Source: Auanema rhodensis (lineage: Eukaryota; Animalia; Nematoda). Taken from it: a stretch of 64,000 nucleotides of DNA. The stretch is from positions 13,330,001-13,394,000 of the forward strand of contig OZ059895.1 in assembly GCA_964057225.1 (NCBI GenBank). Reading direction: 5' to 3'. This document shows, one piece after another, positions 1 through 64,000 of this stretch. Under the pieces are notes generated by a model. The model had not been told where the DNA came from. It did no database searches and saw nothing but the letters and a program-made list of their open reading frames with translations. The translations under genes were made by a program, and so were the position numbers. Every line of letters begins with the position of its first letter. Position 1 is the stretch's first letter.

Positions 1-1356
1 CAATATAGTAAATATTACGACACTCTTGATAAAAAAATCAAGGATATATCCGGTAAGGACTTCCCTTTCAATCATTGCGATATTGAACTAGAATCCACAT
101 TACGCAAGTACCTAAAACCTCAAAAATTTTTGGGTTTATATGGTGGTGGTCTTGTAAGCTCAAAACCGTCATGTGATCCAGTCTTAGATCCAGATGTGTG
201 CGAAACAGAGGATGTTATCTCTCGTCATCACGAGTTGTCCCCGTATAATTTAATTTGCGTTGATCAGGGAATTGCAAAGCCCTTTATTTATTGGTACTTA
301 AAGAAGAGGGTCGAGACACTTGGTGATTCCGATCTTCTACGTGCTGTTGAGACTTCCAACGATGATTTTTATCGTCTGCATAAATACTTCGTCGCGAAAA
401 AGTATACCGACATGGTATTATCTCAAGAAGCTATTAGATATTTTGAGAGATTGGTAAATTTCTCAATTGAATCCCATATTATTCATCCACCGTTGGATCC
501 TGTTTTCTTATCTTTTGACAGACAATTGGGAATGTCTGGAAATTTAGGTGAAAACTTTTATGGTAACTGGTTGCGGCGTACTCCACTTACAGAATTGGAA
601 GAGACTAAATTTACTGATGTATTACCAGAAATATCGGTTGTTAAACCAATATTTACGTCGACACCAGATGCTACCCAAGACACTACTTTCACCTTTAATG
701 TAAAAAAAACCAAATTTCTCAAATTTTCGTATTTAAATCTATTTGTTGGTGGCGCCTTTTCCTATTATTGCTTAAATAACCTCTATAAACGTTCGTATTT
801 TATAGATTCGCATCACAACCAATGTGTTAATTCTTTGTATAACTTATTATCAGTTCATAATGTATATAACAGTCTCCCTAAATCCATTTGTATGTCTAAT
901 ATTATTTTTAATAATTTATGTAGAAATTCTGTAAAATATGATTTTATATCCTCTACAGTCGCACAACAGGTTCACGTTGATTCAAAATTTAATGCCACCG
1001 CAATATTTTCGGGCATTGCAGCCCTGTTAAGATTTTTGACTGCCTTTCGAATTGACTCAACTGAGGAACTTGTTCCTAATGACTACAACGCCGGTAATAC
1101 CATTAAAGATAAACACCATCCACACACTATGTTCTCAACAACTCTCTTCAACGGTGTTAGAGAATATATCGCTACCAAATTGCGTAAGTCTAGGGCTAAT
1201 GAATCTGACACTTCAGAAAATGTGATCGATGATATCCAAAAAACGTCAGCAACTATCCCAACTCCGATTTTAAATGATACTACACCCTTTAATGATGCAA
1301 TTGAAGAGTATGCCGAATATTTGACATTATATTCTAAGACTAAAAAGGTCTTTTGA
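1..1356 (+). pseudogene. Inverted second copy (3' part, open at window start) of the endogenised nege/kita-like viral replicase ORF
   Basis: Reverse complement of 3115-4470. The protein matches the C-terminus of the 1404-aa ORF except LNDTT/LNNTT and KKVF/KKDF. Confidence 0.9.
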
Positions 1357-1545
1357 AAGATTCCCAGTATGATATATGATATATTATTTTGTAATTACAT
1401 TGTTTTCCTTCATTTTTTCTCATAAAATTGTTCTGTATTATCAGTATTCTTTTATTTTTTGAAACATTTCATACAACTTTCATATTAGCATGGAATTTCA
1501 CTTTCTCGATGTAGCTGAGGTCAGCTACTTTTTCGATAGTAGGCA

Positions 1546-1958
1546 TGTTCCATACGTGTCCTATAAGTAGAGCGATTGACAACGTCAATCGCTTATAAAA
1601 CGGAACATTATAAAAACAAATAGCTGACGCTACATTTGAGAAACAGGAATTCAATGCAATAAAGAACGAACACTTTTTCATATTAAGTTTAATCAAAGAA
1701 AGCCCAATTCAAGCGGAACCAAGTTCCGCGGACCTGATATAACGACTTTTTATGCTCGTAAGGAAAACTATATAAGTTTTCCTTACGAGTCCTTTGGGCT
1801 GCGACTAGGAATCATTATGTAACTTTTATTATTGTAATTTGTATACTTTATCATGAATAAACCTTTCTCTCTATACTCTTTATCATTTATATTTGGAAGA
1901 AAAGAAAGTAATTCCATGTGGTTACCCAGCCGGAACCCTGGGGAACCACCATGGAACG
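1546..1958 (+). mobile_element. 3' LTR (413 bp) of the inverted copy of element E1
   Basis: Reverse complement of LTR 2513-2925. Reads TGTTCCAT...ATGGAACG and is followed by target TAAC. Confidence 0.92.
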
Positions 1959-2047
1959 TAACGTAGAAAATTACATAACTAACATGAAATTGGAAAAAAA
2001 ACAATAACGAGGATAAGTATGTAAATCATTGAATATCAGATATTTTC

Positions 2048-2085
2048 GCTTACGACCATACCACGTTGAAAGTACGCCATCCCGT
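2048..2085 (+). pseudogene. 5' fragment (nt 1-38) of 5S rRNA at the inversion breakpoint
   Basis: gcttacgaccataccacgttgaaagtacgccatcccgt, then an abrupt switch to filler and opposite-orientation spacer. Confidence 0.9.
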
Positions 2086-2289
2086 AAAGTAAACACAAAC
2101 AGTAAAGTTAAGATGAAGGTTCATAAACTACTGGTTTATAACTGTAATATAGAAATAAGATTGAAGATATTTTGATGCCTTGGGTTGAGCTATCTAAGTA
2201 AAACTGCTAGAAAATTAAAAACATTTGTTACGGAAGAGATAAAATTGAAAATCAGCTGCATTGCGTACTTTCAACGTGGTATGATCGTT

Positions 2290-2304
2290 AAAAAAAATTG
2301 AAAA
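2290..2304 (-). terminator. Pol III terminator (T4 then T7-8), repeated after every 5S copy
   Basis: Minus strand TTTTCAATTTTTTTT immediately after the 5S 3' end. Confidence 0.8.
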
Positions 2305-2422
2305 GCTTACGGCACCCGGGATTCCCAAGCCGTCTCCGATCCAAGTACTAACCGGGCCCAACGTTGCTTGACTTGCCAGATCGGACGGGATGGCGTACTT
2401 TCAACGTGGTATGGTCGTAAGC
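2304..2422 (-). rRNA. 5S rRNA
   Basis: 119 nt GCTTACGACCATACCACGTTGAAAGTACGCCATCCCGTCCGATCTGGCAAGTCAAGC...GTAAGCT, nematode-type 5S, followed by oligo-T Pol III terminator. Confidence 0.97.
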
Positions 2423-2512
2423 GAAAATACCTGATATTCAATGATTTACATACTTATCCTCGTTATTGTTTTTTTTTCCAATTTCATGTTAGTTATGTAA
2501 TTTTCTACGTTA

Positions 2513-2925
2513 CGTTCCATGGTGGTTCCCCAGGGTTCCGGCTGGGTAACCACATGGAATTACTTTCTTTTCTTCCAAATATAAATGATAAAGAGTATAG
2601 AGAGAAAGGTTTATTCATGATAAAGTATACAAATTACAATAATAAAAGTTACATAATGATTCCTAGTCGCAGCCCAAAGGACTCGTAAGGAAAACTTATA
2701 TAGTTTTCCTTACGAGCATAAAAAGTCGTTATATCAGGTCCGCGGAACTTGGTTCCGCTTGAATTGGGCTTTCTTTGATTAAACTTAATATGAAAAAGTG
2801 TTCGTTCTTTATTGCATTGAATTCCTGTTTCTCAAATGTAGCGTCAGCTATTTGTTTTTATAATGTTCCGTTTTATAAGCGATTGACGTTGTCAATCGCT
2901 CTACTTATAGGACACGTATGGAACA
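2513..2925 (-). repeat. E1 3' LTR
   Basis: Direct repeat of 10970-11382. Terminal IR TGTTCCAT/ATGGAACG, TATATAA near 2696-2702, AATAAA near 2610-2615 (minus). Confidence 0.95.
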
Positions 2926-3114
2926 TGCCTACTATCGAAAAAGTAGCTGACCTCAGCTACATCGAGAAAGTGAAATTCCATGCTAATATGAAAGTTGTAT
3001 GAAATGTTTCAAAAAATAAAAGAATACTGATAATACAGAACAATTTTATGAGAAAAAATGAAGGAAAACAATGTAATTACAAAATAGTATATCATATATC
3101 ATACTGGGAATCTT

Positions 3115-6100
3115 TCAAAAGTCCTTTTTAGTCTTAGAATATAATGTCAAATATTCGGCATACTCTTCAATTGCATCATTAAAGGGTGTAGTATTATTTA
3201 AAATCGGAGTTGGGATAGTTGCTGACGTTTTTTGGATATCATCGATCACATTTTCTGAAGTGTCAGATTCATTAGCCCTAGACTTACGCAATTTGGTAGC
3301 GATATATTCTCTAACACCGTTGAAGAGAGTTGTTGAGAACATAGTGTGTGGATGGTGTTTATCTTTAATGGTATTACCGGCGTTGTAGTCATTAGGAACA
3401 AGTTCCTCAGTTGAGTCAATTCGAAAGGCAGTCAAAAATCTTAACAGGGCTGCAATGCCCGAAAATATTGCGGTGGCATTAAATTTTGAATCAACGTGAA
3501 CCTGTTGTGCGACTGTAGAGGATATAAAATCATATTTTACAGAATTTCTACATAAATTATTAAAAATAATATTAGACATACAAATGGATTTAGGGAGACT
3601 GTTATATACATTATGAACTGATAATAAGTTATACAAAGAATTAACACATTGGTTGTGATGCGAATCTATAAAATACGAACGTTTATAGAGGTTATTTAAG
3701 CAATAATAGGAAAAGGCGCCACCAACAAATAGATTTAAATACGAAAATTTGAGAAATTTGGTTTTTTTTACATTAAAGGTGAAAGTAGTGTCTTGGGTAG
3801 CATCTGGTGTCGACGTAAATATTGGTTTAACAACCGATATTTCTGGTAATACATCAGTAAATTTAGTCTCTTCCAATTCTGTAAGTGGAGTACGCCGCAA
3901 CCAGTTACCATAAAAGTTTTCACCTAAATTTCCAGACATTCCCAATTGTCTGTCAAAAGATAAGAAAACAGGATCCAACGGTGGATGAATAATATGGGAT
4001 TCAATTGAGAAATTTACCAATCTCTCAAAATATCTAATAGCTTCTTGAGATAATACCATGTCGGTATACTTTTTCGCGACGAAGTATTTATGCAGACGAT
4101 AAAAATCATCGTTGGAAGTCTCAACAGCACGTAGAAGATCGGAATCACCAAGTGTCTCGACCCTCTTCTTTAAGTACCAATAAATAAAGGGCTTTGCAAT
4201 TCCCTGATCAACGCAAATTAAATTATACGGGGACAACTCGTGATGACGAGAGATAACATCCTCTGTTTCGCACACATCTGGATCTAAGACTGGATCACAT
4301 GACGGTTTTGAGCTTACAAGACCACCACCATATAAACCCAAAAATTTTTGAGGTTTTAGGTACTTGCGTAATGTGGATTCTAGTTCAATATCGCAATGAT
4401 TGAAAGGGAAGTCCTTACCGGATATATCCTTGATTTTTTTATCAAGAGTGTCGTAATATTTACTATATTGAAGATAGGTATTTAATCCGTCCGATCTTTT
4501 TATATCAAAATTGTTACAAACGGAGCGGAAAAACCCGGTGTAGTTAAAATCAGATCTTACAATTTCGGATTTAGTATACCCCTCACATAAAACATAAAAT
4601 TCACAAGAAATAGGTGTGGAGGTAGACAAGAAAAGAACCGTTAATTTCGCAAATCTCGAAAGTAATCGGCGCAATAAAATCTGAGTACTAATAGCATAAG
4701 GGTAAAACAGTTTAATAACCAATTTGCCGTTATCATGCAATAGATCGAATGCGGTGGAGATTTCAGCATAAATGAGATCATAGTTATTGTCAGCACGAAG
4801 AAGAGGATTAACAGCTGTTTCAGATATGGCTCCGTCAGCTAAAATAAGTAGTCTGTCATTGGTGTTCTTCTTTATTAATTCAACCATAGAGTTTCGAATA
4901 TCGTCATCAAGCAAATTTGACGATCTTGTTACAGGGTCACAATAGGGAGTTAAACGGTTATCGAATATTAACATGGATTTAGGTCCAGGCACAGCATGAA
5001 TAAAACTGTTAGAGTTATGTAATAAATATTCAGAAAACCCTCCGGGGCTAGAACATAAGTCGATTATATCGACATAACAGAAATCGATCAGCCCAAAGGC
5101 GTGTAATTCGCACAGTTTTAAGGCCGAGCGACAAATGTATCCTCCAGTGCCGATATTAGATGTAGGAGTCATTATGTTTTTAATCAGCTTATGTTTACGA
5201 TTAGAGACATTCTCAAAAGTTTTGTCATAAATGTCTCTGAATTTATCAATCAAAGGAGCGTCGTTACAATCGAACACATCGTCAGATGTTAATACCATCA
5301 AACGGTTCGGACAAACTTTCAAAGCAGAAAAATGACCAGGCGTATAATGAACGTGATATAATTGTTCAGATGCTAGCGTACGAGGAGTATAAAGTCGAAA
5401 CTGACCAGTGGAAGTATCGTGTAAGCAAATCTTAACACGGTATAGACCACTGAACAACTCAATATGCTCATCTGTTCCCCAATTATCAACATTAGAGGGA
5501 TCGTTAATACCGGCTAACAGAAGATTCTTTGTCTTCTCACCGATGTTAGGGGCATGGCTAAGTTTATCACGAATTGATGGTGGACTATCGGTAGTAGCAC
5601 CCGTAAGTCTCAAAGCGTGAAAAAGACAGTCGCCGTCACCAGGAGTGGGGATAATTTCAACGTTACTTTGGCAGGAATGTGAAACCGACACAGATACCGG
5701 TTCAAAAGACGTCGAAGTATCAATAACACCCTCTTCTGCATCAAAATACTCATCAGAATCTTCACCAGATGAACATTCGAAGTCATTAGGCAACCACAAT
5801 TTATATAGGGGATGGTCAATAGTCTTCCGTACTTCGCGATGGACAAGTTGGGAAACCTGTCGGTCAATATCAATATAACCGATATTACGGAAAATCTTTA
5901 TATCATAAAGAGTCCCGCCCAGTACACAATCCCGCCAACCCTTCATCCGAGATGTGTCGTCGCAAACAGTCTGGTCTGACATTGATGACACTGTAAGGTC
6001 ATTGTCATGAGCTTTAGACATGGCGGACAATAGGTTTTCGGTCTTGTCGGAATACTTCATCATGGAGAATAAACGGGTGAACCGGGGAAATAAGGATAAA

Positions 6101-7584
6101 GATCTAGAAATAGAAATGTCATCCGTCAATTCCTTTATAGTCTTAGTTGAACTGTAATTGCTGACATAAATTAGCATATAAACAGTATGAGCCAGTATTC
6201 GGAGAGTATCAGCAGAATGTCGTTCGTCAGAACTGGAGATTGTTTGTCCATTGACTACAACACGACTATCAAGAGAAATACCCATTGACAGGATATTTTT
6301 GACGGTGAATTTACCCTCACCCAAGGTCATACCATGTTTTAACATGTTTTCAAACAAGCTAGTTGATACACAGATATAAGCATATTTCAATTTATTTTTG
6401 GTTTTAAAAAAAGATGAAGATTCATCAAAATCGTATGTACGAATATAGGATTTTTTGTCGGAGTTCAATTTAAAAGTACGCCCGCTAATATGACGGGGAA
6501 TAGAAGTGTCAATCCTTGCAATGTCAAAGAAAAAATGACTCTTAAATTGTAATAGCCCAGCCACCGCATAACTATATAAAGAGGTGGTAGAAGTTAGAAC
6601 AAAAGCTTTTATGATAAAAATATAAGTGTCCCAACGATGAGTGTAACACAATTGAACATCGTTATCAAATGAGAATCTAATATATTCGACTCCAAACTGT
6701 TTATAGCGGGTAAAAGATGCGTCAATATCTGGTAACATACCATTTTTTTTAATTAAAACAACGGGGTCGAATAATATAACTCCGACGGCCCTAATAGCTT
6801 CACAGTTATCTAAGGTCTGAACAATGTCAGCTGGAGAAAGATCATAAACAGAATGTAAAAAGGATACAAAAGGGGCTTTTATCTTACAGTACTGGGAAAG
6901 TTGAGAACAAATATAATTAGAATCCATAGAGAGTATTTTTTTACAATGATAAACTTTATTGCTATCAAAGGAATTATTCACAATCATAGTTGCTTGAGCT
7001 ACGTAATTATTACGTCTAAAAACGTCAGCCGTGTTCACAACTGGACAGCAACAGTGAACGGAGTAAAAGCCACTATTAACAAACTGCATGGGATTTGATC
7101 CTATATCCTTTTGTACTACATGGTATTTACCGCTGGGTGTTAATGTCTTGAACATTTCCAAAGAGCGAAAGAATTGGTATCTTATGTAGTAAAAAGCTAC
7201 AGTGCGTAAGGCACGAGCTAGTGAATGAGGTCCACCATCGGTGTTACTGGTCTCAATTCTAAAACAAGAAAAATTTTTTTGAATGTCTTGTAATTGTTCA
7301 CTAGATAAAATCTGTTGTAATCTAATCAAAATTCGTCCCGAAGAGTCAAAATTAATTCACTTCATACGGTTGTCCAATACACTGGCTTTAACAGCTGCTG
7401 CAACACTACTATTTGGGTTGTTAAGGATTACATTTTTAAGGACGGGATCAAAATTTTTATCCGCTGATACGGATAAAAGAAAGTCTCCCATACATTTATC
7501 ATCTGTTGGAAATTTTTCAGATCGGTAACCGGTGTCGTCCATAACAATTAAGTTATTAGACGAAACGGCCGTGCAGTCATCCAT
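3115..7584 (-). pseudogene. Endogenous viral element: N-terminal part of a nege/kita-like (Martellivirales) replicase with Alphavirus-like MTase/GTase, OTU-like protease and FtsJ 2'-O-MTase; truncated before helicase/RdRp
   Basis: ATG at 7584 (MDDCTAV) is in frame with the 3115-7329 ORF, broken by one TGA at 7357-7359. MTase motifs GGPHSLARALR, KDIGS, VHCCCP..DVFR, LHSVYD. OTU motifs PGDGDCLFHAL..WG..GHF (~5320-5660). FtsJ K-D-K-E motifs RSALKL, DLCSSPGGF, LADGA, VIKLF, SCEFYV (~4575-5150). Confidence 0.9.
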
Positions 7585-7637
7585 AACTACCAGGTGACAC
7601 AATAAAGTGTCAATCTAGTAGAAGGAGAAAAGCAATC

Positions 7638-7887
7638 GACGTTGTCAATCGCTCTACTTATAGGACACGTATGGAACATGCCTAATATCGAAAAAGTAGC
7701 TGACCTCAGCTACATCGAGAAAGTGAAATTCCATGCAAATGTGAAAGTTGTATGAAATGTTTCAAAAAAATAAAAGAATACTGATAATACAGAACAATTT
7801 TATGAGAAAAAAATAAAGGAAAACAATGTAATTACAAAATAATATATCATATATCATACTGGGAATCTTTCAAAAGTTCTTTTTAGT
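7638..7887 (-). repeat. Internal duplication of the E1 3'UTR + pre-LTR hairpin + first 41 bp of U3 (copy of 2885-3132)
   Basis: gacgttgtcaatc...atggaaca-tgcc...ctgggaatctttcaaaag is repeated, with about 7 differences between copies. Confidence 0.92.
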
Positions 7888-8485
7888 ATTCTTCATAATA
7901 CTGGTGTATCTCTGGTAATGGTGATGATCCTAGGTCGTGGAGAAGATCCATAGTCTTGTTGCATAAATCCGTTTTTCTTTCCATTTCTTCCTTGGTGGTT
8001 GCTGGTGATGCCAGAAATATTTGTAGAGCATTTAAAATGCTTTTTCTTGCCTCTGTGGATGGCAGTTCGCTGCAATGTTGCAGGCTCCATTCTTGATAGG
8101 CCGAATGGGTCTCAGCAATAATCCAGTTTGGTGTCTGCTGTTCTGGTGAATCGCAACTAGGTGAATAACCTAGTTGGTCCCTTAGTTCAGCAATGGCATC
8201 TCGGATGACTCCTGCTGTGTTGGTCCATGGTCCTATGCAGTGGTCAACCTCCGACAGTTGATCCTTGTCGTATTGGTAACATAGGATTTTGAGCGTTTCA
8301 GTACTGGTGTTCGCTCTTGTTAGTCCTTGAACTAACTCTTTCAGGATCTTCTCTTTCCTGGGGCGGTTGGCGATGGTATTGGCGCCTAGCTGCTTCAATT
8401 CTCTTACTAATAGTTGAATTGAAAGCCATCTCTTTTTGGCCATCATGAGGGGAATTTCGATGGCTTCAGGGAGTTGGGTGGACAT
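7883..8485 (-). CDS. E1 accessory ORF3, ~200 aa helical/coiled-coil protein of unknown function
   Basis: Intact ATG-stop ORF. Aligns by eye with the ORFs ending at 13575 and 57409 (P..M.K..W..I..L..EL.QL; LRDQLGY/LREDLGY; P.W...E.H). Confidence 0.75.
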   Translation of the reverse strand: MSTQLPEAIEIPLMMAKKRWLSIQLLVRELKQLGANTIANRPRKEKILKELVQGLTRANTSTETLKILCYQYDKDQLSEVDHCIGPWTNTAGVIRDAIAELRDQLGYSPSCDSPEQQTPNWIIAETHSAYQEWSLQHCSELPSTEARKSILNALQIFLASPATTKEEMERKTDLCNKTMDLLHDLGSSPLPEIHQYYEEY

Positions 8486-8850
8486 TGTTATCTTTGTTAC
8501 TGTTTTCTGTCCTTTTTATCCTTTTTAAAACTAGGTCGGTCTGTTCCTTCCTTTTTGTCGCCTCCTTTTTGACCAGTTAGGTGAAAAAAAATGATGAAGA
8601 TTGTTGATTAAAACTTTGCAGTGATTTTTGAAAGATTCCAAGTATGATGTATAATTTTATTTTGAAATTTTGGTTATTGATACAATATTTTTATGAGAGT
8701 GAAAAAATAAAAATGTACAATAATTTGTGTAGAATTTTATGTCTTACTTAAATGAGAAAAAAAAATCATATATAGGTTCAAGTTTAGATGAAAATTATGA
8801 AAATGGTATTATACTTTTTGTGATTTTTATATAGAAATTATGGATTTTTA

Positions 8851-9175
8851 CTATTGTTCTAGCTTCTTACTTGTAGCCCCAATAACTGTTGACGGTCTTT
8901 TCTTATGGATGACTGGTACTGTTGGTGCCACGAAGTTTGGGTCCGGGATCGGACTCTTCGAAACTCTCTTCTTCGGCTCTGTTACTGGTATGGTGCTGTG
9001 ATACCTTATCGGCACATGATAAGGCTTTGCTGGCGTTGTAGGAGAATTATCTTCTAATCCCAATGCCAATTTAAGTGCTGAACTCCATTTCTTAATTGTG
9101 GGTGGCTCCTTCTTCCGTTCCTCATACAATTCTTTTCTTGCGTTTTCTTCTATTTTCTCTGATAGTTTGGTGAAT
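8851..9175 (-). pseudogene. E1 remnant of the Pol C-terminal tail
   Basis: KELYEERKKEPPTIKKWSSALKLALGLED...RPSTVIGAT matches the E4 C-terminus QELYEERRKEIPTTKRWSSALKLALGIED...RPSTVIGAT. Confidence 0.85.
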
Positions 9176-9589
9176 TTCGAGGAAGAGGAGAAGAAAGAAT
9201 AGCAGTATTTGGGTATGAAAATGATATTTGAGAATAATCTTTACAAGGGGAAGTATTTGTGCAAACATAGCTAGAGCTTTTGATAACGTTAGAATTGCGT
9301 TTAGGAGTTTGTTTGTTAATAGACGTTTTAATTTTACTAAGAGTAATAGCGTGGCGAGAAGTTTTGATAGCTGTTGTGCCTATTTTTTTTTGCGGGGGTA
9401 CCCGGTATAGCGGGTGGTTTCTTTGCAGCAGTAGGTCGGCGCTTCGTGTCCGGCTCATAAACATTTGGAGGTCCTCTCTTTCTTTGATTCTGCTCGAGTA
9501 CTGGCTCGACGTGCGTATCATTACCGGGGGGCTGCGCTCTGTGGATTTGTTTTATCCTGCGGAGGATTTTTACTCTTCGAGTCCGTCAT
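9170..9589 (-). pseudogene. E1 frameshifted remnant of the Gag N-terminal disordered region
   Basis: ATG at 9589 lies in the same context as the E2 gag ATG. QRKRGPPNVYEP resembles E2 RRKRQPPATYSP, and SSPLPRNSP resembles E2 SSPPLRNSP, in different frames. Confidence 0.65.
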
Positions 9590-10950
9590 CTTGTTGGTTT
9601 TCCTGGAAAGGAAATTATTATACCAACGATGCGAAACTTATAAAAATATATATACAACGTGAGAGGCAATATGGGGTTGTATGCGTGACGCTTGCTAGGG
9701 GGCCAGCCTGCAGCGAATCTTCTAACGGAGAATTGCTCAATCGGGTACATACACGGGCCTGTGACCGGTGCGCCCTTTCTAGGATCAAGTTCCCATCTCT
9801 CGAATAGGCGTGAAATATACGACGGTGATCTAAGCAGTATTCCCTTTCAGTCTTTCGACAAGATTAGGTGCTCAGGCCTCGAACATTCACTTTCCCAGAC
9901 TTCTCTTGCCTATGAAAAATTACAGAAATCGCTCCCTTAACGAAATTCTGCTTCCCTGATTTTTCATGGTGAGACCACTCTAACACTTTCATTCTCGACT
10001 AATTCTGTAAAGGGATCTTCAAAATCAGGAATGCGTACGTCTTATATCAAAAATAGTGGTTGCCTCCGCTCAGTTCTCGAGACAGTCTGGTATTGCTTCT
10101 CACGGGCTACTTTTAGGATCAAAATGCAAAATTGTAAATCTTAGGTTCGGGATTCAGATAAAAAATTTCAAAATTATTTGGCTGTTTTCTGGGTTATATT
10201 AGGAAGAAGAAAAAAAATAATAGTAATAAGAGAGGGAAAAAGATAAAATTTAAAAGAAGATAAAAGAAAAATAAAATAGGAATATAGTAGGAATATAGTA
10301 GGAATATAGTACTAGTATAGAATAGTTTTGTACATAAATATATATATATAAATGAGTAATACATTTTAAAGGATAGAATAGAAATTAATGAATTTTAATA
10401 TATATAAAACAATGAATTTTTTGATGATTCATGAAAGAAATTAATTCATTTTTGATTCAAAAATTGTTTGAAACTTTATAACAAAATTTTATGAGAGATA
10501 GAATAGATTTTGATTAAAAAAACAGAAAAAGAAAAGATTGACAGAAAAAAAAAATATCGAAATACCTTTCTTTGAATGAATAAATATAAAAGAATTTCAA
10601 ATTAATTTATGATAGTTATAAACAAAGTTTTTCCTCAAAAATGAATGAAAGATCTTAGAATATGGATAAAAATCGAAATGTTTCTTTTAAATGAATGAAT
10701 ATAAAATTTCAAAATTAAGTTGTTTCAAAATATATCTTTTTAAATAAATGTATATAAGATTTCAGTATTAATTTATGAATCAAAATCAAAATAAAGTTTT
10801 TTTGAATGAATGAAATAAAGAAGAGAAAGATTTCAAATTAAATTCATATAGCATAATCGAAATATAATTCTTTAATTAGATGTATGAAAGACAACAAAAT
10901 TAAATTTATGTAGCGAAATATGGTTCTTAGAGATTCGTCGGTTATAGACG

Positions 10951-10969
10951 AATCTCGGCGGAACCTCCA
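10951..10969 (-). promoter_or_regulatory. Primer-binding site for tRNA-Gln (E1)
   Basis: TGGAGGTTCCGCCGAGATT abuts the 5' LTR and is complementary to the eukaryotic tRNA-Gln 3' end (AATCTCGGTGGAACCT-CCA). Confidence 0.85.
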
Positions 10970-11382
10970 CGTTCCATGGTGGTTCCCCAGGGTTCCGGCT
11001 GGGTAACCACATGGAATTACTTTCTTTTCTTCCAAATATAAATGATAAAGAGTATAGAGAGAAAGGTTTATTCATGATAAAGTATACAAATTACAATAAT
11101 AAAAGTTACATAATGATTCCTAGTCGCAGCCCAAAGGACTCGTAAGGAAAACTTATATAGTTTTCCTTACGAGCATAAAAAGTCGTTATATCAGGTCCGC
11201 GGAACTTGGTTCCGCTTGAATTGGGCTTTCTTTGATTAAACTTAATATGAAAAAGTGTTCGTTCTTTATTGCATTGAATTCCTGTTTCTCAAATGTAGCG
11301 TCAGCTATTTGTTTTTATAATGTTCCGTTTTATAAGCGATTGACGTTGTCAATCGCTCTACTTATAGGACACGTATGGAACA
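10970..11382 (-). repeat. E1 5' LTR
   Basis: Direct repeat of 2513-2925, adjacent to the PBS. Confidence 0.95.
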
Positions 11383-11707
11383 GTTACATCTAAATTCTTC
11401 GATGATATCAAATCTTATGAGCTCCAAATACAATAAATTAAAAAAGGTTTCACAGTTGTATAGTGTTAAAACAATGTTTGTTTCAATAGGAAATAGATAG
11501 AAACAGTAAAGTTAAGATGAAGGTTCATAAACTACTGGTTTATAACTGTAATATAGAAATAAGATTGAAGATATTTTGATGCCTTGGGTTGAGCTATCTA
11601 AGTAAAACTGCTAGAAAATTAAAAACATTTGTTACGGAAGAGATAAAATTGAAAATCAGCTGCATTGCGTACTTTCAACGTGGTATGATCGTTAAAAAAA
11701 ATTGAAA

Positions 11708-11826
11708 AGCTTACGGCACCCGGGATTCCCAAGCCGTCTCCGATCCTAGTACTAACCGGGCCCAACGTTGCTTGACTTGCCAGATCGGACGGGATGGCGT
11801 ACTTTCAACGTGGTATGGTCGTAAGC
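11708..11826 (-). rRNA. 5S rRNA (1 variant nt)
   Basis: Array copy; cctag instead of ccaag. Confidence 0.93.
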
Positions 11827-12236
11827 GAAAATATCTGATATTCAATGATTTACATACTTATCCTCGTTATTGTTTTTTTTCCAATTTCATGTTAGTTATG
11901 TAATTTTCTACGTTACATCTAAATTCCTCGATGATATCAAATCTTATGAGCTCCAAATACAATAAATTAAAAAAGGTTTCACAGTTGTATAGTGTTAAAA
12001 CAATGTTTGTTTCAATAGGAAATAGATAGAAACAGTAAAGTTAAGATGAAGGTTCATAAACTACTGGTTTATAACTGTAATATAGAAATAAGATTGAAGA
12101 TATTTTGATGCCTTGGGTTGAGCTATCTAAGTAAAACTGCTAGAAAATTAAAAACATTTGTTACGGAAGAGATAAAATTGAAAATCAGCTGCATTGCGTA
12201 CTTTCAACGTGGTATGATCGTTAAAAAAAATTGAAA

Positions 12237-12355
12237 AGCTTACGGCACCCGGGATTCCCAAGCCGTCTCCGATCCAAGTACTAACCGGGCCCAACGTTGC
12301 TTGACTTGCCAGATCGGACGGGATGGCGTACTTTCAACGTGGTATGGTCGTAAGC
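12237..12355 (-). rRNA. 5S rRNA
   Basis: Array copy. Confidence 0.95.
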
Positions 12356-12765
12356 GAAAATACCTGATATTCAATGATTTACATACTTATCCTCGTTATT
12401 GTTTTTTTTCCAATTTCATGTTAGTTATGTAATTTTCTACGTTACATCTAAATTCCTCGATGATATCAAATCTTATGAGCTCCAAATACAATAAATTAAA
12501 AAAGGTTTCACAGTTGTATAGTGTTAAAACAATGTTTGTTTCAATAGGAAATAGATAGAAACAGTAAAGTTAAGATGAAGGTTCATAAACTACTGGTTTA
12601 TAACTGTAATATAGAAATAAGATTGAAGATATTTTGATGCCTTGGGTTGAGCTATCTAAGTAAAACTGCTAGAAAATTAAAAACATTTGTTACGGAAGAG
12701 ATAAAATTGAAAATCAGCTGCATTGCGTACTTTCAACGTGGTATGATCGTTAAAAAAAATTGAAA

Positions 12766-12884
12766 AGCTCACGGCACCCGGGATTCCCAAGCCGTCTCCG
12801 ATCCAAGTACTAACCGGGCCCAACGTTGCTTGACTTGCCAGATCGGACGGGATGGCGTACTTTCAACGTGGTATGGTCGTAAGC
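12766..12884 (-). rRNA. 5S rRNA (1 variant nt)
   Basis: Array copy; gctcac instead of gcttac at the 3' end. Confidence 0.93.
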
Positions 12885-12973
12885 GAAAATATCTGATATT
12901 CAATGATTTACATACTTATCCTCGTTATTGTTTTTTTTCCAATTTCATGTTAGTTATGTAATTTTCTACGTTA

Positions 12974-13390
12974 CGTTCCATTTAGATTCTCAATGGTTCC
13001 AAGTTGAGAGATCCAAACAGACTATGAGAAGATGAGTATGATTTTAAATATAAGTGTGTAATGTAAGGTGAAATAAGAAACAAAAGATGAAATGTATAAA
13101 GGTTTATTGTTCGCATTATAATATAATTATACAAAGATTAAAGCTAGAGTTAAGAAAGAGAATATAAAGAAGATAAAGAGAAAGTAAGATAATGAGATAA
13201 TGAGATGCCTGAGTCTTGAGGACTCAGGTTTATATATCCATACAACTCCTACTCAGTTTACACAAATTGTTACAAAGCTTATAAAAAGTGCATCTAAAAT
13301 ATTCTCAGAATTGCTTAAAAACTATCTGCCTTAGTTTAATAATAGCAGCTGCCATGGTCAGCTGCTTTCCTTTGAGATATGTATGTAACA
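12974..13390 (-). repeat. E2 3' LTR
   Basis: Direct repeat of 24880-25296; sense ends TGTTACAT...ATGGAACG. Confidence 0.95.
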
Positions 13391-13574
13391 TGCCCCAACG
13401 GATACAAGTCAGCTGACCTCAGCTGTTATATGCAAATAATAATTAAGAGAGAAAAATAAAAATTAAAAAAAAAATGGCATGAGATAAAGCAAATTTTTTC
13501 AACAAACTATTGATAAAGAGAAAAAATTTTAAGAGATAGAATTTTATAAATGATTTAAACCTTTCCTCTCTTCT

Positions 13575-14219
13575 TTAATCCGCCAGTTGGTCAATTTCCT
13601 GGATCATTTCCGTCATTGATGCTAGTCCAAGCAGCTCCATTGTTCTGATGGTTTGGCTAACTGCTTTTGCCTTACTTTTTGATGCGGACATGTTGGTAGT
13701 CCTTTTTTTCAGTAGTTTTTTGATTACTACTGATAGGTCTTGCCCTATCTCTATCCACGATGCTTCTTCTTCTGTTCCGCAATTTCCTACAGCTTGTTGT
13801 GTCATCTGTGTTGTCCACGTCGGCATTGCTTTGTAGATGTCAGCTGTGGTCTGCGTTCTGGCGGGTTGTCCCAGCATTATGTGTCGGATTCTGTTCTCTT
13901 TCTGGCTGAGAGAACATCCTTCTGTCCATTTCTTTTGATGCTGGCGAAGCTCCTTCAGATCGTTTTCCTCATAGTTTTTGGTTTTCTCCTCCAATAGTTC
14001 CATCATAAATAGGATGTGCTGTGTCTTCTTTTCCAATTTGCTCGTTTGGAGGCTTATTATTGGTCCTAAGTTGGGCTTCATGCAGTTGATAGGTAGAAGA
14101 CCTTCACGAAGGTTTTCTACCTCTATCCATTCTTGTTCAATAGTGGTCGCTAGAGGGACCAGTGGTGTTGGAGTTGCGAGGAATGTAGAGAGTGTGACGT
14201 TGGCGAGAGAGGAGGTCAT
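13575..14219 (-). CDS. E2 accessory ORF3 (~214 aa from MTSSLAN), unknown function
   Basis: ATG at 14219; homologous by eye to E1 and E4 ORF3, in the same position after pol. Confidence 0.72.
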   Translation of the reverse strand: MTSSLANVTLSTFLATPTPLVPLATTIEQEWIEVENLREGLLPINCMKPNLGPIISLQTSKLEKKTQHILFMMELLEEKTKNYEENDLKELRQHQKKWTEGCSLSQKENRIRHIMLGQPARTQTTADIYKAMPTWTTQMTQQAVGNCGTEEEASWIEIGQDLSVVIKKLLKKRTTNMSASKSKAKAVSQTIRTMELLGLASMTEMIQEIDQLAD

Positions 14220-14422
14220 TTTGAGTAAGAAAAGTGTTATTGAATTTTTCTCTATCAAAATTTTCTCTTTATATAGTTTGTTTTTCAGTGATTGTTACAA
14301 TTTGTTAAAATTAAAGGATAGAAATTAGAATTTCGGTGGTTTTTGATCTATGTCTTATGTTTAATGTACTATACGAAAGAAAGAAAAATTATTTTTACAA
14401 TTCTACGATTTTTGTTAGTTAA

Positions 14423-17400
14423 TTAAAAGTTTCGTACTTGTTCTCCTTTGTTTTGCGTTGGAGATTCATTCTGCTGCTTTTTGCTTTGATCCGCTTTTCC
14501 ATGTAGTTCCAATTCTCCATTACTTCTGATTTCTTCGTCTTGTGTTTTTCTTTTGGGTTGTAGTTTAACATGATACGGGCGTGAGTTTTCATTTCCTATT
14601 CCTAGTGCTGCGGCAAGTGTAGTGTTCCAATTTTTGATTGCTGGTGAGTTTTTGTTTCTGTCCTCAAATAGCTCCTTTCTGTTTTCATTCTTGAATTGAT
14701 CTCGTAGCTTTTCGTATGTTTTTGCGTTATTATCTTCTATATCGTTTTGATTAGGACCTTCTTCTTGAGAGAAAGGTGTCAGCTGTCTGAGGTCCTCTTG
14801 AATTCTGTCGATTGTTGTTGATTCATTTTCTAATTGTATATTAGAATTTGTTATTCTTCTTGCTGTAGCAAGGTCGTCAGGTGTTTCTGAATTATGTTCA
14901 ATTTCTTCTTCGTTTACTCCTCTGTTATTCCCTGTGATAGGTAACAGTTGCGCGAGAGTATCTGGACTGCCTGTTGGGTAACAGTTGTTGTTATTTTCCG
15001 TATTATTGGTTTGTTCCCATTCATTCAGATTATTCCAACTTGCTTCTTCTTCTTCTTCTTCTTCGTTTGCTATGTCTTGGTCCTCTTCTTCCTCTTCTTC
15101 ATTATTTCTTGTTGATATAAGATTATCGTCTGGTGGAAAATAACGTATGTTATTTTTGTGAGCTTTTATAATATTTCCATCTTGGTCCGTTATGCTGATG
15201 TTGTTTCCTTCAATTGTCACTATCCGGTAAGGTCCATCTCTTCGTATTTGTAATTTGTTGCTTGGGTTCGCTCTTTGTACAAATACTCGATCTCCTATAT
15301 CCAATATTCTTTCTTTTGTCCTATGTGCTTGATCGTATTTCTGCTTCATTCTTTCTTCGTTGGTGGCAATCTTTTCCTTGACTTTTTCTTGAATATCTCT
15401 TAAGTTTTTGAGCTGATCCGTGATATTTTGTTCTTCCGGTGTTTCCAAGTTTTTGTCAATGGGTAGACGTGCTACTTGTCCAAACAAACATTCGTATGGT
15501 GATGTTTTAGTGGTGGCGTTTGGTAATCTGTTGAGTGTAAAAATAATCTTCGGAAGTATCTTATCCCAATCGTTTTGTTCGTCATTAACGTAGGCTGTTA
15601 ATGCTTCTTCGATCGTCCGATGCAATCTTTCTACTTGTCCGTTAGCGTTTTTGTAATACGGCATAGTAGTGTGGTGTGTAGTTCCAAAATTACTGCACAT
15701 AGTAGTGAAATCGTTTGAAATAAAATTAGATCCATTGTCTGTGATGATAGTAACAGGTGGTCCAAAAACATAAAAGAGATATTTTTCGATAGCTGATATA
15801 ATTTCTCCTGATGTTTGTCTGATTAGCGGAATTGCGATAATCCAATTTGAAAAAGAATCTTGAATTGAAAGAACATATCTGTTTTCTTGTTCTGTCCTAG
15901 GTAATGGTCCGAGTATATCCATGTGTACTCTTTGCCATGGTTTTGTTGATGTTGGAAAATTTTTCATTGGTTCCACCGTTGCTTCGTGAGGATTGTTCTT
16001 TCTTTTTGCACAAGCAAGACATCTGTTGATGTAGTTTGTAATGTCTTCTTGCATTCCAGTCCATGTAAATCGTCTTGATATTGAGTCCATTGTTTTGTTT
16101 ATCCCTAGATGAGCTCCGAGTGTCGGATCTTCATGAAATTTCTTCATAATTGGATTAATTATGTGTTCTTCTCGTGGTAAAATTGTTCGTGGTACTTGTA
16201 GGCTTCTTTTTGGTTTTGAGTATAGTACATCGTTGTACACAATATATCTGTCCGTCAGTTGTCGTCCAGCTGTATTGTTCTTTATTTTATCCATAGTTTC
16301 TTTTATCCAATTTGATTGATTCTGAACTGATCGAATATCTGCTATCGTGAAGGTGTTTATCTGATGAATAGTATCTTCCGCCGTTTTTCTTTCGTTTTTC
16401 TTCTTTGCTGGTGGTTTTGCTTCGTTGATTTCATTTTCAAAATATCGTGATAATGCGTCACATACACTGTTTAATTTTCCTGGTCTGTAGATAATTTCAA
16501 TATCGTATTCTTGTAAAACAATTTGAAATTTTGCTAAACGACCTATTAAATCCTTTCTAGTCATTAAACTAGTGAGTGGTCTATGGTCCGTGATAATTTT
16601 GGTTGCTGTTCCTAGTATGTAGGTGCGAAATTGTTTGACGGCGAATGTAAGAGCTAATGCTTCTACTTCTATTGGTGGATAATTCCTTTCAGCTTTGTTG
16701 AGTTTCCGACTAGCAAAAGCTATTGGATGTAATGGTTCTTGATCGTCTTTCGCTTGAAGTAGTACAGCGCAAACTGCTATCATACTTCCATCACTTTCAA
16801 TAACATATGGTCGCTTCGGGATTGGTGCTTGTAACACAGGTGCTTGAGTCAATGTTTTCTTCAAAGTATTAAAAGCAGTTTCTTCTTCTTCTGTCCATTT
16901 GAACGGAGTGTCTTTCCGAGTGAGGTTGTAGAGTGGTGTTGCTATTCCTGCAGCGTTCTTTATGAACCTTCTGAAGTAGTTTACTACTCCCATGAAAGCT
17001 CTTACTCCTGTTGTTGATTTTGGTTGGGGATAATCTTGTATTGCCTTAATTTTATGTGGGTCCGGTTTAATTCCTTCTTGTCCAACTATGTATCCTAGAA
17101 ATTTTACTTCCTTTCTTGCGAATGCGCATTTCTTCAGTTTTATTTTGAATCCTATTTGAGTTACTGCTTCCAAAACTTCTTCAATATCTTTTAAATGTGC
17201 TGTCGTAGATTCAGAGATTAACAGTAAATCATCTAGATATACGAATAGCTTGCATTTAACCATTGATTGCAGGTATCGTACTGCGTTTTGAAAAGTATGG
17301 GGTGATCCACATAATCCCATCGGCATTCGACAATATTGATAAGTTCCACTTGTTGTTGTGAAAGCTGTAAGATGACGATCTTCTTTCTTAAGAGGTATTT

Positions 17401-20400
17401 GGAAAAATCCAGATACTAAATCAAAGTTGCTGAAGATCCTTGCTCCAGCGGCCAAATCTAGGATGTCCTGTATGTTTGATATAACATATACTTGTTTCTG
17501 AGTGATTGCATTCAAAGCTCGAAAGTCCGTTACAAATCTGTAAGTTTTGTCTTTCTTCTTCACCAAAATTACTGGACTAGTTGTCATTGAGTTTGATGGT
17601 TCAATGATTCTTTGTTGTAGCATTTCTTCTATTTGTTTCTCCACTTCTTCTTGTTGGGAGAGTGGTATACGATAAGTAATTTTGAATGATGGTGTTTTTC
17701 CTGGCATGATTGGAATGGAGTGTTCAATTGGTCCTAGGAAGAGTCCGATATTTCTATCTTCGTTGAGAAACGCTTGTTTATGTAGTAAAATTATTTCTTT
17801 CAGTTGCTGTTGTTCGATTTGTGAGAAGCAGGCTTCTGAAAGGTCAAGCTCATTGATGAAATTGTCTGGGAAATATGGCAGTTGTTCTTCCCATCGAGCT
17901 TCTGGAGGTATGTATTGTCCTTCGTATTTTTCTTGGTTGTCCTTTGGTATCGCTTCTGCTATCCCTATTTCTTGATTCATTTGAATTTCGAGTGGCTGTT
18001 TGCATATGTTCGTCGCGTAAATTTGTACTCCGTATCCAGTTGGCGTAAATATAGTAGGCGTGAAAGAGAGTTTGTTGCCTGGTTTCTTACAATCTAGAAA
18101 CGCCTGTTCATAGCTTTCTGGATCGTGTACTTCTAGCGTGAGCGTTCTTGTTTCTCCTGGTCTTAGCGTTTTGTTTTCTAAGCTAACCACATATGCTTTC
18201 GTGGTCTGGTGTTCCCACGGAGATGTTTCTCGTGCTAGTGGAACATGTGTTGTGCCGATAACAATTGTTTTATCCAGCGGTCGAAGTGAGGTGTAAATTC
18301 CTTGTTGATGTAATGCTTCCATGAAGTCTATTCCAAGTAACACTGGTGCTGGACAGTAGTTATCTTCTGCTACATAAAATTTGTGTTCTGTTTCTGTTGT
18401 TCCTATTGTTATGAGGATCCTTGTGTATCCCATAAATGAGAATTTAGATTTATTCGCGACTATCGCTGTTGTTTGTTTTAGTACCATCGTTGCAGCGGGC
18501 AGTTGTTTGAAGGTGGATTCTCGCATGTATGATGCTGATGCTCCCGTGTCCCATAGTGCCTTAAAGATGTGATTGTGGATTGAAATCGGGACAAACGGTA
18601 ATTGTGATCCTCCTATGTAGTTTATGTTTTCTTTCTTCATGCTTGTAGGGAAATAAGCTTCATAAATGTGTTCAGGAATTGGTGCTGAAGGATCATACAA
18701 TGTGAGTTGACAGCTGTTGTGATGGTTGTCGACGTATGGAGCGGACGGAGAAGGATGAGATGTTTCTGTTCTTGTGTTCTCAGTTGATAGTGGTTGTAAG
18801 TATTCTGCTTCCCATTTGACATTGTTGATGGGTATCCTTGAACTACATGCGTATATTTTTATTATCCAGGTGGCGAGTGTGATTATGCCAATTGTTATGA
18901 TGATTGATCCAATGATAGCAAGTACGCGTAGTGTCCAGGTTTGAATCTTTTCCCATATTGGTGACAGAAAGTCAAACATTTTCCAAGTTATAGCTTCTTT
19001 TGTATGTTCGTAGCTGAGTAGTAAGCTGCTGGCTGCTCCTGCTGTTAGGGTAACAGGGTTCATGTTAGGAATTGATCTTTGTTTGATTACAGGTTTTATT
19101 CTTCCTGGTAAAGTAGCCTGTAGCGTTGCTAAGCTGGATCCATATGATATTGCTAGTGCCATAGGAAACGTTGATTCTGTTAGGTTGTTGAAAATGTTGC
19201 TTCCATTAAACTTGATATGTTCTAGGTTGATTGATCCTAACTCGTCGATGTATGCTGGTGATGTTACATTTATTGATTGGTTATTATTAGTCCATTGATC
19301 GTTTTCTTTCCAGGGATCCTTGATTGTGAATCCGCATGGTATGGCATGTGCCATCGGTGTGAGGTCTCTTGTACCTGGTAGGATGAACAGTTGGCCGTGA
19401 TGTTCCGTTTCGACTGGGGTTTCCAGAAAACACGTGCTGTTGACTTTGTGATCGCGGTATGTTTTTGTAATTTGAATTGGTGTGCATGGCATTACATAAA
19501 TTAGTTTATCATTTATGAATCTTGCAGATATATCCTGTCGTCGTAGCATTGTACGCATCCCTATAGTAGGATTTATTTGAAGAATAGCCCACCAGGTAAG
19601 TAGTTGTTTATTTTGTACGTGGCAGATGTTGTTTCTGTTTGTTGTGAACGTACGTATGATATCATCTTCCAGATTGGTAGTGGCATATTGTAGATGAGAT
19701 TGCGTTTCTTGTTGATGAAGATGTTCATTCCATTTTTGGACGATATCGTTCTTAGCTTTAAGGTAGTCTACGTGAGCTTTCTTACCAATATGTGATGATA
19801 TTTCTTCAGGTGTGCTGCGAGTGGTAGTGATAGATCTTTTTGTAGTTCTTGGAGGCGGTGACTTGGTGAGTGATTCTTTCCTATTGTATTCCTGGCTTGA
19901 GGTGATTGTGATTGGGTTTGTAGTAATATTGAATGTAGATTGGGGGGTGGAGAATGATTGTGTTGGTCGATGAGTGGTGAATATAGTTGTGGTTGTTGTA
20001 GGTGTTGTGGTTGTTGTTGATCTGGGTCTAGCAGTAGTAGAAGTAGTAGTAGTAGTAGTGGTAGTAGTAGTAGTAGTTGATGAAGACGTGGGTATTGTTG
20101 GTTTGGGTCTAGTTGTTGTGGATATATGTGTTTTGGGTGTGATTGTCGAAGTGATGACGTTCCTTATGGTTGTAGGCTTAGGGGTCGTGGTAGTGGTTGT
20201 AGTAGTAGTTTGTAGGGGGGTCGAAGTGCTTCTAATTGTGGTTGCAAAAGGTCGTGTTCCGGGAGTACTGATAAGGGGTAGATAATGATTATAAAATTTT
20301 TCACTATCCTCTTGTGTAATGCTATAATTTGTAGGATTTCTTTTCCGGAAGCCGTAGAATATATCGTCGCCATCGAAGATAACTGTGTAGTTTGGCAGTT

Positions 20401-23400
20401 GTAATGGTGGTAAGTTCAGTTCTTTTTCATATTTGATCCATTTCTTCATTTCTGCTTCGTATTCTTCTTTTGAATGTAGCTTCTTCGGATTATTTATTGC
20501 GTTCAGGATAATTTTTGCTTGTGCTAGTTGTTCGTACAGTTCTAAATCGTTTCGTGTCTTGGTGAGTCTTGGTTTTCTTGGTGGCATGAGTTGATATAAG
20601 TATTCTTCTAAAGATGGTGTTGTTTCTCCTGTAGCTAACGTAGTAGGTATTTCCGCAAGTGAGTAAGCAATTTCTTTCGCGATTTCATAGTAGTCTCCTG
20701 TTTTGGTTGGTAGTATCTTCTTAAAATCCTTAATTGTGATCCGTTTGCTAAGTTTATGCGTAAGTTCCTTATACGATAGATTATCGATCGCGATTTTTGT
20801 TGCTTCTCTTATTTCTGCTTCTCCTAGGGCGTGTAGAATGGCTATGTTGACGTCTTCATATTTGTGCCATATAAGACGATTTTTGATAACATCAAAATTT
20901 ATACCTAGGTATTTGAAGATTGCGATATACTTAGGTAACATATTTGTTATGTTATTGAGATTGTAATGGATGTCAAGTCTTTTCCGTTGAATATAGGTTG
21001 TATATAGTAGAATAGTTCCGGTTTTGCTGGCTGAATATCTTAGCGAGGGGTATTGATGAACTGTCAAGAATCCTTTAGGGTATTCCGTGATTGCGTGTCT
21101 TCTTGATCGTCCTAAGCTTGAGGTTGAGTTGAAGGAGATTAGAGTTCCGCTATTTGTAGTAAATATCTCTTTTTGTAAGCATGAGGAGGCTTCTTTTTCC
21201 GGTGTTTTATTGTTTAGAATAAAAGCACTTTGAATTCCGGGAATCAATATGGTGTCTTCTGATATAAAAACTTCGTGAGAGCCTAATGAAGTGTACGAGC
21301 AACTATGTTTTTCTGATGGTGGGGTCCATATGATGAGAGCGTTGTTGGTTAGGCATTGTCCTTTGTCACTGGTGCATCCGTTGTCGTTTATGAATATATC
21401 TGAGAGTACTGTATTGTCTTGTAGGCTGGTCATGTGTCCTCGTTCAGCTATGAATCTGGTACGTTGTTCGCATTCCTGTTTCCATATACCATTAGTAATG
21501 GTTGTCTCTGGGAATGGAGTTCCATAGAGTCCTGGTGCTTCTCTTTGAAGGTTGGTACCGTTGAATATTCTTTCTTTAATAGCTGACGAACATTCTTGCA
21601 GTGTTGTTGGTGAAACTTTTGCTAGTGAGACATTAGTTTCTCTGATGAAGAAAACGTCGTGAATGCAGAGTTGGTAAGTTTCAATTGCACATTTCCATGC
21701 TTCCCATTCTTTTGGTTGTAGGTTTTGGATGAACAATTCTGCTGTAGTCTTCTGGATATGGTTATTAGTTGGTGCGATGAATCGGCAAGCTGTTGGAGAT
21801 GGCGGCTCGACATATATTCCTCCTCTGTTTCCTGTGCATAACTGGTACGTTGTTTCTGCACTGCATGTGTTTATAATGAGTGCGATAATTGTGATAAAGA
21901 GGGGTAGGAATGGTGTTGATTTTCTTTTGTTGTTCGGTACTTCGTTTTCTGTGACGTTGTTGACTTGAAAACGTACTCCTGGGCTCTGTGTGCGTTCTCT
22001 ATACCGTTCCGGTCCATTGGAGGTGCTGCGCGGGCGACTTCTATAATTGTTGTATTGGCTTCGATTGTATTGAGAGGGGTATTGTTCGTGATTATTTGAT
22101 TGTCGCCGGTTGTTGTGTCCGCTATAGTTTTGGTCGCGGTTTCGATAGTATGGTCTTTCTTGGCTTCTGTTCCGTGATCTGTCGAAGTAGTTTTGTCTTG
22201 ATCCCTTATTTTGAGAGAATCGTGAGTTATGGTTCCTGTATTGGTGTTGATGAGGCCGATATTGGTTGTTGTATCTGTCCGGATATCGGTTGTGTGGTTT
22301 GCCATTGCCATTATACATCGGTTTGGTTCCTTTGAAATCCTTAGATTCGTTTCTCTGGTATTGATTGTTGTCCTTTGAGTCTCGAATGTTGAGGTTGTTG
22401 AACGACTTCTCTATATTGTTGACAAACGATGTTGGTCTATTTTGTATAAAGAGTTCTTCTCGTAAGGCCATTTCGTAAGCTTCCTCAAAGTTTGGTGGGT
22501 CTAGACGGCTAACGTGTTCGCTTATTTCGGGTCTTAGTCCCCAGGTGAAGGTGGATCGGAGCATGTTAAGCTCACTTTCGTTGTTCATGTCCATAGCCGA
22601 GTAGGCTTCGTTAGAACATCTTGTTGCAAAGCTTTGTACCGATTCCGTTGGTAATTGTTTCAAGCCATGTAGGCGGTGCATTGCTCGTTCTCTCTGTTTT
22701 TTCGGTGTGATCATTTCTGAGAGTCGCTTCTTGACATGGTCCCATCCGAGTCGCTTATCTTCGGTTGTGAGTTTTCTGTACGCTTCTCTTGCTCGATCAT
22801 CTTCTAGCAATAATTGTATGCTTTGAAGACGTTCGGGCATAGTTGTTCTTGTAGCGTTGAAGTGTTCGTCTAGGTATAGTAGATAGCGGTTGAATGGTGT
22901 TTTTCCATCGTAGCGTGGAGCTTTTATATCGCGTATGGCGGACGGAATCGCTGCTGGTTGAGGGATGATTGTAGGTGTTGGAACAGGTGCCCTTCCCGAG
23001 GTTTGCGTAAGTGGTGCGCCTTCGTCCATTGGGTCCATTCTTGGGTTAATTCTCTTGTTTTCTGCAACAAAAGTATTTGCTTGATTAGTTTGCGATGGAA
23101 GAGACGGAGATAGAGAATGCCCAGATGTAGAATGATCAATGGATGAAGGTGAGTTTCGTAGAGGTGGGGATGAGCTTACTGCGGGTGTGGTTGAAGAAAG
23201 TGCGGGCGTAGGTGATTTTTGTGTGGTTGGTGTATTGCTTCTTCTAGGGGTGGCTATTAAAGGATTGATTGGGTTGATTGTATTTGGTATGGTGTTGGTT
23301 GGGGGGTTTTGAGGGTTCCCTTTGCTTGCTATGTTTTTAGGAATAGGTTTAATGTTTGGGATAATTTTCTTTTCTAAGGTGTTTCTTTCGACTATGTCTG

Positions 23401-23623
23401 TTTTTTGTTTCTTCGTTTTTTCATGTGATTTGGGATTGGTGAATTGTTTTTGAATGCCGCGATGTCTTGGGGTATGTATTACCATTGACTTTGTTTTAAT
23501 GCTTAACTTCGCTTGTTTTGCAGAGGGGGGAGAATATGTTGCGGGCGGTTGTCTTTTTCTTCTTATAATATTTGAAGTGGCAGCAGGGTCCAGCGGAGGT
23601 TTTGGACCAGTATTGGGCAGCAT
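14423..23623 (-). CDS. E2 Gag-Env-Pol polyprotein (Gag CA, signal peptide, class III-like glycoprotein, TM, aspartic protease, RT, RNase H, integrase)
   Basis: First ATG at 23623. Gag PRYDG..LKQLPTESV..FTWGLR. Hydrophobic signal ~21857-21919. Furin RSRR ~21098-21109. TM ~18860-18925. LWDTGA ~18545. YLDD 17228-17239. RNase H IESDGS/EALA/TDH. Integrase HHCC, DILGP, TDNG, GQVER. RT-RH-IN order is Gypsy-type. Confidence 0.95.
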   Translation of the reverse strand: MLPNTGPKPPLDPAATSNIIRRKRQPPATYSPPSAKQAKLSIKTKSMVIHTPRHRGIQKQFTNPKSHEKTKKQKTDIVERNTLEKKIIPNIKPIPKNIASKGNPQNPPTNTIPNTINPINPLIATPRRSNTPTTQKSPTPALSSTTPAVSSSPPLRNSPSSIDHSTSGHSLSPSLPSQTNQANTFVAENKRINPRMDPMDEGAPLTQTSGRAPVPTPTIIPQPAAIPSAIRDIKAPRYDGKTPFNRYLLYLDEHFNATRTTMPERLQSIQLLLEDDRAREAYRKLTTEDKRLGWDHVKKRLSEMITPKKQRERAMHRLHGLKQLPTESVQSFATRCSNEAYSAMDMNNESELNMLRSTFTWGLRPEISEHVSRLDPPNFEEAYEMALREELFIQNRPTSFVNNIEKSFNNLNIRDSKDNNQYQRNESKDFKGTKPMYNGNGKPHNRYPDRYNNQYRPHQHQYRNHNSRFSQNKGSRQNYFDRSRNRSQERPYYRNRDQNYSGHNNRRQSNNHEQYPSQYNRSQYNNYRSRPRSTSNGPERYRERTQSPGVRFQVNNVTENEVPNNKRKSTPFLPLFITIIALIINTCSAETTYQLCTGNRGGIYVEPPSPTACRFIAPTNNHIQKTTAELFIQNLQPKEWEAWKCAIETYQLCIHDVFFIRETNVSLAKVSPTTLQECSSAIKERIFNGTNLQREAPGLYGTPFPETTITNGIWKQECEQRTRFIAERGHMTSLQDNTVLSDIFINDNGCTSDKGQCLTNNALIIWTPPSEKHSCSYTSLGSHEVFISEDTILIPGIQSAFILNNKTPEKEASSCLQKEIFTTNSGTLISFNSTSSLGRSRRHAITEYPKGFLTVHQYPSLRYSASKTGTILLYTTYIQRKRLDIHYNLNNITNMLPKYIAIFKYLGINFDVIKNRLIWHKYEDVNIAILHALGEAEIREATKIAIDNLSYKELTHKLSKRITIKDFKKILPTKTGDYYEIAKEIAYSLAEIPTTLATGETTPSLEEYLYQLMPPRKPRLTKTRNDLELYEQLAQAKIILNAINNPKKLHSKEEYEAEMKKWIKYEKELNLPPLQLPNYTVIFDGDDIFYGFRKRNPTNYSITQEDSEKFYNHYLPLISTPGTRPFATTIRSTSTPLQTTTTTTTTTPKPTTIRNVITSTITPKTHISTTTRPKPTIPTSSSTTTTTTTTTTTTSTTARPRSTTTTTPTTTTTIFTTHRPTQSFSTPQSTFNITTNPITITSSQEYNRKESLTKSPPPRTTKRSITTTRSTPEEISSHIGKKAHVDYLKAKNDIVQKWNEHLHQQETQSHLQYATTNLEDDIIRTFTTNRNNICHVQNKQLLTWWAILQINPTIGMRTMLRRQDISARFINDKLIYVMPCTPIQITKTYRDHKVNSTCFLETPVETEHHGQLFILPGTRDLTPMAHAIPCGFTIKDPWKENDQWTNNNQSINVTSPAYIDELGSINLEHIKFNGSNIFNNLTESTFPMALAISYGSSLATLQATLPGRIKPVIKQRSIPNMNPVTLTAGAASSLLLSYEHTKEAITWKMFDFLSPIWEKIQTWTLRVLAIIGSIIITIGIITLATWIIKIYACSSRIPINNVKWEAEYLQPLSTENTRTETSHPSPSAPYVDNHHNSCQLTLYDPSAPIPEHIYEAYFPTSMKKENINYIGGSQLPFVPISIHNHIFKALWDTGASASYMRESTFKQLPAATMVLKQTTAIVANKSKFSFMGYTRILITIGTTETEHKFYVAEDNYCPAPVLLGIDFMEALHQQGIYTSLRPLDKTIVIGTTHVPLARETSPWEHQTTKAYVVSLENKTLRPGETRTLTLEVHDPESYEQAFLDCKKPGNKLSFTPTIFTPTGYGVQIYATNICKQPLEIQMNQEIGIAEAIPKDNQEKYEGQYIPPEARWEEQLPYFPDNFINELDLSEACFSQIEQQQLKEIILLHKQAFLNEDRNIGLFLGPIEHSIPIMPGKTPSFKITYRIPLSQQEEVEKQIEEMLQQRIIEPSNSMTTSPVILVKKKDKTYRFVTDFRALNAITQKQVYVISNIQDILDLAAGARIFSNFDLVSGFFQIPLKKEDRHLTAFTTTSGTYQYCRMPMGLCGSPHTFQNAVRYLQSMVKCKLFVYLDDLLLISESTTAHLKDIEEVLEAVTQIGFKIKLKKCAFARKEVKFLGYIVGQEGIKPDPHKIKAIQDYPQPKSTTGVRAFMGVVNYFRRFIKNAAGIATPLYNLTRKDTPFKWTEEEETAFNTLKKTLTQAPVLQAPIPKRPYVIESDGSMIAVCAVLLQAKDDQEPLHPIAFASRKLNKAERNYPPIEVEALALTFAVKQFRTYILGTATKIITDHRPLTSLMTRKDLIGRLAKFQIVLQEYDIEIIYRPGKLNSVCDALSRYFENEINEAKPPAKKKNERKTAEDTIHQINTFTIADIRSVQNQSNWIKETMDKIKNNTAGRQLTDRYIVYNDVLYSKPKRSLQVPRTILPREEHIINPIMKKFHEDPTLGAHLGINKTMDSISRRFTWTGMQEDITNYINRCLACAKRKNNPHEATVEPMKNFPTSTKPWQRVHMDILGPLPRTEQENRYVLSIQDSFSNWIIAIPLIRQTSGEIISAIEKYLFYVFGPPVTIITDNGSNFISNDFTTMCSNFGTTHHTTMPYYKNANGQVERLHRTIEEALTAYVNDEQNDWDKILPKIIFTLNRLPNATTKTSPYECLFGQVARLPIDKNLETPEEQNITDQLKNLRDIQEKVKEKIATNEERMKQKYDQAHRTKERILDIGDRVFVQRANPSNKLQIRRDGPYRIVTIEGNNISITDQDGNIIKAHKNNIRYFPPDDNLISTRNNEEEEEEDQDIANEEEEEEEASWNNLNEWEQTNNTENNNNCYPTGSPDTLAQLLPITGNNRGVNEEEIEHNSETPDDLATARRITNSNIQLENESTTIDRIQEDLRQLTPFSQEEGPNQNDIEDNNAKTYEKLRDQFKNENRKELFEDRNKNSPAIKNWNTTLAAALGIGNENSRPYHVKLQPKRKTQDEEIRSNGELELHGKADQSKKQQNESPTQNKGEQVRNF

Positions 23624-24861
23624 CGTTGGTATCCTGTAAGGAAATTTGTTATATCCAACGTGTGCCAAAATAATTTTATATATAGAAAAACGTAAAGAAT
23701 AATGTTGGGTTTGTGTGCGCGATTCTTATGAAGGTAGCTAGTCTTGCAAGTAATCTCTTTACCAATATAGCTCGTCCGGGTCTAACACAGGTTTGAAACT
23801 AGTGTGCCTTTTCGAAGGGACAAGTTCTATATTGTGAAAAAGGCATGAAATGAAAGTTAATAGTTCGCCAGTCTTTTGGGACAAGGATACAAAATAGAAT
23901 TTTCGCAATCATTTCATTTTCCCAGACCTCATTAACCTATCTGAGTCACAGGTATGTCAGCTGCCTTCTGCATCCTGCTCCCTGACTCTATGATGGCGAG
24001 ACCACTCTTAGTATTTATATCAATGTGGGGCAGGTTTCAATTCAAAAATTCTCTAATTATTTCATGGGGCGTACGTCTTATCCTGAGTGTCGGCCTCCGC
24101 TCGAGTCTCTTGAGTGTCTGGCATTATTCTTAACGAGGGGGGATGGTTTTTGCGTATGAGTTAAAACTTATTGATTAATTTAATTATTTTTCGTATTTTC
24201 AGGTGCTAAGGTAATCGGAATTTGGATACGCTGCGCCTAATAAATATTTTTACTGTCGTGTTTAACACGGGATTTCTTGTTTATGAAATTACGGGGGGGG
24301 GGGGGGGGAGGGGTGGGTTTATGAGAATACAGTGTAGTAGCATAAGAATAATAGTTTTATAAACGAACATAAAGAAAATAATGAAAATATGGTATGATAG
24401 GATGATTAAGATAGTATGATAAGATGAAGATTCAGATAATATGATAAGATGATTAAGATTGAGAGGTATAGAAGCAATATTCTTTTTTATTTCTTAATTC
24501 TAAATTAATTTTATAAAGAACTTAACTATTTTTGTTCAAAAAATGTGAAAATAAACTTATAATTCTTAGAAAAGTTAATTATTGAATTTGAATAATTTTC
24601 GTATATAGGATTTTGGATAGAGAGAATGATAAATGATATAAGTACTCTTATGAATAATTGAAAATGATTTATGAGAATATAATGAATGGAAAACTGAGTT
24701 TTTGTAAATAGTTTTTGGATATAATTTTTAATAGAAAAGTTTTAGAGTTTTTAAGAAAATATTATAAGCTAACTTTAAGAGAGAGATAAGATTTTTAATT
24801 GAAAAAGAGATGTAGACGGTAGCGCTTGAGTTCCTTTACGAGATCCTGTCCAAAAGGAAGG

Positions 24862-24879
24862 ATCTCGGTGGAACCTCCA
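24862..24879 (-). promoter_or_regulatory. Primer-binding site for tRNA-Gln (E2)
   Basis: TGGAGGTTCCACCGAGAT directly after the 5' LTR. Confidence 0.88.
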
Positions 24880-25296
24880 CGTTCCATTTAGATTCTCAAT
24901 GGTTCCAAGTTGAGAGATCCAAACAGACTATGAGAAGATGAGTATGATTTTAAATATAAGTGTGTAATGTAAGGTGAAATAAGAAACAAAAGATGAAATG
25001 TATAAAGGTTTATTGTTCGCATTATAATATAATTATACAAAGATTAAAGCTAGAGTTAAGAAAGAGAATATAAAGAAGATAAAGAGAAAGTAAGATAATG
25101 AGATAATGAGATGCCTGAGTCTTGAGGACTCAGGTTTATATATCCATACAACTCCTACTCAGTTTACACAAATTGTTACAAAGCTTATAAAAAGTGCATC
25201 TAGAATATTCTCAGAATTGCTTAAAAACTATCTGCCTTAGTTTAATAATAGCAGCTGCCATGGTCAGCTGCTTTCCTTTGAGATATGTATGTAACA
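24880..25296 (-). repeat. E2 5' LTR
   Basis: Direct repeat of 12974-13390. Confidence 0.95.
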
Positions 25297-25621
25297 GTTA
25301 CATCTAAATTCCTCGATGATATCAAATCTTATGAGCTCCAAATACAATAAATTAAAAAAGGTTTCACAGTTGTATAGTGTTAAAACAATGTTTGTTTCAA
25401 TAGGAAATAGATAGAAACAGTAAAGTTAAGATGAAGGTTCATAAACTACTGGTTTATAACTGTAATATAGAAATAAGATTGAAGATATTTTGATGCCTTG
25501 GGTTGAGCTATCTAAGTAAAACTGCTAGAAAATTAAAAACATTTGTTACGGAAGAGATAAAATTGAAAATCAGCTGCATTGCGTACTTTCAACGTGGTAT
25601 GATCGTTAAAAAAAATTGAAA

Positions 25622-25740
25622 AGCTTACGGCACCCGGGATTCCCAAGCCGTCTCCGATCCAAGTACTAACCGGGCCCAACGTTGCTTGACTTGCCAGATC
25701 GGACGGGATGGCGTACTTTCAACGTGGTATGGTCGTAAGC
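25622..25740 (-). rRNA. 5S rRNA
   Basis: Array copy. Confidence 0.95.
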
Positions 25741-26150
25741 GAAAATATCTGATATTCAATGATTTACATACTTATCCTCGTTATTGTTTTTTTTCCAATT
25801 TCATGTTAGTTATGTAATTTTCTACGTTACATCTAAATTCCTCGATGATATCAAATCTTATGAGCTCCAAATACAATAAATTAAAAAAGGTTTCACAGTT
25901 GTATAGTGTTAAAACAATGTTTGTTTCAATAGGAAATAGATAGAAACAGTAAAGTTAAGATGAAGGTTCATAAACTACTGGTTTATAACTGTAATATAGA
26001 AATAAGATTGAAGATATTTTGATGCCTTGGGTTGAGCTATCTAAGTAAAACTGCTAGAAAATTAAAAACATTTGTTACGGAAGAGATAAAATTGAAAATC
26101 AGCTGCATTGCGTACTTTCAACGTGGTATGATCGTTAAAAAAAATTGAAA

Positions 26151-26269
26151 AGCTTACGGCACCCGGGATTCCCAAGCCGTCTCCGATCCAAGTACTAACC
26201 GGGCCCAACGTTGCTTGACTTGCCAGATCGGACGGGATGGCGTACTTTCAACGTGGTATGGTCGTAAGC
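26151..26269 (-). rRNA. 5S rRNA
   Basis: Array copy. Confidence 0.95.
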
Positions 26270-26679
26270 GAAAATATCTGATATTCAATGATTTACATAC
26301 TTATCCTCGTTATTGTTTTTTTTCCAATTTCATGTTAGTTATGTAATTTTCTACGTTACATCTAAATTCCTCGATGATATCAAATCTTATGAGCTCCAAA
26401 TACAATAAATTAAAAAAGGTTTCACAGTTGTATAGTGTTAAAACAATGTTTGTTTCAATAGGAAATAGATAGAAACAGTAAAGTTAAGATGAAGGTTCAT
26501 AAACTACTGGTTTATAACTGTAATATAGAAATAAGATTGAAGATATTTTGATGCCTTGGGTTGAGCTATCTAAGTAAAACTGCTAGAAAATTAAAAACAT
26601 TTGTTACGGAAGAGATAAAATTGAAAATCAGCTGCATTGCGTACTTTCAACGTGGTATGATCGTTAAAAAAAATTGAAA

Positions 26680-26798
26680 AGCTTACGGCACCCGGGATTC
26701 CCAAGCCGTCTCCGATCCAAGTACTAACCGGGCCCAACGTTGCTTGACTTGCCAGATCGGACGGGATGGCGTACTTTCAACGTGGTATGGTCGTAAGC
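26680..26798 (-). rRNA. 5S rRNA
   Basis: Array copy. Confidence 0.95.
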
Positions 26799-27208
26799 GA
26801 AAATACCTGATATTCAATGATTTACATACTTATCCTCGTTATTGTTTTTTTTCCAATTTCATGTTAGTTATGTAATTTTCTACGTTACATCTAAATTCCT
26901 CGATGATATCAAATCTTATGAGCTCCAAATACAATAAATTAAAAAAGGTTTCACAGTTGTATAGTGTTAAAACAATGTTTGTTTCAATAGGAAATAGATA
27001 GAAACAGTAAAGTTAAGATGAAGGTTCATAAACTACTGGTTTATAACTGTAATATAGAAATAAGATTGAAGATATTTTGATGCCTTGGGTTGAGCTATCT
27101 AAGTAAAACTGCTAGAAAATTAAAAACATTTGTTACGGAAGAGATAAAATTGAAAATCAGCTGCATTGCGTACTTTCAACGTGGTATGATCGTTAAAAAA
27201 AATTGAAA

Positions 27209-27327
27209 AGCTTACGGCACCCGGGATTCCCAAGCCGTCTCCGATCCAAGTACTAACCGGGCCCAACGTTGCTTGACTTGCCAGATCGGACAGGATGGCG
27301 TACTTTCAACGTGGTATGGTCGTAAGC
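27209..27327 (-). rRNA. 5S rRNA (acagg variant)
   Basis: Array copy. Confidence 0.93.
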
Positions 27328-27737
27328 GAAAATACCTGATATTCAATGATTTACATACTTATCCTCGTTATTGTTTTTTTTCCAATTTCATGTTAGTTAT
27401 GTAATTTTCTACGTTACATCTAAATTCCTCGATGATATCAAATCTTATGAGCACCAAATACAATAAATTAAAAAAGGTTTCACAGTTGTATAGTGTTAAA
27501 ACAATGTTTGTTTCAATAGGAAATAGATAGAAACAGTAAAGTTAAGATGAAGGTTCATAAACTACTGGTTTATAACTGTAATATAGAAATAAGATTGAAG
27601 ATATTTTGATGCCTTGGGTTGAGCTATCTAAGTAAAACTGCTAGAAAATTAAAAACATTTGTTACGGAAGAGATAAAATTGAAAATCAGCTGCACGGCGT
27701 ACTTTCAACGTGGTATGATCGTTAAAAAAATTTGAAA

Positions 27738-27856
27738 AGCTTACGGCACCCGGGATTCCCAAGCCGTCTCCGATCCAAGTACTAACCGGGCCCAACGTTG
27801 CTTGACTTGCCAGATCGGACGGGATGGCGTACTTTCAACGTGGTATGGTAGTAAGC
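27738..27856 (-). rRNA. 5S rRNA (1 variant nt)
   Basis: Array copy. Confidence 0.93.
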
Positions 27857-28266
27857 GAAAATATCTGATATTCAATGATTTACATACTTATCCTCGTTAT
27901 TGTTTTTTTTCCAATTTCATGTTAGTTATGTAATTTTCTACGTTACATCTAAATTCCTCGATGATATCAAATCTTATGAGCTCCAAATACAATAAATTAA
28001 AAAAGGTTTCACAGTTGTATAGTGTTAAAACAATGTTTGTTTCAATAGGAAATAGATAGAAACAGTAAAGTTAAGATGAAGGTTCATAAACTACTGGTTT
28101 ATAACTGTAATATAGAAATAAGATTGAAGATATTTTGATGCCTTGGGTTGAGCTATCTAAGTAAAACTGCTAGAAAATTAAAAACATTTGTTACGGAAGA
28201 GATAAAATTGAAAATCAGCTGCATTGCGTACTTTCAACGTGGTATGATCGTTAAAAAAAATTGAAA

Positions 28267-28385
28267 AGCTTACGGCACCCGGGATTCCCAAGCCGTCTCC
28301 GATCCAAGTACTAACCGGGCCCAACGTTGCTTGACTTGCCAGATCGGACGGGATGGCGTACTTTCAACGTGGTATGGTCGTAAGC
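28267..28385 (-). rRNA. 5S rRNA
   Basis: Array copy. Confidence 0.95.
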
Positions 28386-28795
28386 GAAAATACCTGATAT
28401 TCAATGATTTACATACTTATCCTCGTTATTGTTTTTTTTCCAATTTCATGTTAGTTATGTAATTTTCTACGTTACATCTAAATTCCTCGATGATATCAAA
28501 TCTTATGAGCTCCAAATACAATAAATTAAAAAAGGTTTCACAGTTGTATAGTGTTAAAACAATGTTTGTTTCAATAGGAAATAGATAGAAACAGTAAAGT
28601 TAAGATGAAGGTTCATAAACTACTGGTTTATAACTGTAATATAGGAATAAGATTAGAGATAATTCGCTGCCTTGGGTTGAGCTATCTAAGTAAAACTGCT
28701 GGAAAATTGAAAACATTTGTTACGGAAGAGATAAAATTGAAAATCAGCTGCATTGCGTACTTTCAACGTGGTATGATCGTTAAAAAAAATTGAAA

Positions 28796-28914
28796 AGCTT
28801 ACGGCACCCGGGATTCCCAAGCCGTCTCCGATCCAAGTACTAACCGGGCCCAACGTTGCTTGACTTGCCAGATCGGACAGGATGGCGTACTTTCAACGTG
28901 GTATGGTCGTAAGC
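28796..28914 (-). rRNA. 5S rRNA (acagg variant)
   Basis: Array copy. Confidence 0.93.
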
Positions 28915-29324
28915 GAAAATACCTGATATTCAATGATTTACATACTTATCCTCGTTATTGTTTTTTTTCCAATTTCATGTTAGTTATGTAATTTTCTACG
29001 TTACATCTAAATTCCTCGATGATATCAAATCTTATGAGCACCAAATACAATAAATTAAAAAAGGTTTCACAGTTGTATAGTGTTAAAACAATGTTTGTTT
29101 CAATAGGAAATAGATAGAAACAGTAAAGTTAAGATGAAGGTTCATAAACTACTGGTTTATAACTGTAATATAGAAATAAGATTGAAGATATTTTGATGCC
29201 TTGGGTTGAGCTATCTAAGTAAAACTGCTAGAAAATTAAAAACATTTGTTACGGAAGAGATAAAATTGAAAATCAGCTGCACGGCGTACTTTCAACGTGG
29301 TATGATCGTTAAAAAAATTTGAAA

Positions 29325-29443
29325 AGCTTACGGCACCCGGGATTCCCAAGCCGTCTCCGATCCAAGTACTAACCGGGCCCAACGTTGCTTGACTTGCCAG
29401 ATCGGACGGGATGGCGTACTTTCAACGTGGTATGGTCGTAAGC
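29325..29443 (-). rRNA. 5S rRNA
   Basis: Array copy. Confidence 0.95.
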
Positions 29444-29853
29444 GAAAATATCTGATATTCAATGATTTACATACTTATCCTCGTTATTGTTTTTTTTCCA
29501 ATTTCATGTTAGTTATGTAATTTTCTACGTTACATCTAAATTCCTCGATGATATCAAATCTTATAAGCTCCAAATACAATAAATTAAAAAAGGTTTCACA
29601 GTTGTATAGTGTTAAAACAATGTTTGTTTCAATAGGAAATAGATAGAAACAGTAAAGTTAAGATGAAGGTTCATAAACTACTGGTTTATAACTGTAATAT
29701 AGAAATAAGATTGAAGATATTTTGATGCCTTGGGTTGAGCTATCTAAGTAAAACTGCTAGAAAATTAAAAACATTTGTTACGGAAGAGATAAAATTGAAA
29801 ATCAGCTGCATTGCGTACTTTCAACGTGGTATGATCGTTAAAAAAAATTGAAA

Positions 29854-29972
29854 AGCTTACGGCACCCGGGATTCCCAAGCCGTCTCCGATCCAAGTACTA
29901 ACCGGGCCCAACGTTGCTTGACTTGCCAGATCGGACGGGATGGCGTACTTTCAACGTGGTATGGTCGTAAGC
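29854..29972 (-). rRNA. 5S rRNA
   Basis: Array copy. Confidence 0.95.
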
Positions 29973-30382
29973 GAAAATATCTGATATTCAATGATTTACA
30001 TACTTATCCTCGTTATTGTTTTTTTTCCAATTTCATGTTAGTTATGTAATTTTCTACGTTACATCTAAATTCCTCGATGATATCAAATCTTATGAGCTCC
30101 AAATACAATAAATTAAAAAAGGTTTCACAGTTGTATAGTGTTAAAACAATGTTTGTTTCAATAGGAAATAGATAGAAACAGTAAAGTTAAGATGAAGGTT
30201 CATAAACTACTGGTTTATAACTGTAATATAGAAATAAGATTGAAGATATTTTGATGCCTTGGGTTGAGCTATCTAAGTAAAACTGCTAGAAAATTAAAAA
30301 CATTTGTTACGGAAGAGATAAAATTGAAAATCAGCTGCATTGCGTACTTTCAACGTGGTATGATCGTTAAAAAAAATTGAAA

Positions 30383-30501
30383 AGCTTACGGCACCCGGGA
30401 TTCCCAAGCCGTCTCCGATCCAAGTACTAACCGGGCCCAACGTTGCTTGACTTGCCAGATCGGACGGGATGGCGTACTTTCAACGTGGTATGGTCGTAAG
30501 C
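30383..30501 (-). rRNA. 5S rRNA
   Basis: Array copy. Confidence 0.95.
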
Positions 30502-30911
30502 GAAAATACCTGATATTCAATGATTTACATACTTATCCTCGTTATTGTTTTTTTTCCAATTTCATGTTAGTTATGTAATTTTCTACGTTACATCTAAATT
30601 CCTCGATGATATCAAATCTTATGAGCTCCAAATACAATAAATTAAAAAAGGTTTCACAGTTGTATAGTGTTAAAACAATGTTTGTTTCAATAGGAAATAG
30701 ATAGAAACAGTAAAGTTAAGATGAAGGTTCATAAACTACTGGTTTATAACTGTAATATAGGAATAAGATTAGAGATAATTCGCTGCCTTGGGTTGAGCTA
30801 TCTAAGTAAAACTGCTGGAAAATTGAAAACATTTGTTACGGAAGAGATAAAATTGAAAATCAGCTGCATTGCGTACTTTCAACGTGGTATGATCGTTAAA
30901 AAAAATTGAAA

Positions 30912-31030
30912 AGCTTACGGCACCCGGGATTCCCAAGCCGTCTCCGATCCAAGTACTAACCGGGCCCAACGTTGCTTGACTTGCCAGATCGGACAGGATG
31001 GCGTACTTTCAACGTGGTATGGTCGTAAGC
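30912..31030 (-). rRNA. 5S rRNA (acagg variant)
   Basis: Array copy. Confidence 0.93.
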
Positions 31031-31440
31031 GAAAATACCTGATATTCAATGATTTACATACTTATCCTCGTTATTGTTTTTTTTCCAATTTCATGTTAGT
31101 TATGTAATTTTCTACGTTACATCTAAATTCCTCGATGATATCAAATCTTATGAGCACCAAATACAATAAATTAAAAAAGGTTTCACAGTTGTATAGTGTT
31201 AAAACAATGTTTGTTTCAATAGGAAATAGATAGAAACAGTAAAGTTAAGATGAAGGTTCATAAACTACTGGTTTATAACTGTAATATAGAAATAAGATTG
31301 AAGATATTTTGATGCCTTGGGTTGAGCTATCTAAGTAAAACTGCTAGAAAATTAAAAACATTTGTTACGGAAGAGATAAAATTGAAAATCAGCTGCACGG
31401 CGTACTTTCAACGTGGTATGATCGTTAAAAAAATTTGAAA

Positions 31441-31559
31441 AGCTTACGGCACCCGGGATTCCCAAGCCGTCTCCGATCCAAGTACTAACCGGGCCCAACG
31501 TTGCTTGACTTGCCAGATCGGACGGGATGGCGTACTTTCAACGTGGTATGGTCGTAAGC
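31441..31559 (-). rRNA. 5S rRNA
   Basis: Array copy. Confidence 0.95.
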
Positions 31560-31969
31560 GAAAATATCTGATATTCAATGATTTACATACTTATCCTCGT
31601 TATTGTTTTTTTTCCAATTTCATGTTAGTTATGTAATTTTCTACGTTACATCTAAATTCCTCGATGATATCAAATCTTATGAGCTCCAAATACAATAAAT
31701 TAAAAAAGGTTTCACAGTTGTATAGTGTTAAAACAATGTTTGTTTCAATAGGAAATAGATAGAAACAGTAAAGTTAAGATGAAGGTTCATAAACTACTGG
31801 TTTATAACTGTAATATAGAAATAAGATTGAAGATATTTTGATGCCTTGGGTTGAGCTATCTAAGTAAAACTGCTAGAAAATTAAAAACATTTGTTACGGA
31901 AGAGATAAAATTGAAAATCAGCTGCATTGCGTACTTTCAACGTGGTAAGATCGTTAAAAAAAATTGAAA

Positions 31970-32088
31970 AGCTTACGGCACCCGGGATTCCCAAGCCGTC
32001 TCCGATCCAAGTACTAACCGGGCCCAACGTTGCTTGACTTGCCAGATCGGACGGGATGGCGTACTTTCAACGTGGTATGGTCGTAAGC
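31970..32088 (-). rRNA. 5S rRNA
   Basis: Array copy. Confidence 0.95.
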
Positions 32089-32498
32089 GAAAATACCTGA
32101 TATTCAATGATTTACATACTTATCCTCGTTATTGTTTTTTTTCCAATTTCATGTTAGTTATGTAATTTTCTACGTTACATCTAAATTCCTCGATGATATC
32201 AAATCTTATGAGCTCCAAATACAATAAATTAAAAAAGGTTTCACAGTTGTATAGTGTTAAAACAATGTTTGTTTCAATAGGAAATAGATAGAAACAGTAA
32301 AGTTAAGATGAAGGTTCATAAACTACTGGTTTATAACTGTAATATAGGAATAAGATTAGAGATAATTCGCTGCCTTGGGTTGAGCTATCTAAGTAAAACT
32401 GCTGGAAAATTGAAAACATTTGTTACGGAAGAGATAAAATTAAAAATCAGCTGCATGGCGTACTTTCAACGTGGTATGATCGTTAAAAAAATTTGAAA

Positions 32499-32617
32499 AG
32501 CTTACGGCACCCGGGATTCCCAAGCCGTCTTCGATCCAAGTACTAACCGGGCCCAACGTTGCTTGACTTGCCAGATCGGACGGGATGGCGTACTTTCAAC
32601 GTGGTATGGTCGTAAGC
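32499..32617 (-). rRNA. 5S rRNA (1 variant nt)
   Basis: Array copy. Confidence 0.93.
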
Positions 32618-33028
32618 AAAAATATCTGATATTCAATGATTTACATACTTATCCTCGTTATTGTTTTTTTTTCCAATTTCATGTTAGTTATGTAATTTTC
32701 TACGTTACATCTAAATTCCTCGATGATATCAAATCTTATGAGCTCCAAATACAATAAATTAAAAAAGGTTTCACAGTTGTATAGTGTTAAAACAATGTTT
32801 GTTTCAATAGGAAATAGATAGAAACAGTAAAGTTAAGATGAAGGTTCATAAACTACTGGTTTATAACTGTAATATAGAAATAAGATTGAAGATATTTTGA
32901 TGCCTTGGGTTGAGCTATCTAAGTAAAACTGCTAGAAAATTAAAAACATTTGTTACGGAAGAGATAAAATTGAAAATCAGCTGCATTGCGTACTTTCAAC
33001 GTGGTATGATCGTTAAAAAAAATTGAAA

Positions 33029-33147
33029 AGCTTACGGCACCCGGGATTCCCAAGCCGTCTCCGATCCAAGTACTAACCGGGCCCAACGTTGCTTGACTTG
33101 CCAGATCGGACGGGATGGCGTACTTTCAACGTGGTATGGTCGTAAGC
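33029..33147 (-). rRNA. 5S rRNA
   Basis: Array copy. Confidence 0.95.
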
Positions 33148-33557
33148 GAAAATACCTGATATTCAATGATTTACATACTTATCCTCGTTATTGTTTTTTT
33201 TCCAATTTCATGTTAGTTATGTAATTTTCTACGTTACATCTAAATTCCTCGATGATATCAAATCTTATGAGCTCCAAATACAATAAATTAAAAAAGGTTT
33301 CACAGTTGTATAGTGTTAAAACAATGTTTGTTTCAATAGGAAATAGATAGAAACAGTAAAGTTAAGATGAAGGTTCATAAACTACTGGTTTATAACTGTA
33401 ATATAGAAATAAGATTGAAGATATTTTGATGCCTTGGGTTGAGCTATCTAAGTAAAACTGCTAGAAAATTAAAAACATTTGTTACGGAAGAGATAAAATT
33501 GAAAATCAGCTGCATTGCGTACTTTCAACGTGGTATGATCGTTAAAAAAAATTGAAA

Positions 33558-33676
33558 AGCTTACGGCACCCGGGATTCCCAAGCCGTCTCCGATCCAAGT
33601 ACTAACCGGGCCCAACGTTGCTTGACTTGCCAGATCGGACGGGATGGCGTACTTTCAACGTGGTATGGTCGTAAGC
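33558..33676 (-). rRNA. 5S rRNA
   Basis: Array copy. Confidence 0.95.
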
Positions 33677-34087
33677 GAAAATATCTGATATTCAATGATT
33701 TACATACTTATCCTCGTTATTGTTTTTTTTTCCAATTTCATGTTAGTTATGTAATTTTCTACGTTACATCTAAATTCCTCGATGATATCAAATCTTATGA
33801 GCTCCAAATACAATAAATTAAAAAAGGTTTCACAGTTGTATAGTGTTAAAACAATGTTTGTTTCAATAGGAAATAGATAGAAACAGTAAAGTTAAGATGA
33901 AGGTTCATAAACTACTGGTTTATAACTGTAATATAGAAATAAGATTGAAGATATTTTGATGCCTTGGGTTGAGCTATCTAAGTAAAACTGCTAGAAAATT
34001 AAAAACATTTGTTACGGAAGAGATAAAATTGAAAATCAGCTGCATTGCGTACTTTCAACGTGGTATGATCGTTAAAAAAATTTGAAA

Positions 34088-34206
34088 AGCTTACGGCACC
34101 CGGGATTCCCAAGCCGTCTCCGATCCAAGTACTAACCGGGCCCAACGTTGCTTGACTTGCCAGATCGGACGGGATGGCGTACTTTCAACGTGGTATGGTC
34201 GTAAGC
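34088..34206 (-). rRNA. 5S rRNA
   Basis: Array copy. Confidence 0.95.
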
Positions 34207-34616
34207 GAAAATACCTGATATTCAATGATTTACATACTTATCCTCGTTATTGTTTTTTTTCCAATTTCATGTTAGTTATGTAATTTTCTACGTTACATCT
34301 AAATTCCTCGATTATATCAAATCTTATGAGCTCCAAATACAATAAATTAAAAAAGGTTTCACAGTTGTATAGTGTTAAAACAATGTTTGTTTCAATAGGA
34401 AATAGATAGAAACAGTAAAGTTAAGATGAAGGTTCATAAACTACTGGTTTATAACTGTAATATAGAAATAAGATTGAAGATATTTTGATGCCTTGGGTTG
34501 AGCTATCTAAGTAAAACTGCTAGAAAATTAAAAACATTTGTTACGGAAGAGATAAAATTGAAAATCAGCTGCACGGCGTACTTTCAACGTGGTATGATCG
34601 TTAAAAAAATTTGAAA

Positions 34617-34735
34617 AGCTTACGGCACCCGGGATTCCCAAGCCGTCTCCGATCCAAGTACTAACCGGGCCCAACGTTGCTTGACTTGCCAGATCGGACG
34701 GGATGGCGTACTTTCAACGTGGTATGGTCGTAAGC
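34617..34735 (-). rRNA. 5S rRNA
   Basis: Array copy. Confidence 0.95.
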
Positions 34736-34785
34736 GAAAATATCTGATATTCAATGATTTACATACTTATCCTCGTTATTGTTTT

Positions 34786-35122
34786 CGTTCCGTTATGCTC
34801 TCACGTCGATCCTATAGACCAATAAAGCCTACAAGATGAGTGTGATAGTATTCCAGATGTAGCGGTAGATAAAGAGCATAATGGATAAACATAAGACTCG
34901 AGAAAGAAAGGTTTATTATGTCTACATGATTACAATAAGTTATATAAGTCTACATAAAGATATAAAGTGAAAGAGAGCTAAGAAAGGAAGACCAACCATC
35001 CATAGTCATTCCATAAGGCAAAGCTGAAGTCTGTGTTCCATATGAAGGGCGTGTCGTCCTCTCTCAGCCTCATGTCGTCTGATTCTAACCCGCCTGCTAC
35101 GTATTGATTTCCGAATGGAACG
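34786..35122 (-). repeat. E3 3' LTR
   Basis: Direct repeat of 45915-46251; sense ends CGTTCCAT...CGGAACG. Confidence 0.95.
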
Positions 35123-35819
35123 TGCCATTTTTTCGAGTTTATGTCGCGTCCTCGCGAATAGCAAAATATGTGGCTTGTTTCAATCGTAGCAGAAGGTTTA
35201 GTTTTTAAAAAATAAAAATTACAATGTTAACATAAAAATAGTAAAGATAAATTACAATATAATGTTAAACAATATTATCTGAAAAGAATTTAATAAAAAT
35301 TATTTGAAAATACATGAATATTAAGGAATAAAACAATCTTTTAGAATACCAGGGCTATATTTTGTCAGCGAAAGTGCGCAAAATAGCTTTTTAGGCACGA
35401 CGCTGCATGTCTAACTTCTTTGAGTATAGAGAAACGAGAGTCATGCTATATTATCGATGGAGCTAGCATGTTTCCTCAGCGTATTCAAAGCGAATTGTAA
35501 TAATAAAAAAAATTAAACTAAATCCCATATAATTTCCGGAATTGAATCATTAACTACTTGATAAGGACTGTTGCTCAGATGATTATGCAATATAATGTCT
35601 CTTATCTTTCATTTCTTCTTTATTTACGGGAAATTATTTGAAATTGATGAAGTTTTATAATCATATATGCTTTGAAACTGAAATGCTTTTTGATTATTAG
35701 CTTACATCTCGTCTTACTCAAGTTTTTCAATGATATAATAATATTAATAGCTCTGGTTTTTTAAAAGAGTGTTGATACAAAGTTTTACAATAATTTTATC
35801 AATCTCGAAATTATTTCTT

Positions 35820-38800
35820 TCATCGTCTTCTTCTTGGTGGTAGCCAATTTTGGTCCGATGGGTCTTCTGGTTCTGTTTCTTCACTAGAGTCATAGTTATC
35901 GTTACCATTTATGACTTTTATGATCTCAATATCGCTGTCATCGTCCGTGTCATAAGTCGTTGTATTTGATCGCGTGTTTTGAGCGATTGTATGCTCCATT
36001 TTGCGATCAAAAAGTTTTAGATTGTCTTTGTGTACGTCTTGAATTTTTCCAAATGGATTCTTGAGTTGTACCATGTTTCCTTCAACGTTGATGACTTCAA
36101 ATGGTCCATCATATGATTTGCGAAGCTTTTGACCTGGTTTATGCGCTTTAATTGCTAACATAACTTGGTCTCCTTTTCGGATATCTCTTTCTTCTATTCG
36201 TTGTCGTCCATCATGTTTTCTCTTCGCGGTTTCTTGATGTTTTGCAAGATTTTCTTGAATGATGGTTCTTCTTTCTCCTCTGATATATTCGGTATTCTCA
36301 ATTTCTTCCAAGATCTCTGGTTGTAATGTCTCGGGGAATAATTCTTTGTCTAATCTCATACGACTTTCTTTTCCGAATAATGCTATGTATGGAGAGATTC
36401 CTGTGGTTGCGTGTGTTATTGTATTTAACGCAAAAGTAATTTTTGGTAAATACATGTCCCAATCAGTTACGTCTTCGTTCAGATAGTGTGTTAATCCTTC
36501 TTCTAGCGTTCTGTGTAGTCTTTCGACTTGTCCATTAGAATTTTTCTGATGAGGGACTGTTGGCTCGTGTTTAATGCCAAGTTTTTCACACATTTCTTCA
36601 AATTTCTTTGATACAAAATTAGATCCACGATCGGTTATTAAACGATTTGGTGGTCCAAAAATATATACGAAATTCCTGAGGAATCTATCAATGATGACAT
36701 CGGTGACAATTGTTGGTATAGCGATGGTTGTCGCCCATTTGGAGAATGAATCTTGTATTGTTAGGACATAATTGTTGTTTCTTTTTGAAGTAGGGAATGG
36801 TCCCATAATATCCATATGTATTCTCTCAAATGGTTTTGATGGTATTTCAAATTGACCCATAGGCTGAACGGTCATAGCGTGAGGATCTTTCTTCCTTTGT
36901 GCGCATTTAACGCATTGTTTCACAAAACTTGCTATGTCCGTTTGCATATTTGTCCAGCAAAATCTTCGTAGTATGGCTTCTTTAGTTTTGTTAATTCCTT
37001 GATGTGCTCCAATTGCTGGGTCTTCGTGAAATTCTTCGATAACCTTGTTGATAAGCTTGCTTTCCCTTGGTAAAATCAAAGCTGGGTGTGGTCGTTTTCT
37101 GCTTGGTTTTGTGTATAACATGTTGTCAATAACACAATAACGATCATTAGAAAGCATGTTCTTTTTCGCTCTGTATTCTATTTCGGCGATAGTTCTCTTT
37201 ATCCAAGGTGTATCCTCTTGAATTGCTCTAATGTCAGGTACATTAACGAAATTAATTTGAGCTTTCGGAATTTCTTTTGTTTTCTTTTTCTTTTCCGGTT
37301 TAGGATCGTTTGCTTCATCTCCAATGTATCGTGAGAGAGCATCACAGACTTTGTTTAGTCTGCCTTCTCGGTATCTTATCTCGATATCGTATTCCTGTAT
37401 GACTAATTGAAATTTTGCTAGTCTTCCAAAAAGGTCTCTACGAGTCAATAAGCTTGTTAATGGTCGATGGTCTGTGATACAGATTGTATGTGATCCAAGT
37501 ATATATGTTCGAAACTGAGCTAAAGCGTATACGAGTCCTAACGCTTCTATTTCAATAGGAGCATAGTTACGTTCTGCTTTTACAAGTTTACGGCTTGCAA
37601 ATGCAATTGGATGTAAGTTTTTGAGTGGTTCATTGGGATCTTCAGGTTGTAATAACACTGCTCCCACTGCGATATTACTACCGTCACTTTCTATAATGAA
37701 CATACGGTCTGATCTTGGTGGTTTTAAGACCGGTGCTTGGATCAATTTTCTTTTTAGTGTATCAACAGCTTGTTGACTTTTGTCATTCCATTGAAATTCC
37801 ACATCAAGTTTTGTAAGGTCGTATAAAGGGCTTGCGATGTGTGCAAAATCCTTAATAAATTTTCTAAAGAATCCTACCATTCCCAAAAATGCTCTTACTC
37901 CTGTAGGTGACTTTGGAGCAGGATAGTCTTGAATGGCGGATACTTTCTGTGGATCTGGTTTGACCCCATCTCTTCCGACAATTAAACCAAGAAATTTTAC
38001 TTCAGGTCTTGCAAAAGCGCATTTATTGAGTTTAATTTTCATGCCTAATTTCTTTACTTCTCTGAGAATCTCAGCTATATCGTCAAGATGTTGTTCTGCA
38101 GTGTCTGATATAACAAGTAAATCATCCAAATAAACAAAGAGTCGGCATTTACATCGGCTTTGAAGGTATCGTACTGCTGTTTGAAAGGTATGTGGCGCTC
38201 CACATAACCCCATAGGCATCCTTCTATATTGATAAGTACCGGTGTTTGTTGTAAATGATGTTAATGGTCGATCTGATTTCTTCAATGCTATTTGGAAGAA
38301 TCCGGATACTAAATCAAAGTTAGAAAAATATTGTGATCCGGCTGCCATATCGACAATGTCAGAGATGTTAGGTATGATGTACGTTTGCTTGCGAGTGACG
38401 TTATTTAGAGCACGGAAATCGGTTACGAAACGGAATGTTTCATCTTTCTTTTTGACTAAAACTACAGGACTATTGAAAAGAGATGTGGATGGTTCAATTA
38501 TATTTTGCTTCAGCATCTCCTGTACCTGTCTTTCGACTTCTTCTTGTTTGCCTATAGGGATACGCGTTATACGCGGTCTAGGCATGTCCATATCTGTTCT
38601 TAGAGGTATTGAATGCTCTACAGGTCCTTTAAATAGTCCTATTTGTTTATCCTCATTTAAAAATGCATCTCTATTACGGAGAATACAAAGCTGAAGAAGA
38701 TCTTTTTGTTCTTTAGTTAGGTCGGCGTCTTTTAAATCAAGATCGTTCATAAAGTCCTGAGGGAAATGAGGTAATTTATTTTCCCAATCCGCTTCGGGTG

Positions 38801-41800
38801 GTATATAGTCTGGATTGTGTTCGGTCGTAAAGATCTCGTATTGTGGCAGTACGCCTATTTTTGCTTTGTCAATAATGTTTCCGGGTGATAGATCTATAGG
38901 ATGATCAGTGTTGTTTTTGAATGTCATGGTAATTGAATTGACGTTTCGAAATGCTGTTTCGTAGGTGGTAGATATCGTATTTTCTTCATCGGGTTGTAGC
39001 ATGGCGATTTCGTTGTGTGATATGGGTTCAGCTAACCTTACTGGTATTCTACAGGTCTGATGAGGAAAGATACATTGTGGATTTAAGTTTATCAAATTAA
39101 TGACAAATGATGTTTTTCTAATATTCCCGTTATTTCCATTGGCTAACGGTACTACGCGGTTTCCGATTTCTAACGTTTGTTTGAATGGTCGAAGTTTCAT
39201 ACCGATATTTTGACGATCGAGTGTTTTCATAAAATCTAATCCAATTAATGCTGGTGATGGACAGTCTTCATCTCTTGAAATGAAGAATGTATGATCTATT
39301 TCATATCCAGCGATTTCTACGGTCAAATCAATTGTTCCCAGAAATCGAAATGCTGATCCGTTTGCTGTCGTCGCAACAGATTTATCCTTTTTTACAAAAT
39401 CATTCAAAGTTAAGTAATGTAATGTCGAGAGTCTGATATAACTAATCGATGATCCTGAATCCCAAAGAGTTAGGATTAGTCTATCGTTAACAGTCATCAA
39501 TAGCAGTGGTAGAGATTGGTCTTTGCGATTGGAAACTGAACAAACTATGGGCATAGCTAGTGGAACTAAAGTGAGAAACGATGGATAGTACTGTTTCATT
39601 ATGTTCCTTGGTATTGGCTGATCAGGTTGACTTACTAGCTCTAATGTTTCTTCATATGTGGGAAGATCGTTGGTTTGATCTCGGAGTTCGATATGCATGA
39701 CTTGCATGCCTATTGGTTTGAAGAAATATATTTTCGCAACGAAGGCTAGTACGATCAGTATAACTACAATAATTGTAATTGCTCCAATAGTGATGAGTGT
39801 TCGTTCAATCGTTCCTGCTATTGTATCGACAAAAGAATTCCATGTACTTTTGGTGAATTCATTGGCTTTGGAGATGTAATCACTACTTTTCTTCAATATG
39901 CTGAATGCTGATGATATTTTTGGATCATGATGAATTGTGTGAAGCACGTGATTTTGACGAATCGATGCTAAACTAGCACCATAAGCAATGGCTGTTGTCA
40001 TTGAGTACACTCGAGATGATAAGTTGGTGTATAAGTGTGCTCCGGTGAATTTTAATGGTGTGATCTTTTCATGATGAAGTCCGTCCCACATGGATATGAG
40101 ACTGACGTCTACAGTACCATTAATTCCTTTCCATTCACCGTCTGTTGACCATACGTCTGTTGGTACGTGATCACAGTTAATTTCTTTACCATGAGGTAAT
40201 AGGTCTTTCGATCCTGGTGCGGCAAACAGTAATTGTCCTTCTTGTGTTAATACAGGGGTTTCGAGATAACATGTGCCATTCACAGTGTGATTGTGATATA
40301 TATTCTTTTGTAATACTACCGGGCAAACATGTATATGTAATATCTCGCTGCCTACAAATCTTGCGGCTATATCTTCTCTTCCCAGTATTGTACGCATAGC
40401 TATTGTTGGTTCAATTTGTAAAATTGATCTCCATAATTCAAGATACCTATTTTGGATCTCACATATTGATTCGTATGACTCTTTAAAATGTTTCTGCAGT
40501 TCTTCTTGAATCATAGTTGTAGCATATTGCAAATGATCTTGTGCAATTCTGCTTGTTATGTTTTGGCGAAACTGTTGTTCAGAGTCAACTTTTGTGGCAA
40601 TGTATTGAGCATTAGCCTGTACAGACTCTATATCGGTGGCTGTAGGCGTTGATGATGCTCTATGTTTACGAATCAAAGATATTGGTGTATATGTAGTTTC
40701 TTCCATTATTGGAATTTGTTGATCTTGATGAACAGCGTAGAGAATAGTCGTTGGCGGCGCGCGGGTCGATATTGTTGCGCGCGCGGTTGTCGTTGCGGTT
40801 GTATGGCGCGCCGTTGTTTCGGGCTGGGCCATCGATGAAGGCGCGCGCGCGGTAGTTGCTGCGGCTGCCCGAGGGCTTGTAGATGTTTGCGGCAGTATTG
40901 CGGGATCTGTTGTGATCAGCGCCTCACGATCGATTATAGGGAGGGCTGCCATCTCGGCCGCGCCGCCTGCCGCGTTGCTTGGCGCACGCGTCGTGGTTTG
41001 CAACGATTTAAGTTGGATTTTCTCTGTCATTAATCTTTTTAACTGTTCTGATGATATTCTACTAGATGTATTAGGCAAAATATTATCGTTTAGTAGTGGT
41101 AAAAATATTTCCAATAATAAGTCCTTAGAGATGTTGTTGGGCTCTATGAGCTTGGGATGTGGTCCAATTTGTATTCCAAAATTATTCTTGATGTCATAGA
41201 ACAATTTATCCGTATCAAGTACAAACATTCGTGAAGATGGAAGGTTTATAAATTTTATGTCATCAATATCAGCTGCTGTTTTATTTCTTCTAAGCGTAAC
41301 GAGAGTTTTAAGCTCATGTACAAGGTCAATTGTATCTTTTATAAATTTGCTGTTTCTTTCTTCTTGATCAGTTAATAATTGTTTTCTTATTGGTGGCATT
41401 TTTACGAATGCTTTCAATATTTCTTGTCTTGATGGAACTGTTAATTTGTCTTCAATTATAACTGGTGTATTGGCTAAATCAAGAGCAATAGTTTCAGCAC
41501 GTTCTCGATAAGTGCCTTCTTTTGTACGAATTAACCGATCAAATTCAATAACGGTCAAACGATCTGATATTTGTTGAAGAAGTTGCCTGGATGTTAAATA
41601 AGATATTCCAGCTTTAGTAGCTAAAGCTAATTCTCTTTGAGCAACATATTGTAAAATGGCTTCGTCTTTATCACGAAAATCATATTGTTTGAGAAAATGT
41701 CTTAAAGATTTCTCATAAATTTGAATTTTAAAGAAAAATTCAAAATTTTCACGATGGGCTTTTATCCATTCTTTCAAGGAATATGTAGGGTCTACCATAC

Positions 41801-44504
41801 GTCTTCCTTTAATTAGAGGAATAATTTGTGTAATTCCTGGATTACTCATAAGTGGTCTTAAAAATGGATATGGGCAAATTCGAAGCGTGTACGTTTCAAA
41901 ATCTTCAACATCATTTATTCTATCCTGATCGAATGGGAATGAGCATTTTGTAGAAGTTGCGCGTTTAGGTCTTTTGAACGGCAATTTCTTAAATTCTCGT
42001 TCAATTAGGAGTGTGATATTGTTATCATTAGGATATTTGGGGAATGTTATATAATTTCCTGATGTTGTATGGAATGCTGGTTGTCTAAAGCAGGATGCAA
42101 TTGGTTTTGGTGTTATTTTACTCGAAAGGATAAGCGCTGATTGTGTACTTGGAATCAAAATAGTTTCTTTGCTTATTATAGCATCGTAGTAATGCATATC
42201 GATATAATTACAACGGGAATCCGATGTTTGGGGATCCCATATAATTATTGATGTATTTGATTTGCAATTACCATGATGAGAACTACAACCTTCAGTGTTT
42301 AGTATTAAATTGGATAATATTGTATCATCGGGCATGCGGGTCATGACTCCGCGCTCTAGTACTAAACGCGGCCGCTCCTCGCACTCGTCGCGGCTAAACG
42401 CGCGCGCCGGATCATAGGAGGGCTCTGGGGTTGCTTGTGCTATACTATCGATTCTCTCCAGCTCCATGTTATTCCATTTGCGATCGCGAATCGCCTGCCT
42501 GCACTCGTGCGCCGCTATAGGCTGCACCCTATCGATTGTTCTGTTTGTGTCGCGGAGGAATAACAAATCGCGTACACACAGCTTGTGTACTTCCTTCGAG
42601 CAGCGCCACGCGTCCCACTCGTGTGCCGTGTGGTTTCGCGTGTATAGATGGATTTGTGTACGTAGCACATGATTTGTTTCTGTTAATTTACATTTCTTTA
42701 CTACTGGTGGAACTAATAAGGCTCCTCCAGTTGCTTTTGTGCAAATTTGATATGAAGTTACACATGGCAGGAAAATTGCTACTGTGATTGCCATTACAAC
42801 CGTTAGTGATAACGGTGAAAGGGTCACAGAGTTAATTCGTGGTGTGCTTCTATCTCGTCCTCTTGATTGATCTCTTTGATTGTTAAAATGGACTCTTCTT
42901 TGTCCGTTATGTTCATTAGTCCTTCCTCTTCTACTATTGTTTGAAGGATTAAAATTGTTTGAATGCCAGTTGTTATTAAATCGTCCCGAATTTCGTTCAT
43001 AATTATTGTTACGGCGATAATTAGCAAAAGAGCCGTTACGATTTTGGTTGTTATTATATTTTGAAAAGTTTTTATTTTTCTGATAATTTTGATAATTATG
43101 ATAATTTTTATTGTTTTGGTTATCACGTGGATAATTACGGTCGAAATTTCGGTTATCTCGTCTCTCGTTTGTGCGCGCGAAAGGAGCTAGTGCTTTGTTT
43201 ACAGCATTGACTAGCATGGACTGCGTGTCTGTTGTCTGGTTCATTATCGATTCTTCCCAGCGAGCGGCCTCAATCGCATCCGTGAAGGATTTTGGCTTCG
43301 CTCGAATCACAGCTGGTTTCAGAGTATTTTTCAGTCCTCTGAGGAAAGTTGATCTTAATATGTGATCTTTGTGAGGGTCATCCGTGGCAAAAGCGCTTAG
43401 TGCAATCGTTCTCAGTGATTGAGCGTAAGCGTCAATTGTCAGATCCCCTTGGGTTGTATTTTGGAGATTGATCAGCGCGGGGTCCTGATTATATTCAGGA
43501 CACAGCTTAGATGTTAAAGCTCTTAACAGGTCATTCCATGAACCGGTGGTTTTTAATTGTTCAGGTACTTGCCTGTACGCTTCTTCCGCTGCTTCGTTTT
43601 TAAGAAGCAAAGGTAGAAGGGCTAATCTCTCCGGGATTACCAGACCTACAGCGTTGGCAAATAGGTTGAATTTAGCCGTGAAATCTCGAAAGTTGCGACT
43701 GCCATCATAAGTTGGGCAGTAGGGTGATAACAAGGCTTGCGCTATGGTAGTTTTCCCTGCCCCAGGTAAAGAAGGTTCAGTTGCCATATTACTTGTACGG
43801 GCAGATGGCATTTTTATCACTCTGCCTGTTGTTAATAAGTTCTCAGACACAGGGGTTGTGTGTACTGAGCGGCTGGGTTGGTTTGGTGCTTTTGAACTTC
43901 CTGTTGTTGTATTTGGTAAAATTGGGGTTGAAGTTTGGTTATCAGTAATAGCAAGATGTGTATGTTCGGGTGGTTGTATGGGAGATAAATTAATGTTTGG
44001 AACCGACGAGTATCTATTCGTGTGGCTGGTGTTCAAGTTTCGATCTTTTGGTGAACGATTGAAGAGATCAGAAACTATGTTTTTAAAAGTTTGTAAACCG
44101 CCTGCACTAGTAGTGGCTACTGAAGGTGAAACTGTTGGTTCAGGGATGGACAGAGAGAGAGATGCGTCCGATTTGCTTGAGTTTTTATTTTTATTTTTCT
44201 TATTTTTATTTGAATTAGAGGAGCGTACCTTTTTAGCAGTAACTGGTGTTTGTTCTTCCACTATGATGGATGTTTCTTCTCCTCCTGGTGGTACGTAATC
44301 CTCGTCGCTTAATCGTTCAGTAGGTGAATAAGTGCCTGCACGAGGAGTAAAGAACTTGTCGGTTTTGTGCTCGGCTTTCTGCTCGTCTTCGATTATAGCG
44401 ATGCTTTGTGCGCGAGCTCGGCTTCTGGTGAGTGGAGCTGAGTCTCGCAGATCAAAATCAGTTCGTGTACTGAGAGGTACAGCTGATCGGAATCGCTTAT
44501 CCAC
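35820..44504 (-). CDS. E3 Gag-Env-Pol polyprotein
   Basis: Gag PTYDG..TQGDLTI..FLRGLK. Signal ~42765-42825. Furin RPKR 41961-41972. TM ~39730-39800. LWDSGS ~39455. YLDD 38121-38132. RNase H, and integrase HHCC/DDE. Start is uncertain (first ATG at 43811). Confidence 0.93.
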   Translation of the reverse strand: MDKRFRSAVPLSTRTDFDLRDSAPLTRSRARAQSIAIIEDEQKAEHKTDKFFTPRAGTYSPTERLSDEDYVPPGGEETSIIVEEQTPVTAKKVRSSNSNKNKKNKNKNSSKSDASLSLSIPEPTVSPSVATTSAGGLQTFKNIVSDLFNRSPKDRNLNTSHTNRYSSVPNINLSPIQPPEHTHLAITDNQTSTPILPNTTTGSSKAPNQPSRSVHTTPVSENLLTTGRVIKMPSARTSNMATEPSLPGAGKTTIAQALLSPYCPTYDGSRNFRDFTAKFNLFANAVGLVIPERLALLPLLLKNEAAEEAYRQVPEQLKTTGSWNDLLRALTSKLCPEYNQDPALINLQNTTQGDLTIDAYAQSLRTIALSAFATDDPHKDHILRSTFLRGLKNTLKPAVIRAKPKSFTDAIEAARWEESIMNQTTDTQSMLVNAVNKALAPFARTNERRDNRNFDRNYPRDNQNNKNYHNYQNYQKNKNFSKYNNNQNRNGSFANYRRNNNYERNSGRFNNNWHSNNFNPSNNSRRGRTNEHNGQRRVHFNNQRDQSRGRDRSTPRINSVTLSPLSLTVVMAITVAIFLPCVTSYQICTKATGGALLVPPVVKKCKLTETNHVLRTQIHLYTRNHTAHEWDAWRCSKEVHKLCVRDLLFLRDTNRTIDRVQPIAAHECRQAIRDRKWNNMELERIDSIAQATPEPSYDPARAFSRDECEERPRLVLERGVMTRMPDDTILSNLILNTEGCSSHHGNCKSNTSIIIWDPQTSDSRCNYIDMHYYDAIISKETILIPSTQSALILSSKITPKPIASCFRQPAFHTTSGNYITFPKYPNDNNITLLIEREFKKLPFKRPKRATSTKCSFPFDQDRINDVEDFETYTLRICPYPFLRPLMSNPGITQIIPLIKGRRMVDPTYSLKEWIKAHRENFEFFFKIQIYEKSLRHFLKQYDFRDKDEAILQYVAQRELALATKAGISYLTSRQLLQQISDRLTVIEFDRLIRTKEGTYRERAETIALDLANTPVIIEDKLTVPSRQEILKAFVKMPPIRKQLLTDQEERNSKFIKDTIDLVHELKTLVTLRRNKTAADIDDIKFINLPSSRMFVLDTDKLFYDIKNNFGIQIGPHPKLIEPNNISKDLLLEIFLPLLNDNILPNTSSRISSEQLKRLMTEKIQLKSLQTTTRAPSNAAGGAAEMAALPIIDREALITTDPAILPQTSTSPRAAAATTARAPSSMAQPETTARHTTATTTARATISTRAPPTTILYAVHQDQQIPIMEETTYTPISLIRKHRASSTPTATDIESVQANAQYIATKVDSEQQFRQNITSRIAQDHLQYATTMIQEELQKHFKESYESICEIQNRYLELWRSILQIEPTIAMRTILGREDIAARFVGSEILHIHVCPVVLQKNIYHNHTVNGTCYLETPVLTQEGQLLFAAPGSKDLLPHGKEINCDHVPTDVWSTDGEWKGINGTVDVSLISMWDGLHHEKITPLKFTGAHLYTNLSSRVYSMTTAIAYGASLASIRQNHVLHTIHHDPKISSAFSILKKSSDYISKANEFTKSTWNSFVDTIAGTIERTLITIGAITIIVVILIVLAFVAKIYFFKPIGMQVMHIELRDQTNDLPTYEETLELVSQPDQPIPRNIMKQYYPSFLTLVPLAMPIVCSVSNRKDQSLPLLLMTVNDRLILTLWDSGSSISYIRLSTLHYLTLNDFVKKDKSVATTANGSAFRFLGTIDLTVEIAGYEIDHTFFISRDEDCPSPALIGLDFMKTLDRQNIGMKLRPFKQTLEIGNRVVPLANGNNGNIRKTSFVINLINLNPQCIFPHQTCRIPVRLAEPISHNEIAMLQPDEENTISTTYETAFRNVNSITMTFKNNTDHPIDLSPGNIIDKAKIGVLPQYEIFTTEHNPDYIPPEADWENKLPHFPQDFMNDLDLKDADLTKEQKDLLQLCILRNRDAFLNEDKQIGLFKGPVEHSIPLRTDMDMPRPRITRIPIGKQEEVERQVQEMLKQNIIEPSTSLFNSPVVLVKKKDETFRFVTDFRALNNVTRKQTYIIPNISDIVDMAAGSQYFSNFDLVSGFFQIALKKSDRPLTSFTTNTGTYQYRRMPMGLCGAPHTFQTAVRYLQSRCKCRLFVYLDDLLVISDTAEQHLDDIAEILREVKKLGMKIKLNKCAFARPEVKFLGLIVGRDGVKPDPQKVSAIQDYPAPKSPTGVRAFLGMVGFFRKFIKDFAHIASPLYDLTKLDVEFQWNDKSQQAVDTLKRKLIQAPVLKPPRSDRMFIIESDGSNIAVGAVLLQPEDPNEPLKNLHPIAFASRKLVKAERNYAPIEIEALGLVYALAQFRTYILGSHTICITDHRPLTSLLTRRDLFGRLAKFQLVIQEYDIEIRYREGRLNKVCDALSRYIGDEANDPKPEKKKKTKEIPKAQINFVNVPDIRAIQEDTPWIKRTIAEIEYRAKKNMLSNDRYCVIDNMLYTKPSRKRPHPALILPRESKLINKVIEEFHEDPAIGAHQGINKTKEAILRRFCWTNMQTDIASFVKQCVKCAQRKKDPHAMTVQPMGQFEIPSKPFERIHMDIMGPFPTSKRNNNYVLTIQDSFSKWATTIAIPTIVTDVIIDRFLRNFVYIFGPPNRLITDRGSNFVSKKFEEMCEKLGIKHEPTVPHQKNSNGQVERLHRTLEEGLTHYLNEDVTDWDMYLPKITFALNTITHATTGISPYIALFGKESRMRLDKELFPETLQPEILEEIENTEYIRGERRTIIQENLAKHQETAKRKHDGRQRIEERDIRKGDQVMLAIKAHKPGQKLRKSYDGPFEVINVEGNMVQLKNPFGKIQDVHKDNLKLFDRKMEHTIAQNTRSNTTTYDTDDDSDIEIIKVINGNDNYDSSEETEPEDPSDQNWLPPRRRR

Positions 44505-45901
44505 TTTGGTAGCGCTCTTGGTTTGGAAAAACCTTGAGTGTTTAGTAACGTGGGGGATTTTGAGACGTTAATGAGTGTTATGGATAAGGAGTTTTGGAAA
44601 AGGGGTGAGAAAGCTGTGAGTAACTGGTTTGTATAGTCGGCGTTAAGGAATGAATCTAAGTTGTGGCCTTTAACAGAGATCCGCCTACTACCGTATGAAA
44701 ATTTGGACTTTGTTCGCTTTCCAATTTAATATTCTTAAATGTATATAATTCAACCAGTTTGTATATGTTCAAAAAATGTTCAGTGCTTACTTGATTGATG
44801 CCTGAGCAATCTCATTAGTCCTTATTCCCATTTTTTTTTCTTTTTCTGACGATTCTGATCTTCTTGGACTCACGAGTGATCGAAAATGCCACGAAAATGG
44901 ACTTTGGTAAATGTTCAAAGGATTTTAGCGGTTTTCATAATGTACATTCGTAATAGCATTACTCTTTTAAGGAAGCAATTTGGAAAACGAATGAGTACCG
45001 TAGTCCCATCATGATCAGAAATCTAGTTTTAAAATTATGACTAGGAATAGATGACTAAAGATTACAATAACTATATTTAAAGAATTATGGTGTTTAGGAG
45101 TGAGTCTTATGCTTCAAAACAACAATAACGGTATGAGGAAGGTGACATATAGTAAGGGGAGAAAATCCAAACTGATATGCTTAAGCCAACACGACCTGAT
45201 AGACAATCACTAATAATAATTCAGTTCGTAAAATTGTACAGGATTTTTCGGACTATAGCGATCTTAAAATTCACTTTTCATAATATTCCTCCCATTTAGG
45301 TGAGGTTTCCCGTGTAAATTCAATGCGTTATCAAAATATTTTTGGATGTTAATGGCAAAAAGTTGTCTGAACAGAAATGTAACGCAAAATAAAATAGTCC
45401 TGATCGCAAAATATGAAAGAATCTCAAATTGGTGCGCAAAATTGTTTCATCCACAAAAATAAAGAAATAACCGTGGCTATTCTTTCCTCGAAGCCAAAAT
45501 CAATCCTTAAAAGGAGAAAGTGTGGGCATAAATCTCAAAAAAAATTATCCTTGGGTGAATTTGTTCACTAATTCATCCTAGGGTCCTCAAAAATGCTTCG
45601 AGTTCGGGTAACAGAGTATTCGATGTTAACAGCAAGGATATAAAAATTGTTGGGTTCAGACAGACAGAAAATTGTGAACAAACGGGAAAATATAACTTCA
45701 GTTTCAAAAAATATAAAATCCATCTCCAAAAGGAGTGGTCCTTGCATCTGTTCCCTTTTAAACGTTGTTGGCCCCACCGTATTGTGTTAAGACATGGAGT
45801 AGATGGTGTAGAGATATAAGAGAATTCAGATTCAATGAAATGTAGTAAAAATAACGAAATATAAGAGAAAATAGTCAAGAAATCAAGATAAAAATGTTCG
45901 A

Positions 45902-45914
45902 GGTGGAACCTCCA
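45902..45914 (-). promoter_or_regulatory. Primer-binding site for tRNA-Gln (E3)
   Basis: TGGAGGTTCCACC directly after the 5' LTR. Confidence 0.82.
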
Positions 45915-46251
45915 CGTTCCGTTATGCTCTCACGTCGATCCTATAGACCAATAAAGCCTACAAGATGAGTGTGATAGTATTCCAGATGTAGCGGTAGATA
46001 AAGAGCATAATGGATAAACATAAGACTCGAGAAAGAAAGGTTTATTATGTCTACATGATTACAATAAGTTATATAAGTCTACATAAAGATATAAAGTGAA
46101 AGAGAGCTAAGAAAGGAAGACCAACCATCCATAGTCATTCCATAAGGCAAAGCTGAAGTCTGTGTTCCATATGAAGGGCGTGTCGTCCTCTCTCAGCCTC
46201 ATGTCGTCTGATTCTAACCCGCCTGCTACGTATTGATTTCCGAATGGAACG
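45915..46251 (-). repeat. E3 5' LTR
   Basis: Direct repeat of 34786-35122. Confidence 0.95.
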
Positions 46252-46615
46252 TTTTTTTTCCAATTTCATGTTAGTTATGTAATTTTCTACGTTACATCTA
46301 AATTCCTCGATGATATCAAATCTTATGAGCTCCAAATACAATAAATTAAAAAAGGTTTCACAGTTGTATAGTGTTAATACAATGTTTGTTTCAATAGGAA
46401 ATAGATAGAAACAGTAAAGTTAAGATGAAGGTTCATAAACTACTGGTTTATAACTGTAATATAGAAATAAGATTGAAGATATTTTGATGCCTTGGGTTGA
46501 GCTATCTAAGTAAAACTGCTAGAAAATTAAAAACATTTGTTACGGAAGAGATAAAATTGAAAATCAGCTGCATTGCGTACTTTCAACGTGGTATGATCGT
46601 TAAAAAAAATTGAAA

Positions 46616-46734
46616 AGCTTACGGCACCCGGGATTCCCAAGCCGTCTCCGATCCAAGTACTAACCGGGCCCAACGTTGCTTGACTTGCCAGATCGGACGG
46701 GATGGCGTACTTTCAACGTGGTATGGTCGTAAGC
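46616..46734 (-). rRNA. 5S rRNA
   Basis: Array copy. Confidence 0.95.
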
Positions 46735-47144
46735 GAAAATACCTGATATTCAATGATTTACATACTTATCCTCGTTATTGTTTTTTTTCCAATTTCATGT
46801 TAGTTATGTAATTTTCTACGTTACATCTAAATTCCTCGATGATATCAAATCTTATGAGCTCCAAATACAATAAATTAAAAAAGGTTTCACAGTTGTATAG
46901 TGTTAAAACAATGTTTGTTTCAATAGGAAATAGATAGAAACAGTAAAGTTAAGATGAAGGTTCATAAACTACTGGTTTATAACTGTAATATAGAAATAAG
47001 ATTGAAGATATTTTGATGCCTTGGGTTGAGCTATCTAAGTAAAACTGCTAGAAAATTAAAAACATTTGTTACGGAAGAGATAAAATTGAAAATCAGCTGC
47101 ACGGCGTACTTTCAACGTGGTATGATCGTTAAAAAAATTTGAAA

Positions 47145-47263
47145 AGCTTACGGCACCCGGGATTCCCAAGCCGTCTCCGATCCAAGTACTAACCGGGCCC
47201 AACGTTGCTTGACTTGCCAGATCGGACGGGATGGCGTACTTTCAACGTGGTATGGTCGTAAGC
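47145..47263 (-). rRNA. 5S rRNA
   Basis: Array copy. Confidence 0.95.
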
Positions 47264-47673
47264 GAAAATATCTGATATTCAATGATTTACATACTTATCC
47301 TCGTTATTGTTTTTTTTCCAATTTCATGTTAGTTATGTAATTTTCTACGTTACATCTAAATTCCTCGATGATATCAAATCTTATGAGCTCCAAATACAAT
47401 AAATTAAAAAAGGTTTCACAGTTGTATAGTGTTAAAACAATGTTTGTTTCAATAGGAAATAGATAGAAACAGTAAAGTTAAGATGAAGGTTCATAAACTA
47501 CTGGTTTATAACTGTAATATAGAAATAAGATTGAAGATATTTTGATGCCTTGGGTTGAGCTATCTAAGTAAAACTGCTAGAAAATTAAAAACATTTGTTA
47601 CGGAAGAGATAAAATTGAAAATCAGCTGCATTGCGTACTTTCAACGTGGTATGATCGTTAAAAAAAATTGAAA

Positions 47674-47792
47674 AGCTTACGGCACCCGGGATTCCCAAAC
47701 CGTCTCCGATCCAAGTACTAACCGGGCCCAACGTTGCTTGACTTGCCAGATCGGACGGGATGGCGTACTTTCAACGTGGTATGGTCGTAAGC
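47674..47792 (-). rRNA. 5S rRNA (1 variant nt)
   Basis: Array copy. Confidence 0.93.
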
Positions 47793-48202
47793 GAAAATAC
47801 CTGATATTCAATGATTTACATACTTATCCTCGTTATTGTTTTTTTTCCAATTTCATGTTAGTTATGTAATTTTCTACGTTACATCTAAATTCCTCGATGA
47901 TATCAAATCTTATGAGCTCCAAATACAATAAATTAAAAAAGGTTTCACAGTTGTATAGTGTTAAAACAATGTTTGTTTCAATAGGAAATAGATAGAAACA
48001 GTAAAGTTAAGATGAAGGTTCATAAACTACTGGTTTATAACTGTAATATATAAATAAGATTGAAGATATTTTGATGCCTTGGGTTGAGCTATCTAAGTAA
48101 AACTGCTAGAAAATTAAAAACATTTGTTACGGAAGAGATAAAATTGAAAATCAGCTGCATTGCGTACTTTCAACGTGGTATGATCGTTAAAAAAATTTGA
48201 AA

Positions 48203-48321
48203 AGCTTACGGCACCCGGGATTCCCAAGCCGTCTCCGATCCAAGTACTAACCGGGCCCAACGTTGCTTGACTTGCCAGATCGGACGGGATGGCGTACTTT
48301 CAACGTGGTATGGTCGTAAGC
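48203..48321 (-). rRNA. 5S rRNA
   Basis: Array copy. Confidence 0.95.
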
Positions 48322-48731
48322 GAAAATATCTGATATTCAATGATTTACATACTTATCCTCGTTATTGTTTTTTTTCTAATTTCATGTTAGTTATGTAATT
48401 TTCTACGTTACATCTAAATTCCTCGATGATATCAAATCTTATGAGCACCAAATACAATAAATTAAAAAAGGTTTCACAGTTGTATAGTGTTAAAACAATG
48501 TTTGTTTCAATAGGAAATAGATAGAAACAGTAAAGTTAAGATGAAGGTTCATAAACTACTGGTTTATAACTGTAATATAGAAATAAGATTGAAGATATTT
48601 TGATGCCTTGGGTTGAGCTATCTAAGTAAAACTGCTAGAAAATTAAAAACATTTGTTACGGAAGAGATAAAATTGAAAATCAGCTGCATTGCGTACTTTC
48701 AACGTGGTATGATCGTTAAAAAAAATTGAAA

Positions 48732-48850
48732 AGCTTACGGCACCCGGGATTCCCAAGCCGTCTCCGATCCAAGTACTAACCGGGCCCAACGTTGCTTGAC
48801 TTGCCAGATCGGACGGGATGGCGTACTTTCAACGTGGTATGGTCGTAAGC
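48732..48850 (-). rRNA. 5S rRNA
   Basis: Array copy. Confidence 0.95.
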
Positions 48851-49260
48851 GAAAATATCTGATATTCAATGATTTACATACTTATCCTCGTTATTGTTTT
48901 TTTTCCAATTTCATGTTAGTTATGTAATTTTCTACGTTACATCTAAATTCCTCGATGATATCAAATCTTATGAGCTCCAAATACAATAAATTAAAAAAGG
49001 TTTCACAGTTGTATAGTGTTAAAACAATGTTTGTTTCAATAGGAAATAGATAGAAACAGTAAAGTTAAGATGAAGGTTCATAAACTACTGGTTTATAACT
49101 GTAATATAGAAATAAGATTGAAGATATTTTGATGCCTTGGGTTGAGCTATCTAAGTAAAACTGCTAGAAAATTAAAAACATTTGTTACGGAAGAGATAAA
49201 ATTGAAAATCAGCTGCATTGCGTACTTTCAACGTGGTATGATCGTTAAAAAAAATTGAAA

Positions 49261-49379
49261 AGCTTACGGCACCCGGGATTCCCAAGCCGTCTCCGATCCA
49301 AGTACTAACCGGGCCCAACGTTGCTTGACTTGCCAGATCGGACGGGATGGCGTACTTTCAACGTGGTATGGTCGTAAGC
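49261..49379 (-). rRNA. 5S rRNA
   Basis: Array copy. Confidence 0.95.
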
Positions 49380-49789
49380 GAAAATATCTGATATTCAATG
49401 ATTTACATACTTATCCTCGTTATTGTTTTTTTTCCAATTTCATGTTAGTTATGTAATTTTCTACGTTACATCTAAATTCCTCGATGATATCAAATCTTAT
49501 GAGCTCCAAATACAATAAATTAAAAAAGGTTTCACAGTTGTATAGTGTTAAAACAATGTTTGTTTCAATAGGAAATAGATAGAAACAGTAAAGTTAAGAT
49601 GAAGGTTCATAAACTACTGGTTTATAACTGTAATATAGAAATAAGATTGAAGATATTTTGATGCCTTGGGTTGAGCTATCTAAGTAAAACTGCTAGAAAA
49701 TTAAAAACATTTGTTACGGAAGAGATAAAATTGAAAATCAGCTGCATTGCGTACTTTCAACGTGGTATGATCGTTAAAAAAAATTGAAA

Positions 49790-49908
49790 AGCTTACGGCA
49801 CCCGGGATTCCCAAGCCGTCTCCGATCCAAGTACTAACCGGGCCCAACGTTGCTTGACTTGCCAGATCGGACGGGATGGCGTACTTTCAACGTGGTATGG
49901 TCGTAAGC
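49790..49908 (-). rRNA. 5S rRNA
   Basis: Array copy. Confidence 0.95.
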
Positions 49909-50318
49909 GAAAATATCTGATATTCAATGATTTACATACTTATCCTCGTTATTGTTTTTTTTCCAATTTCATGTTAGTTATGTAATTTTCTACGTTACAT
50001 CTAAATTCCTCGATGATATCAAATCTTATGAGCTCCAAATACAATAAATTAAAAAAGGTTTCACAGTTGTATAGTGTTAAAACAATGTTTGTTTCAATAG
50101 GAAATAGATAGAAACAGTAAAGTTAAGATGAAGGTTCATAAACTACTGGTTTATAACTGTAATATAGAAATAAGATTGAAGATATTTTGATGCCTTGGGT
50201 TGAGCTATCTAAGTAAAACTGCTAGAAAATTAAAAACATTTGTTACGGAAGAGATAAAATTGAAAATCAGCTGCATTGCGTACTTTCAACGTGGTATGAT
50301 CGTTAAAAAAAATTGAAA

Positions 50319-50437
50319 AGCTTACGGCACCCGGGATTCCCAAGCCGTCTCCGATCCAAGTACTAACCGGGCCCAACGTTGCTTGACTTGCCAGATCGGA
50401 CGGGATGGCGTACTTTCAACGTGGTATGGTCGTAAGC
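50319..50437 (-). rRNA. 5S rRNA
   Basis: Array copy. Confidence 0.95.
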
Positions 50438-50847
50438 GAAAATACCTGATATTCAATGATTTACATACTTATCCTCGTTATTGTTTTTTTTCCAATTTCA
50501 TGTTAGTTATGTAATTTTCTACGTTACATCTAAATTCCTCGATGATATCAAATCTTATGAGCTCCAAATACAATAAATTAAAAAAGGTTTCACAGTTGTA
50601 TAGTGTTAAAACAATGTTTGTTTCAATAGGAAATAGATAGAAACAGTAAAGTTAAGATGAAGGTTCATAAACTACTGGTTTATAACTGTAATATAGAAAT
50701 AAGATTGAAGATATTTTGATGCCTTGGGTTGAGCTATCTAAGTAAAACTGCTAGAAAATTAAAAACATTTGTTACGGAAGAGATAAAATTGAAAATCAGC
50801 TGCATTGCGTACTTTCAACGTGGTATGATCGTTAAAAAAAATTGAAA

Positions 50848-50966
50848 AGCTTACGGCACCCGGGATTCCCAAGCCGTCTCCGATCCAAGTACTAACCGGG
50901 CCCAACGTTGCTTGACTTGCCAGATCGGACAGGATGGCGTACTTTCAACGTGGTATGGTCGTAAGC
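50848..50966 (-). rRNA. 5S rRNA (acagg variant)
   Basis: Array copy. Confidence 0.93.
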
Positions 50967-51376
50967 GAAAATACCTGATATTCAATGATTTACATACTTA
51001 TCCTCGTTATTGTTTTTTTTCCAATTTCATGTTAGTTATGTAATTTTCTACGTTACATCTAAATTCCTCGATGATATCAAATCTTATGAGCACCAAATAC
51101 AATAAATTAAAAAAGGTTTCACAGTTGTATAGTGTTAAAACAATGTTTGTTTCAATAGGAAATAGATAGAAACAGTAAAGTTAAGATGAAGGTTCATAAA
51201 CTACTGGTTTATAACTGTAATATAGAAATAAGATTGAAGATATTTTGATGCCTTGGGTTGAGCTATCTAAGTAAAACTGCTAGAAAATTAAAAACATTTG
51301 TTACGGAAGAGATAAAATTGAAAATCAGCTGCACGGCGTACTTTCAACGTGGTATGATCGTTAAAAAAATTTGAAA

Positions 51377-51495
51377 AGCTTACGGCACCCGGGATTCCCA
51401 AGCCGTCTCCGATCCAAGTACTAACCGGGCCCAACGTTGCTTGACTTGCCAGATCGGACGGGATGGCGTACTTTCAACGTGGTATGGTCGTAAGC
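51377..51495 (-). rRNA. 5S rRNA
   Basis: Array copy. Confidence 0.95.
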
Positions 51496-51905
51496 GAAAA
51501 TATCTGATATTCAATGATTTACATACTTATCCTCGTTATTGTTTTTTTTCCAATTTCATGTTAGTTATGTAATTTTCTACGTTACATCTAAATTCCTCGA
51601 TGATATCAAATCTTATGAGCTCCAAATACAATAAATTAAAAAAGGTTTCACAGTTGTATAGTGTTAAAACAATGTTTGTTTCAATAGGAAATAGATAGAA
51701 ACAGTAAAGTTAAGATGAAGGTTCATAAACTACTGGTTTATAACTGTAATATAGAAATAAGATTGAAGATATTTTGATGCCTTGGGTTGAGCTATCTAAG
51801 TAAAACTGCTAGAAAATTAAAAACATTTGTTACGGAAGAGATAAAATTGAAAATCAGCTGCATTGCGTACTTTCAACGTGGTATGATCGTTAAAAAAAAT
51901 TGAAA

Positions 51906-52024
51906 AGCTTACGGCACCCGGGATTCCCAAGCCGTCTCCGATCCAAGTACTAACCGGGCCCAACGTTGCTTGACTTGCCAGATCGGACGGGATGGCGTAC
52001 TTTCAACGTGGTATGGTCGTAAGC
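51906..52024 (-). rRNA. 5S rRNA
   Basis: Array copy. Confidence 0.95.
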
Positions 52025-52434
52025 GAAAATACCTGATATTCAATGATTTACATACTTATCCTCGTTATTGTTTTTTTTCCAATTTCATGTTAGTTATGTA
52101 ATTTTCTACGTTACATCTAAATTCCTCGATGATATCAAATCTTATGAGCTCCAAATACAATAAATTAAAAAAGGTTTCACAGTTGTATAGTGTTAAAACA
52201 ATGTTTGTTTCAATAGGAAATAGATAGAAACAGTAAAGTTAAGATGAAGGTTCATAAACTACTGGTTTATAACTGTAATATAGGAATAAGATTAGAGATA
52301 ATTCGCTGCCTTGGGTTGAGCTATCTAAGTAAAACTGCTGGAAAATTGAAAACATTTGTTACGGAAGAGATAAAATTGAAAATCAGCTGCATTGCGTACT
52401 TTCAACGTGGTATGATCGTTAAAAAAAATTGAAA

Positions 52435-52553
52435 AGCTTACGGCACCCGGGATTCCCAAGCCGTCTCCGATCCAAGTACTAACCGGGCCCAACGTTGCTT
52501 GACTTGCCAGATCGGACGGGATGGCGTACTTTCAACGTGGTATGGTCGTAAGC
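52435..52553 (-). rRNA. 5S rRNA
   Basis: Array copy. Confidence 0.95.
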
Positions 52554-52963
52554 GAAAATACCTGATATTCAATGATTTACATACTTATCCTCGTTATTGT
52601 TTTTTTTCCAATTTCATGTTAGTTATGTAATTTTCTACGTTACATCTAAATTCCTCGATGATATCAAATCTTATGAGCACCAAATACAATAAATTAAAAA
52701 AGGTTTCACAGTTGTATAGTGTTAAAACAATGTTTGTTTCAATAGGAAATAGATAGAAACAGTAAAGTTAAGATGAAGGTTCATAAACTACTGGTTTATA
52801 ACTGTAATATAGAAATAAGATTGAAGATATTTTGATGCCTTGGGTTGAGCTATCTAAGTAAAACTGCTAGAAAATTAAAAACATTTGTTACGGAAGAGAT
52901 AAAATTGAAAATCAGCTGCACGGCGTACTTTCAACGTGGTATGATCGTTAAAAAAATTTGAAA

Positions 52964-53082
52964 AGCTTACGGCACCCGGGATTCCCAAGCCGTCTCCGAT
53001 CCAAGTACTAACCGGGCCCAACGTTGCTTGACTTGCCAGATCGGACGGGATGGCGTACTTTCAACGTGGTATGGTCGTAAGC
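52964..53082 (-). rRNA. 5S rRNA
   Basis: Array copy. Confidence 0.95.
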
Positions 53083-53492
53083 GAAAATATCTGATATTCA
53101 ATGATTTACATACTTATCCTCGTTATTGTTTTTTTTCTAATTTCATGTTAGTTATGTAATTTTCTACGTTACATCTAAATTCCTCGATGATATCAAATCT
53201 TATGAGCACCAAATACAATAAATTAAAAAAGGTTTCACAGTTGTATAGTGTTAAAACAATGTTTGTTTCAATAGGAAATAGATAGAAACAGTAAAGTTAA
53301 GATGAAGGTTCATAAACTACTGGTTTATAACTGTAATATAGAAATAAGATTGAAGATATTTTGATGCCTTGGGTTGAGCTATCTAAGTAAAACTGCTAGA
53401 AAATTAAAAACATTTGTTACGGAAGAGATAAAATTGAAAATCAGCTGCATTGCGTACTTTCAACGTGGTATGATCGTTAAAAAAAATTGAAA

Positions 53493-53611
53493 AGCTTACG
53501 GCACCCGGGATTCCCAAGCCGTCTCCGATCCAAGTACTAACCGGGCCCAACGTTGCTTGACTTGCCAGATCGGACGGGATGGCGTACTTTCAACGTGGTA
53601 TGGTCGTAAGC
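53493..53611 (-). rRNA. 5S rRNA
   Basis: Array copy. Confidence 0.95.
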
Positions 53612-54021
53612 GAAAATATCTGATATTCAATGATTTACATACTTATCCTCGTTATTGTTTTTTTTCCAATTTCATGTTAGTTATGTAATTTTCTACGTTA
53701 CATCTAAATTCCTCGATGATATCAAATCTTATGAGCTCCAAATACAATAAATTAAAAAAGGTTTCACAGTTGTATAGTGTTAAAACAATGTTTGTTTCAA
53801 TAGGAAATAGATAGAAACAGTAAAGTTAAGATGAAGGTTCATAAACTACTGGTTTATAACTGTAATATAGAAATAAGATTGAAGATATTTTGATGCCTTG
53901 GGTTGAGCTATCTAAGTAAAACTGCTAGAAAATTAAAAACATTTGTTACGGAAGAGATAAAATTGAAAATCAGCTGCATTGCGTACTTTCAACGTGGTAT
54001 GATCGTTAAAAAAAATTGAAA

Positions 54022-54140
54022 AGCTTACGGCACCCGGGATTCCCAAGCCGCCTCCGATCCAAGTACTAACCGGGCCCAACGTTGCTTGACTTGCCAGATC
54101 GGACGGGATGGCGTACTTTCAACGTGGTATGGTCGTAAGC
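54022..54140 (-). rRNA. 5S rRNA (1 variant nt)
   Basis: Array copy. Confidence 0.93.
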
Positions 54141-54551
54141 GAAAATATCTGATATTCAATGATTTACATACTTATCCTCGTTATTGTTTTTTTTTCCAAT
54201 TTCATGTTAGTTATGTAATTTTCTACGTTACATCTAAATTCCTCGATGATATCAAATCTTATGAGCTCCAAATACAATAAATTAAAAAAGGTTTCACAGT
54301 TGTATAGTGTTAAAACAATGTTTGTTTCAATAGGAAATAGATAGAAACAGTAAAGTTAAGATGAAGGTTCATAAACTACTGGTTTATAACTGTAATATAG
54401 AAATAAGATTGAAGATATTTTGATGCCTTGGGTTGAGCTATCTAAGTAAAACTGCTAGAAAATTAAAAACATTTGTTACGGAAGAGATAAAATTGAAAAT
54501 CAGCTGCATTGCGTACTTTCAACGTGGTATGATCGTTAAAAAAAATTGAAA

Positions 54552-54670
54552 AGCTTACGGCACCCGGGATTCCCAAGCCGTCTCCGATCCAAGTACTAAC
54601 CGGGCCCAACGTTGCTTGACTTGCCAGATCGGACGGGATGGCGTACTTTCAACGTGGTATGGTCGTAAGC
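54552..54670 (-). rRNA. 5S rRNA
   Basis: Array copy. Confidence 0.95.
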
Positions 54671-55080
54671 GAAAATACCTGATATTCAATGATTTACATA
54701 CTTATCCTCGTTATTGTTTTTTTTCCAATTTCATGTTAGTTATGTAATTTTCTACGTTACATCTAAATTCCTCGATGATATCAAATCTTATGAGCTCCAA
54801 ATACAATAAATTAAAAAAGGTTTCACAGTTGTATAGTGTTAAAACAATGTTTGTTTCAATAGGAAATAGATAGAAACAGTAAAGTTAAGATGAAGGTTCA
54901 TAAACTACTGGTTTATAACTGTAATATAGAAATAAGATTGAAGATATTTTGATGCCTTGGGTTGAGCTATCTAAGTAAAACTGCTAGAAAATTAAAAACA
55001 TTTGTTACGGAAGAGATAAAATTGAAAATCAGCTGCATTGCGTACTTTCAACGTGGTATGATCGTTAAAAAAAATTGAAA

Positions 55081-55199
55081 AGCTTACGGCACCCGGGATT
55101 CCCAAGCCGTCTCCGATCCAAGTACTAACCGGGCCCAACGTTGCTTGACTTGCCAGATCGGACAGGATGGCGTACTTTCAACGTGGTATGGTCGTAAGC
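55081..55199 (-). rRNA. 5S rRNA (acagg variant)
   Basis: Array copy. Confidence 0.93.
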
Positions 55200-55610
55200 A
55201 AAAATATCTGATATTCAATGATTTACATACTTATCCTCGTTATTGTTTTTTTTTCCAATTTCATGTTAGTTATGTAATTTTCTACGTTACATCTAAATTC
55301 CTCGATGATATCAAATCTTATGAGCTCCAAATACAATAAATTAAAAAAGGTTTCACAGTTGTATAGTGTTAAAACAATGTTTGTTTCAATAGGAAATAGA
55401 TAGAAACAGTAAAGTTAAGATGAAGGTTCATAAACTACTGGTTTATAACTGTAATATAGAAATAAGATTGAAGATATTTTGATGCCTTGGGTTGAGCTAT
55501 CTAAGTAAAACTGCTAGAAAATTAAAAACATTTGTTACGGAAGAGATAAAATTGAAAATCAGCTGCATTGCGTACTTTCAACGTGGTATGATCGTTAAAA
55601 AAATTTGAAA

Positions 55611-55729
55611 AGCTTACGGCACCCGGGATTCCCAAGCCGTCTCCGATCCAAGTACTAACCGGGCCCAACGTTGCTTGACTTGCCAGATCGGACGGGATGG
55701 CGTACTTTCAGCGTGGTATGGTCGTAAGA
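55611..55729 (-). rRNA. 5S rRNA (2 variant nt including +1)
   Basis: Array copy; ttcagcg and gtaaga variants. Confidence 0.88.
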
Positions 55730-56139
55730 GAAAATACCTGATATTCAATGATTTACATACTTATCCTCGTTATTGTTTTTTTTCCAATTTCATGTTAGTT
55801 ATGTAATTTTCTACGTTACATCTAAATTCCTCGATGATATCAAATCTTATGAGCTCCAAATACAATAAATTAAAAAAGGTTTCACAGTTGTATAGTGTTA
55901 AAACAATGTTTGTTTCAATAGGAAATAGATAGAAACAGTAAAGTTAAGATGAAGGTTCATAAACTACTGGTTTATAACTGTAATATAGAAATAAGATTGA
56001 AGATATTTTGATGCCTTGGGTTGAGCTATCTAAGTAAAACTGCTAGAAAATTAAAAACATTTGTTACGGAAGAGATAAAATTGAAAATCAGCTGCACGGC
56101 GTACTTTCAACGTGGTATGATCGTTAAAAAAATTTGAAA

Positions 56140-56258
56140 AGCTTACGGCACCCGGGATTCCCAAGCCGTCTCCGATCCAAGTACTAACCGGGCCCAACGT
56201 TGCTTGACTTGCCAGATCGGACGGGATGGCGTACTTTCAACGTGGTATGGTCGTAAGC
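56140..56258 (-). rRNA. 5S rRNA
   Basis: Array copy. Confidence 0.95.
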
Positions 56259-56668
56259 GAAAATATCTGATATTCAATGATTTACATACTTATCCTCGTT
56301 ATTGTTTTTTTTCCAATTTCATGTTAGTTATGTAATTTTCTACGTTACATCTAAATTCCTCGATGATATCAAATCTTATGAGCTCCAAATACAATAAATT
56401 AAAAAAGGTTTCACAGTTGTATAGTGTTAAAACAATGTTTGTTTCAATAGGAAATAGATAGAAACAGTAAAGTTAAGATGAAGGTTCATAAACTACTGGT
56501 TTATAACTGTAATATAGAAATAAGATTGAAGATATTTTGATGCCTTGGGTTGAGCTATCTAAGTAAAACTGCTAGAAAATTAAAAACATTTGTTACGGAA
56601 GAGATAAAATTGAAAATCAGCTGCATTGCGTACTTTCAACGTGGTATGATCGTTAAAAAAAATTGAAA

Positions 56669-56787
56669 AGCTTACGGCACCCGGGATTCCCAAGCCGTCT
56701 CCGATCCAAGTACTAACCGGGCCCAACGTTGCTTGACTTGCCAGATCGGACGGGATGGCGTACTTTCAACGTGGTATGGTCGTAAGC
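56669..56787 (-). rRNA. 5S rRNA
   Basis: Array copy. Confidence 0.95.
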
Positions 56788-56844
56788 GAAAATACCTGAT
56801 ATTCAATGATTTACATACTTATCCTCGTTATTGTTTTTTTTCCA

Positions 56845-57183
56845 CGTTCCATATTGGTTCCTAGGGTTCCGGCTAGGTAACCATATGGACTTTAATAGTG
56901 TGAATGCCATTGTAAAAGTAACAGAAAGTAGAGAAAAAGAAGTTTATTCAGAATATGGAAATACAACTATAAAAGCAAAATACAATAATCAAATAAATGA
57001 AACTACATGTTATGAGAAAGCCAACCTAGTTGCTTTCTCAGGGGTTTATATAACAAAATATTAATTACAAATATAATTGAATTTATACAAAAAGTAGTTC
57101 AGGTCTAGTTTCTTATTGAATTCTATTAACCAAAAGTCGGTTGACGTTGTCAACCGCCTTCTTTATAAGACACGTATGGAACA
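56845..57183 (-). repeat. E4 3' LTR (339 bp)
   Basis: cgttccat...gacacgtatggaaca followed by tgcc, as in E1, E2 and E3. The partner LTR is outside the window. Confidence 0.88.
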
Positions 57184-57408
57184 TGCCTTATATTGAAAAA
57201 GTAGCTGACCTCAGCTATAAGAAATTAGACCTTTTAAGGAAAAGAAACAAAAGAGAAAAATATATATATAAATGAATTAGAATTAGAATACTAGAATAGG
57301 AATAATAGTGTAATAGGAATAATATTAAAAAAAAATGAAAACAATATAAAAAGAAAAAGAAAAGAAAAGAAAAGAGAAGAAAAACTATGAATTCACCTCG
57401 TGCAGCTG

Positions 57409-58044
57409 TTATCCTTCTTCCTCCTCGATTTGTCCCAGCTGGAAGTCGGTCGCGGGTTGCCGGTCGGCGACCGTCCATATGTGGAACAGGCTGACGTCTG
57501 TTAGCAGTTCCGTCGCCTGGCCTGCTATCATCATTTTCTTTCTTTTCTGGTCCGGAGTGGTGGCGCGCGTCGCCATTAGTATCCTTAAGGCCTGGCTGAT
57601 CAGGTCTCCCGCTTTCCTAATCGACTGGTTGGTCGATTCCATCATACTTTCTTCTGTCCAGCTCTTGTGGATCTCTTCCGCGGCCCATCTTGGGATGAGA
57701 TCCGCGCTAGCTACATTTTCGGAGGCTGGATAGCCTAGATCTTCGCGTAGTTTGTTGATGGTGGCCTTGGTGCGGGCAGTGGCCTCGGACCAGTTTTGCG
57801 CCATTTTGGCCATCTCTTCTTCATCATTGTTACATGAACATTGTAACCTTTCCAGAGTCTCTATTAATAGAGTAACTCTGGCTAAATTCTCCGAAAATGA
57901 TTGGAGAATTCTTATCTTTTTAGTCCTGTTGTTTGTTGTCTCCAGTTGTTGTAGTTCTATCTGGAGCGAATGAATCTTGATCCACTTTTCCTTGATCATC
58001 GCGATAGGTGTCTCGCAGGCTGGTGGAGGGAAGACGAGTGCCAT
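57409..58044 (-). CDS. E4 accessory ORF3 (~211 aa from MALVFPPP), unknown function
   Basis: Homologous by eye to E1 and E2 ORF3. Likely start is ATG 58044 (ORF also open to ATG 58134). Confidence 0.75.
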   Translation of the reverse strand: MALVFPPPACETPIAMIKEKWIKIHSLQIELQQLETTNNRTKKIRILQSFSENLARVTLLIETLERLQCSCNNDEEEMAKMAQNWSEATARTKATINKLREDLGYPASENVASADLIPRWAAEEIHKSWTEESMMESTNQSIRKAGDLISQALRILMATRATTPDQKRKKMMIAGQATELLTDVSLFHIWTVADRQPATDFQLGQIEEEEG

Positions 58045-58264
58045 TCTTGTGGTGCTGGGAGTTTTTCTGCTTGAGGTGAATTTTGAGCTTATATAGGGTG
58101 AAAAAAATAGGTAAGTATATATTTTGTGATACATAGATATTAAGATTGATGATTGGGGAAAACATTGTTTTTGTTGTTTGGGTAGCAGATAGAATGAATT
58201 ATTATAAATTAATAAAAAAAAATTAATGAATAAAGTTATTTTCCCGAAAAGTTTCTATTTTTGA

Positions 58265-61200
58265 TTAAATGGTTGTTGTTGCTCCAATCACTGTTGAAGG
58301 TCGTTTCTTTCGTACAACCGGTGTTTTTGGAGAATTGAAATGAGCATCAGGTATCTGAGAGCGTGTGAGCCTGTTTTTAGACTCTAAGGTGGGTATCACG
58401 CTGTTGTACCTTATTGGTACGTGGAATGGTTTTGGAGCGGTTATAGGATTTTTGTCTTCTATTCCAAGTGCCAACTTGAGGGCTGAGCTCCATCTTTTGG
58501 TTGTGGGTATCTCTTTACGTCTTTCTTCATAGAGCTCTTGCCTTGTTTCTTCTCCAATTTTATCGACAAGTTGTTGAAATAAGTTGTTTTCGTCCTTGTC
58601 CGTAGCTGACTTGTCTGCCGTATTCGGTCCGGTTTCTGGTTGATAATTGTCCTGTTGTGTTTCCCGCGTAATTTCCTGTGGTGCTATTGTTTCTTGTGGT
58701 GTTATTGAAGGTCGGCTTTGTTCGTAGAATTCGTCCTCGTTGTCGCTTTCTGAATCAGAGATTGATGTTGCGGTGGGCGTGCTATTTTTAGCGCGCGTAT
58801 TTTCCGTATCCTGCTGTGAGCCGTCGCTATAAATGGCGGGTGCGGAGTCGTTTCTGTTGTGCTCGCTTTCTTCGACGTTGTTATCGTCGGGTGGAAAGTA
58901 TCTTATATTATTCTTGTGAGCTATAATCGTATTCCCTTCGCTATCTGCTAATATTACGTTATTTCCTTTTATTTCTTTGATTATATATGGTCCATCGCTT
59001 GTTGTTTGTAATTTATTTGCTGGCTTTGCTCGCTTGACGAGTGCTCTATTTTCCACGAAGATCTCTCTTTCCTGCGTCCTGTGATTTTCGTCGTATTTCT
59101 TCTTCATTCTTTCATTATTCAACTCTATCCTTTCATGAATCTTCTCGTGTAAGTCCGGGGCGTTCTTGATTGTGGCTCCTGGGGTTTCTAAGTCCTTATC
59201 TATTGGTAACCGAGCTGTTTGTCCAAACAGACAGTCGTAGGGTGGTGTGCGAGTAGTAGCGTTTGGTAGTCGATTCATCGTAAAAACAATTTTTGGTAGA
59301 ATAATATCCCAATTGTCTTGGTCGTCATTAACGTAGGAAGTTAATGCTTCTTCCAGTGTTCTGTGTAGCCGTTCCACTTGACCATTTGCGTTTTTGTAGT
59401 ATGGCATAGTTGTGTGATGTTCCGATCCAAGATTATCGCACATGCTTTTGAATTCCTTTGAAACAAAATTTGCTCCATTGTCTGTGATGATTTTCTTGGG
59501 GGGTCCAAAAACATAAAACAAGTGTGTTTTAATAGCTGATACTATTTCTTCTGATGTCTGACGAATTAATGGTATCGCTATAATCCATTTGGAAAATGCG
59601 TCCTGTATAGATAAAATGTATCTATTATCCTTTGCAGTTCTAGGTAATGGTCCTAGTATGTCCATGTGAACTCGTTCCCATGGATGTGTCACTGTTGGGA
59701 AGTTTCTCATTGGTTCAACTGTGGCTTCATGTGGGTTATTTTTCCTCTTTGCACAGTCGAGACATCTGTTCACATATCTTGTGATATCATCCTGTATTCC
59801 TGTCCAAGTGTACCGTCGCAAAATGGAGTCTTGAGTCTTATTGATTCCAAGATGTGCTCCGAGAATTGGGTCTTTATGAAATTTTTCTATAATTGGTATT
59901 GTGATTGCTGGATCGTTTGGTAGAATGGCTCGCGGAGTTTGTAAAGCTGTTTTGGGTTTTGCATACAGAGCGTCGTTCACAACGATATATCGATCCATTA
60001 GTTGCCTTCCTGCTGTTTTGTTCCGAATCTTTTCTTTTGTTTCCATGATCCATTCTGTATTGCCTTGAATGGTCCGAAGGTCCGTAATAGTTGAAATAGT
60101 CGAGATTTTGTGTGTAGGAGTTTCTTTTGGTTTCTTCTTTCTTTCCTTGGCTTCGTTGACTTCGTCTTCAAAATATCGTGAAAGTGCATCACAGACGCTG
60201 TTAAGACGTCCTGGGCGATACACTATCTCGATGTCGTATTCTTGTAATACGATTTGAAATTTTGCTAGCCTGCCAATGAGATCTTTTCTTGTCATGAGGC
60301 TAGTAAGAGGCCTGTGATCGGTAATGATTCTTATTGGTGTGCCTAGTATGTAAGTCCGAAATTGATGTACTGCGAAAGTGAGTGCTAGGGCTTCGATTTC
60401 AATTGGTGGGTAATTCCGTTCGGCTTTGTTCAGTTTTCGGCTGGCAAATGCAATTGGGTGAAGTGGTTCCTTGTCGTCTTTAGCCTGTAATAGTACTGCG
60501 CCAACTGCAATTATACTTCCATCGCTTTCAATGACGTAAGGTCGTTTTGCTATAGGTGCTTGTAGTACAGGAGCTTGACAGAGTATCTGTTTAAGTTGTT
60601 GAAATGCTTGTTCTTCTGCATCTCCCCATTTGAATGCTGTATCCTTTTTCGTGAGCTCATAAAGTGGTGACGCAATGCCTGCGGCATTTCTAATAAATCT
60701 GCGAAAGTAGTTCACAACTCCCATAAATGCTCGAACTCCTGTTATTGATTTCGGTCTTGGATAATCTCGGATTGCTTTTACTTTCTGAGGGTCTGGTTTT
60801 ATTCCTTCGTGTCCAACAATGAATCCTAGGAATTTGACTTCTTGTTGTCCAAAGGTACATTTCTTAAGCTTGATTTTTAATCCTAGCTCTGCTGATGCGT
60901 TCAGTACTTCGTCGATATCTTGTAAATGTTTCGTCGTTGATTCCGATATGAGAAGTAGATCGTCGAGATAGACGAAGAGCTTGCATCGTACGTGTTGTTG
61001 TAAATATCGTACAGCATTTTGGAATGTGTGTGGAGCTCCGCAGAGTCCCATCGGCATTCTGCAGTATTGATAAGTTCCGCTCGTAGTAGTGAATGCGGTG
61101 AGGTGTCTATCTTCTGATCTAAGAGGGATTTGAAAGAATCCAGATACTAGATCAAAGTTACTGAAGATACGCGCTCCGGCTGCTAGGTCCAAGATGTCTT

Positions 61201-64000
61201 GAATGTTAGATATAACGTAGATTTGTTTTTGCGTTATTGCGTTGAGTGCTCGAAAATCAGTCACAAATCTGTACGTTTTATCCTTTTTCTTGACCAATAT
61301 TACGGGACTGGTAGTCATAGAAAAAGATGGCTCAATTATTCCTTGTTCTAACATTTCCTCCACTTGTTTTTCTACTTCTTCTTGTTGTGATAGAGGTATT
61401 CTGTACGTGATCTTGAAAGATGGAACTTTTCCTTCGATGATCGGGATGCTATGTTCCACTGGTCCTTTGAAAAGTCCAATATTGCGATCCTCGTTTAAGA
61501 AAGCTTCCTTGTTTCTGAGCACTATTTTCTTTAACTGTTGTCTCTCTAGCTGAGTAAAGATGGTGTTTGTTACATCGAGGTCTTTTATAAAGTCCTCTGG
61601 GAAGTATGGTAGTTGATCTTCCCATCTTGCTTCTGGTGGCACATATTGTCCTTTTTGCTCCTCCGTGTTTTTCGGGATAGCGTAAGCTGTTCCAATGCCT
61701 TGATTTGTCTGTACTACAATTGTGTCTGGAGAGATATTTGTAGCAAATATCTGAACTCCATATCCCGTTGGGGTGAAAGTAGTAGGGGCGAAACTCATTT
61801 TTCCTGTCCGCTGTGAACTTCTAATGAAAGCTTGTTCGTAAGAGGCGGGATCGTCTACTTCCAATGTAAGCGATCTGGTTTCTCCTGGGTAGAACTGTTT
61901 AGTTTCCAGGCTTACGACGTGTGCTATCGTGTGGTTCTCAGTCCATGGCGCGTAGTCTTGTGCTAAAGGTACTATTGTGTCTCCAATTAGTAGTGAATTT
62001 TGTAGTGGTCGTAAAGATGTATTTATTCCTATTTTGTTGAGAGCTTCTATAAAGTCTATTCCTAATAATATTGGTGCTGGGCAGTGGTTGTTGGCAGAAA
62101 TCAGTACTTTGTGCTCGATTTCTGTCTTCCCGATAATAATTGGGATTCTTGTGTAGCCCAGGAAAGAAAATCGTGATTTGTTTGCTACAATGGCTGTTGT
62201 CTTTTCCATAACCATTGTTGCTGCCGGTAGTTGTTGAAATGTACTTTCCTTCATGTATGATATAGAAGCTCCTGTGTCCCATAAAGCAGTAAAGATCTGA
62301 TTGTGAATGGAGAGAGGTACGAAAGGTAGTCGTGATCCTCCGATGTAGTTAATCCTTGATTCTTTCATAGCGTACCGTGGTAGATAGGCGAAAAAGTCAT
62401 TATCTGATAGTGGGGCGTCAGGATCATATCGAGAGGTTCTTGTATATAATTTCTCTTGCTGAGAAGTGACTAGTGGTTTTAATTCGAATTGTTTGTCCTC
62501 TCCTCTTGGTTCTTCGTCTTGTTCGTTGAATGTGATTTGATTGATTGGTATCCTTGTGGTACCTGCATATATTTTTAATGCCCAAATGGTAACAGTTATG
62601 AGTCCTATTGTGACGATGATTGCTCCAATAATAGCTAGTGTCCTTAGTATCCATGCTGTAATTGATTCTCCTATGTATCCAAAGAAATTTGTGATTTGTT
62701 TCTCCGCGTTGTTTGATATGTTATCTGCTATCATTAATGTCGTTCCAACTGTTCCTCCTATAATTCCTATTGGATTCAGATTGGATAGTCCAGAATGTTT
62801 GAAGACTGGTTTCAATTTTCCTGGCATAGTTGCTTGTAAAGATGCTAGGCTAGAGCCGTAGGAAATAGCCAGTGCCATTGGAAATGTTGACTCCGTGAGG
62901 TTTGAAAATATGTTGGAATTGTTAAACTTAATGTGATCAATTTTTACAGATGTGAGTTCATCCGAAAATGAGAAGTTAGTCACATTCAATGTTGAATTAT
63001 CTTTCATCCATTGATTGTTTTCTCTGTAGGGATCTGATGTAGCCATATCGCATGCTATGATGTGGGCATATGGTGTTAAATCTCTGGATCCTGGTGTGAT
63101 GAAGAGTTTTCCGTGATGATCTGTGTCTACCGGTGTCTCCAGGTAACATTTATCGTCTCGTTTGTGATCCGAGTATACACGTGTTACTTGTACAGGGGTG
63201 CATGGCATGACGTAAATAAGATGTTCTCCAACAAACTTTGCTGAAATATCCTGTCGACGAAGCATAGTGCGAATTCCTATAGTCGGATTAATCTGCAGGA
63301 TAGCCCACCAGGTAAGTAGCTGCTTATTTTGCATTCTGCATACGCTTTTCTTTGTTATTTGGAAAGATTGTAAGATTTCCTCCTCTAGTTTTGACGTAGA
63401 GTATTGGAGGTGGGACCTTGTATCTTGTTGACGTAGTTGATCGTCGTATTTTTGAATGATATCTGCTCGTGTTCGTAGGAAATTGAGGTGGGCTTGTGAT
63501 CCAGTGTGAGATTTGATTTCCTCAATCGGTTGGGTCGTTGTTGCTCGCTTTGTAGTAGTCCGAGTTGTTTGAAGTGTCCTAGTAGATTCCCTGCGGGATG
63601 TGGTGGTGAGAGGACGTGGTGGTGGAGTTACTGGAGTTGTTGTACTCTGGTAATAATAATATCTCCTTGGTGTAGTTGTAGTTTGAGGTGGAGACGTCCG
63701 ATGAGTAGTAGTTGTCGGGGCAGTTGTTGTAGTAGTCGATGTAGTGGTTGTGGTGGTTGTAGTAGTGGTGGTTGTGGGGCTAGCACCAGGTGACTCAATG
63801 AGCTGAAGATATGCTTGTTGAAATAATTTGCTGTCTTCATCCGTGATAGGTCTGATTGTAGGTTGATTTTTGGGCAACCCATAATTTTGTGCGTGTCCGT
63901 TGAAGATGAGGGTATAGTTGGGAAAGACGATTGCTGACGAATTTGCCTGTTTTGTGAGATCTGCCCATTTCTTATTTTCTGTCTCTCTTTGTTCTTTTGA
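58265..64000 (-). CDS. E4 polyprotein, partial: Env C-half, TM, protease, RT, RNase H, integrase
   Basis: Frame is open to the window edge (SKEQRETENKKW..PNYTLIF matches E2). TM ~62575-62645, LWDTGA ~62270, YLDD ~60960, integrase motifs. Confidence 0.94.
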   Translation of the reverse strand, partial: SKEQRETENKKWADLTKQANSSAIVFPNYTLIFNGHAQNYGLPKNQPTIRPITDEDSKLFQQAYLQLIESPGASPTTTTTTTTTTTTSTTTTTAPTTTTHRTSPPQTTTTPRRYYYYQSTTTPVTPPPRPLTTTSRRESTRTLQTTRTTTKRATTTQPIEEIKSHTGSQAHLNFLRTRADIIQKYDDQLRQQDTRSHLQYSTSKLEEEILQSFQITKKSVCRMQNKQLLTWWAILQINPTIGIRTMLRRQDISAKFVGEHLIYVMPCTPVQVTRVYSDHKRDDKCYLETPVDTDHHGKLFITPGSRDLTPYAHIIACDMATSDPYRENNQWMKDNSTLNVTNFSFSDELTSVKIDHIKFNNSNIFSNLTESTFPMALAISYGSSLASLQATMPGKLKPVFKHSGLSNLNPIGIIGGTVGTTLMIADNISNNAEKQITNFFGYIGESITAWILRTLAIIGAIIVTIGLITVTIWALKIYAGTTRIPINQITFNEQDEEPRGEDKQFELKPLVTSQQEKLYTRTSRYDPDAPLSDNDFFAYLPRYAMKESRINYIGGSRLPFVPLSIHNQIFTALWDTGASISYMKESTFQQLPAATMVMEKTTAIVANKSRFSFLGYTRIPIIIGKTEIEHKVLISANNHCPAPILLGIDFIEALNKIGINTSLRPLQNSLLIGDTIVPLAQDYAPWTENHTIAHVVSLETKQFYPGETRSLTLEVDDPASYEQAFIRSSQRTGKMSFAPTTFTPTGYGVQIFATNISPDTIVVQTNQGIGTAYAIPKNTEEQKGQYVPPEARWEDQLPYFPEDFIKDLDVTNTIFTQLERQQLKKIVLRNKEAFLNEDRNIGLFKGPVEHSIPIIEGKVPSFKITYRIPLSQQEEVEKQVEEMLEQGIIEPSFSMTTSPVILVKKKDKTYRFVTDFRALNAITQKQIYVISNIQDILDLAAGARIFSNFDLVSGFFQIPLRSEDRHLTAFTTTSGTYQYCRMPMGLCGAPHTFQNAVRYLQQHVRCKLFVYLDDLLLISESTTKHLQDIDEVLNASAELGLKIKLKKCTFGQQEVKFLGFIVGHEGIKPDPQKVKAIRDYPRPKSITGVRAFMGVVNYFRRFIRNAAGIASPLYELTKKDTAFKWGDAEEQAFQQLKQILCQAPVLQAPIAKRPYVIESDGSIIAVGAVLLQAKDDKEPLHPIAFASRKLNKAERNYPPIEIEALALTFAVHQFRTYILGTPIRIITDHRPLTSLMTRKDLIGRLAKFQIVLQEYDIEIVYRPGRLNSVCDALSRYFEDEVNEAKERKKKPKETPTHKISTISTITDLRTIQGNTEWIMETKEKIRNKTAGRQLMDRYIVVNDALYAKPKTALQTPRAILPNDPAITIPIIEKFHKDPILGAHLGINKTQDSILRRYTWTGIQDDITRYVNRCLDCAKRKNNPHEATVEPMRNFPTVTHPWERVHMDILGPLPRTAKDNRYILSIQDAFSKWIIAIPLIRQTSEEIVSAIKTHLFYVFGPPKKIITDNGANFVSKEFKSMCDNLGSEHHTTMPYYKNANGQVERLHRTLEEALTSYVNDDQDNWDIILPKIVFTMNRLPNATTRTPPYDCLFGQTARLPIDKDLETPGATIKNAPDLHEKIHERIELNNERMKKKYDENHRTQEREIFVENRALVKRAKPANKLQTTSDGPYIIKEIKGNNVILADSEGNTIIAHKNNIRYFPPDDNNVEESEHNRNDSAPAIYSDGSQQDTENTRAKNSTPTATSISDSESDNEDEFYEQSRPSITPQETIAPQEITRETQQDNYQPETGPNTADKSATDKDENNLFQQLVDKIGEETRQELYEERRKEIPTTKRWSSALKLALGIEDKNPITAPKPFHVPIRYNSVIPTLESKNRLTRSQIPDAHFNSPKTPVVRKKRPSTVIGATTTI

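What the first reader, a model, noticed from the sequence alone, without database searches (positions are those of the whole stretch)
2509..56844. Four distinct families all insert just upstream of 5S genes, co-oriented: Pol III-targeted integration in an animal
Seen: TSD positions relative to the 5S +1 are -87..-90 (E1), -86..-89 (E2, same gtta site), -47..-50 (E3) and -54..-57 (E4, one side visible). The inverted E1 copy uses the same site. None disrupts a 5S gene, none falls in the other ~320 bp of spacer, and all are in the same orientation as 5S. Target sequences differ (gtta, tttt, tcca), so targeting looks positional rather than sequence-specific. Established: yeast Ty1/Ty3 and Dictyostelium DGLT-A/TRE5 target Pol III genes by tethering to Pol III factors. 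Inference: a convergent safe-harbour strategy at the edge of the TFIIIB footprint. Near-identical LTRs indicate recent, concurrent activity.
Basis: partly seen in the sequence, partly recalled or inferred. Interest (0 to 1): 0.85.

Follow-up and report, generated by a model that had tools for sequence, protein, structure and literature searches.

The report
Worm retroviruses landing upstream of 5S genes
Four young retrovirus-like elements from one nematode lineage sit 47-89 bp upstream of 5S rRNA genes in a tandem array, a placement known from yeast and amoeba transposons and, as far as I could find, not yet reported for LTR elements in an animal; it rests on only four or five insertions in one window.

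Summary
The window is a 5S rDNA array (42 genes, minus strand, 529-bp unit) broken by four LTR elements. Three have perfect 4-bp target duplications, and removing each restores the unit exactly. The sites are -86..-89 (E1 and E2, same nucleotides), -47..-50 (E3) and -54..-57 (E4, one end visible). All four are co-oriented with 5S and have identical or near-identical LTRs. Chance clustering has p about 0.002, or 0.0002 counting the shared site.

E2, E3 and E4 form one clade of the published nematode gag-env(gB)-pol Ty3/gypsy endogenous retroviruses. E1 is a gutted E4-like derivative carrying part of an RNA-virus replicase. One inherited preference therefore suffices, not four convergent ones. 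Eight relatives' loci from Caenorhabditis, Diploscapter, Ancylostoma and a metagenome have no Pol III gene beside the element. The inverted E1 copy lies in an inverted segment that includes its flank, so its independence is unresolved.

Nothing here tests tethering to Pol III factors, targeting of tRNA or U6 genes, or the genome-wide distribution. The E1/E2 site resembles an LTR end, which leaves sequence-directed choice open. The contig is not human; the host looks like a rhabditid nematode.

The parts
2304..2422 (-). 5S rRNA gene directly downstream of E1, intact. It is one of 42 genes in the 529-bp tandem array that spans about 2087-56844 outside the inserts.
   Evidence: Rfam RF00001, 107.5 bits; no substitution against the array majority.
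2509..2512 (.). E1 target-site duplication GTTA, gene-proximal copy. The other copy is at 11383-11386. Canonical position is -86..-89.
   Evidence: Junction alignment to the canonical unit.
2513..11382 (-). E1: 8870-bp non-autonomous LTR element. The 3' LTR is 2513-2925 and the 5' LTR is 10970-11382, identical over 413 bp. PBS TGGAGGTTCC follows the 5' LTR.
   Evidence: Self-BLAST and end reading. It has no PR, RT or IN; only a remnant of the IN tail and the small 3' ORF.
3115..7329 (-). E1 cargo ORF of 1404 codons with no stop. It is the N-terminal part of an alphavirus-supergroup (nege/kita/virga-like) RNA-virus replicase: a methyltransferase-like region, an OTU-like motif and an FtsJ methyltransferase. 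There is no helicase or RdRp.
   Evidence: Pfam FtsJ at aa 731-918. Residues 2-945 align to 56-986 of P0056, 30% identity, E 5e-124. The relatives carry Vmethyltransf-FtsJ-Viral_helicase1-RdRP_2.
7630..7887 (-). Second copy of the polypurine-tract region plus the first 49 nt of the LTR, 96% identical to 2877-3132. Together the two copies bracket the 4.5-kb cargo.
   Evidence: Self-BLAST. The arrangement fits read-through and template-switch capture (inference).
7883..9174 (-). E1 remnants of its parent element. The IN C-terminal tail (8869-9174) is 63% identical to E4. The small 3' ORF (7883-8485, 200 aa) is 30% identical to E4 ORF2.
   Evidence: tblastn and blastp.
12974..25296 (-). E2: 12323-bp full-length element. 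LTRs are 12974-13390 and 24880-25296, with 1 mismatch in 417. TSD GTTA is at 12970-12973 and 25297-25300 (-86..-89). The downstream 5S gene is 12766-12884.
14423..23668 (-). E2 single ORF of 3081 codons: gag, gB/class III fusion glycoprotein-like domain, protease, RT, RNase H, integrase.
   Evidence: Pfam.
34786..46251 (-). E3: 11466-bp full-length element. LTRs are 34786-35122 and 45915-46251, identical over 337 bp. TSD TTTT is at 34782-34785 and 46252-46255 (-47..-50, inside the T8 run). Its ORF is 35820-44504 (2894 codons, same domain order). The downstream 5S gene is 34617-34735.
56845..64000 (-). E4: 3' part of a full-size element, cut by the window end. The 3' LTR is 56845-57183. The flank TCCA at 56841-56844 is -54..-57. 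The env-pol ORF is 58265-63877. The small ORF2 is 57409-58134. The downstream 5S gene is 56669-56787.
1..2085 (+). Inverted segment. It holds a partial E1 copy (1-1958, 3 mismatches to 2513-4470), then the co-inverted taac (1959-1962), 5S upstream -85..-1 (1963-2047) and 5S nt 1-38 (2048-2085). About 11 nt of filler then joins it to the spacer.
   Evidence: Its flank differs from E1's flank at two array-polymorphic markers.

Best explanation
One lineage of nematode endogenous retroviruses has an integration-site preference for a short zone upstream of 5S rRNA genes. These are Ty3/gypsy-type elements with gag, a herpesvirus-gB-like envelope domain and pol in one reading frame.

Shown:
- Each insertion is integrase-made, with a 4-bp duplication.
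- There are two hot positions, about -50/-57 and -89.
- The 3' LTR always faces the 5S gene.
- The internal 5S promoter and at least 46 bp of native upstream DNA are kept.
- Insertions are recent.
- E2, E3 and E4 are autonomous-looking members of one clade.
- E1 is a gutted E4-like relative that lacks its own pol.

Inferred:
- E1 was integrated by a helper's integrase.
- The preference comes from the integration complex reading a positional cue set by the 5S transcription complex (TFIIIA/TFIIIC/TFIIIB or Pol III) or by the phased chromatin it imposes. This would work like Ty3, Tj1 and TRE5-A.
- The preference arose once in this host lineage, because relatives in other nematodes do not show it.
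- Landing in a redundant multicopy array lets an envelope-bearing element accumulate at low cost to the host.
For: - Exact TSDs and restored empty sites.
- Four events within 43 bp of a 529-bp unit, two at identical nucleotides, p about 0.002 to 0.0002.
- None in the 119-bp gene, the first 46 bp upstream or the remaining roughly 320 bp of spacer.
- All co-oriented with 5S.
- LTR mismatches of 0/413, 1/417 and 0/337, so selection has had little time to sort the insertions.
- Four young insertions from different families in about 22 kb of array DNA is itself a high local density.
- E2, E3 and E4 are monophyletic. They share LTR termini, PBS and the 4-bp TSD with Diploscapter and C. nigoni relatives.
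- The distances resemble the 37-64 bp upstream windows listed for TRE5 and NLTR-B, which include 5S genes (Cheung et al. 2018, PMC5911963).
Against: - There are only four (perhaps five) events, in one window chosen after the fact.
- There is no view of the rest of the genome, so copies elsewhere and tRNA or U6 association are unknown.
- Two positions about 35 bp apart are looser than Ty3-like precision.
- No integrase feature is shared by E2, E3 and E4 and absent from non-targeting relatives. The tails beyond the SH3-like part are divergent, acidic and of different length.
- The small 3' ORF is missing in E3.
- The E1/E2 site resembles an LTR end, which hints at sequence recognition instead.
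- The orientation bias is not significant on its own.
Confidence: 0.55

Rival explanations
1. Sequence-directed targeting of the 5S spacer itself. The integrase prefers particular spacer motifs, for example DNA resembling its own LTR end. The elements would then be 5S-spacer specialists, closer in logic to rDNA- or snRNA-specific elements than to Pol III-tethered ones, and would not sit at tRNA or U6 genes.
For: - E1 and E2, from different families, use exactly the same four nucleotides.
- On the 5S sense strand the site lies inside ATGTAACG (-92..-85). This matches the LTR 3'-terminal octamer of E1, E2 and E4 at 7 of 8 positions and equals the last 8 nt of the C. nigoni relative's LTR.
- GTAACG occurs once in the unit.
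- E4's TSD lies in the unit's only TGGAA.
- Relatives elsewhere show no Pol III association.
Against: - Three different target tetramers are used, and E3 sits in a plain T run.
- The motif match was found after the fact; its rough chance is about 1% after allowing for registers, strands and ends.
- Retroviral-type integrases usually show only weak target consensus (general knowledge).
- Known sequence-specific RNA-gene elements use a single site, usually inside the gene.
Confidence: 0.22
2. No targeting. Integration is broadly random or follows open chromatin, and copies persist in the 5S array because the array tolerates them. The within-unit clustering would then reflect accessibility (a linker or nucleosome-free stretch next to the A8 tract) or loss of insertions that silence a unit.
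For: - Multicopy rDNA tolerates insertions. TE insertions in 5S spacers are described as frequent in plants, and in fish among animals (PMC10946416).
- The zone borders an A8/T8 tract, a sequence type that disfavours nucleosomes (general knowledge).
- Relatives in other nematodes lie at ordinary sites.
Against: - The LTRs are identical or nearly so, leaving little time for sorting.
- Losing one of many 5S units should cost almost nothing, so selection cannot easily empty about 320 bp of spacer.
- Exact reuse of one site by two families and p about 0.0002.
- Four young insertions from four families in 64 kb.
Confidence: 0.15
3. Artefact or non-independence. The pattern would come from assembly errors in a repetitive region, or from amplification of one or two insertion-bearing units by unequal crossing-over.
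For: - The left end of the window carries an inverted repeat (1-2085 against 2385-4470, 99.85% identical) of the kind fold-back reads or rearrangements produce.
- Arrays are hard to assemble.
Against: - E1-E4 have unrelated LTR bodies and pol proteins only 43-63% identical overall.
- They use three different sites, each with its own exact TSD and restored unit. They cannot be copies of one event.
- The flanking units carry different array variants.
Confidence: 0.04

Closest known systems
Nematode gag-env(gB)-pol Ty3/gypsy endogenous retroviruses (Sacco et al. 2022, J Gen Virol 103:1739, cited in PMC13524379; 'ancient errantiviruses', eLife 2026 RP108449)
   Same: - Same domain order: gag, gB-type fusion glycoprotein, PR, RT, RNase H, IN.
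- E2, E3 and E4 group with gB-bearing elements of Caenorhabditis and Diploscapter.
- Shared 4-bp TSD, LTR ends TG..ACG and PBS TGGAGGT(T/C)CC.
   Different: - A term search of the one paper I could read found no mention of integration sites. Sacco et al. was not held.
- The relatives fetched here are not next to Pol III genes.
- The window's elements are at most 59% identical to any named relative over the RT-IN query, some matches covering only about half of it.
Ty3 (S. cerevisiae) and Tj1 (S. japonicus)
   Same: Both are Ty3/gypsy-type LTR elements that integrate upstream of Pol III genes. Tj1 is recorded at the 5S rRNA gene as well as at tRNA genes (PMC5911963).
   Different: - They insert 1-10 bp from the start site, not 47-89 bp.
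- Their hosts are fungi.
- From my own knowledge, not tested here: they lack an envelope domain and show no fixed orientation.
- Only distant pol relationship.
TRE5-A and NLTR-B of dictyostelids
   Same: Preferred window 37-64 bp upstream of Pol III genes, including 5S genes for TRE5 (PMC5911963). This is close to the E3 and E4 positions.
   Different: - They are non-LTR elements that use target-primed reverse transcription.
- The tether is ORF1 binding TFIIIB, not an integrase.
- Their hosts are amoebae.
- They have no counterpart of the -89 site.
Ty1
   Same: An LTR element that integrates upstream of Pol III genes, including 5S. The integrase binds Pol III subunits through a short motif in a disordered C-terminal tail (PMC7459421; PMC5911963). 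E2 and E4 also have long disordered acidic tails.
   Different: - It belongs to the copia superfamily.
- Its window is broad, about 1 kb. From my own knowledge, it also shows nucleosomal periodicity.
- No sequence similarity of the tails was found or expected.
Site-specific elements of multicopy RNA genes (R1/R2, the zebrafish LINE Mutsu listed as inserting into 5S, Dada DNA transposons)
   Same: They exploit redundant RNA-gene arrays as a low-cost niche (PMC3706591, PMC10946416).
   Different: - As I understand these families, they cut one defined sequence, usually inside the gene.
- They are non-LTR or DNA elements.
- Here three different sites are used, all in the spacer.

Membership tests
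Ty3/gypsy (Metaviridae-type) LTR retroelement | Paired LTRs flanked by a short target-site duplication | tested here: met
   LTR pairs of 413, 417 and 337 bp, each with a perfect 4-bp TSD, in E1-E3.
Ty3/gypsy (Metaviridae-type) LTR retroelement | pol domain order PR-RT-RNase H-IN, with a gag-like capsid upstream | tested here: met
   Pfam finds this order in E2, E3 and E4. Retrotrans_gag and Ty3_capsid hits are weak. E1 fails this test; it is non-autonomous.
Ty3/gypsy (Metaviridae-type) LTR retroelement | tRNA primer-binding site next to the 5' LTR and a purine-rich tract before the 3' LTR | tested here: inconclusive
   TGG-starting PBS-like TGGAGGTTCC(A/G)CC directly follows the 5' LTR in E1-E3 and in relatives. 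The cognate tRNA was not identified, and the purine tract is short.
Nematode gag-env(gB)-pol endogenous retroviruses | Class III (gB-like) fusion glycoprotein domain placed between gag and pol | tested here: met
   PF24664 and PF00606 hits at about aa 1320-1585, between gag (about 300-390) and protease (about 1670-1790), in E2 and E3. The same order is seen in E4. The domain fold was not modelled.
Nematode gag-env(gB)-pol endogenous retroviruses | Phylogenetic placement of pol with nematode gB-bearing elements | tested here: met
   A 9-row clade with Caenorhabditis and Diploscapter elements, SH-aLRT 100. E2+E3+E4 form a clade at 99 (quick tree).
Pol III-targeting retrotransposons (Ty1, Ty3, Tj1, DGLT-A, TRE5 type) | Insertions fall in a fixed narrow window relative to a Pol III gene | tested here: met
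   4 of 4 insertions lie at -47..-89 of 5S genes, p about 0.002. The sample is small and from a single locus.
Pol III-targeting retrotransposons (Ty1, Ty3, Tj1, DGLT-A, TRE5 type) | The same behaviour at several classes of Pol III genes (tRNA, 5S, U6) | not testable with these tools
   The window holds only 5S genes. The source genome is not in the searchable collections.
Pol III-targeting retrotransposons (Ty1, Ty3, Tj1, DGLT-A, TRE5 type) | Genome-wide majority of copies at Pol III genes | not testable with these tools
   Same reason as above. Relatives from other species are 0 of 8 adjacent to a Pol III gene, which bears on the wider clade, not on these families.
Pol III-targeting retrotransposons (Ty1, Ty3, Tj1, DGLT-A, TRE5 type) | An element protein binds TFIIIB, TFIIIC or Pol III, and targeting depends on an active Pol III promoter | not testable with these tools
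   This needs experiments. The IN alignment shows no recognisable targeting module.
Sequence-specific RNA-gene elements (R2, Mutsu, Dada type) | One defined target sequence, normally inside the gene | tested here: not met
   Three different target tetramers (GTTA, TTTT, TCCA), all in the spacer.

The most novel reading that the evidence does not exclude
An envelope-bearing retrovirus-like lineage of an animal has independently evolved tethering of its integration complex to the Pol III/5S transcription machinery, convergent with Ty3, Ty1 and TRE5. That tether would direct autonomous members and cargo-carrying derivatives, here one carrying RNA-virus replicase sequence, into a safe harbour in the germline.
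Probability: 0.3. Interest if true: 0.8.

Novelty: new variant of a known kind. Interest (0 to 1): 0.62.

Why it matters
Position-specific integration next to Pol III genes is the textbook safe-harbour strategy of transposons in compact genomes. The documented cases in the reviews I could read are yeasts and social amoebae (PMC5911963; PMC13269885). For animals, a 2024 review lists TEs in 5S spacers only for fish, and no targeting is claimed in the passages I retrieved (PMC10946416).

A nematode lineage doing this would extend the strategy to Metazoa and to elements that carry a viral fusion protein. It would give a tractable system, close to Caenorhabditis, for asking how an integrase reads a Pol III promoter. 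It would also add a natural example relevant to site-directed gene delivery.

The recent insertion of a retroelement carrying a long open RNA-virus replicase fragment into the same site shows how such a preference can also place endogenous viral elements. If the genome-wide test fails, what remains is an ordinary cluster of young retroelements in a tolerant repeat.

Tried and rejected
- Tandem Repeats Finder returned nothing because the 529-bp period exceeds its 500-bp limit. The array was defined from Rfam hits and BLAST instead.
- Source genome and further copies of the families:
  - Exact look-up of six window-encoded proteins found none in the collection.
  - The metagenome scan gave only 24-26% identical integrases.
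  - The viral-contig scan gave nothing.
  - Two homology searches of pol found no protein above 59% identity. The host species stays unidentified and the genome-wide test could not be run.
- Conserved Pol III association in relatives: eight loci from C. remanei (two), C. nigoni, C. auriculariae, C. brenneri, Diploscapter pachys, Ancylostoma duodenale and a metagenome were fetched and scanned. None has a 5S or tRNA gene next to the element. The nearest tRNA genes are about 3.2-3.9 kb from the 3' LTR end.
- A shared targeting module was sought and not found:
  - The integrase C-terminal tails are divergent and of unequal length.
  - The small 3' ORF is absent from E3.
- E1's ORF as a host gene was rejected. 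A word-based search found nothing, but the exhaustive search and Pfam show RNA-virus replicase relatives.
- A 5-bp TSD model was considered and dropped. It needs different element ends in E1 and E3, whereas the 4-bp model agrees with the relatives' TSDs.
- 5S-derived sequence inside the elements (the Cassandra idea) was rejected: no unit-like sequence lies inside any insert.

Full report
**What is in the window**

Rfam finds 42 complete 5S rRNA genes, all on the minus strand and spaced 529 bp apart. BLAST of the canonical unit against the window leaves five segments that are not array: 1-1957, 2514-11382, 12975-25296, 34786-46250 and 56845-64000. There are no tRNA genes and no other Rfam families. 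G+C is about 34% in the array and 37-43% in the inserts. The inserts are strongly A-rich on the minus strand, as retroelement coding strands usually are. The contig is not human. From memory, unverified, the 5S sequence looks nematode-like. Every close relative of the inserted elements comes from rhabditid nematodes: Heterorhabditis, Auanema, Caenorhabditis and Diploscapter. No protein is more than 59% identical, so the species is not identified.

**Checking the observation**

I aligned each broken unit to the canonical unit base by base.

| Element | Coordinates | Target duplication | Canonical position |
|---|---|---|---|
| E1 | 2513-11382 | GTTA at 2509-2512 and 11383-11386 | -86..-89 |
| E2 | 12974-25296 | GTTA at 12970-12973 and 25297-25300 | -86..-89 |
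| E3 | 34786-46251 | TTTT at 34782-34785 and 46252-46255 | -47..-50 |
| E4 | 56845 to beyond the window | TCCA at 56841-56844, one side only | -54..-57 |

- The distance between the flanking 5S genes equals unit + element + 4 bp for E1, E2 and E3 (9404, 12856 and 11999). Removing each element and one duplication copy restores an intact unit.
- A 4-bp duplication and LTR ends of the form TG...ACG also occur in the Diploscapter and C. nigoni relatives, which confirms the boundaries.
- LTR pairs differ at 0/413, 1/417 and 0/337 positions.
- All four elements are sense on the minus strand, like 5S, with the 3' LTR nearest the gene.
- The four 5S genes immediately downstream carry 0-1 substitutions and keep their native -1..-46 region.

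**Is it more than chance?**

With uniform insertion over the 529-bp unit, four events within an arc of 39 bp or less have p = 0.0016. Requiring one exact coincidence as well gives p = 0.0002. Restricting insertions to the 410-bp spacer gives 0.003 and 0.0004. The orientation bias alone is 1/8 to 1/16 and carries little weight. These are after-the-fact figures for a window that was picked because it looked odd. Even so, identical LTRs leave little time for selection to sort insertions, and losing one unit of a large array should cost little. I conclude that an integration preference is the best reading of the window, with moderate confidence.

**What the elements are**

E2 and E3 each have one uninterrupted reading frame (3081 and 2894 codons). 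[quoted passage not shown] E4 shows the same order as far as the window reaches. This gag-env-pol arrangement with a gB-type envelope is already described for nematode endogenous retroviruses. It is reported in the eLife 2026 paper (PMC13524379), which cites Sacco et al. 2022; I could not read that paper.

- In a pol tree, E2 and E4 are sisters (80% identity over RT-IN).
- E3 joins them at 59% identity.
- The three form a clade with SH-aLRT 99, inside a nematode group with Caenorhabditis and Diploscapter elements (quick tree, no bootstrap).
- Over the whole env-pol region the pairwise identities are 63%, 44% and 43%.
- LTR bodies are unrelated between elements. Only about 50 nt at each end are shared, between E1 and E4.
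- All share the PBS-like TGGAGGTTCC next to the 5' LTR.

'Four distinct families' is therefore fair at the family level. They are still one lineage, and the preference needs to have arisen only once. The convergence is with yeast and amoeba elements, not among these four.

**E1 is different**

E1 has no protease, RT or integrase. From its parent it retains the following:
- the LTRs and the PBS;
- a remnant of the integrase tail (8869-9174, 63% identical to E4 against 37% to E2);
- the small 3' ORF (7883-8485, 30% identical to E4's);
- the polypurine-tract region with the first 49 nt of an LTR (7630-7887).

Then follow 4.5 kb of foreign sequence and a second copy of the polypurine-tract region before the complete 3' LTR. 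The 258-bp repeat pair is 96% identical.

The foreign part is one open frame of 1404 codons. Pfam sees only an FtsJ methyltransferase, and a word-based homology search found nothing. The exhaustive HMMER search, however, found 246 relatives, the best being proteins of 2000-2900 residues. Four of these that I scanned carry FtsJ, Viral_helicase1 and RdRP_2, and two of the four also carry Vmethyltransf. That is the replicase layout of nege/kita/virga-like RNA viruses.

Residues 2-945 of the E1 ORF align to residues 56-986 of the best hit (30% identity, E 5e-124) and include an OTU-like cysteine protease motif. The helicase and polymerase parts are absent. E1 is thus a defective retroelement that captured the 5' half of an RNA-virus replicase gene. 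The bracketing repeat is what read-through packaging followed by template switching would leave (inference). E1 must have been integrated by a helper's integrase, probably of an E4-like family not seen in the window.

**The inverted copy**

Positions 1-1958 are an inverted copy of E1's 3' part, with 3 mismatches to 2513-4470. The inversion continues through the taac duplication (1959-1962), the 5S upstream region -85..-1 (1963-2047) and the first 38 nt of a 5S gene (2048-2085). About 11 unmatched nucleotides then join it to the spacer. Relative to its own 5S fragment this copy is therefore also co-oriented.

Its flank has the T/8-T haplotype, shared with 17 units. E1's flank has the C/9-T haplotype, which is unique among the 42 units. 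Two histories fit:
- an independent insertion of the same family at the same site in another unit, later rearranged;
- an inverted duplication followed by a homopolymer slip and a conversion.

The numbers do not separate these, and a fold-back assembly artefact is also possible. I do not count it as a fifth independent event.

**Does the wider group target Pol III genes?**

I fetched eight loci with relatives: C. remanei (two), C. nigoni, C. auriculariae, C. brenneri, Diploscapter pachys, Ancylostoma duodenale and one metagenome contig.
- Six show a repeat pair of LTR type. One of these, the first C. remanei locus, is cut by the contig end.
- The metagenome contig and the second C. remanei locus show no LTR pair.
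- None has a 5S or tRNA gene next to the element. The only tRNA genes lie about 3.9 kb (C. remanei) and 3.2 kb (C. auriculariae) from the 3' LTR end.

The association with 5S is therefore a trait of the window's clade, not of nematode gB-bearing elements in general.

**Mechanism**

These points are shown:
- integration is by an integrase, with a 4-bp stagger;
- there are two preferred positions about 35 bp apart;
- the orientation is constant;
- the internal promoter and the proximal upstream region, which includes a TATA-like GTATGTAAATC near -30 and the A8 tract at -47..-54 on the sense strand, are preserved.

The rest is inferred. The integration complex would read a positional cue from the 5S transcription complex or from the chromatin it organises. 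E3 and E4 lie where TRE5 and NLTR-B insert (37-64 bp upstream; PMC5911963), the distance expected for the upstream edge of TFIIIB. The -89 site would then lie one further step out, perhaps on the first nucleosome.

I found no candidate tether. The integrase core and SH3-like region are conserved with non-targeting relatives. The C-terminal tails are acidic, low-complexity and unequal in length: about 230 residues in E2 and E4, about 70 in E3. The small 3' ORF is missing in E3. Ty1's targeting signal is a short motif in a disordered tail (PMC7459421), so this absence is not strong evidence against a tether.

**A complication**

On the 5S sense strand the E1/E2 site lies inside ATGTAACG (-92..-85). 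This matches the 3'-terminal octamer of the E1, E2 and E4 LTRs (ATGGAACG) at 7 of 8 positions. It is identical to the last 8 nt of the C. nigoni relative's LTR. GTAACG occurs only once in the unit. E4's duplication lies in the unit's only TGGAA. I found this after the fact and put its chance at roughly 1% after allowing for registers, strands and ends. It keeps open a sequence-directed choice of spacer motifs, which would make these elements 5S-spacer specialists, not Pol III-targeted elements in general.

**Comparison with the literature**

- The review table of Pol III-targeting retrotransposons that I retrieved lists elements of S. cerevisiae, Dictyostelium and Polysphondylium, and the text adds Tj1 of S. 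japonicus. A term search of the review for 'animal', 'metazoa' and 'nematode' found nothing (PMC5911963).
- A 2026 review of insertion niches gives Ty1/Ty2 upstream of tRNA genes as its Pol III example, and the retrieved passages name no animal LTR element (PMC13269885).
- A 2024 review reports TEs in 5S spacers of animals only for fish, and no targeting is claimed in the retrieved passages (PMC10946416).
- Full-text searches combining nematode, 5S, Pol III and retrotransposon found no report of this behaviour.

The element type is known and the strategy is known. The combination is, as far as I could find, new: an animal host, an envelope-bearing lineage and a -47..-89 window at 5S. I rate it a new variant of a known kind.

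**Verdict**

| Reading | Confidence |
|---|---|
| A real integration preference for the 5S upstream zone, inherited within one clade | about 0.55 |
| Sequence-directed choice of spacer motifs | about 0.2 |
| Retention or accessibility bias | about 0.15 |
| Artefact or non-independence | under 0.05 |

Noticed in passing
window 3115-7329 (minus), inside E1: A 1404-codon open frame derived from the N-terminal half of a nege/kita/virga-like RNA-virus replicase: a methyltransferase-like region, an OTU-like motif and an FtsJ methyltransferase, with no helicase or RdRp. It is carried as cargo by a defective LTR element with identical LTRs. This is a recent endogenous viral element made by retroelement capture.
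   Followed up: yes
window 7630-7887 and 2877-3132: A 258-bp direct repeat (polypurine-tract region plus the first 49 nt of the LTR, 96% identical) brackets the captured viral sequence. This is the footprint expected from read-through packaging and template switching during reverse transcription.
   Followed up: partly
window 1-2085 against 2385-4470: A large inverted repeat (99.85% identical, arms 299 bp apart) spans part of E1, its target duplication, the 5S upstream region and 5S nt 1-38, with about 11 nt of filler at the breakpoint. It may be a real rearrangement or a fold-back assembly artefact. Its flank haplotype differs from E1's.
   Followed up: partly
window 2509-2515 and 12970-12976; unit positions -92..-85 (sense strand): The shared E1/E2 target lies inside ATGTAACG. 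This matches the LTR 3'-terminal octamer at 7 of 8 positions and equals the end of the C. nigoni relative's LTR. GTAACG is unique in the unit. E4's TSD sits in the unit's only TGGAA.
   Followed up: partly
LTR ends: 2513/2925, 12974/13390, 34786/35122, 56845; relatives L002, L003: The LTRs end in ...AACG on the sense strand, not the usual ...CA, and E3's LTR also begins with CG. The Diploscapter and C. nigoni relatives share the TG...ACG ends, the 4-bp TSD and the PBS TGGAGGTCC.
   Followed up: partly
window 14423-23668 and 35820-44504: In E2 and E3, gag, the gB-like envelope domain and pol lie in one continuous reading frame of about 2900-3100 codons. About 900 residues between gag and the gB-like domain match no family.
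   Followed up: no
each 5S unit, about 9-45 nt downstream of the gene, sense strand (e.g. window 25696-25732 on the plus strand): Every unit carries a short 5S-like fragment, similar to 5S nt 5-31, just after the terminator T run. It is a partial internal duplication of the gene start.
   Followed up: no
array units, position -8 and the T run at -47..-54: The array is a mosaic of variants: -8 is G or A on the sense strand in roughly equal numbers, a 9-T run occurs in 5 units, and a C36T gene variant recurs in 5 genes. These markers could be used to trace unit history.
   Followed up: partly

Follow-up and report, generated by a model that had tools for sequence, protein, structure and literature searches.

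Capture of a nege/virga-like virus segment by a non-autonomous LTR element in a 5S rRNA gene array of Auanema rhodensis

The window, i.e., the whole 64-kb stretch of DNA that was analysed, hosts several insertions in a tandem array of 5S rRNA genes. One of them, E1, is an LTR element interrupted by a viral segment, and its own parts and target are the following:

2513–11382, minus strand: E1 chimera, a non-autonomous LTR element with viral insert; 8,870 nt, or 4,117 nt minus cargo and duplication
10970–11382, minus strand: 5' LTR, 413 bp, ends TGTTCC...GGAACG
2513–2925, minus strand: 3' LTR, exactly equal to the 5' LTR; differs at 6 places from the family-majority LTR contig
2509–2512 (left) and 11383–11386 (right), no strand: GTTA target-site duplication, at a site also used by element E2
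10949–10969, minus strand: primer-binding site (PBS), starting TGGAGGTTCC, the same in E2 and E3
8869–9174, minus strand: remnant of the pol C-terminus, 63% identical to E4 pol over 102 aa
7883–8515, minus strand: accessory ORF2 of 210 aa between stops, with 30% identity to E4 ORF2
7638–7890, minus strand: capture scar, an internal copy of the 3' UTR, the polypurine tract (PPT) position and the first 41 nt of the LTR
2926–3135, minus strand: 3' copy of the 3' UTR and PPT position, substituted at 6 sites relative to the family majority, of which the one at 3123 may be viral
2304–2422, minus strand: 5S rRNA gene, 91 nt downstream of the E1 3' LTR; one of 42, in an array with a 529-bp unit

An earlier reading made from the letters alone (the sequence-only reading) had described identical LTRs and a clean target-site duplication at the 5S genes, and both are found: the LTR pair shows zero differences across 413 bp, and GTTA, present once in the empty 5S unit, flanks E1 on each side. 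The PBS shared with E2 and E3 presumably corresponds to tRNA-Gln, while the PPT is short and only weakly enriched in purines. Comparison with E4 and Pfam searches revealed no gag, env, RT or integrase core in E1, and Pfam gave no match for ORF2. E1 thus has LTRs, PBS and PPT, has lost gag/pol, and its form is repeated in the genome. The carrier, 4.1 kb long, derives from GAG-ENV-POL elements and is non-autonomous. The majority of the family contigs assembled in Logan run through the site of the missing gag-env-pol at backbone depth, so the short gene-less form is the common one. These contigs also show that the family is polymorphic; certain E1 alleles, e.g., at 2811 and 8471, also occur in a minority of them.

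GAG-ENV-POL elements lie in the same window. In E2 and E3 alike, a single ORF runs from gag through a gB-like region, protease, RT and RNase H to integrase, i.e., the order gag, gB-type env, pol; E4 has the same order from the gB-like region onward, its gag lying beyond the window edge. The gB matches fall under the Pfam cut-off, and PF24664 matches lie above it in E3 and E4. The best named relatives are rhabditid nematode sequences. E4 is the closest element to E1 in the window (85–89% over the LTR ends), yet it belongs to a separate family.

The viral cargo lies between the LTRs on E1's own strand and comprises:

3133–7637, minus strand: viral cargo (4,505 nt), the 5' portion of a nege/virga-like replicase genome
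7585–7637, minus strand: 53-nt leader that is probably the viral 5' UTR; of its first 10 nt, 7 match the LTR
7357–7359, minus strand: in-frame stop at codon 76; the preceding 75 aa are homologous to the N-terminus of the relative P0025
6067–7356, minus strand: alphavirus-like capping methyltransferase region, in which H, DxG and DxxR do not vary across 11 aligned sequences
5317–5643, minus strand: OTU-like protease region; Pfam E 0.02, below the cut-off, aligning with the corresponding motif of the viral relative P0002
4576–5139, minus strand: FtsJ-like 2'-O-methyltransferase; Pfam E 5.7e-16

The proposal of a nege-like replicase segment in sense orientation is borne out by viral homologues, the FtsJ match and the shared strand; the best matches of the ORF are viral replicases rather than cellular proteins. 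The ATG at 7584 is preceded by 53 nt and the contig of a relative has a leader of 52 nt, in agreement with the suggestion that the cargo starts near the viral 5' end. The premature stop reported earlier is likewise present, and 1,413 open codons follow it. Pfam gave no direct match for the capping methyltransferase region, which was assigned from 454 homologues at E<=0.001, mostly 2,000–3,000 aa long, the four best of which contain helicase and RdRp; we take the invariant H, DxG and DxxR to be the capping methyltransferase motifs. The cargo is about 30% identical to full viral replicases. In Drosophila River Almond nege-like virus (P0003), Tohsystermes virus (P0010) and Hubei virga-like virus 8 (P0001), methyltransferase, OTU-like and FtsJ regions are colinear with it at 24–31% identity; the cargo differs in stopping before helicase and RdRp, and it has no structural genes. 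Two of ten homologues looked up are named, and both are viral. A cellular or DNA-virus origin of the FtsJ part, to which weak Atlas and PDB matches pointed, was rejected because viral replicases are colinear over 950 aa. In a methyltransferase tree made by a quick method from 60 of 61 rows (P0025 was too short), the cargo groups with the unnamed Logan proteins P0002 and P0006 and with no named virus (SH-aLRT 96, long branches). A word-based protein search returned zero relatives among 7,994 scored candidates at near length and one among 3,334 at longer length; no relatives of the cargo methyltransferase were found in viral_contigs, and none of P0025 in metagenome_contigs. Host DNA runs also contain a second viral sequence, about 83% identical to the cargo and about 3.5 times as deep; an 11-nt match between its loose end and E3 was dismissed as chance-level. 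None of the runs listed as containing the sequence was RNA, and two runs guessed to be RNA gave no contigs on 3060–7700, which is not informative on expression.

Capture of the viral segment by the LTR element is real. In three of four DNA runs, from three studies, the cargo is joined to element sequence in host DNA: Logan contigs run through the 3133 junction, with 40 letters lying in the element, and extend 30 letters beyond the 7637 junction, one under the 31-letter rule. None of the contigs listed spans the whole of E1. The cargo is identical in X1 and X3 over 3093–7667, in at least five pieces of X8 and in four 151-nt pieces of X10; its absence from X10 had been suspected and is ruled out by these four pieces, and no presence/absence polymorphism is claimed. 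No cargo variants occur in contigs from the three studies, contigs being assemblies from which rare variants drop out. The backbone-to-cargo ratio of contig depth is 34–51 in X1, 17–20 in X3, 14–23 in X8 and 4–14 in the low-coverage X10, ratios that are uncalibrated by any single-copy gene and express contig depth, not copy number. In each run, cargo depth is the lowest or near-lowest among the sequences compared. With a contig depth 14–51 times lower than that of the carrier in the three better-covered runs (X1, X3 and X8), the hybrid looks low-copy; the ratio spreads about threefold across these runs, and the copy number of the cargo may vary.

The sequence-only reading had noted an internal duplication with about 7 differences, and 2885–3135 and 7638–7890 indeed differ by 7 substitutions and 2 single-base indels. 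The probable origin of this structure, and the one we favour, is a single recent round of reverse transcription in which the 5' 4.5 kb of a nege/virga-like virus was captured via two templates into a gene-less element of the 5S array. Capture would have occurred in a particle that an autonomous GAG-ENV-POL helper had made. Minus-strand synthesis would have copied U3, PPT and 3' UTR from one element RNA (A), switched where ORF2 ends to the viral plus-strand RNA and run off the viral 5' end, after which the nascent strand would have re-annealed to the U3 of a second element RNA (B) via a 7-of-10 microhomology. RNA B would be needed because RNase H had already degraded RNA A there, and 251 nt would thus have been copied twice; the product would then have inserted itself some 90 nt upstream of a 5S gene. 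Same-strand capture with copy-choice recombination is a published model, as far as the available text of the sources goes (PMC5177903; 10.1101/127498). On this view, the duplicate copies differ because family members A and B did, and their differences are not a clock. Haplotype A would comprise the alleles at 2932, 2984, 2988, 3060 and 3087 together with the six LTR alleles, and haplotype B the alleles of the upstream backbone and a 32-nt gap at 10008.

From these differences and the stop, it had been argued that capture was older than insertion. This dating is not upheld, given that a second template is expected, divergence is uneven, the cargo is without frameshift, one stop is unremarkable and cargo depth is low; the two co-packaged templates offered at the same time as an alternative fit better. 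Against the family majority, the chimera's 3' part shows 12 differences in 620 nt and the backbone upstream of it at most 25 in 3,327 nt (Fisher p 0.01), as two templates would produce. The backbone carries eight homopolymer indels against the family majority, whereas the cargo ORF has no frameshift in 4,450 nt; among homopolymer runs of at least 6, 7 of 13 in the backbone are off the majority length and 0 of 9 in the cargo ORF are frameshifted (p 0.017). Over the time span permitted by identical LTRs, the expected probability of one stop reaches as much as 0.52. Counted against the single-round capture are the split of substitutions between the copies, 6 vs 1 (p 0.125) or 6 vs 3 with indels (p 0.51), neither being significant, the threefold spread of the depth ratio, the fit of one stop to 0.5% post-capture divergence as well, and a second partial copy within the window (1–2085). 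In X1, the alleles 3060 and 3087 of the 3' copy sit at about cargo depth (13.3, from one bin), so no separate donor of template A is seen.

An earlier capture, followed by mutation build-up and at least one further transcription and retrotransposition in trans with resetting of the LTRs, is unlikely. The hybrid could, by its sequence, move again: all cis elements (LTRs, PBS and PPT) are retained, its length of 8.9 kb is packageable, below E2 (12.3 kb) and E3 (11.5 kb), and the carrier family was evidently mobilised in trans. Were the 6/207 difference a clock, zero differences in 413 bp would have a probability of 6e-6; the 3'-copy alleles look private in X1, and depth ratios differ between runs. 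Also in favour of such remobilisation is the partial copy just mentioned:

1–2085, plus strand: inverted near-copy of 2385–4470 (chimera 3' end and 5S flank), with 4 substitutions and 1 indel, followed by an 11-nt filler at 2086–2096

At the 2430 position it has the alternative 5S flank allele, and inside the element it shows three differences. Against this, its inverted 5S flank and filler call for either an event at the DNA level or an artefact, and the X1, X3 and X8 contigs lack its alleles at 3122 and 3195. The filler resembles neighbouring sequence, and 1–2085 looks like a fold-back, real or artefactual; an inverted repeat at the start of a sequence is typical of fold-back or amplification chimeras. 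The frameshift-free cargo ORF set against eight backbone indels, the low cargo depth and the uniformity of the cargo in contigs of three studies, with the reservation on rare variants given above, speak against remobilisation as well. In retroviral vectors, direct repeats of 110–700 nt are lost with the intervening sequence in 16% to >90% of cycles, according to the available text (PMC3187697); such deletion would tend to lose the cargo, which lowers the chance of remobilisation and does not block it. The GTTA duplication cannot count insertions because another family (E2) uses the same target site, which leaves flanks uninformative, and the observations bearing on the number of insertions are the low cargo depth and the one adjacent inverted partial copy. 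Of the claim that the chimera retrotransposed in trans with its cargo, integration in trans is supported, since E1 encodes no RT or integrase core; re-jumping of the hybrid stays a proposal.

It is also rather doubtful that the abundant 5S-targeting gene-less family acts as a recurring RNA-virus trap, with more than one capture of this viral lineage and cargo re-retrotransposed with an envelope-bearing helper and spread among loci, possibly among cells or worms. The 83%-identical sequence would, in that case, be an earlier, already amplified capture.

Less probable again is a single older insertion in which gene conversion within the 5S array kept the LTRs identical, with copying or loss at the DNA level (unequal crossover, fold-back inversion) and no new reverse transcription. 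The tandem 529-bp array with its several insertions, the adjacent inverted copy with a filler similar to nearby sequence, and the varying cargo depth relative to the family are in line with it; conversion would, however, tend to draw the LTRs to the abundant majority LTR, whereas the two share 6 differences from it, and the cargo is without frameshift. Misassembly, or contaminating viral cDNA joined to repeats, is very improbable: the array is repeat-rich, the window starts with an inverted repeat, the 7637 junction is crossed by 30 letters only and one run may be the assembly source, but 0.81–0.90 of sampled words are found in nine runs of three studies and the junction contigs show no differences between runs.

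RNA-virus EVEs are usually explained by copy-choice capture by LTR elements, and natural cases are mostly decayed. IAP-LCMV recombinants are said to have been described by Geuking in 2009, on the same strand and with a copy-choice explanation. For the nematode GAG-ENV-POL Ty3/gypsy 'errantiviruses', Sacco et al. 2022 is reportedly a cited source. In the available text on these elements, which have an HSV gB-type envelope, the gene order is that of E2 and E3 (PMC13524379); E1 is linked to such elements by its pol tail and its ORF2, both related to E4, and differs in missing the gag, env and pol core. The main text of that paper does not use the terms 'rDNA', 'target site' or 'non-autonomous' (PMC13524379). 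As in E1, eBxnv-1 of Bursaphelenchus xylophilus, a nodavirus RdRp in an LTR element, has plus-strand virus sequence between LTRs with PBS and PPT and is a coding-defective, low-copy nematode element; its available description also gives no SNPs across four carrier strains, proposes copy-choice recombination and demonstrates expression (PMC5177903). According to the same text, eBxnv-1 is a Bel/Pao element with a 1.7-kb nodavirus ORF, LTR identity over 132 nt only and no other full element copy (PMC5177903), unlike E1, a Ty3/gypsy derivative from an abundant family, in which the cargo is 4.5 kb of nege/virga-like sequence, the LTRs are identical over their full length, and a TSD, a 5S target and a legible 251-nt duplication scar are present. 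LTR-associated EVEs of Aedes aegypti similarly have virus on the strand of the LTR element and a copy-choice explanation; in the available text, they are described as scattered among pieces of TEs within piRNA clusters (10.1101/127498), in contrast to the whole carrier of E1 in a 5S array. In titles and abstract openings, a search to which most subscription papers lay outside, no report was found of a re-retrotransposed RNA-virus/LTR chimera or of a nege/virga-like nematode EVE.

Retrotransposon-captured EVEs are thus already known, and E1 is an unusually well preserved one. Because its two LTRs, target duplication and two junctions are all retained, the sequence can be read for the succession of template jumps and for the requirement of a second RNA, and both are testable against family haplotypes. 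The cargo records an unnamed nege/virga-like lineage that likely entered the germ line of a rhabditid nematode, perhaps twice. If further copies were found, E1 would count as a transducing element that occurs naturally and carries non-retroviral cargo.

Capture of a viral segment by an LTR element, as proposed by the sequence-only reading, is confirmed by the viral homology of the insert, by identical LTRs and by junction contigs in 3/4 DNA runs, and the event is unusually legible. The features concerned are as follows.

2513-11382, minus strand: E1, the LTR-element/virus chimera; 413-bp LTRs identical, GTTA duplicated
3133-7637, minus strand: viral insert (cargo) of 4,505 nt; 53-nt leader, ATG at 7584
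1-2085: inverted copy, reverse complement of 2385-4470; 4 substitutions, 1 indel
12974-25296, 34786-46251 and 56845-64000, minus strand: three further GAG-ENV-POL families (E2, E3, E4), all oriented alike, each inserted 51-90 nt upstream of a 5S gene

Regarding the cargo, 454 proteins match it at E<=0.001 in a full HMMER search (best 7e-123, 31% identity); the four best matches are 2,379-2,555 aa long, with helicase and RdRp, and 2 of the 10 looked up are named, as a nege-like virus and Tohsystermes virus. The cargo is colinear with the related protein P0002 across methyltransferase, OTU and FtsJ. Its ORF shows a stop at codon 76, then 1,413 open codons, and the 75 aa ahead of it match the N-terminal end of P0025 (196 aa, from a Logan contig of 1,004 nt), which is its closest relative (68% over 117 aa) and a further member of its unnamed virus lineage. 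Since the replicase of a relative starts at base 53 of a 10,350-nt contig, the start of the cargo probably lies at or close to the viral 5' end, and the cargo would represent under half a genome. In a quick tree it groups with two unnamed proteins, the lack of an RdRp allowing no family placement. Exogenous virga-like viruses with FtsJ are reported from plant-parasitic nematodes (PMC12770441).

The carrier, i.e., E1 minus the cargo, has a primer-binding site directly after the 5' LTR. Gag, env, RT and integrase core were not found in E1, which keeps a pol tail 63% identical to E4 and an ORF2 30% identical to that of E4. This accessory ORF2 (7883-8515) stays open in the backbone (7630-11382), and E2 and E4 likewise have a second ORF downstream of pol. 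Without cargo and duplication, E1 measures 4,117 nt. Run contigs span its gag-env-pol deletion point at backbone depth; therefore the short form, a cargo-free non-autonomous family of 4.1 kb, is abundant. The backbone/cargo ratios of contig depth (34-51 in run X1, 17-20 in X3, 14-23 in X8, 4-14 in X10), uncalibrated against single-copy sequence, hint at a low-copy chimera; contig depth is not copy number. The chimera is devoid of 32 nt at 10008/10009 present in the majority family contigs, a marker for haplotype B.

On either side of the cargo lies a copy of a 251-nt stretch comprising 3' UTR, PPT position and LTR start (7 substitutions and 2 indels between the copies), and U3 and the viral leader match at 7/10 nt at the return point. 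During minus-strand synthesis, RT would leave the element near the ORF2 stop, copy viral RNA up to the viral 5' end and return to U3 at this match. Because the template behind RT is degraded by RNase H (PMC3187697), copying these 251 nt twice would require a further element RNA, and we infer such a second RNA for the repeat. A single and recent event involving three RNAs probably made the chimera. Two observations count against two templates: the substitutions split 6 vs 1 between the copies (not significant), and the alleles of the 3' copy seem limited to cargo depth in X1, so that the donor RNA behind the 3' copy is unseen.

Differences between the duplicate copies had previously been taken to date capture before insertion. 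Had the copies diverged after capture, comparable decay would be expected in the cargo. Taking the best-supported matches and the commonest (majority) form of the carrier family as reference, the backbone shows at least 8 single-base indels among the matches listed; homopolymer runs of 6 or more are altered in 7/13 cases in the backbone and 0/9 in the cargo ORF (p 0.017). Divergence from the majority is also uneven: the 3' UTR copy together with the LTR differs at 12/620 positions, against no more than 25/3,327 in the upstream part (p 0.01). The dating is not supported. Stop-creating changes make up about 4.6% of substitutions; P(one stop) reaches 0.52 within the age permitted by identical LTRs, and 1.45% divergence gives 3 expected stops (P(<=1) 0.20), which is still compatible with the one stop seen.

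Since the carrier is non-autonomous, even the initial integration of the hybrid took place in trans, and to that extent the sequence-only reading holds. Later retrotransposition of the chimera is unlikely. In retroviral vectors, repeats in direct orientation and of such length frequently undergo deletion together with what lies between them (PMC3187697), and further cycles would thus erode the cargo. DNA-level dynamics of the array are a still less probable explanation. E1 and E2 share the GTTA target site, and a clean TSD is thus no discriminator between independent insertions and array rearrangement. The inverted copy, joined via an 11-nt filler within a truncated 5S gene, contains the inverted 5S flank, which implies a DNA-level inversion or a fold-back artefact; the fold-back (1-2096), whose filler resembles neighbouring sequence, is either a real end-joining scar or a library artefact. 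Its alleles at 2430 and 3087 are common elsewhere, and those at 3122 and 3195 are missing from X1, X3 and X8 contigs, which drop variants. The inverted copy is no evidence of retrotransposition. One run may be the source of the assembly, but an artefactual chimera is highly improbable, with 0.81-0.90 of sampled words present in nine runs (3 studies) and contigs in 3/4 DNA runs (3 studies) that span the 3133 junction by 40 letters on the element side, extend 30 letters beyond 7637 (one below the 31-letter rule, the point at which a contig built from 31-mers would stop as it runs into a repeat) and show zero differences from the window. X10 contains four pieces identical to the cargo at a depth of about 3.

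Capture of RNA-virus sequence by an LTR element is already known, and E1 is a further case. In another nematode, eBxnv-1 (PMC5177903) is the same kind of object, and same-strand LTR capture has been reported at scale in Aedes (10.1101/127498). At title and abstract level, no report of a re-retrotransposed RNA-virus/LTR chimera was found.

The window contains 42 5S rRNA genes in a 529-bp tandem array. Four LTR elements break up the array; every one is on the minus strand and sits 51-91 nt upstream of a 5S gene. In both E2 and E3 a single long ORF covers gag, a gB-like fusion region, protease, RT, RNase H and integrase; in E4, whose 5' part lies outside the window, the same order is seen from the gB-like region onward. 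This is the domain order of the GAG-ENV-POL errantiviruses known in nematodes (PMC13524379). Among named proteins, E4 pol is closest to those of Heterorhabditis (54%), Caenorhabditis auriculariae (50%) and Auanema (69% over part), which makes a rhabditid nematode the likely host. The uniform placement of E2, E3 and E4 near 5S genes resembles targeting of Pol III promoters by elements that carry an envelope. The LTRs of E2 and E3 are identical or nearly so and end in CG, not CA; both elements have 4-bp TSDs.

A search at 80% likeness returned gap-free pieces from X3 and X10 that share 81-87% identity with 6566-7564 (82.8% for the pooled X3 pieces). Third codon positions hold 35 of the 40 differences listed, out of a set with 105 more, a bias like that between two strains of one virus evolving under purifying selection. 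The depth of this second viral sequence in X3, 1.8-3.7x that of the cargo, was also recorded. A second endogenisation is suggested, and this sequence is the best lead for repeated capture and amplification by the carrier family.

Follow-up and report, generated by a model that had tools for sequence, protein, structure and literature searches.

Copy-choice capture of RNA viruses by LTR elements has been widely proposed, and the published natural cases that we found are mostly decayed or without donors. In the model of LTR-mediated retroposition a double template switch guided by microsimilarity brings a host mRNA into an LTR element (PMC5131818). In the nematode Bursaphelenchus xylophilus, eBxnv-1 consists of a nodavirus RdRp inside a degenerate Bel/Pao element (PMC5177903). 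In Aedes aegypti, non-retroviral endogenous viral elements (EVEs) lie beside Ty3/gypsy and Bel/Pao elements (bioRxiv 10.1101/127498).

The locus analysed here is a virus-carrying LTR element, E1, in a stretch of 64 kb (the window, i.e. the whole DNA analysed). Like the cases of PMC5131818, it combines foreign RNA within an LTR element with a short similar stretch at one junction, a probable double switch inside the particle and later non-autonomous mobility. Several hallmarks of LTR capture are seen: the cargo lies between two LTRs with a target-site duplication (TSD), it has neither poly(A) nor short TSD, and the 5' microsimilarity is 6/8. Replacement of a part of the element by the cargo is not: in all 15 Drosophila cases of that paper some of the internal ORF sequence was replaced, whereas here nothing is deleted and 250 bp are duplicated, a variant geometry. 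The cargo is viral instead of a host mRNA, and the second switch would have landed 3' of the first, duplicating part of U3. Comparable cases may be contained in the junction data of PMC5131818.

As in eBxnv-1, a gene of a (+)ssRNA virus lies between conserved LTRs of a defective nematode element; copy-choice was proposed there too, and carriers showed no variation of the insert (PMC5177903). The virus and element groups differ, expression was shown for eBxnv-1 whereas E1 is known from DNA, and virus-less relatives are only fragments there and abundant here. The available part of PMC5177903 describes neither a junction analysis nor a flanking duplication. In the Aedes EVEs virus and LTR element are on the same strand, as here, and were read as copy-choice; those are fragments in piRNA clusters, whereas E1 forms one unit from LTR to LTR, bounded by a TSD, within 5S rDNA (bioRxiv 10.1101/127498). 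The capture route would thus be one already known, a nematode included, with a jump that here apparently went backwards and left a duplication. In the literature searched (main texts of mostly open papers) we found no natural EVE with a flanking element duplication, and in the same mostly open papers neither plus-strand priming by a hairpin nor 5S-targeting nematode gypsy elements.

The E1 element and its insertion site

E1 is a non-autonomous element, probably of the Ty3/gypsy group, in a 5S rDNA spacer. Its parts and surroundings are the following.

2513..2925, minus strand: 3' LTR, 413 bp with TG...CG ends, identical to 10970-11382
10970..11382, minus strand: 5' LTR, 413 bp, 0/413 differences from the 3' LTR
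2509..2512, partner 11383-11386, no strand: 4-bp TSD, about 90 nt upstream of a 5S gene
10951..10969, minus strand: primer-binding site (PBS), adjoining the 5' LTR; its first 10 nt are common to E1 and the elements E2 and E3
2945..2958, minus strand: palindromic hairpin before U3, where a polypurine tract is expected; also at 7698, 13411 and 57203
7883..8485, minus strand: ORF3, 30% identical to the 3' ORF of an element at 57409-58254
8851..9240, minus strand: remnant with homology to the C terminus of the protein that the gag-env-pol ORF of an element at 58265-64000 encodes
11708..11826, minus strand: 5S rRNA gene, part of a 529-bp host repeat with 42 full copies in the window
1..1958, plus strand: apparent second E1-type virus-carrying copy, inverted and partial; its 3 differences fall in a 109-nt stretch about the downstream junction

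The identical LTRs and the 4-bp TSD indicate that the unit was placed by integrase. The PBS is presumably tRNA-Gln-like; the 64-kb window itself contains no tRNA genes. E1 has no reverse transcriptase (RT) of its own and no gag, env or pol domains, and is an internally deleted derivative. It is grouped with Ty3/gypsy by its ORF remnants, PBS and U3 start, there being no pol in E1 in which to read the order PR-RT-RH-IN. That order is present in the neighbouring E2, where gag and a gB-like region are followed by protease, RT, RNase H and integrase in one ORF; the DNA of E3 and E4 is 65-71% similar to that of E2. Membership of the Cer1 family, whose PBS corresponds to tRNA-Pro (PMC10309623), is ruled out by the different PBS that E1, E2 and E3 share. 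For ORF3, whose stop codon is at 7883-7885, family and atlas searches returned no homologue and no protein-family match. The identity of the host array as 5S rDNA had been missed in the preliminary description.

No polypurine tract precedes U3 in these elements, the longest purine run being 4 in E1 (both copies of the site), E2 and E4, and 5 in E3. A conserved hairpin stands there instead in E1, E2 and E4. The second internal plus-strand priming site that the earlier proposal saw in the capture product would therefore have to be the hairpin, whose priming role is putative.

The viral insert and its relatives

The cargo lies in the sense orientation of E1, between two copies of the E1 3'UTR plus 41 nt of U3.

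3136..7629 (to 7637 with an 8-nt stretch), minus strand: captured (+)ssRNA virus sequence, 5' half of a nege/virga-like (Martellivirales-type) replicase, 4.5 kb
3115..7584, minus strand: viral replicase frame with an MTase-like region, a motif that we take to be OTU-like, and FtsJ at aa 816-1003; it ends inside the element 3'UTR
7585..7637, minus strand: leader of 45-53 nt before the viral ATG, putative viral 5' UTR; the segment 7560-7640 folds with z = -4.3

FtsJ was detected at E=6e-16, and the MTase by homology to the relatives P0001, P0004 and P0027, with no direct Pfam match. SF1 helicase and RdRp_2 are absent from the insert in a domain search; the insert is a truncated fragment, classified by similarity. 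The captured part reaches to about aa 1,483 and stops short of the helicase, a domain whose start lies at aa 1,407-1,574 among the four best relatives. At its other end it opens with the N-terminus of the replicase, residues 13 and 56 lining up with residue 16 of P0027 and residue 56 of P0001, respectively. An in-frame TGA at codon 76 (7357-7359) breaks the frame, a point that the preliminary description had missed. At 1.2-1.6% neutral divergence, and with assumed indel ratios of 0.05-0.1, a frame of 1,483 codons would stay free of frameshifts and contain no more than one stop with a probability of 0.001-0.05. Slow neutral decay is a poor fit to the insert.

The closest full-length proteins are about 30% identical (best 31%, among the best 150 of 454 HMMER matches at E<=0.001), and the closest fragment reaches 56% over 181 aa. 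Drosophila River Almond nege-like virus (WPV74320.1, P0005) and Hubei virga-like virus 8 (P0001) are colinear with the insert over about 950 aa; these nege/virga-like relatives have the order MTase-FtsJ-helicase-RdRp_2, of which the insert has the MTase-FtsJ part, but identity to them is only 24-31%. The exogenous parent was not found by word-index searches, which gave one match each at only 24-26% identity, nor among viral and metagenome contigs (0/14 confirmed, 0/142 pattern matches). Besides the insert of E1, the same public DNA runs contain another viral sequence, related to it. In run X7 this variant aligns only at 7478-7564 and continues on its 5' side for 112 unaligned letters; these exceed the 45-53 nt leader of E1, which could have missed the true viral end.

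Junctions and flanking repeats

Seven of the 14 public runs listed were compared (X3, X5, X7, X9, X10, X11 and X12). Contig depth was not used as copy number, and contigs drop rare variants. The positions around the two junctions are as follows.

7630..7637, minus strand: 8-nt junction stretch that agrees with U3 nt 42-49 at 6/8 positions; G-U pairing at the two mismatches preserves the hairpin
7638..7678, minus strand: internal copy of U3 nt 1-41, an exact 41-nt match
7679..7887, minus strand: upstream 3'UTR copy, carrying the ORF3 stop; equal to the common virus-less contigs at all substitution sites of 7638-7877
2926..3135, minus strand: downstream 3'UTR copy; the element match, judged against virus-less copies, ends at 3135

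Both junctions and virus-less copies are present in the public DNA. Contigs cross the upstream junction by 20-30 nt and reach 30-44 nt past the downstream one, each in 4/4 runs (3 studies, one of which may be the source of the assembly). An assembly artefact is thereby ruled out for the capture itself, and E1 carries an RNA-virus gene in host DNA, with the host-side junctions found in the DNA runs of 3 studies, as expected of an EVE. The existence of virus-less E1 copies, which the preliminary description had proposed to look for, is borne out by a contig of X11 that runs LTR-3'UTR-ORF3 without virus. X11 has no cover of the virus and X10 a patchy, low one, which we do not read as absence of the virus. 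X12, presumed to be RNA, covers element parts only, at a depth of about 1-4, and is not evidence on expression.

The upstream junction falls inside the U3 stem-loop (7600-7730 folds with z = -3.4, the native U3 start 2850-2975 with z = -4.6). The preliminary description had placed it there and counted an 8/10 match; the position stands, but 3 of those bases belong to the exact 41-nt match and the similarity beyond it is 6/8. Similarity of 6/8 or better occurs at 5/3,160 control positions of the insert, and the prefix score is reached at 15/3,160. This reading assumes that the 8 nt are viral, an origin that the contig ends support. The virus contig is unbroken to 7667 (7637+30) in X3, X7 and X9, so these three runs give no sign of an assembled U3 variant that bears the 8 nt and lacks virus; this is not a proof, given that contigs drop rare variants. 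The captured end pairs with the 5' arm of the hairpin at 7/7 positions, two of them G-U. At both mismatches the product keeps the non-element letters. This is expected if the 8 nt were copied from viral RNA and the jump to the element followed, the polarity predicted for a switch during minus-strand synthesis.

At the downstream junction the 9-mer at 7879-7887 recurs at 3124-3132 and overlaps the ORF3 stop, exactly as first described; indeed all coordinates given in that description hold. At 7888 the window departs from the virus-less copies of 6/7 runs (X3, X5, X7, X9, X10 and X11; X12 has no cover there), and therefore the element match extends to 12 nt (3124-3135). We reject the 9-mer as a demonstrated microhomology: the 12-nt stretch is the start of the duplication, and its viral share is putative. 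No similarity is visible beyond this junction, as expected for an element-to-virus jump.

The direct repeats (7638-7887 and 2885-3132) show 8 differences in 250 columns, namely 6 substitutions and 2 one-base homopolymer indels, against 0/413 between the LTRs (Fisher p=3.8e-4; for substitutions only, 6/248, p=2.7e-3). Thus they are not a TSD made after integration, and plain neutral decay of a once-identical TSD is ruled out. Compared with the common virus-less contigs of X3 and X9, the upstream repeat has 0 other letters and 2 gaps; the upstream copy in the window carries three changes that these contigs lack (7888 and the two homopolymer indels). Two of the six substitutions marking the downstream repeat are also seen outside the virus-carrying copy. 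The state at 3123 is present in the virus-less contig of X11, and in X5 from the point where the virus contig merges (3106); that at 3060 has a summed depth of about 940 in X5 versus about 64 over the virus. With two differences found in virus-less family members, the repeats likely derive from different element RNAs and not from a long TSD. The other 4/6 were not seen in virus-less copies among the matches listed. Substitution 3087 is absent from the inverted copy (1-1958) and therefore arose or was exchanged later. Later recombination with virus-less RNAs could also make repeat differences after another route of capture.

Routes of capture

The virus-carrying E1 was probably made by template switching of RT among at least three RNAs, with two switches during minus-strand synthesis. 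Inside the particle, RT supplied in trans by an intact relative would have copied U3 and the 3'UTR of an element RNA A to the region of the ORF3 stop. From there it would have jumped into viral plus-strand RNA, at an internal site immediately on the 5' side of the helicase region, and followed this template to its 5' end or nearly so. Imperfect pairing (6/8) with the U3 hairpin at nt 41-49 would have let it re-land on a second element RNA B and finish normally, the full-length DNA integrating about 90 nt upstream of the 5S gene with the 4-bp TSD. Such a re-landing site is 250 nt 3' of the departure site, hence a duplication instead of a deletion. The model requires three RNAs in one particle. 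A double switch in minus-strand synthesis was already the proposal of the preliminary description, which had correctly reported the insert in sense, without helicase or RdRp and flanked by the 250-bp duplication. Reverse transcription and the minus-strand polarity of the homeology stand; as to the number of switches, the sequence alone fits two of them and one switch plus DNA recombination alike.

This last combination is possible, though we think it rather unlikely. A single switch from element to virus would run to the viral 5' end. The resulting virus-3'UTR-LTR cDNA would then be joined to the U3 of another E1, either through recombination of DNA or during a subsequent round, and a defective genome or an earlier endogenous copy may have served as viral template. 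Anatomy, polarity and the two-template signature are explained equally, and two RNAs at a time suffice. In insects, chimeric DNAs of retrotransposon and virus are reported to be enriched in defective genomes (PMC5857290), the shared premature stop would agree with a template of this kind, and a second viral sequence is present in the same DNA runs. But some 8 nt of imperfect homology at the upstream junction are short for homologous recombination, and the long shared LTR would presumably favour a crossover there. Identical LTRs with TSD moreover demand a full retrotransposition afterwards, a round in which direct repeats are often lost: deletion per round is given as 16% for a 250-bp repeat and >90% for a 701-bp repeat over >1.5 kb (PMC3187697).

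The insert is formally flanked by a direct repeat, which could be a very long TSD left by a DNA-level insertion, either a LINE-type target-primed reaction or end-joining at nicks 250 bp apart; bottom-strand priming would presumably give the same polarity of homeology. We judge this improbable. The preliminary description had named an own poly(A) and TSD as signs of a LINE-mediated origin: the 3' junction of the insert shows no poly(A), its last 100 nt containing no run of A longer than 6, and there is no short identical TSD of the kind that marks LINE/TPRT products; the flanking repeats exceed the LTRs in divergence (p=4e-4) and carry standing family variants. To hold, DNA-level insertion would need a later re-mobilisation or gene conversion, which an rDNA array makes possible. 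The data support a capture that involved reverse transcription, not a LINE-type insertion into an integrated copy. That RT switched while making the plus strand, with minus-strand RNA or cDNA of the virus as the new template, seems very improbable. The upstream junction does lie 41 nt after the U3 start, where plus-strand synthesis would begin, and Drosophila chimeras have been reported to use viral templates of minus sense (PMC5857290); but a 5'-to-3' jump from element to virus would leave element letters, whereas both mismatches hold non-element letters, and the jump back to the ORF3 stop is not readily given.

The differences between the repeats point to at least three templates and the polarity of the mismatches to minus-strand synthesis. 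The preservation of both junctions, the TSD and virus-less donor copies makes this capture unusually readable. The insert is the record of a virus lineage without close relative in the sequence libraries searched. We also consider, as a doubtful extension, that the U3 hairpin may serve as a built-in landing pad for foreign 5' ends. Viral RNA would take the place of the native 3' arm, abut directly on U3 nt 41 and splint the jump, and the duplicated pre-U3 hairpin with the U3 start would offer a second plus-strand start and integrase end and so make a virus-carrying mini-element. If this were true, gypsy families that target 5S arrays would store there, time and again, the 5' end of a single virus lineage, and these archived viral 5' ends would be a heritable source of small RNAs.

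The virus-carrying element and its cargo

E1, the virus-carrying Ty3/gypsy element, has identical 413-bp LTRs and a 4-bp TSD, with a PBS (presumably of the tRNA-Gln type) directly abutting the 5' LTR. The anatomy drawn in the preliminary description is upheld by the coordinates, the repeats, the insert and the copies without virus. ORF3 of E1 resembles the 3' ORF of the LTR element E4 (30% identity, E=2e-20). E1 has no RT of its own and must therefore, we infer, be mobilised in trans. The LTRs of E1 and of two other elements, E2 and E3, terminate in CG, not in the usual CA, and the PBS follows at once; that of E3 also seems to begin with CG.

Features of E1 and of its second copy
2513-11382, minus strand: E1
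8851-9240: polyprotein remnant, C-terminal part only
3136-7629: viral insert, with one reading frame from the ATG at 7584 that runs into the E1 3'UTR and ends there
1-1958: second virus-carrying copy, inverted and partial, 3 differences from the first
3087, 3122, 3195 versus 1384, 1349, 1276: sites at which the two copies differ

The viral frame has one in-frame TGA (codon 76) and zero frameshifts. It encodes an FtsJ domain and what we take to be an OTU-like motif. The protein is colinear over ~950 aa with nege/virga-like replicases of 2,380-2,560 aa (28-31% identity among the matches listed). The helicase of the four best matches begins at aa 1,407-1,574; thus the captured part stops just short of it, and the helicase is missing, as had been claimed. 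Homology extends past the TGA up to the N-terminus and leaves a leader of 45-53 nt. A pyrimidine tract in this leader, ending in AG (7613-7629, minus strand), may be a splice acceptor in a chimeric transcript. In the listed contigs of public DNA runs aligned to the window, the insert shows 0 other letters in all 4 runs, pieces across the TGA included; those of run X9 cover it with gaps. The runs come from 3 studies and bear 3 organism labels, one of which may be the source of the window. The parent virus was not found in protein searches and scans of viral and metagenome contigs.

A second viral sequence, ~85% identical to the insert, is present in runs X3, X5, X7 and X9 (reads on 6815-7176 and 7478-7564), with a summed depth above that of the E1 insert. 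Among the 40 differences listed (there are 23 more), 36 fall in the viral region, 30 of them at third positions and 31 synonymous. Most likely a related virus was endogenised independently. One loose end of this sequence in X7, 10 letters long, matches 5S spacer, a weak lead. The X7 variant also carries 112 letters without alignment 5' of 7564; this exceeds the E1 leader and counts against 7637 as the true viral 5' terminus.

Direct repeats and copies without virus

The claimed duplication of ~250 bp is real: 7638-7887 and 2885-3132 differ in 8 of 250 columns, whereas the LTRs differ in 0 of 413 (p=3.8e-4). Had a TSD arisen after integration, its divergence should not exceed that of the LTRs, which disfavours a long TSD. 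E1 copies without virus, which the preliminary description proposed to look for, exist; record 8 of run X11 joins 2520-2983 to 7738-8034. In X9 the contig depths, which are not copy numbers, sum to ~9-17 across the virus, as against 160-320 across most of the element body. At every substitution site the common contigs without virus have the letter of the upstream repeat. The downstream repeat has its own states: those at 3123 and 3060 also occur outside the virus-carrying copy, and the other four were not seen there among the rows listed. On the simplest reading, each repeat was copied from a different E1-family member; a later round of recombination could have produced the same pattern. The frame of 1,483 codons with one stop and no frameshift fits poorly with slow decay since capture (joint probability 0.001-0.05, for 1.2-1.6% divergence and assumed indel ratios). 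Direct repeats of such size are described as often deleted in retroviral replication (PMC3187697), and the cargo would thus be expected not to persist stably through additional rounds.

The three differences between the virus-carrying copies cluster at the downstream junction, in a span of 109 nt (p about 0.009). At 3122 one state is the sole one in X7 and the other is that of X3, X5 and X9; the two haplotypes are therefore real, and their arrangement as an inverted pair, as assembled in the window, is putative. The inversion junction (2048-2097) lies within a 5S gene, which is cut after 38 nt, and its 11-nt filler resembles the adjacent spacer, as might be left by end-joining repair. The spacers beside the two copies differ at two sites, both common variants among monomers.

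The two junctions

On the U3 side the exact match stops at U3 nt 41 (7638), within a stem-loop. The 8/10 match reported there is partly correct: three of the counted bases belong to the exact match and the real value is 6/8, a similarity still beyond chance (equalled at 5 of the 3,160 insert positions used as controls; prefix score reached by 15 of 3,160). The virus contig terminates at 7667 in X3, X7 and X9, 30 nt beyond 7637; assuming 31-letter words, a virus-less U3 variant with the same 8 nt would stop it ~8 nt sooner. As the contigs run on to 7667, these 8 nt are probably not element-derived. The X5 contig (6840-7657) follows the internal U3 copy up to 7657, continues with 30 letters of different sequence and is uninformative on the 8 nt; these letters follow a TA and resemble a Tc1/mariner end, which may have been inserted later in that sample. 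During minus-strand synthesis the homologous stretch would be copied from the donor ahead of the jump, and a virus-to-element jump would keep viral letters, with which the non-element letters agree. Both mismatches are transitions, and the hairpin is kept by G-U pairs. Full pairing with the hairpin 5' arm occurs in 1 of 3,176 control 7-mers. That the viral end splinted the jump by this pairing is speculative; a rare U3 variant lost from the contigs would give the same picture.

On the ORF3 side the element match runs to 3135 (12 nt) when set against virus-less copies, because these differ from the window at 7888; no similarity continues beyond 3135. An element-to-virus jump would leave element letters here, so microhomology would be invisible without the parent virus. 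The insert lacks a poly(A) of its own, the mark proposed for LINE-mediated insertion. The suggested second internal plus-strand priming site is conjectural; no polypurine tract precedes U3. At that place E1 (in both copies), E2 and E4, but not E3, share a conserved 14-nt palindrome, which may serve as a signal for plus-strand priming or for packaging. The internal copy in E1 retains it with the U3 start.

Pre-U3 palindrome
2945, 7698, 13411, 57203: 14-nt palindrome, in three divergent families without polypurine tract

5S setting and probable route of capture

The window is a tandem array of a 529-bp unit broken by four LTR elements, all on the minus strand.

Array and insertions
2304-56859: 529-bp array, the former "satellite", a 5S rDNA array
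2513, 12974, 34786, 56846: insertion sites of the four LTR elements, one orientation

Each unit holds a 5S rRNA gene (Rfam RF00001, 107.7 bits), with 42 full copies in the window. E1 and E2 share one insertion site, 89-90 nt upstream of the gene; E3 and E4 lie 50 and 58 nt upstream. Four different Ty3/gypsy elements at 50-90 nt, two at the same base, suggest Pol III-type targeting. For transposable elements in 5S spacers, the animal examples given in the review PMC10946416 are from fish only. E2 has a single 3,100-aa frame with gag, a gB-like fusion protein region and PR-RT-RH-IN; this GAG-ENV-POL order is reported in PMC13524379 for Nematoda, Bryozoa and Platyhelminthes. Among the three best atlas clusters for E2, two are most frequent in Nematoda (few records), which makes a nematode host likely.

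A double template switch by RT, from element RNA to viral RNA and back onto U3, appears the best explanation of the virus-carrying E1, and we hold it to be probable. A single switch followed by recombination is an unlikely route; insertion of the viral sequence into E1 at the DNA level, which requires additional steps, is more improbable still. Template-switch capture by LTR elements is established for host mRNAs (PMC5131818), and the same mechanism has been put forward to explain a nematode's nodavirus gene (PMC5177903) as well as mosquito EVEs (10.1101/127498). Unlike these cases, as far as they are described there, E1 shows a probable backward jump with duplication, a readable junction polarity and a 5S setting.

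What the first reader, a model, noticed from the sequence alone, without database searches (positions are those of the whole stretch)
14423..23623. Gypsy retroelements with a single Gag-Env-Pol polyprotein: env sits between gag and pol with flavi/alphavirus-like membrane topology
Seen: E2 and E3 each have one stop-free ORF reading Gag CA, an internal signal-like hydrophobic stretch (PFLPLFITIIALIINTCSA / PLSLTVVMAITVAIFLPCVTS), a ~1000-aa Cys-rich ectodomain with a furin site, a TM helix, then PR-RT-RH-IN. E4 shows the same order from mid-Env onward. Established: retroviruses and errantiviruses put env 3' of pol on a spliced mRNA, and usually make Pol by frameshift or readthrough. Inference: signal peptidase releases Gag, Env enters the ER, and Pol is made as the cytoplasmic tail of Env. 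Pol would then be packaged through a membrane tether at 1:1:1 stoichiometry and freed by its own protease. Three divergent intact copies argue this is a functional architecture and not a one-off accident. I cannot confirm from here that it is undescribed.
Basis: partly seen in the sequence, partly recalled or inferred. Interest (0 to 1): 0.95.

Follow-up and report, generated by a model that had tools for sequence, protein, structure and literature searches.

The report
Nematode retroelements: envelope inside one polyprotein
These worm retroelements encode capsid, a herpesvirus-gB-like envelope and their enzymes as one protein, a gene order already described in nematodes; the less familiar parts are that every copy here sits just upstream of a 5S rRNA gene and that their own protease likely cuts capsid and enzymes off predicted membrane anchors.

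Summary
Observation confirmed. E2 (14423-23623, 3066 aa) and E3 (35820-43811, 2663 aa) are stop-free ORFs reading Gag, signal-like stretch, class III (gB-type) Env, one TM, PR-RT-RH-IN; E4 matches from mid-Env. The LTRs are 99.8-100% identical with 4-bp target duplications. The order is not new. Chary & Hayashi (PMC13524379) report GAG-ENV-POL in Nematoda, Bryozoa and Platyhelminthes and credit Sacco 2022. Their nematode elements share the tRNA-Gln primer site and Env cysteine spacing, and 50 of 151 homologues have Env before Pol in one chain. Additions I did not find in the searched library: (1) an [IV]N-x-[IV] motif enriched at cytosolic junctions (39 vs 3.2 by shuffle between TM and PR; 18 vs 0.8 before the signal), a likely site for the element's own protease; (2) all four elements lie 50-90 bp upstream of 5S genes, in the same orientation; (3) a non-coding antisense RNA with at least 15 GT-AG joints, and no env-removing sense splice among the 15 of 16 joints shown; (4) a ~470-aa helical plus mucin-like insert in Env. 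New members of a known kind; mechanism untested.

The parts
14423..23623 (-). E2 single Gag-Env-PR-RT-RH-IN ORF, 3066 aa
22439..22930 (-). E2 Gag capsid region (aa 232-395); followed by an Asn/Arg-rich NC-like region with no CCHC knuckle
   Evidence: (Retrotrans_gag E=2e-4, below cut-off)
21857..21913 (-). E2 internal signal-like stretch (aa 571-589); candidate protease motif VNNV at aa 554
21098..21856 (-). E2 Env N-half (gB domains I-II-like, 10 Cys), ending at furin-type RSRR
   Evidence: fold predicted on the E3 equivalent
19814..21097 (-). E2 Env insert: helical domain (aa 843-1100) plus Thr-rich mucin-like stalk
   Evidence: no Pfam or clear fold match for the E3 equivalent
18926..19813 (-). 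E2 Env C-half (central helix, gB domains III-V-like)
18869..18925 (-). E2 transmembrane helix (aa 1567-1585)
18620..18868 (-). E2 predicted cytosolic linker: INNV (1599), INYI (1667), two PSAP motifs
15284..18619 (-). E2 Pol: protease (DTGA), RT (YLDD), RNase H, integrase
13575..14219 (-). E2 small accessory ORF (214 aa) between pol and 3' LTR; weakly related to the E4 ORF (E=0.003)
12974..13390 (-). E2 3' LTR (TG...CG ends), 89 bp upstream of a 5S gene; TSD TAAC
24880..25296 (-). E2 5' LTR, one mismatch to the 3' LTR
24862..24879 (-). E2 primer-binding site, same 12-mer as the tRNA-Gln class of published nematode elements
17392..21721 (+). Span of a spliced antisense RNA of the E2 family: 15 GT-AG joints shown, 41-1015 nt, no open frame across exons
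34786..46251 (-). E3 element: identical 337-bp LTRs, TSD AAAA, 50 bp upstream of 5S
35820..43811 (-). E3 single ORF, 2663 aa (signal 42756-42812, Env 39795-42755, TM 39738-39794)
56845..64000 (-). E4 element, cut by the window end: 3' LTR 57 bp upstream of 5S, accessory frame 57409-58254, Env C-half-TM-Pol ORF 58265-64000
2513..11382 (-). E1 non-autonomous derivative: identical LTRs related to E4's, a remnant of the E4-type pol tail, an accessory ORF, no gag-env-RT; 90 bp upstream of 5S
11383..56844 (-). Host 5S rDNA tandem array (529-bp unit) into which the elements are inserted; 42 5S matches in the window

Best explanation
E2, E3 and E4 are recently inserted nematode-type Ty3/gypsy elements with a gB-like envelope encoded between gag and pol in one reading frame, and the polyprotein is predicted to thread the ER membrane twice so that Gag and Pol stay cytosolic, each likely held by a membrane anchor until the element's own protease cuts them free. 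Steps: (1) one ORF on an RNA that covers gag-signal-env unspliced (shown; strand of the contig not determinable). (2) The internal signal opens translocation; signal peptidase cuts after it, leaving Gag anchored by the signal stretch, likely in place of a matrix domain (inferred). (3) Env is glycosylated, trimerises and is cut at a furin-type site, with a helical and mucin-like insert in the loop where gB is cleaved (fold predicted, processing inferred). (4) The single TM stops transfer, so PR-RT-RH-IN is made as Env's cytosolic tail and would be packaged by way of Env instead of by a Gag-Pol frameshift (inferred). (5) PR cuts at [IV]N-x-[IV] sites after CA, before the signal, after the TM and before PR (motif enrichment shown, cleavage untested). 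(6) Integrase likely targets the region 50-90 bp upstream of 5S genes via the Pol III machinery (positions shown, mechanism inferred).
For: ORFs and domains. Class III fusogen: profile hits to gB structures down to E=2e-18 and to rabies-type G at E=2e-6; AlphaFold model mean pLDDT 74, pTM 0.44; Foldseek top rows all gB, E~1e-11, TM-scores low at 0.17-0.29 of query. Env before Pol in one chain in 50 of 151 fetched homologues, named ones from Caenorhabditis, Auanema, Acrobeloides and Halicephalobus. Signal-like stretch in 37 of 47 and TM in 42 of 44 proteins; no second stretch of TM strength in any linker. Motif counts against 500 shuffles: after CA 13 vs 1.3; before signal 18 vs 0.8; TM-to-PR 39 vs 3.2; ectodomain 12 vs 23.5. 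P[TS]AP in 6 of 44 linkers vs 0.21. Unspliced RNA-type contig 20334-23615; 15 of 15 shown joints are antisense. LTR identity, TSDs and 5S distances of 90, 89, 50 and 57 bp.
Against: No protein-level data. Signal and TM calls are hydropathy only. The protease motif was chosen after seeing the sequences, the proteins are related, and it is present in only 10 of 36, 18 of 36 and 22 of 39 proteins at the three junctions. RH-IN junction 8 vs 3.0 equals the shuffle maximum of 8. I found no paper tying the motif to a gypsy protease. PPxY and LPxY were not above chance. The runs are only guessed to be RNA, contigs give no strand, one joint of 16 and 182 pieces were hidden, and no RNA contig shown spans TM-PR unspliced. 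Some homologues are gene models that could join exons. 5S targeting rests on one window with no genome-wide denominator.
Confidence: 0.65

Rival explanations
1. Mixed topology or leaky targeting: only some chains enter the ER; others leave Env unfolded in the cytosol or terminate early, and PR releases Gag and Pol for intracellular retrotransposition. Env is a minority product, so the particle is not built 1:1:1.
For: An internal signal after 330-570 residues may be recognised inefficiently (general knowledge). Single-ORF elements exist without recoding: DGLT-A gag fused in frame to pol (PMC6101501, passages) and Atlas virus Gag-Pol-Env (PMC9094657, passages). The protease motifs flank the whole signal-Env-TM block.
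Against: Signal, cysteines, glycosylation sequons, furin site and TM are conserved across proteins only 20-40% identical in Env, which argues that ER entry is the main route.
Confidence: 0.2
2. Env is removed at RNA level (splicing) to give an ordinary gag-pol mRNA; the full ORF serves only the env-making isoform.
For: One of 16 joints and 182 contig pieces were not displayed; contigs drop rare isoforms. E3 and E4 were not examined.
Against: All 15 displayed joints are GT-AG on the antisense strand. Sense-strand donor words are rare: 5, 5 and 1 GTRAG in E2, E3 and E4.
Confidence: 0.1
3. The 5S positions reflect accumulation or amplification in a low-recombination array end, not integrase targeting.
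For: The window was picked in an array; E1 and E2 share one site; the left end is a perfect inverted duplication; no genome to count copies elsewhere.
Against: Three distinct sites with different TSDs lie within 40 bp of a 529-bp unit, same orientation, from families only 51-78% identical in integrase. By my arithmetic that is about 1 in 700 for three independent sites.
Confidence: 0.3
4. Assembly chimera or a one-off nested insertion of a viral glycoprotein gene into gag-pol.
For: None found for E2-E4.
Against: An independent DNA contig spans Env-PR; three divergent families and 50 homologues share the order; published.
Confidence: 0.01

Closest known systems
Nematode GAG-ENV-POL HSV/gB-type Ty3/gypsy elements (Chary & Hayashi, eLife RP108449, PMC13524379; 'non-canonical nematode endogenous retroviruses', Sacco et al. 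2022)
   Same: Gene order, gB-type Env, tRNA-Gln PBS 12-mer identical to Clat_4 and Ctro_1, and Env cysteine spacing 8,25,40,32,7,18,40 vs 8,25,41,31,7,17,40 in Clat_4 (counted by eye). P0157 (C. brenneri, contig 12007 nt, the size listed for Cbre_errantivirus_2) is one 2593-aa Gag-Env-Pol chain. From memory, Sacco's abstract says 'continuous gag-env-pro-pol ORF' and mentions a small extra ORF; that paper was not readable.
   Different: A ~470-aa Env insert against a median gap of 68 in 94 proteins; helical-domain hits only in E2, E3 and 7 of 151 homologues, of which the three named are Auanema. The eLife main text has no occurrence of 'polyprotein', 'splic', 'frameshift' or 'rDNA', so processing, antisense RNA and 5S siting are not discussed there.
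Atlas virus and other nematode Belpaoviridae (PMC9094657)
   Same: One stop-free polyprotein with Gag, Pol and Env, and identical LTRs.
   Different: BEL/Pao RT, Env last, class II phlebovirus-like fusogen. Here RT has YLDD, Env is central and class III. Two env-last homologues checked were BEL/Pao.
Ty3 (yeast) and DGLT-A (Dictyostelium), Pol III-targeted gypsy elements (PMC6101501)
   Same: Gypsy LTR elements at a fixed distance upstream of Pol III genes; DGLT-A has gag in frame with pol.
   Different: No env; about 15 bp upstream of tRNA genes. Here 50-90 bp upstream of 5S genes in an animal, and targeting is only inferred.
Hepacivirus core-E1 polyprotein processing (PMC5402940, abstract start seen in listing)
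   Same: Works like it: capsid ends in the envelope's signal peptide and stays anchored after signal peptidase cleavage.
   Different: Unrelated RNA virus; release there is by signal-peptide peptidase. Here an upstream viral-protease site is proposed, and the fusogen is gB-like.

Membership tests
Ty3/gypsy (Metaviridae) LTR element | LTRs, PBS, TSD | tested here: met
   LTR pairs 99.8-100%, TGG-starting PBS, 4-bp TSDs; ends are TG/CG...CG, not TG...CA
Ty3/gypsy (Metaviridae) LTR element | PR-RT-RH-IN order with gypsy-type domains | tested here: met
   no Peptidase_A17 or DUF1759 hits, which BEL/Pao homologues show
Ty3/gypsy (Metaviridae) LTR element | RT placement against GyDB/Repbase references | not testable with these tools
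   No reference set on hand; the tree holds only 23 fetched rows
Nematode GAG-ENV-POL gB-type elements (NERV) | env between gag and pol | tested here: met
   definition
Nematode GAG-ENV-POL gB-type elements (NERV) | HSV/gB-type Env flanked by signal and TM, C1 cysteine pattern | tested here: met
   spacing compared by eye with the rows
Nematode GAG-ENV-POL gB-type elements (NERV) | RT groups with nematode members | tested here: met
   E2-E4 sister to C. japonica P0009 and C. nigoni P0024 (100/99), inside a 96/96 clade with C. brenneri, Acrobeloides and Halicephalobus rows; midpoint root only (names)
Nematode GAG-ENV-POL gB-type elements (NERV) | Chromadorean nematode host | tested here: inconclusive
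   Host not named; nearest named homologue is Auanema sp. JU1783, 58%; intron sizes are nematode-like
Nematode GAG-ENV-POL gB-type elements (NERV) | Exact NERV criteria of Sacco 2022 (continuous ORF, accessory ORF) | tested here: inconclusive
   Features are present but the criteria are recalled; paper not held
Pol III-targeted LTR elements (Ty3/DGLT-A-like) | Most genomic copies at a fixed distance upstream of Pol III genes | tested here: inconclusive
   4 of 4 in the window; no genome; no related loci found
Pol III-targeted LTR elements (Ty3/DGLT-A-like) | IN or RNase H binds TFIIIB/TFIIIC | not tested
   No host factor sequence in hand
Flavi/alphavirus-type structural polyprotein | Class II fusion protein | tested here: not met
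   Class III hits at the top; the likeness is in processing logic only

The most novel reading that the evidence does not exclude
A nematode lineage of enveloped gypsy elements that homes to 5S rDNA through the Pol III machinery, and that solves Pol packaging without frameshifting: Gag hangs on Env's signal peptide, Pol on Env's tail, and one protease motif frees both at maturation. A host-spliced antisense RNA would keep it in check. This would be a retroelement assembly route different from Gag-Pol co-assembly, and a Pol III-targeted enveloped LTR element in an animal.
Probability: 0.3. Interest if true: 0.7.

Novelty: new member of a known kind. Interest (0 to 1): 0.42.

Why it matters
The gene order is published, but how such a polyprotein is processed and packaged is not addressed in the one paper I could read on it. 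The junction motif, the single-TM topology and the P[TS]AP motifs give exact, testable predictions for a membrane-tethered route of Pol packaging. The consistent siting upstream of 5S genes would extend Pol III-directed integration, known from yeast and amoebae, to enveloped animal elements and point to a safe-harbour integrase. The spliced antisense RNA is a lead on how the host silences them.

Tried and rejected
Own genome not held. Sacco 2022 not readable by DOI or PubMed id. Literature searches: gag-env-pol wording found only PMC13524379; NERV terms gave noise or nothing; 5S/nematode/LTR targeting gave 0 papers with all five terms, and none of 15 listed had 'upstream of 5S'; the rDNA-TE review passages name only fish examples for animal 5S spacers; the antisense-splicing search gave 10 unrelated listings; the Ty3 protease-site search gave one paper without the sites. 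Earlier scan notes: none. Related loci: none in metagenome or viral contigs; an LTR-PBS motif scan gave 18 loci, 0 of 18 with element proteins or the 5S unit. No run on record as RNA. Insert domain: no Pfam, no viral fold match at E<=0.001, best Z 4.7 among 48,161 chains, Atlas DUF8422 at 0.94 but low recognition; none accepted. An antisense protein was rejected: exons carry stops and do not chain. Selection for antisense splice donors was not accepted: E2 35 vs 20 (above all 300 shuffles), E4 20 vs 12.8 (inside range), E3 7 vs 14.8. PPxY and LPxY late domains were not above chance.

Full report
Setting. The window is a 5S rDNA tandem array (529-bp unit, 42 5S matches on the minus strand) interrupted by four LTR elements, all on the minus strand. 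E2 spans 12974-25296, E3 34786-46251, E4 runs from 56845 past the window end, and E1 spans 2513-11382. LTR pairs differ by 0, 1 and 0 bases in E1, E2 and E3. Target duplications are 4 bp, and the primer site is the 12-mer that published nematode elements list as tRNA-Gln. No genome is held; the nearest named homologue is from the nematode Auanema sp. JU1783.

Observation. E2 (3066 aa) and E3 (2663 aa) are stop-free and read Gag, hydrophobic stretch, Env, TM, PR, RT, RNase H, IN; E4 matches from the Env C-half. E2 and E3 are 37% identical in Env and 70% in RT. Four public runs list no indel within the E2 ORF, and a DNA contig spans Env to PR. Of 31 listed differences in the ORF, 18 are silent and none is a stop, against 22% silent at random; only 40 of 81 differences were displayed.

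What the middle region is. A 64-row Env profile hits herpesvirus gB structures (best E=2e-18) and rabies-type G. The AlphaFold model of the E3 ectodomain (pLDDT 74, pTM 0.44) matches gB in the PDB and mononegavirus, chuvirus and herpesvirus glycoproteins among viral models. TM-scores are low because about 470 aa is an insert: after the furin-type site come a helical domain and a Thr-rich stalk. The gap is 466-472 aa here against a median of 68 in 94 proteins. The helical domain has no accepted match.

Is it known? Yes. Chary & Hayashi (PMC13524379; I read the abstract, section 5 part 1, section 6 part 1, sections 14 and 22, term passages, 30 of 36 nematode rows of supplement 1 and 15 rows of supplement 2) state that elements in Nematoda, Bryozoa and Platyhelminthes carry only gB-type Env, arranged GAG-ENV-POL, and credit Sacco et al. 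2022. I saw only the title of Sacco; that it describes a continuous ORF is recalled. Figures were not readable and may bear on topology. Membership tests: the same PBS 12-mer as Clat_4 and Ctro_1, near-identical Env cysteine spacing (by eye), and RT grouping with Caenorhabditis proteins (23 rows with RT over 170 aa). A phmmer search with E3 Env gave 286 hits, of which the best 150 were listed. With P0001, 50 of 151 have Env before Pol in one chain, 5 after, and 96 show no gypsy Pol hit (fragments or other lineages). P0157, on a contig of the size listed for the published Cbre_errantivirus_2, is a single 2593-aa Gag-Env-Pol chain.

How it likely works. A signal-like stretch precedes Env in 37 of 47 proteins, and a TM precedes PR in 42 of 44, with no second TM-strength stretch in the linker (hydropathy only, window elements included). 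Two passes put Gag and Pol in the cytosol. Signal peptidase would leave Gag anchored, as with hepacivirus core (abstract start). An [IV]N-x-[IV] motif is enriched where a viral protease would need to cut: after CA (13 vs 1.3 by shuffle; 10 of 36 proteins), before the signal (18 vs 0.8; 18 of 36) and between TM and PR (39 vs 3.2; 22 of 39). It is depleted in the lumenal ectodomain (12 vs 23.5) and not enriched in the RT or IN cores; RH-IN is borderline (8 vs 3.0, shuffle maximum 8). The motif was picked after viewing the sequences, the proteins are related, and no cleavage is shown. P[TS]AP late-domain-like motifs occur in 6 of 44 linkers against 0.21; PPxY and LPxY do not exceed chance.

RNA. 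No run is on record as RNA. Three guessed-RNA runs from one study cover E2, with an unspliced contig across gag-signal-env. They show 16 joints that are absent from the DNA run among those displayed; 15 were displayed. All 15 are GT-AG on the plus strand, antisense to the element, mostly 41-78 nt, and the exons have no chained open frame. This is a non-coding spliced antisense RNA of the E2 family; it may come from another copy. No env-removing sense splice was seen, but contigs cannot exclude a rare one, and no displayed RNA contig spans TM-PR unspliced.

Insertion site. The 3' LTR ends lie 90, 89, 50 and 57 bp upstream of a 5S start, all in the gene's orientation. That is three distinct sites within 40 bp of a 529-bp unit, about 1 in 700 by my arithmetic. 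Ty3 and DGLT-A target about 15 bp upstream of tRNA genes (PMC6101501, passages). Two searches and review passages gave no nematode case. Without a genome or related loci this is suggestive only.

Verdict. These are new members of a known kind, with testable additions on processing, 5S siting and antisense RNA. Interest 0.42; most novel reading probability 0.3, interest 0.7 if true.

Noticed in passing
window 3115-7356 (-), inside E1: A 1413-codon frame with an FtsJ-like methyltransferase (Pfam E=6e-16) sits between E1's identical LTRs, after a pol-tail remnant and accessory ORF. By eye it resembles an alpha-like RNA virus replicase fragment with an OTU-like motif (recalled, not tested): a possible virus-gene capture by a non-autonomous element.
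   Followed up: partly
window 1-2001 and 2470-4470: A perfect 2001-bp inverted duplication holding E1's 3' part and LTR around a truncated 5S unit; a real palindrome or an assembly artefact.
   Followed up: no
window 7883-8485, 13575-14219, 57409-58254 (-): A small accessory ORF between pol and the 3' LTR in E1, E2 and E4 (E1/E4 30% identity, E=1e-20; E2/E4 E=0.003); no Pfam at E<=0.01 for E1 and E2. E3 has no frame of 200 aa there.
   Followed up: partly
window 17392-21721 (+): Spliced non-coding antisense RNA over env-pol, with an alternative acceptor at one intron.
   Followed up: partly
window 43812-44567 (-): E3's frame is open for 252 codons upstream of the first ATG, resembling E2's long basic and Pro/Ser-rich N-terminal region; a non-AUG start is possible.
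   Followed up: no
LTR ends of E1-E4: LTRs end in ...GGAACG (TG...CG or CG...CG) instead of the usual TG...CA.
   Followed up: partly
5S unit, e.g. window 25297-25825: Each spacer holds a ~29-bp repeat of the 5S gene's 5' end just after the terminator.
   Followed up: no
window 24110-24880: Coverage in the guessed-RNA runs falls to near zero over E2's 5' leader while DNA coverage is flat; could be outron or leader removal, but a contig gap proves nothing.
   Followed up: no
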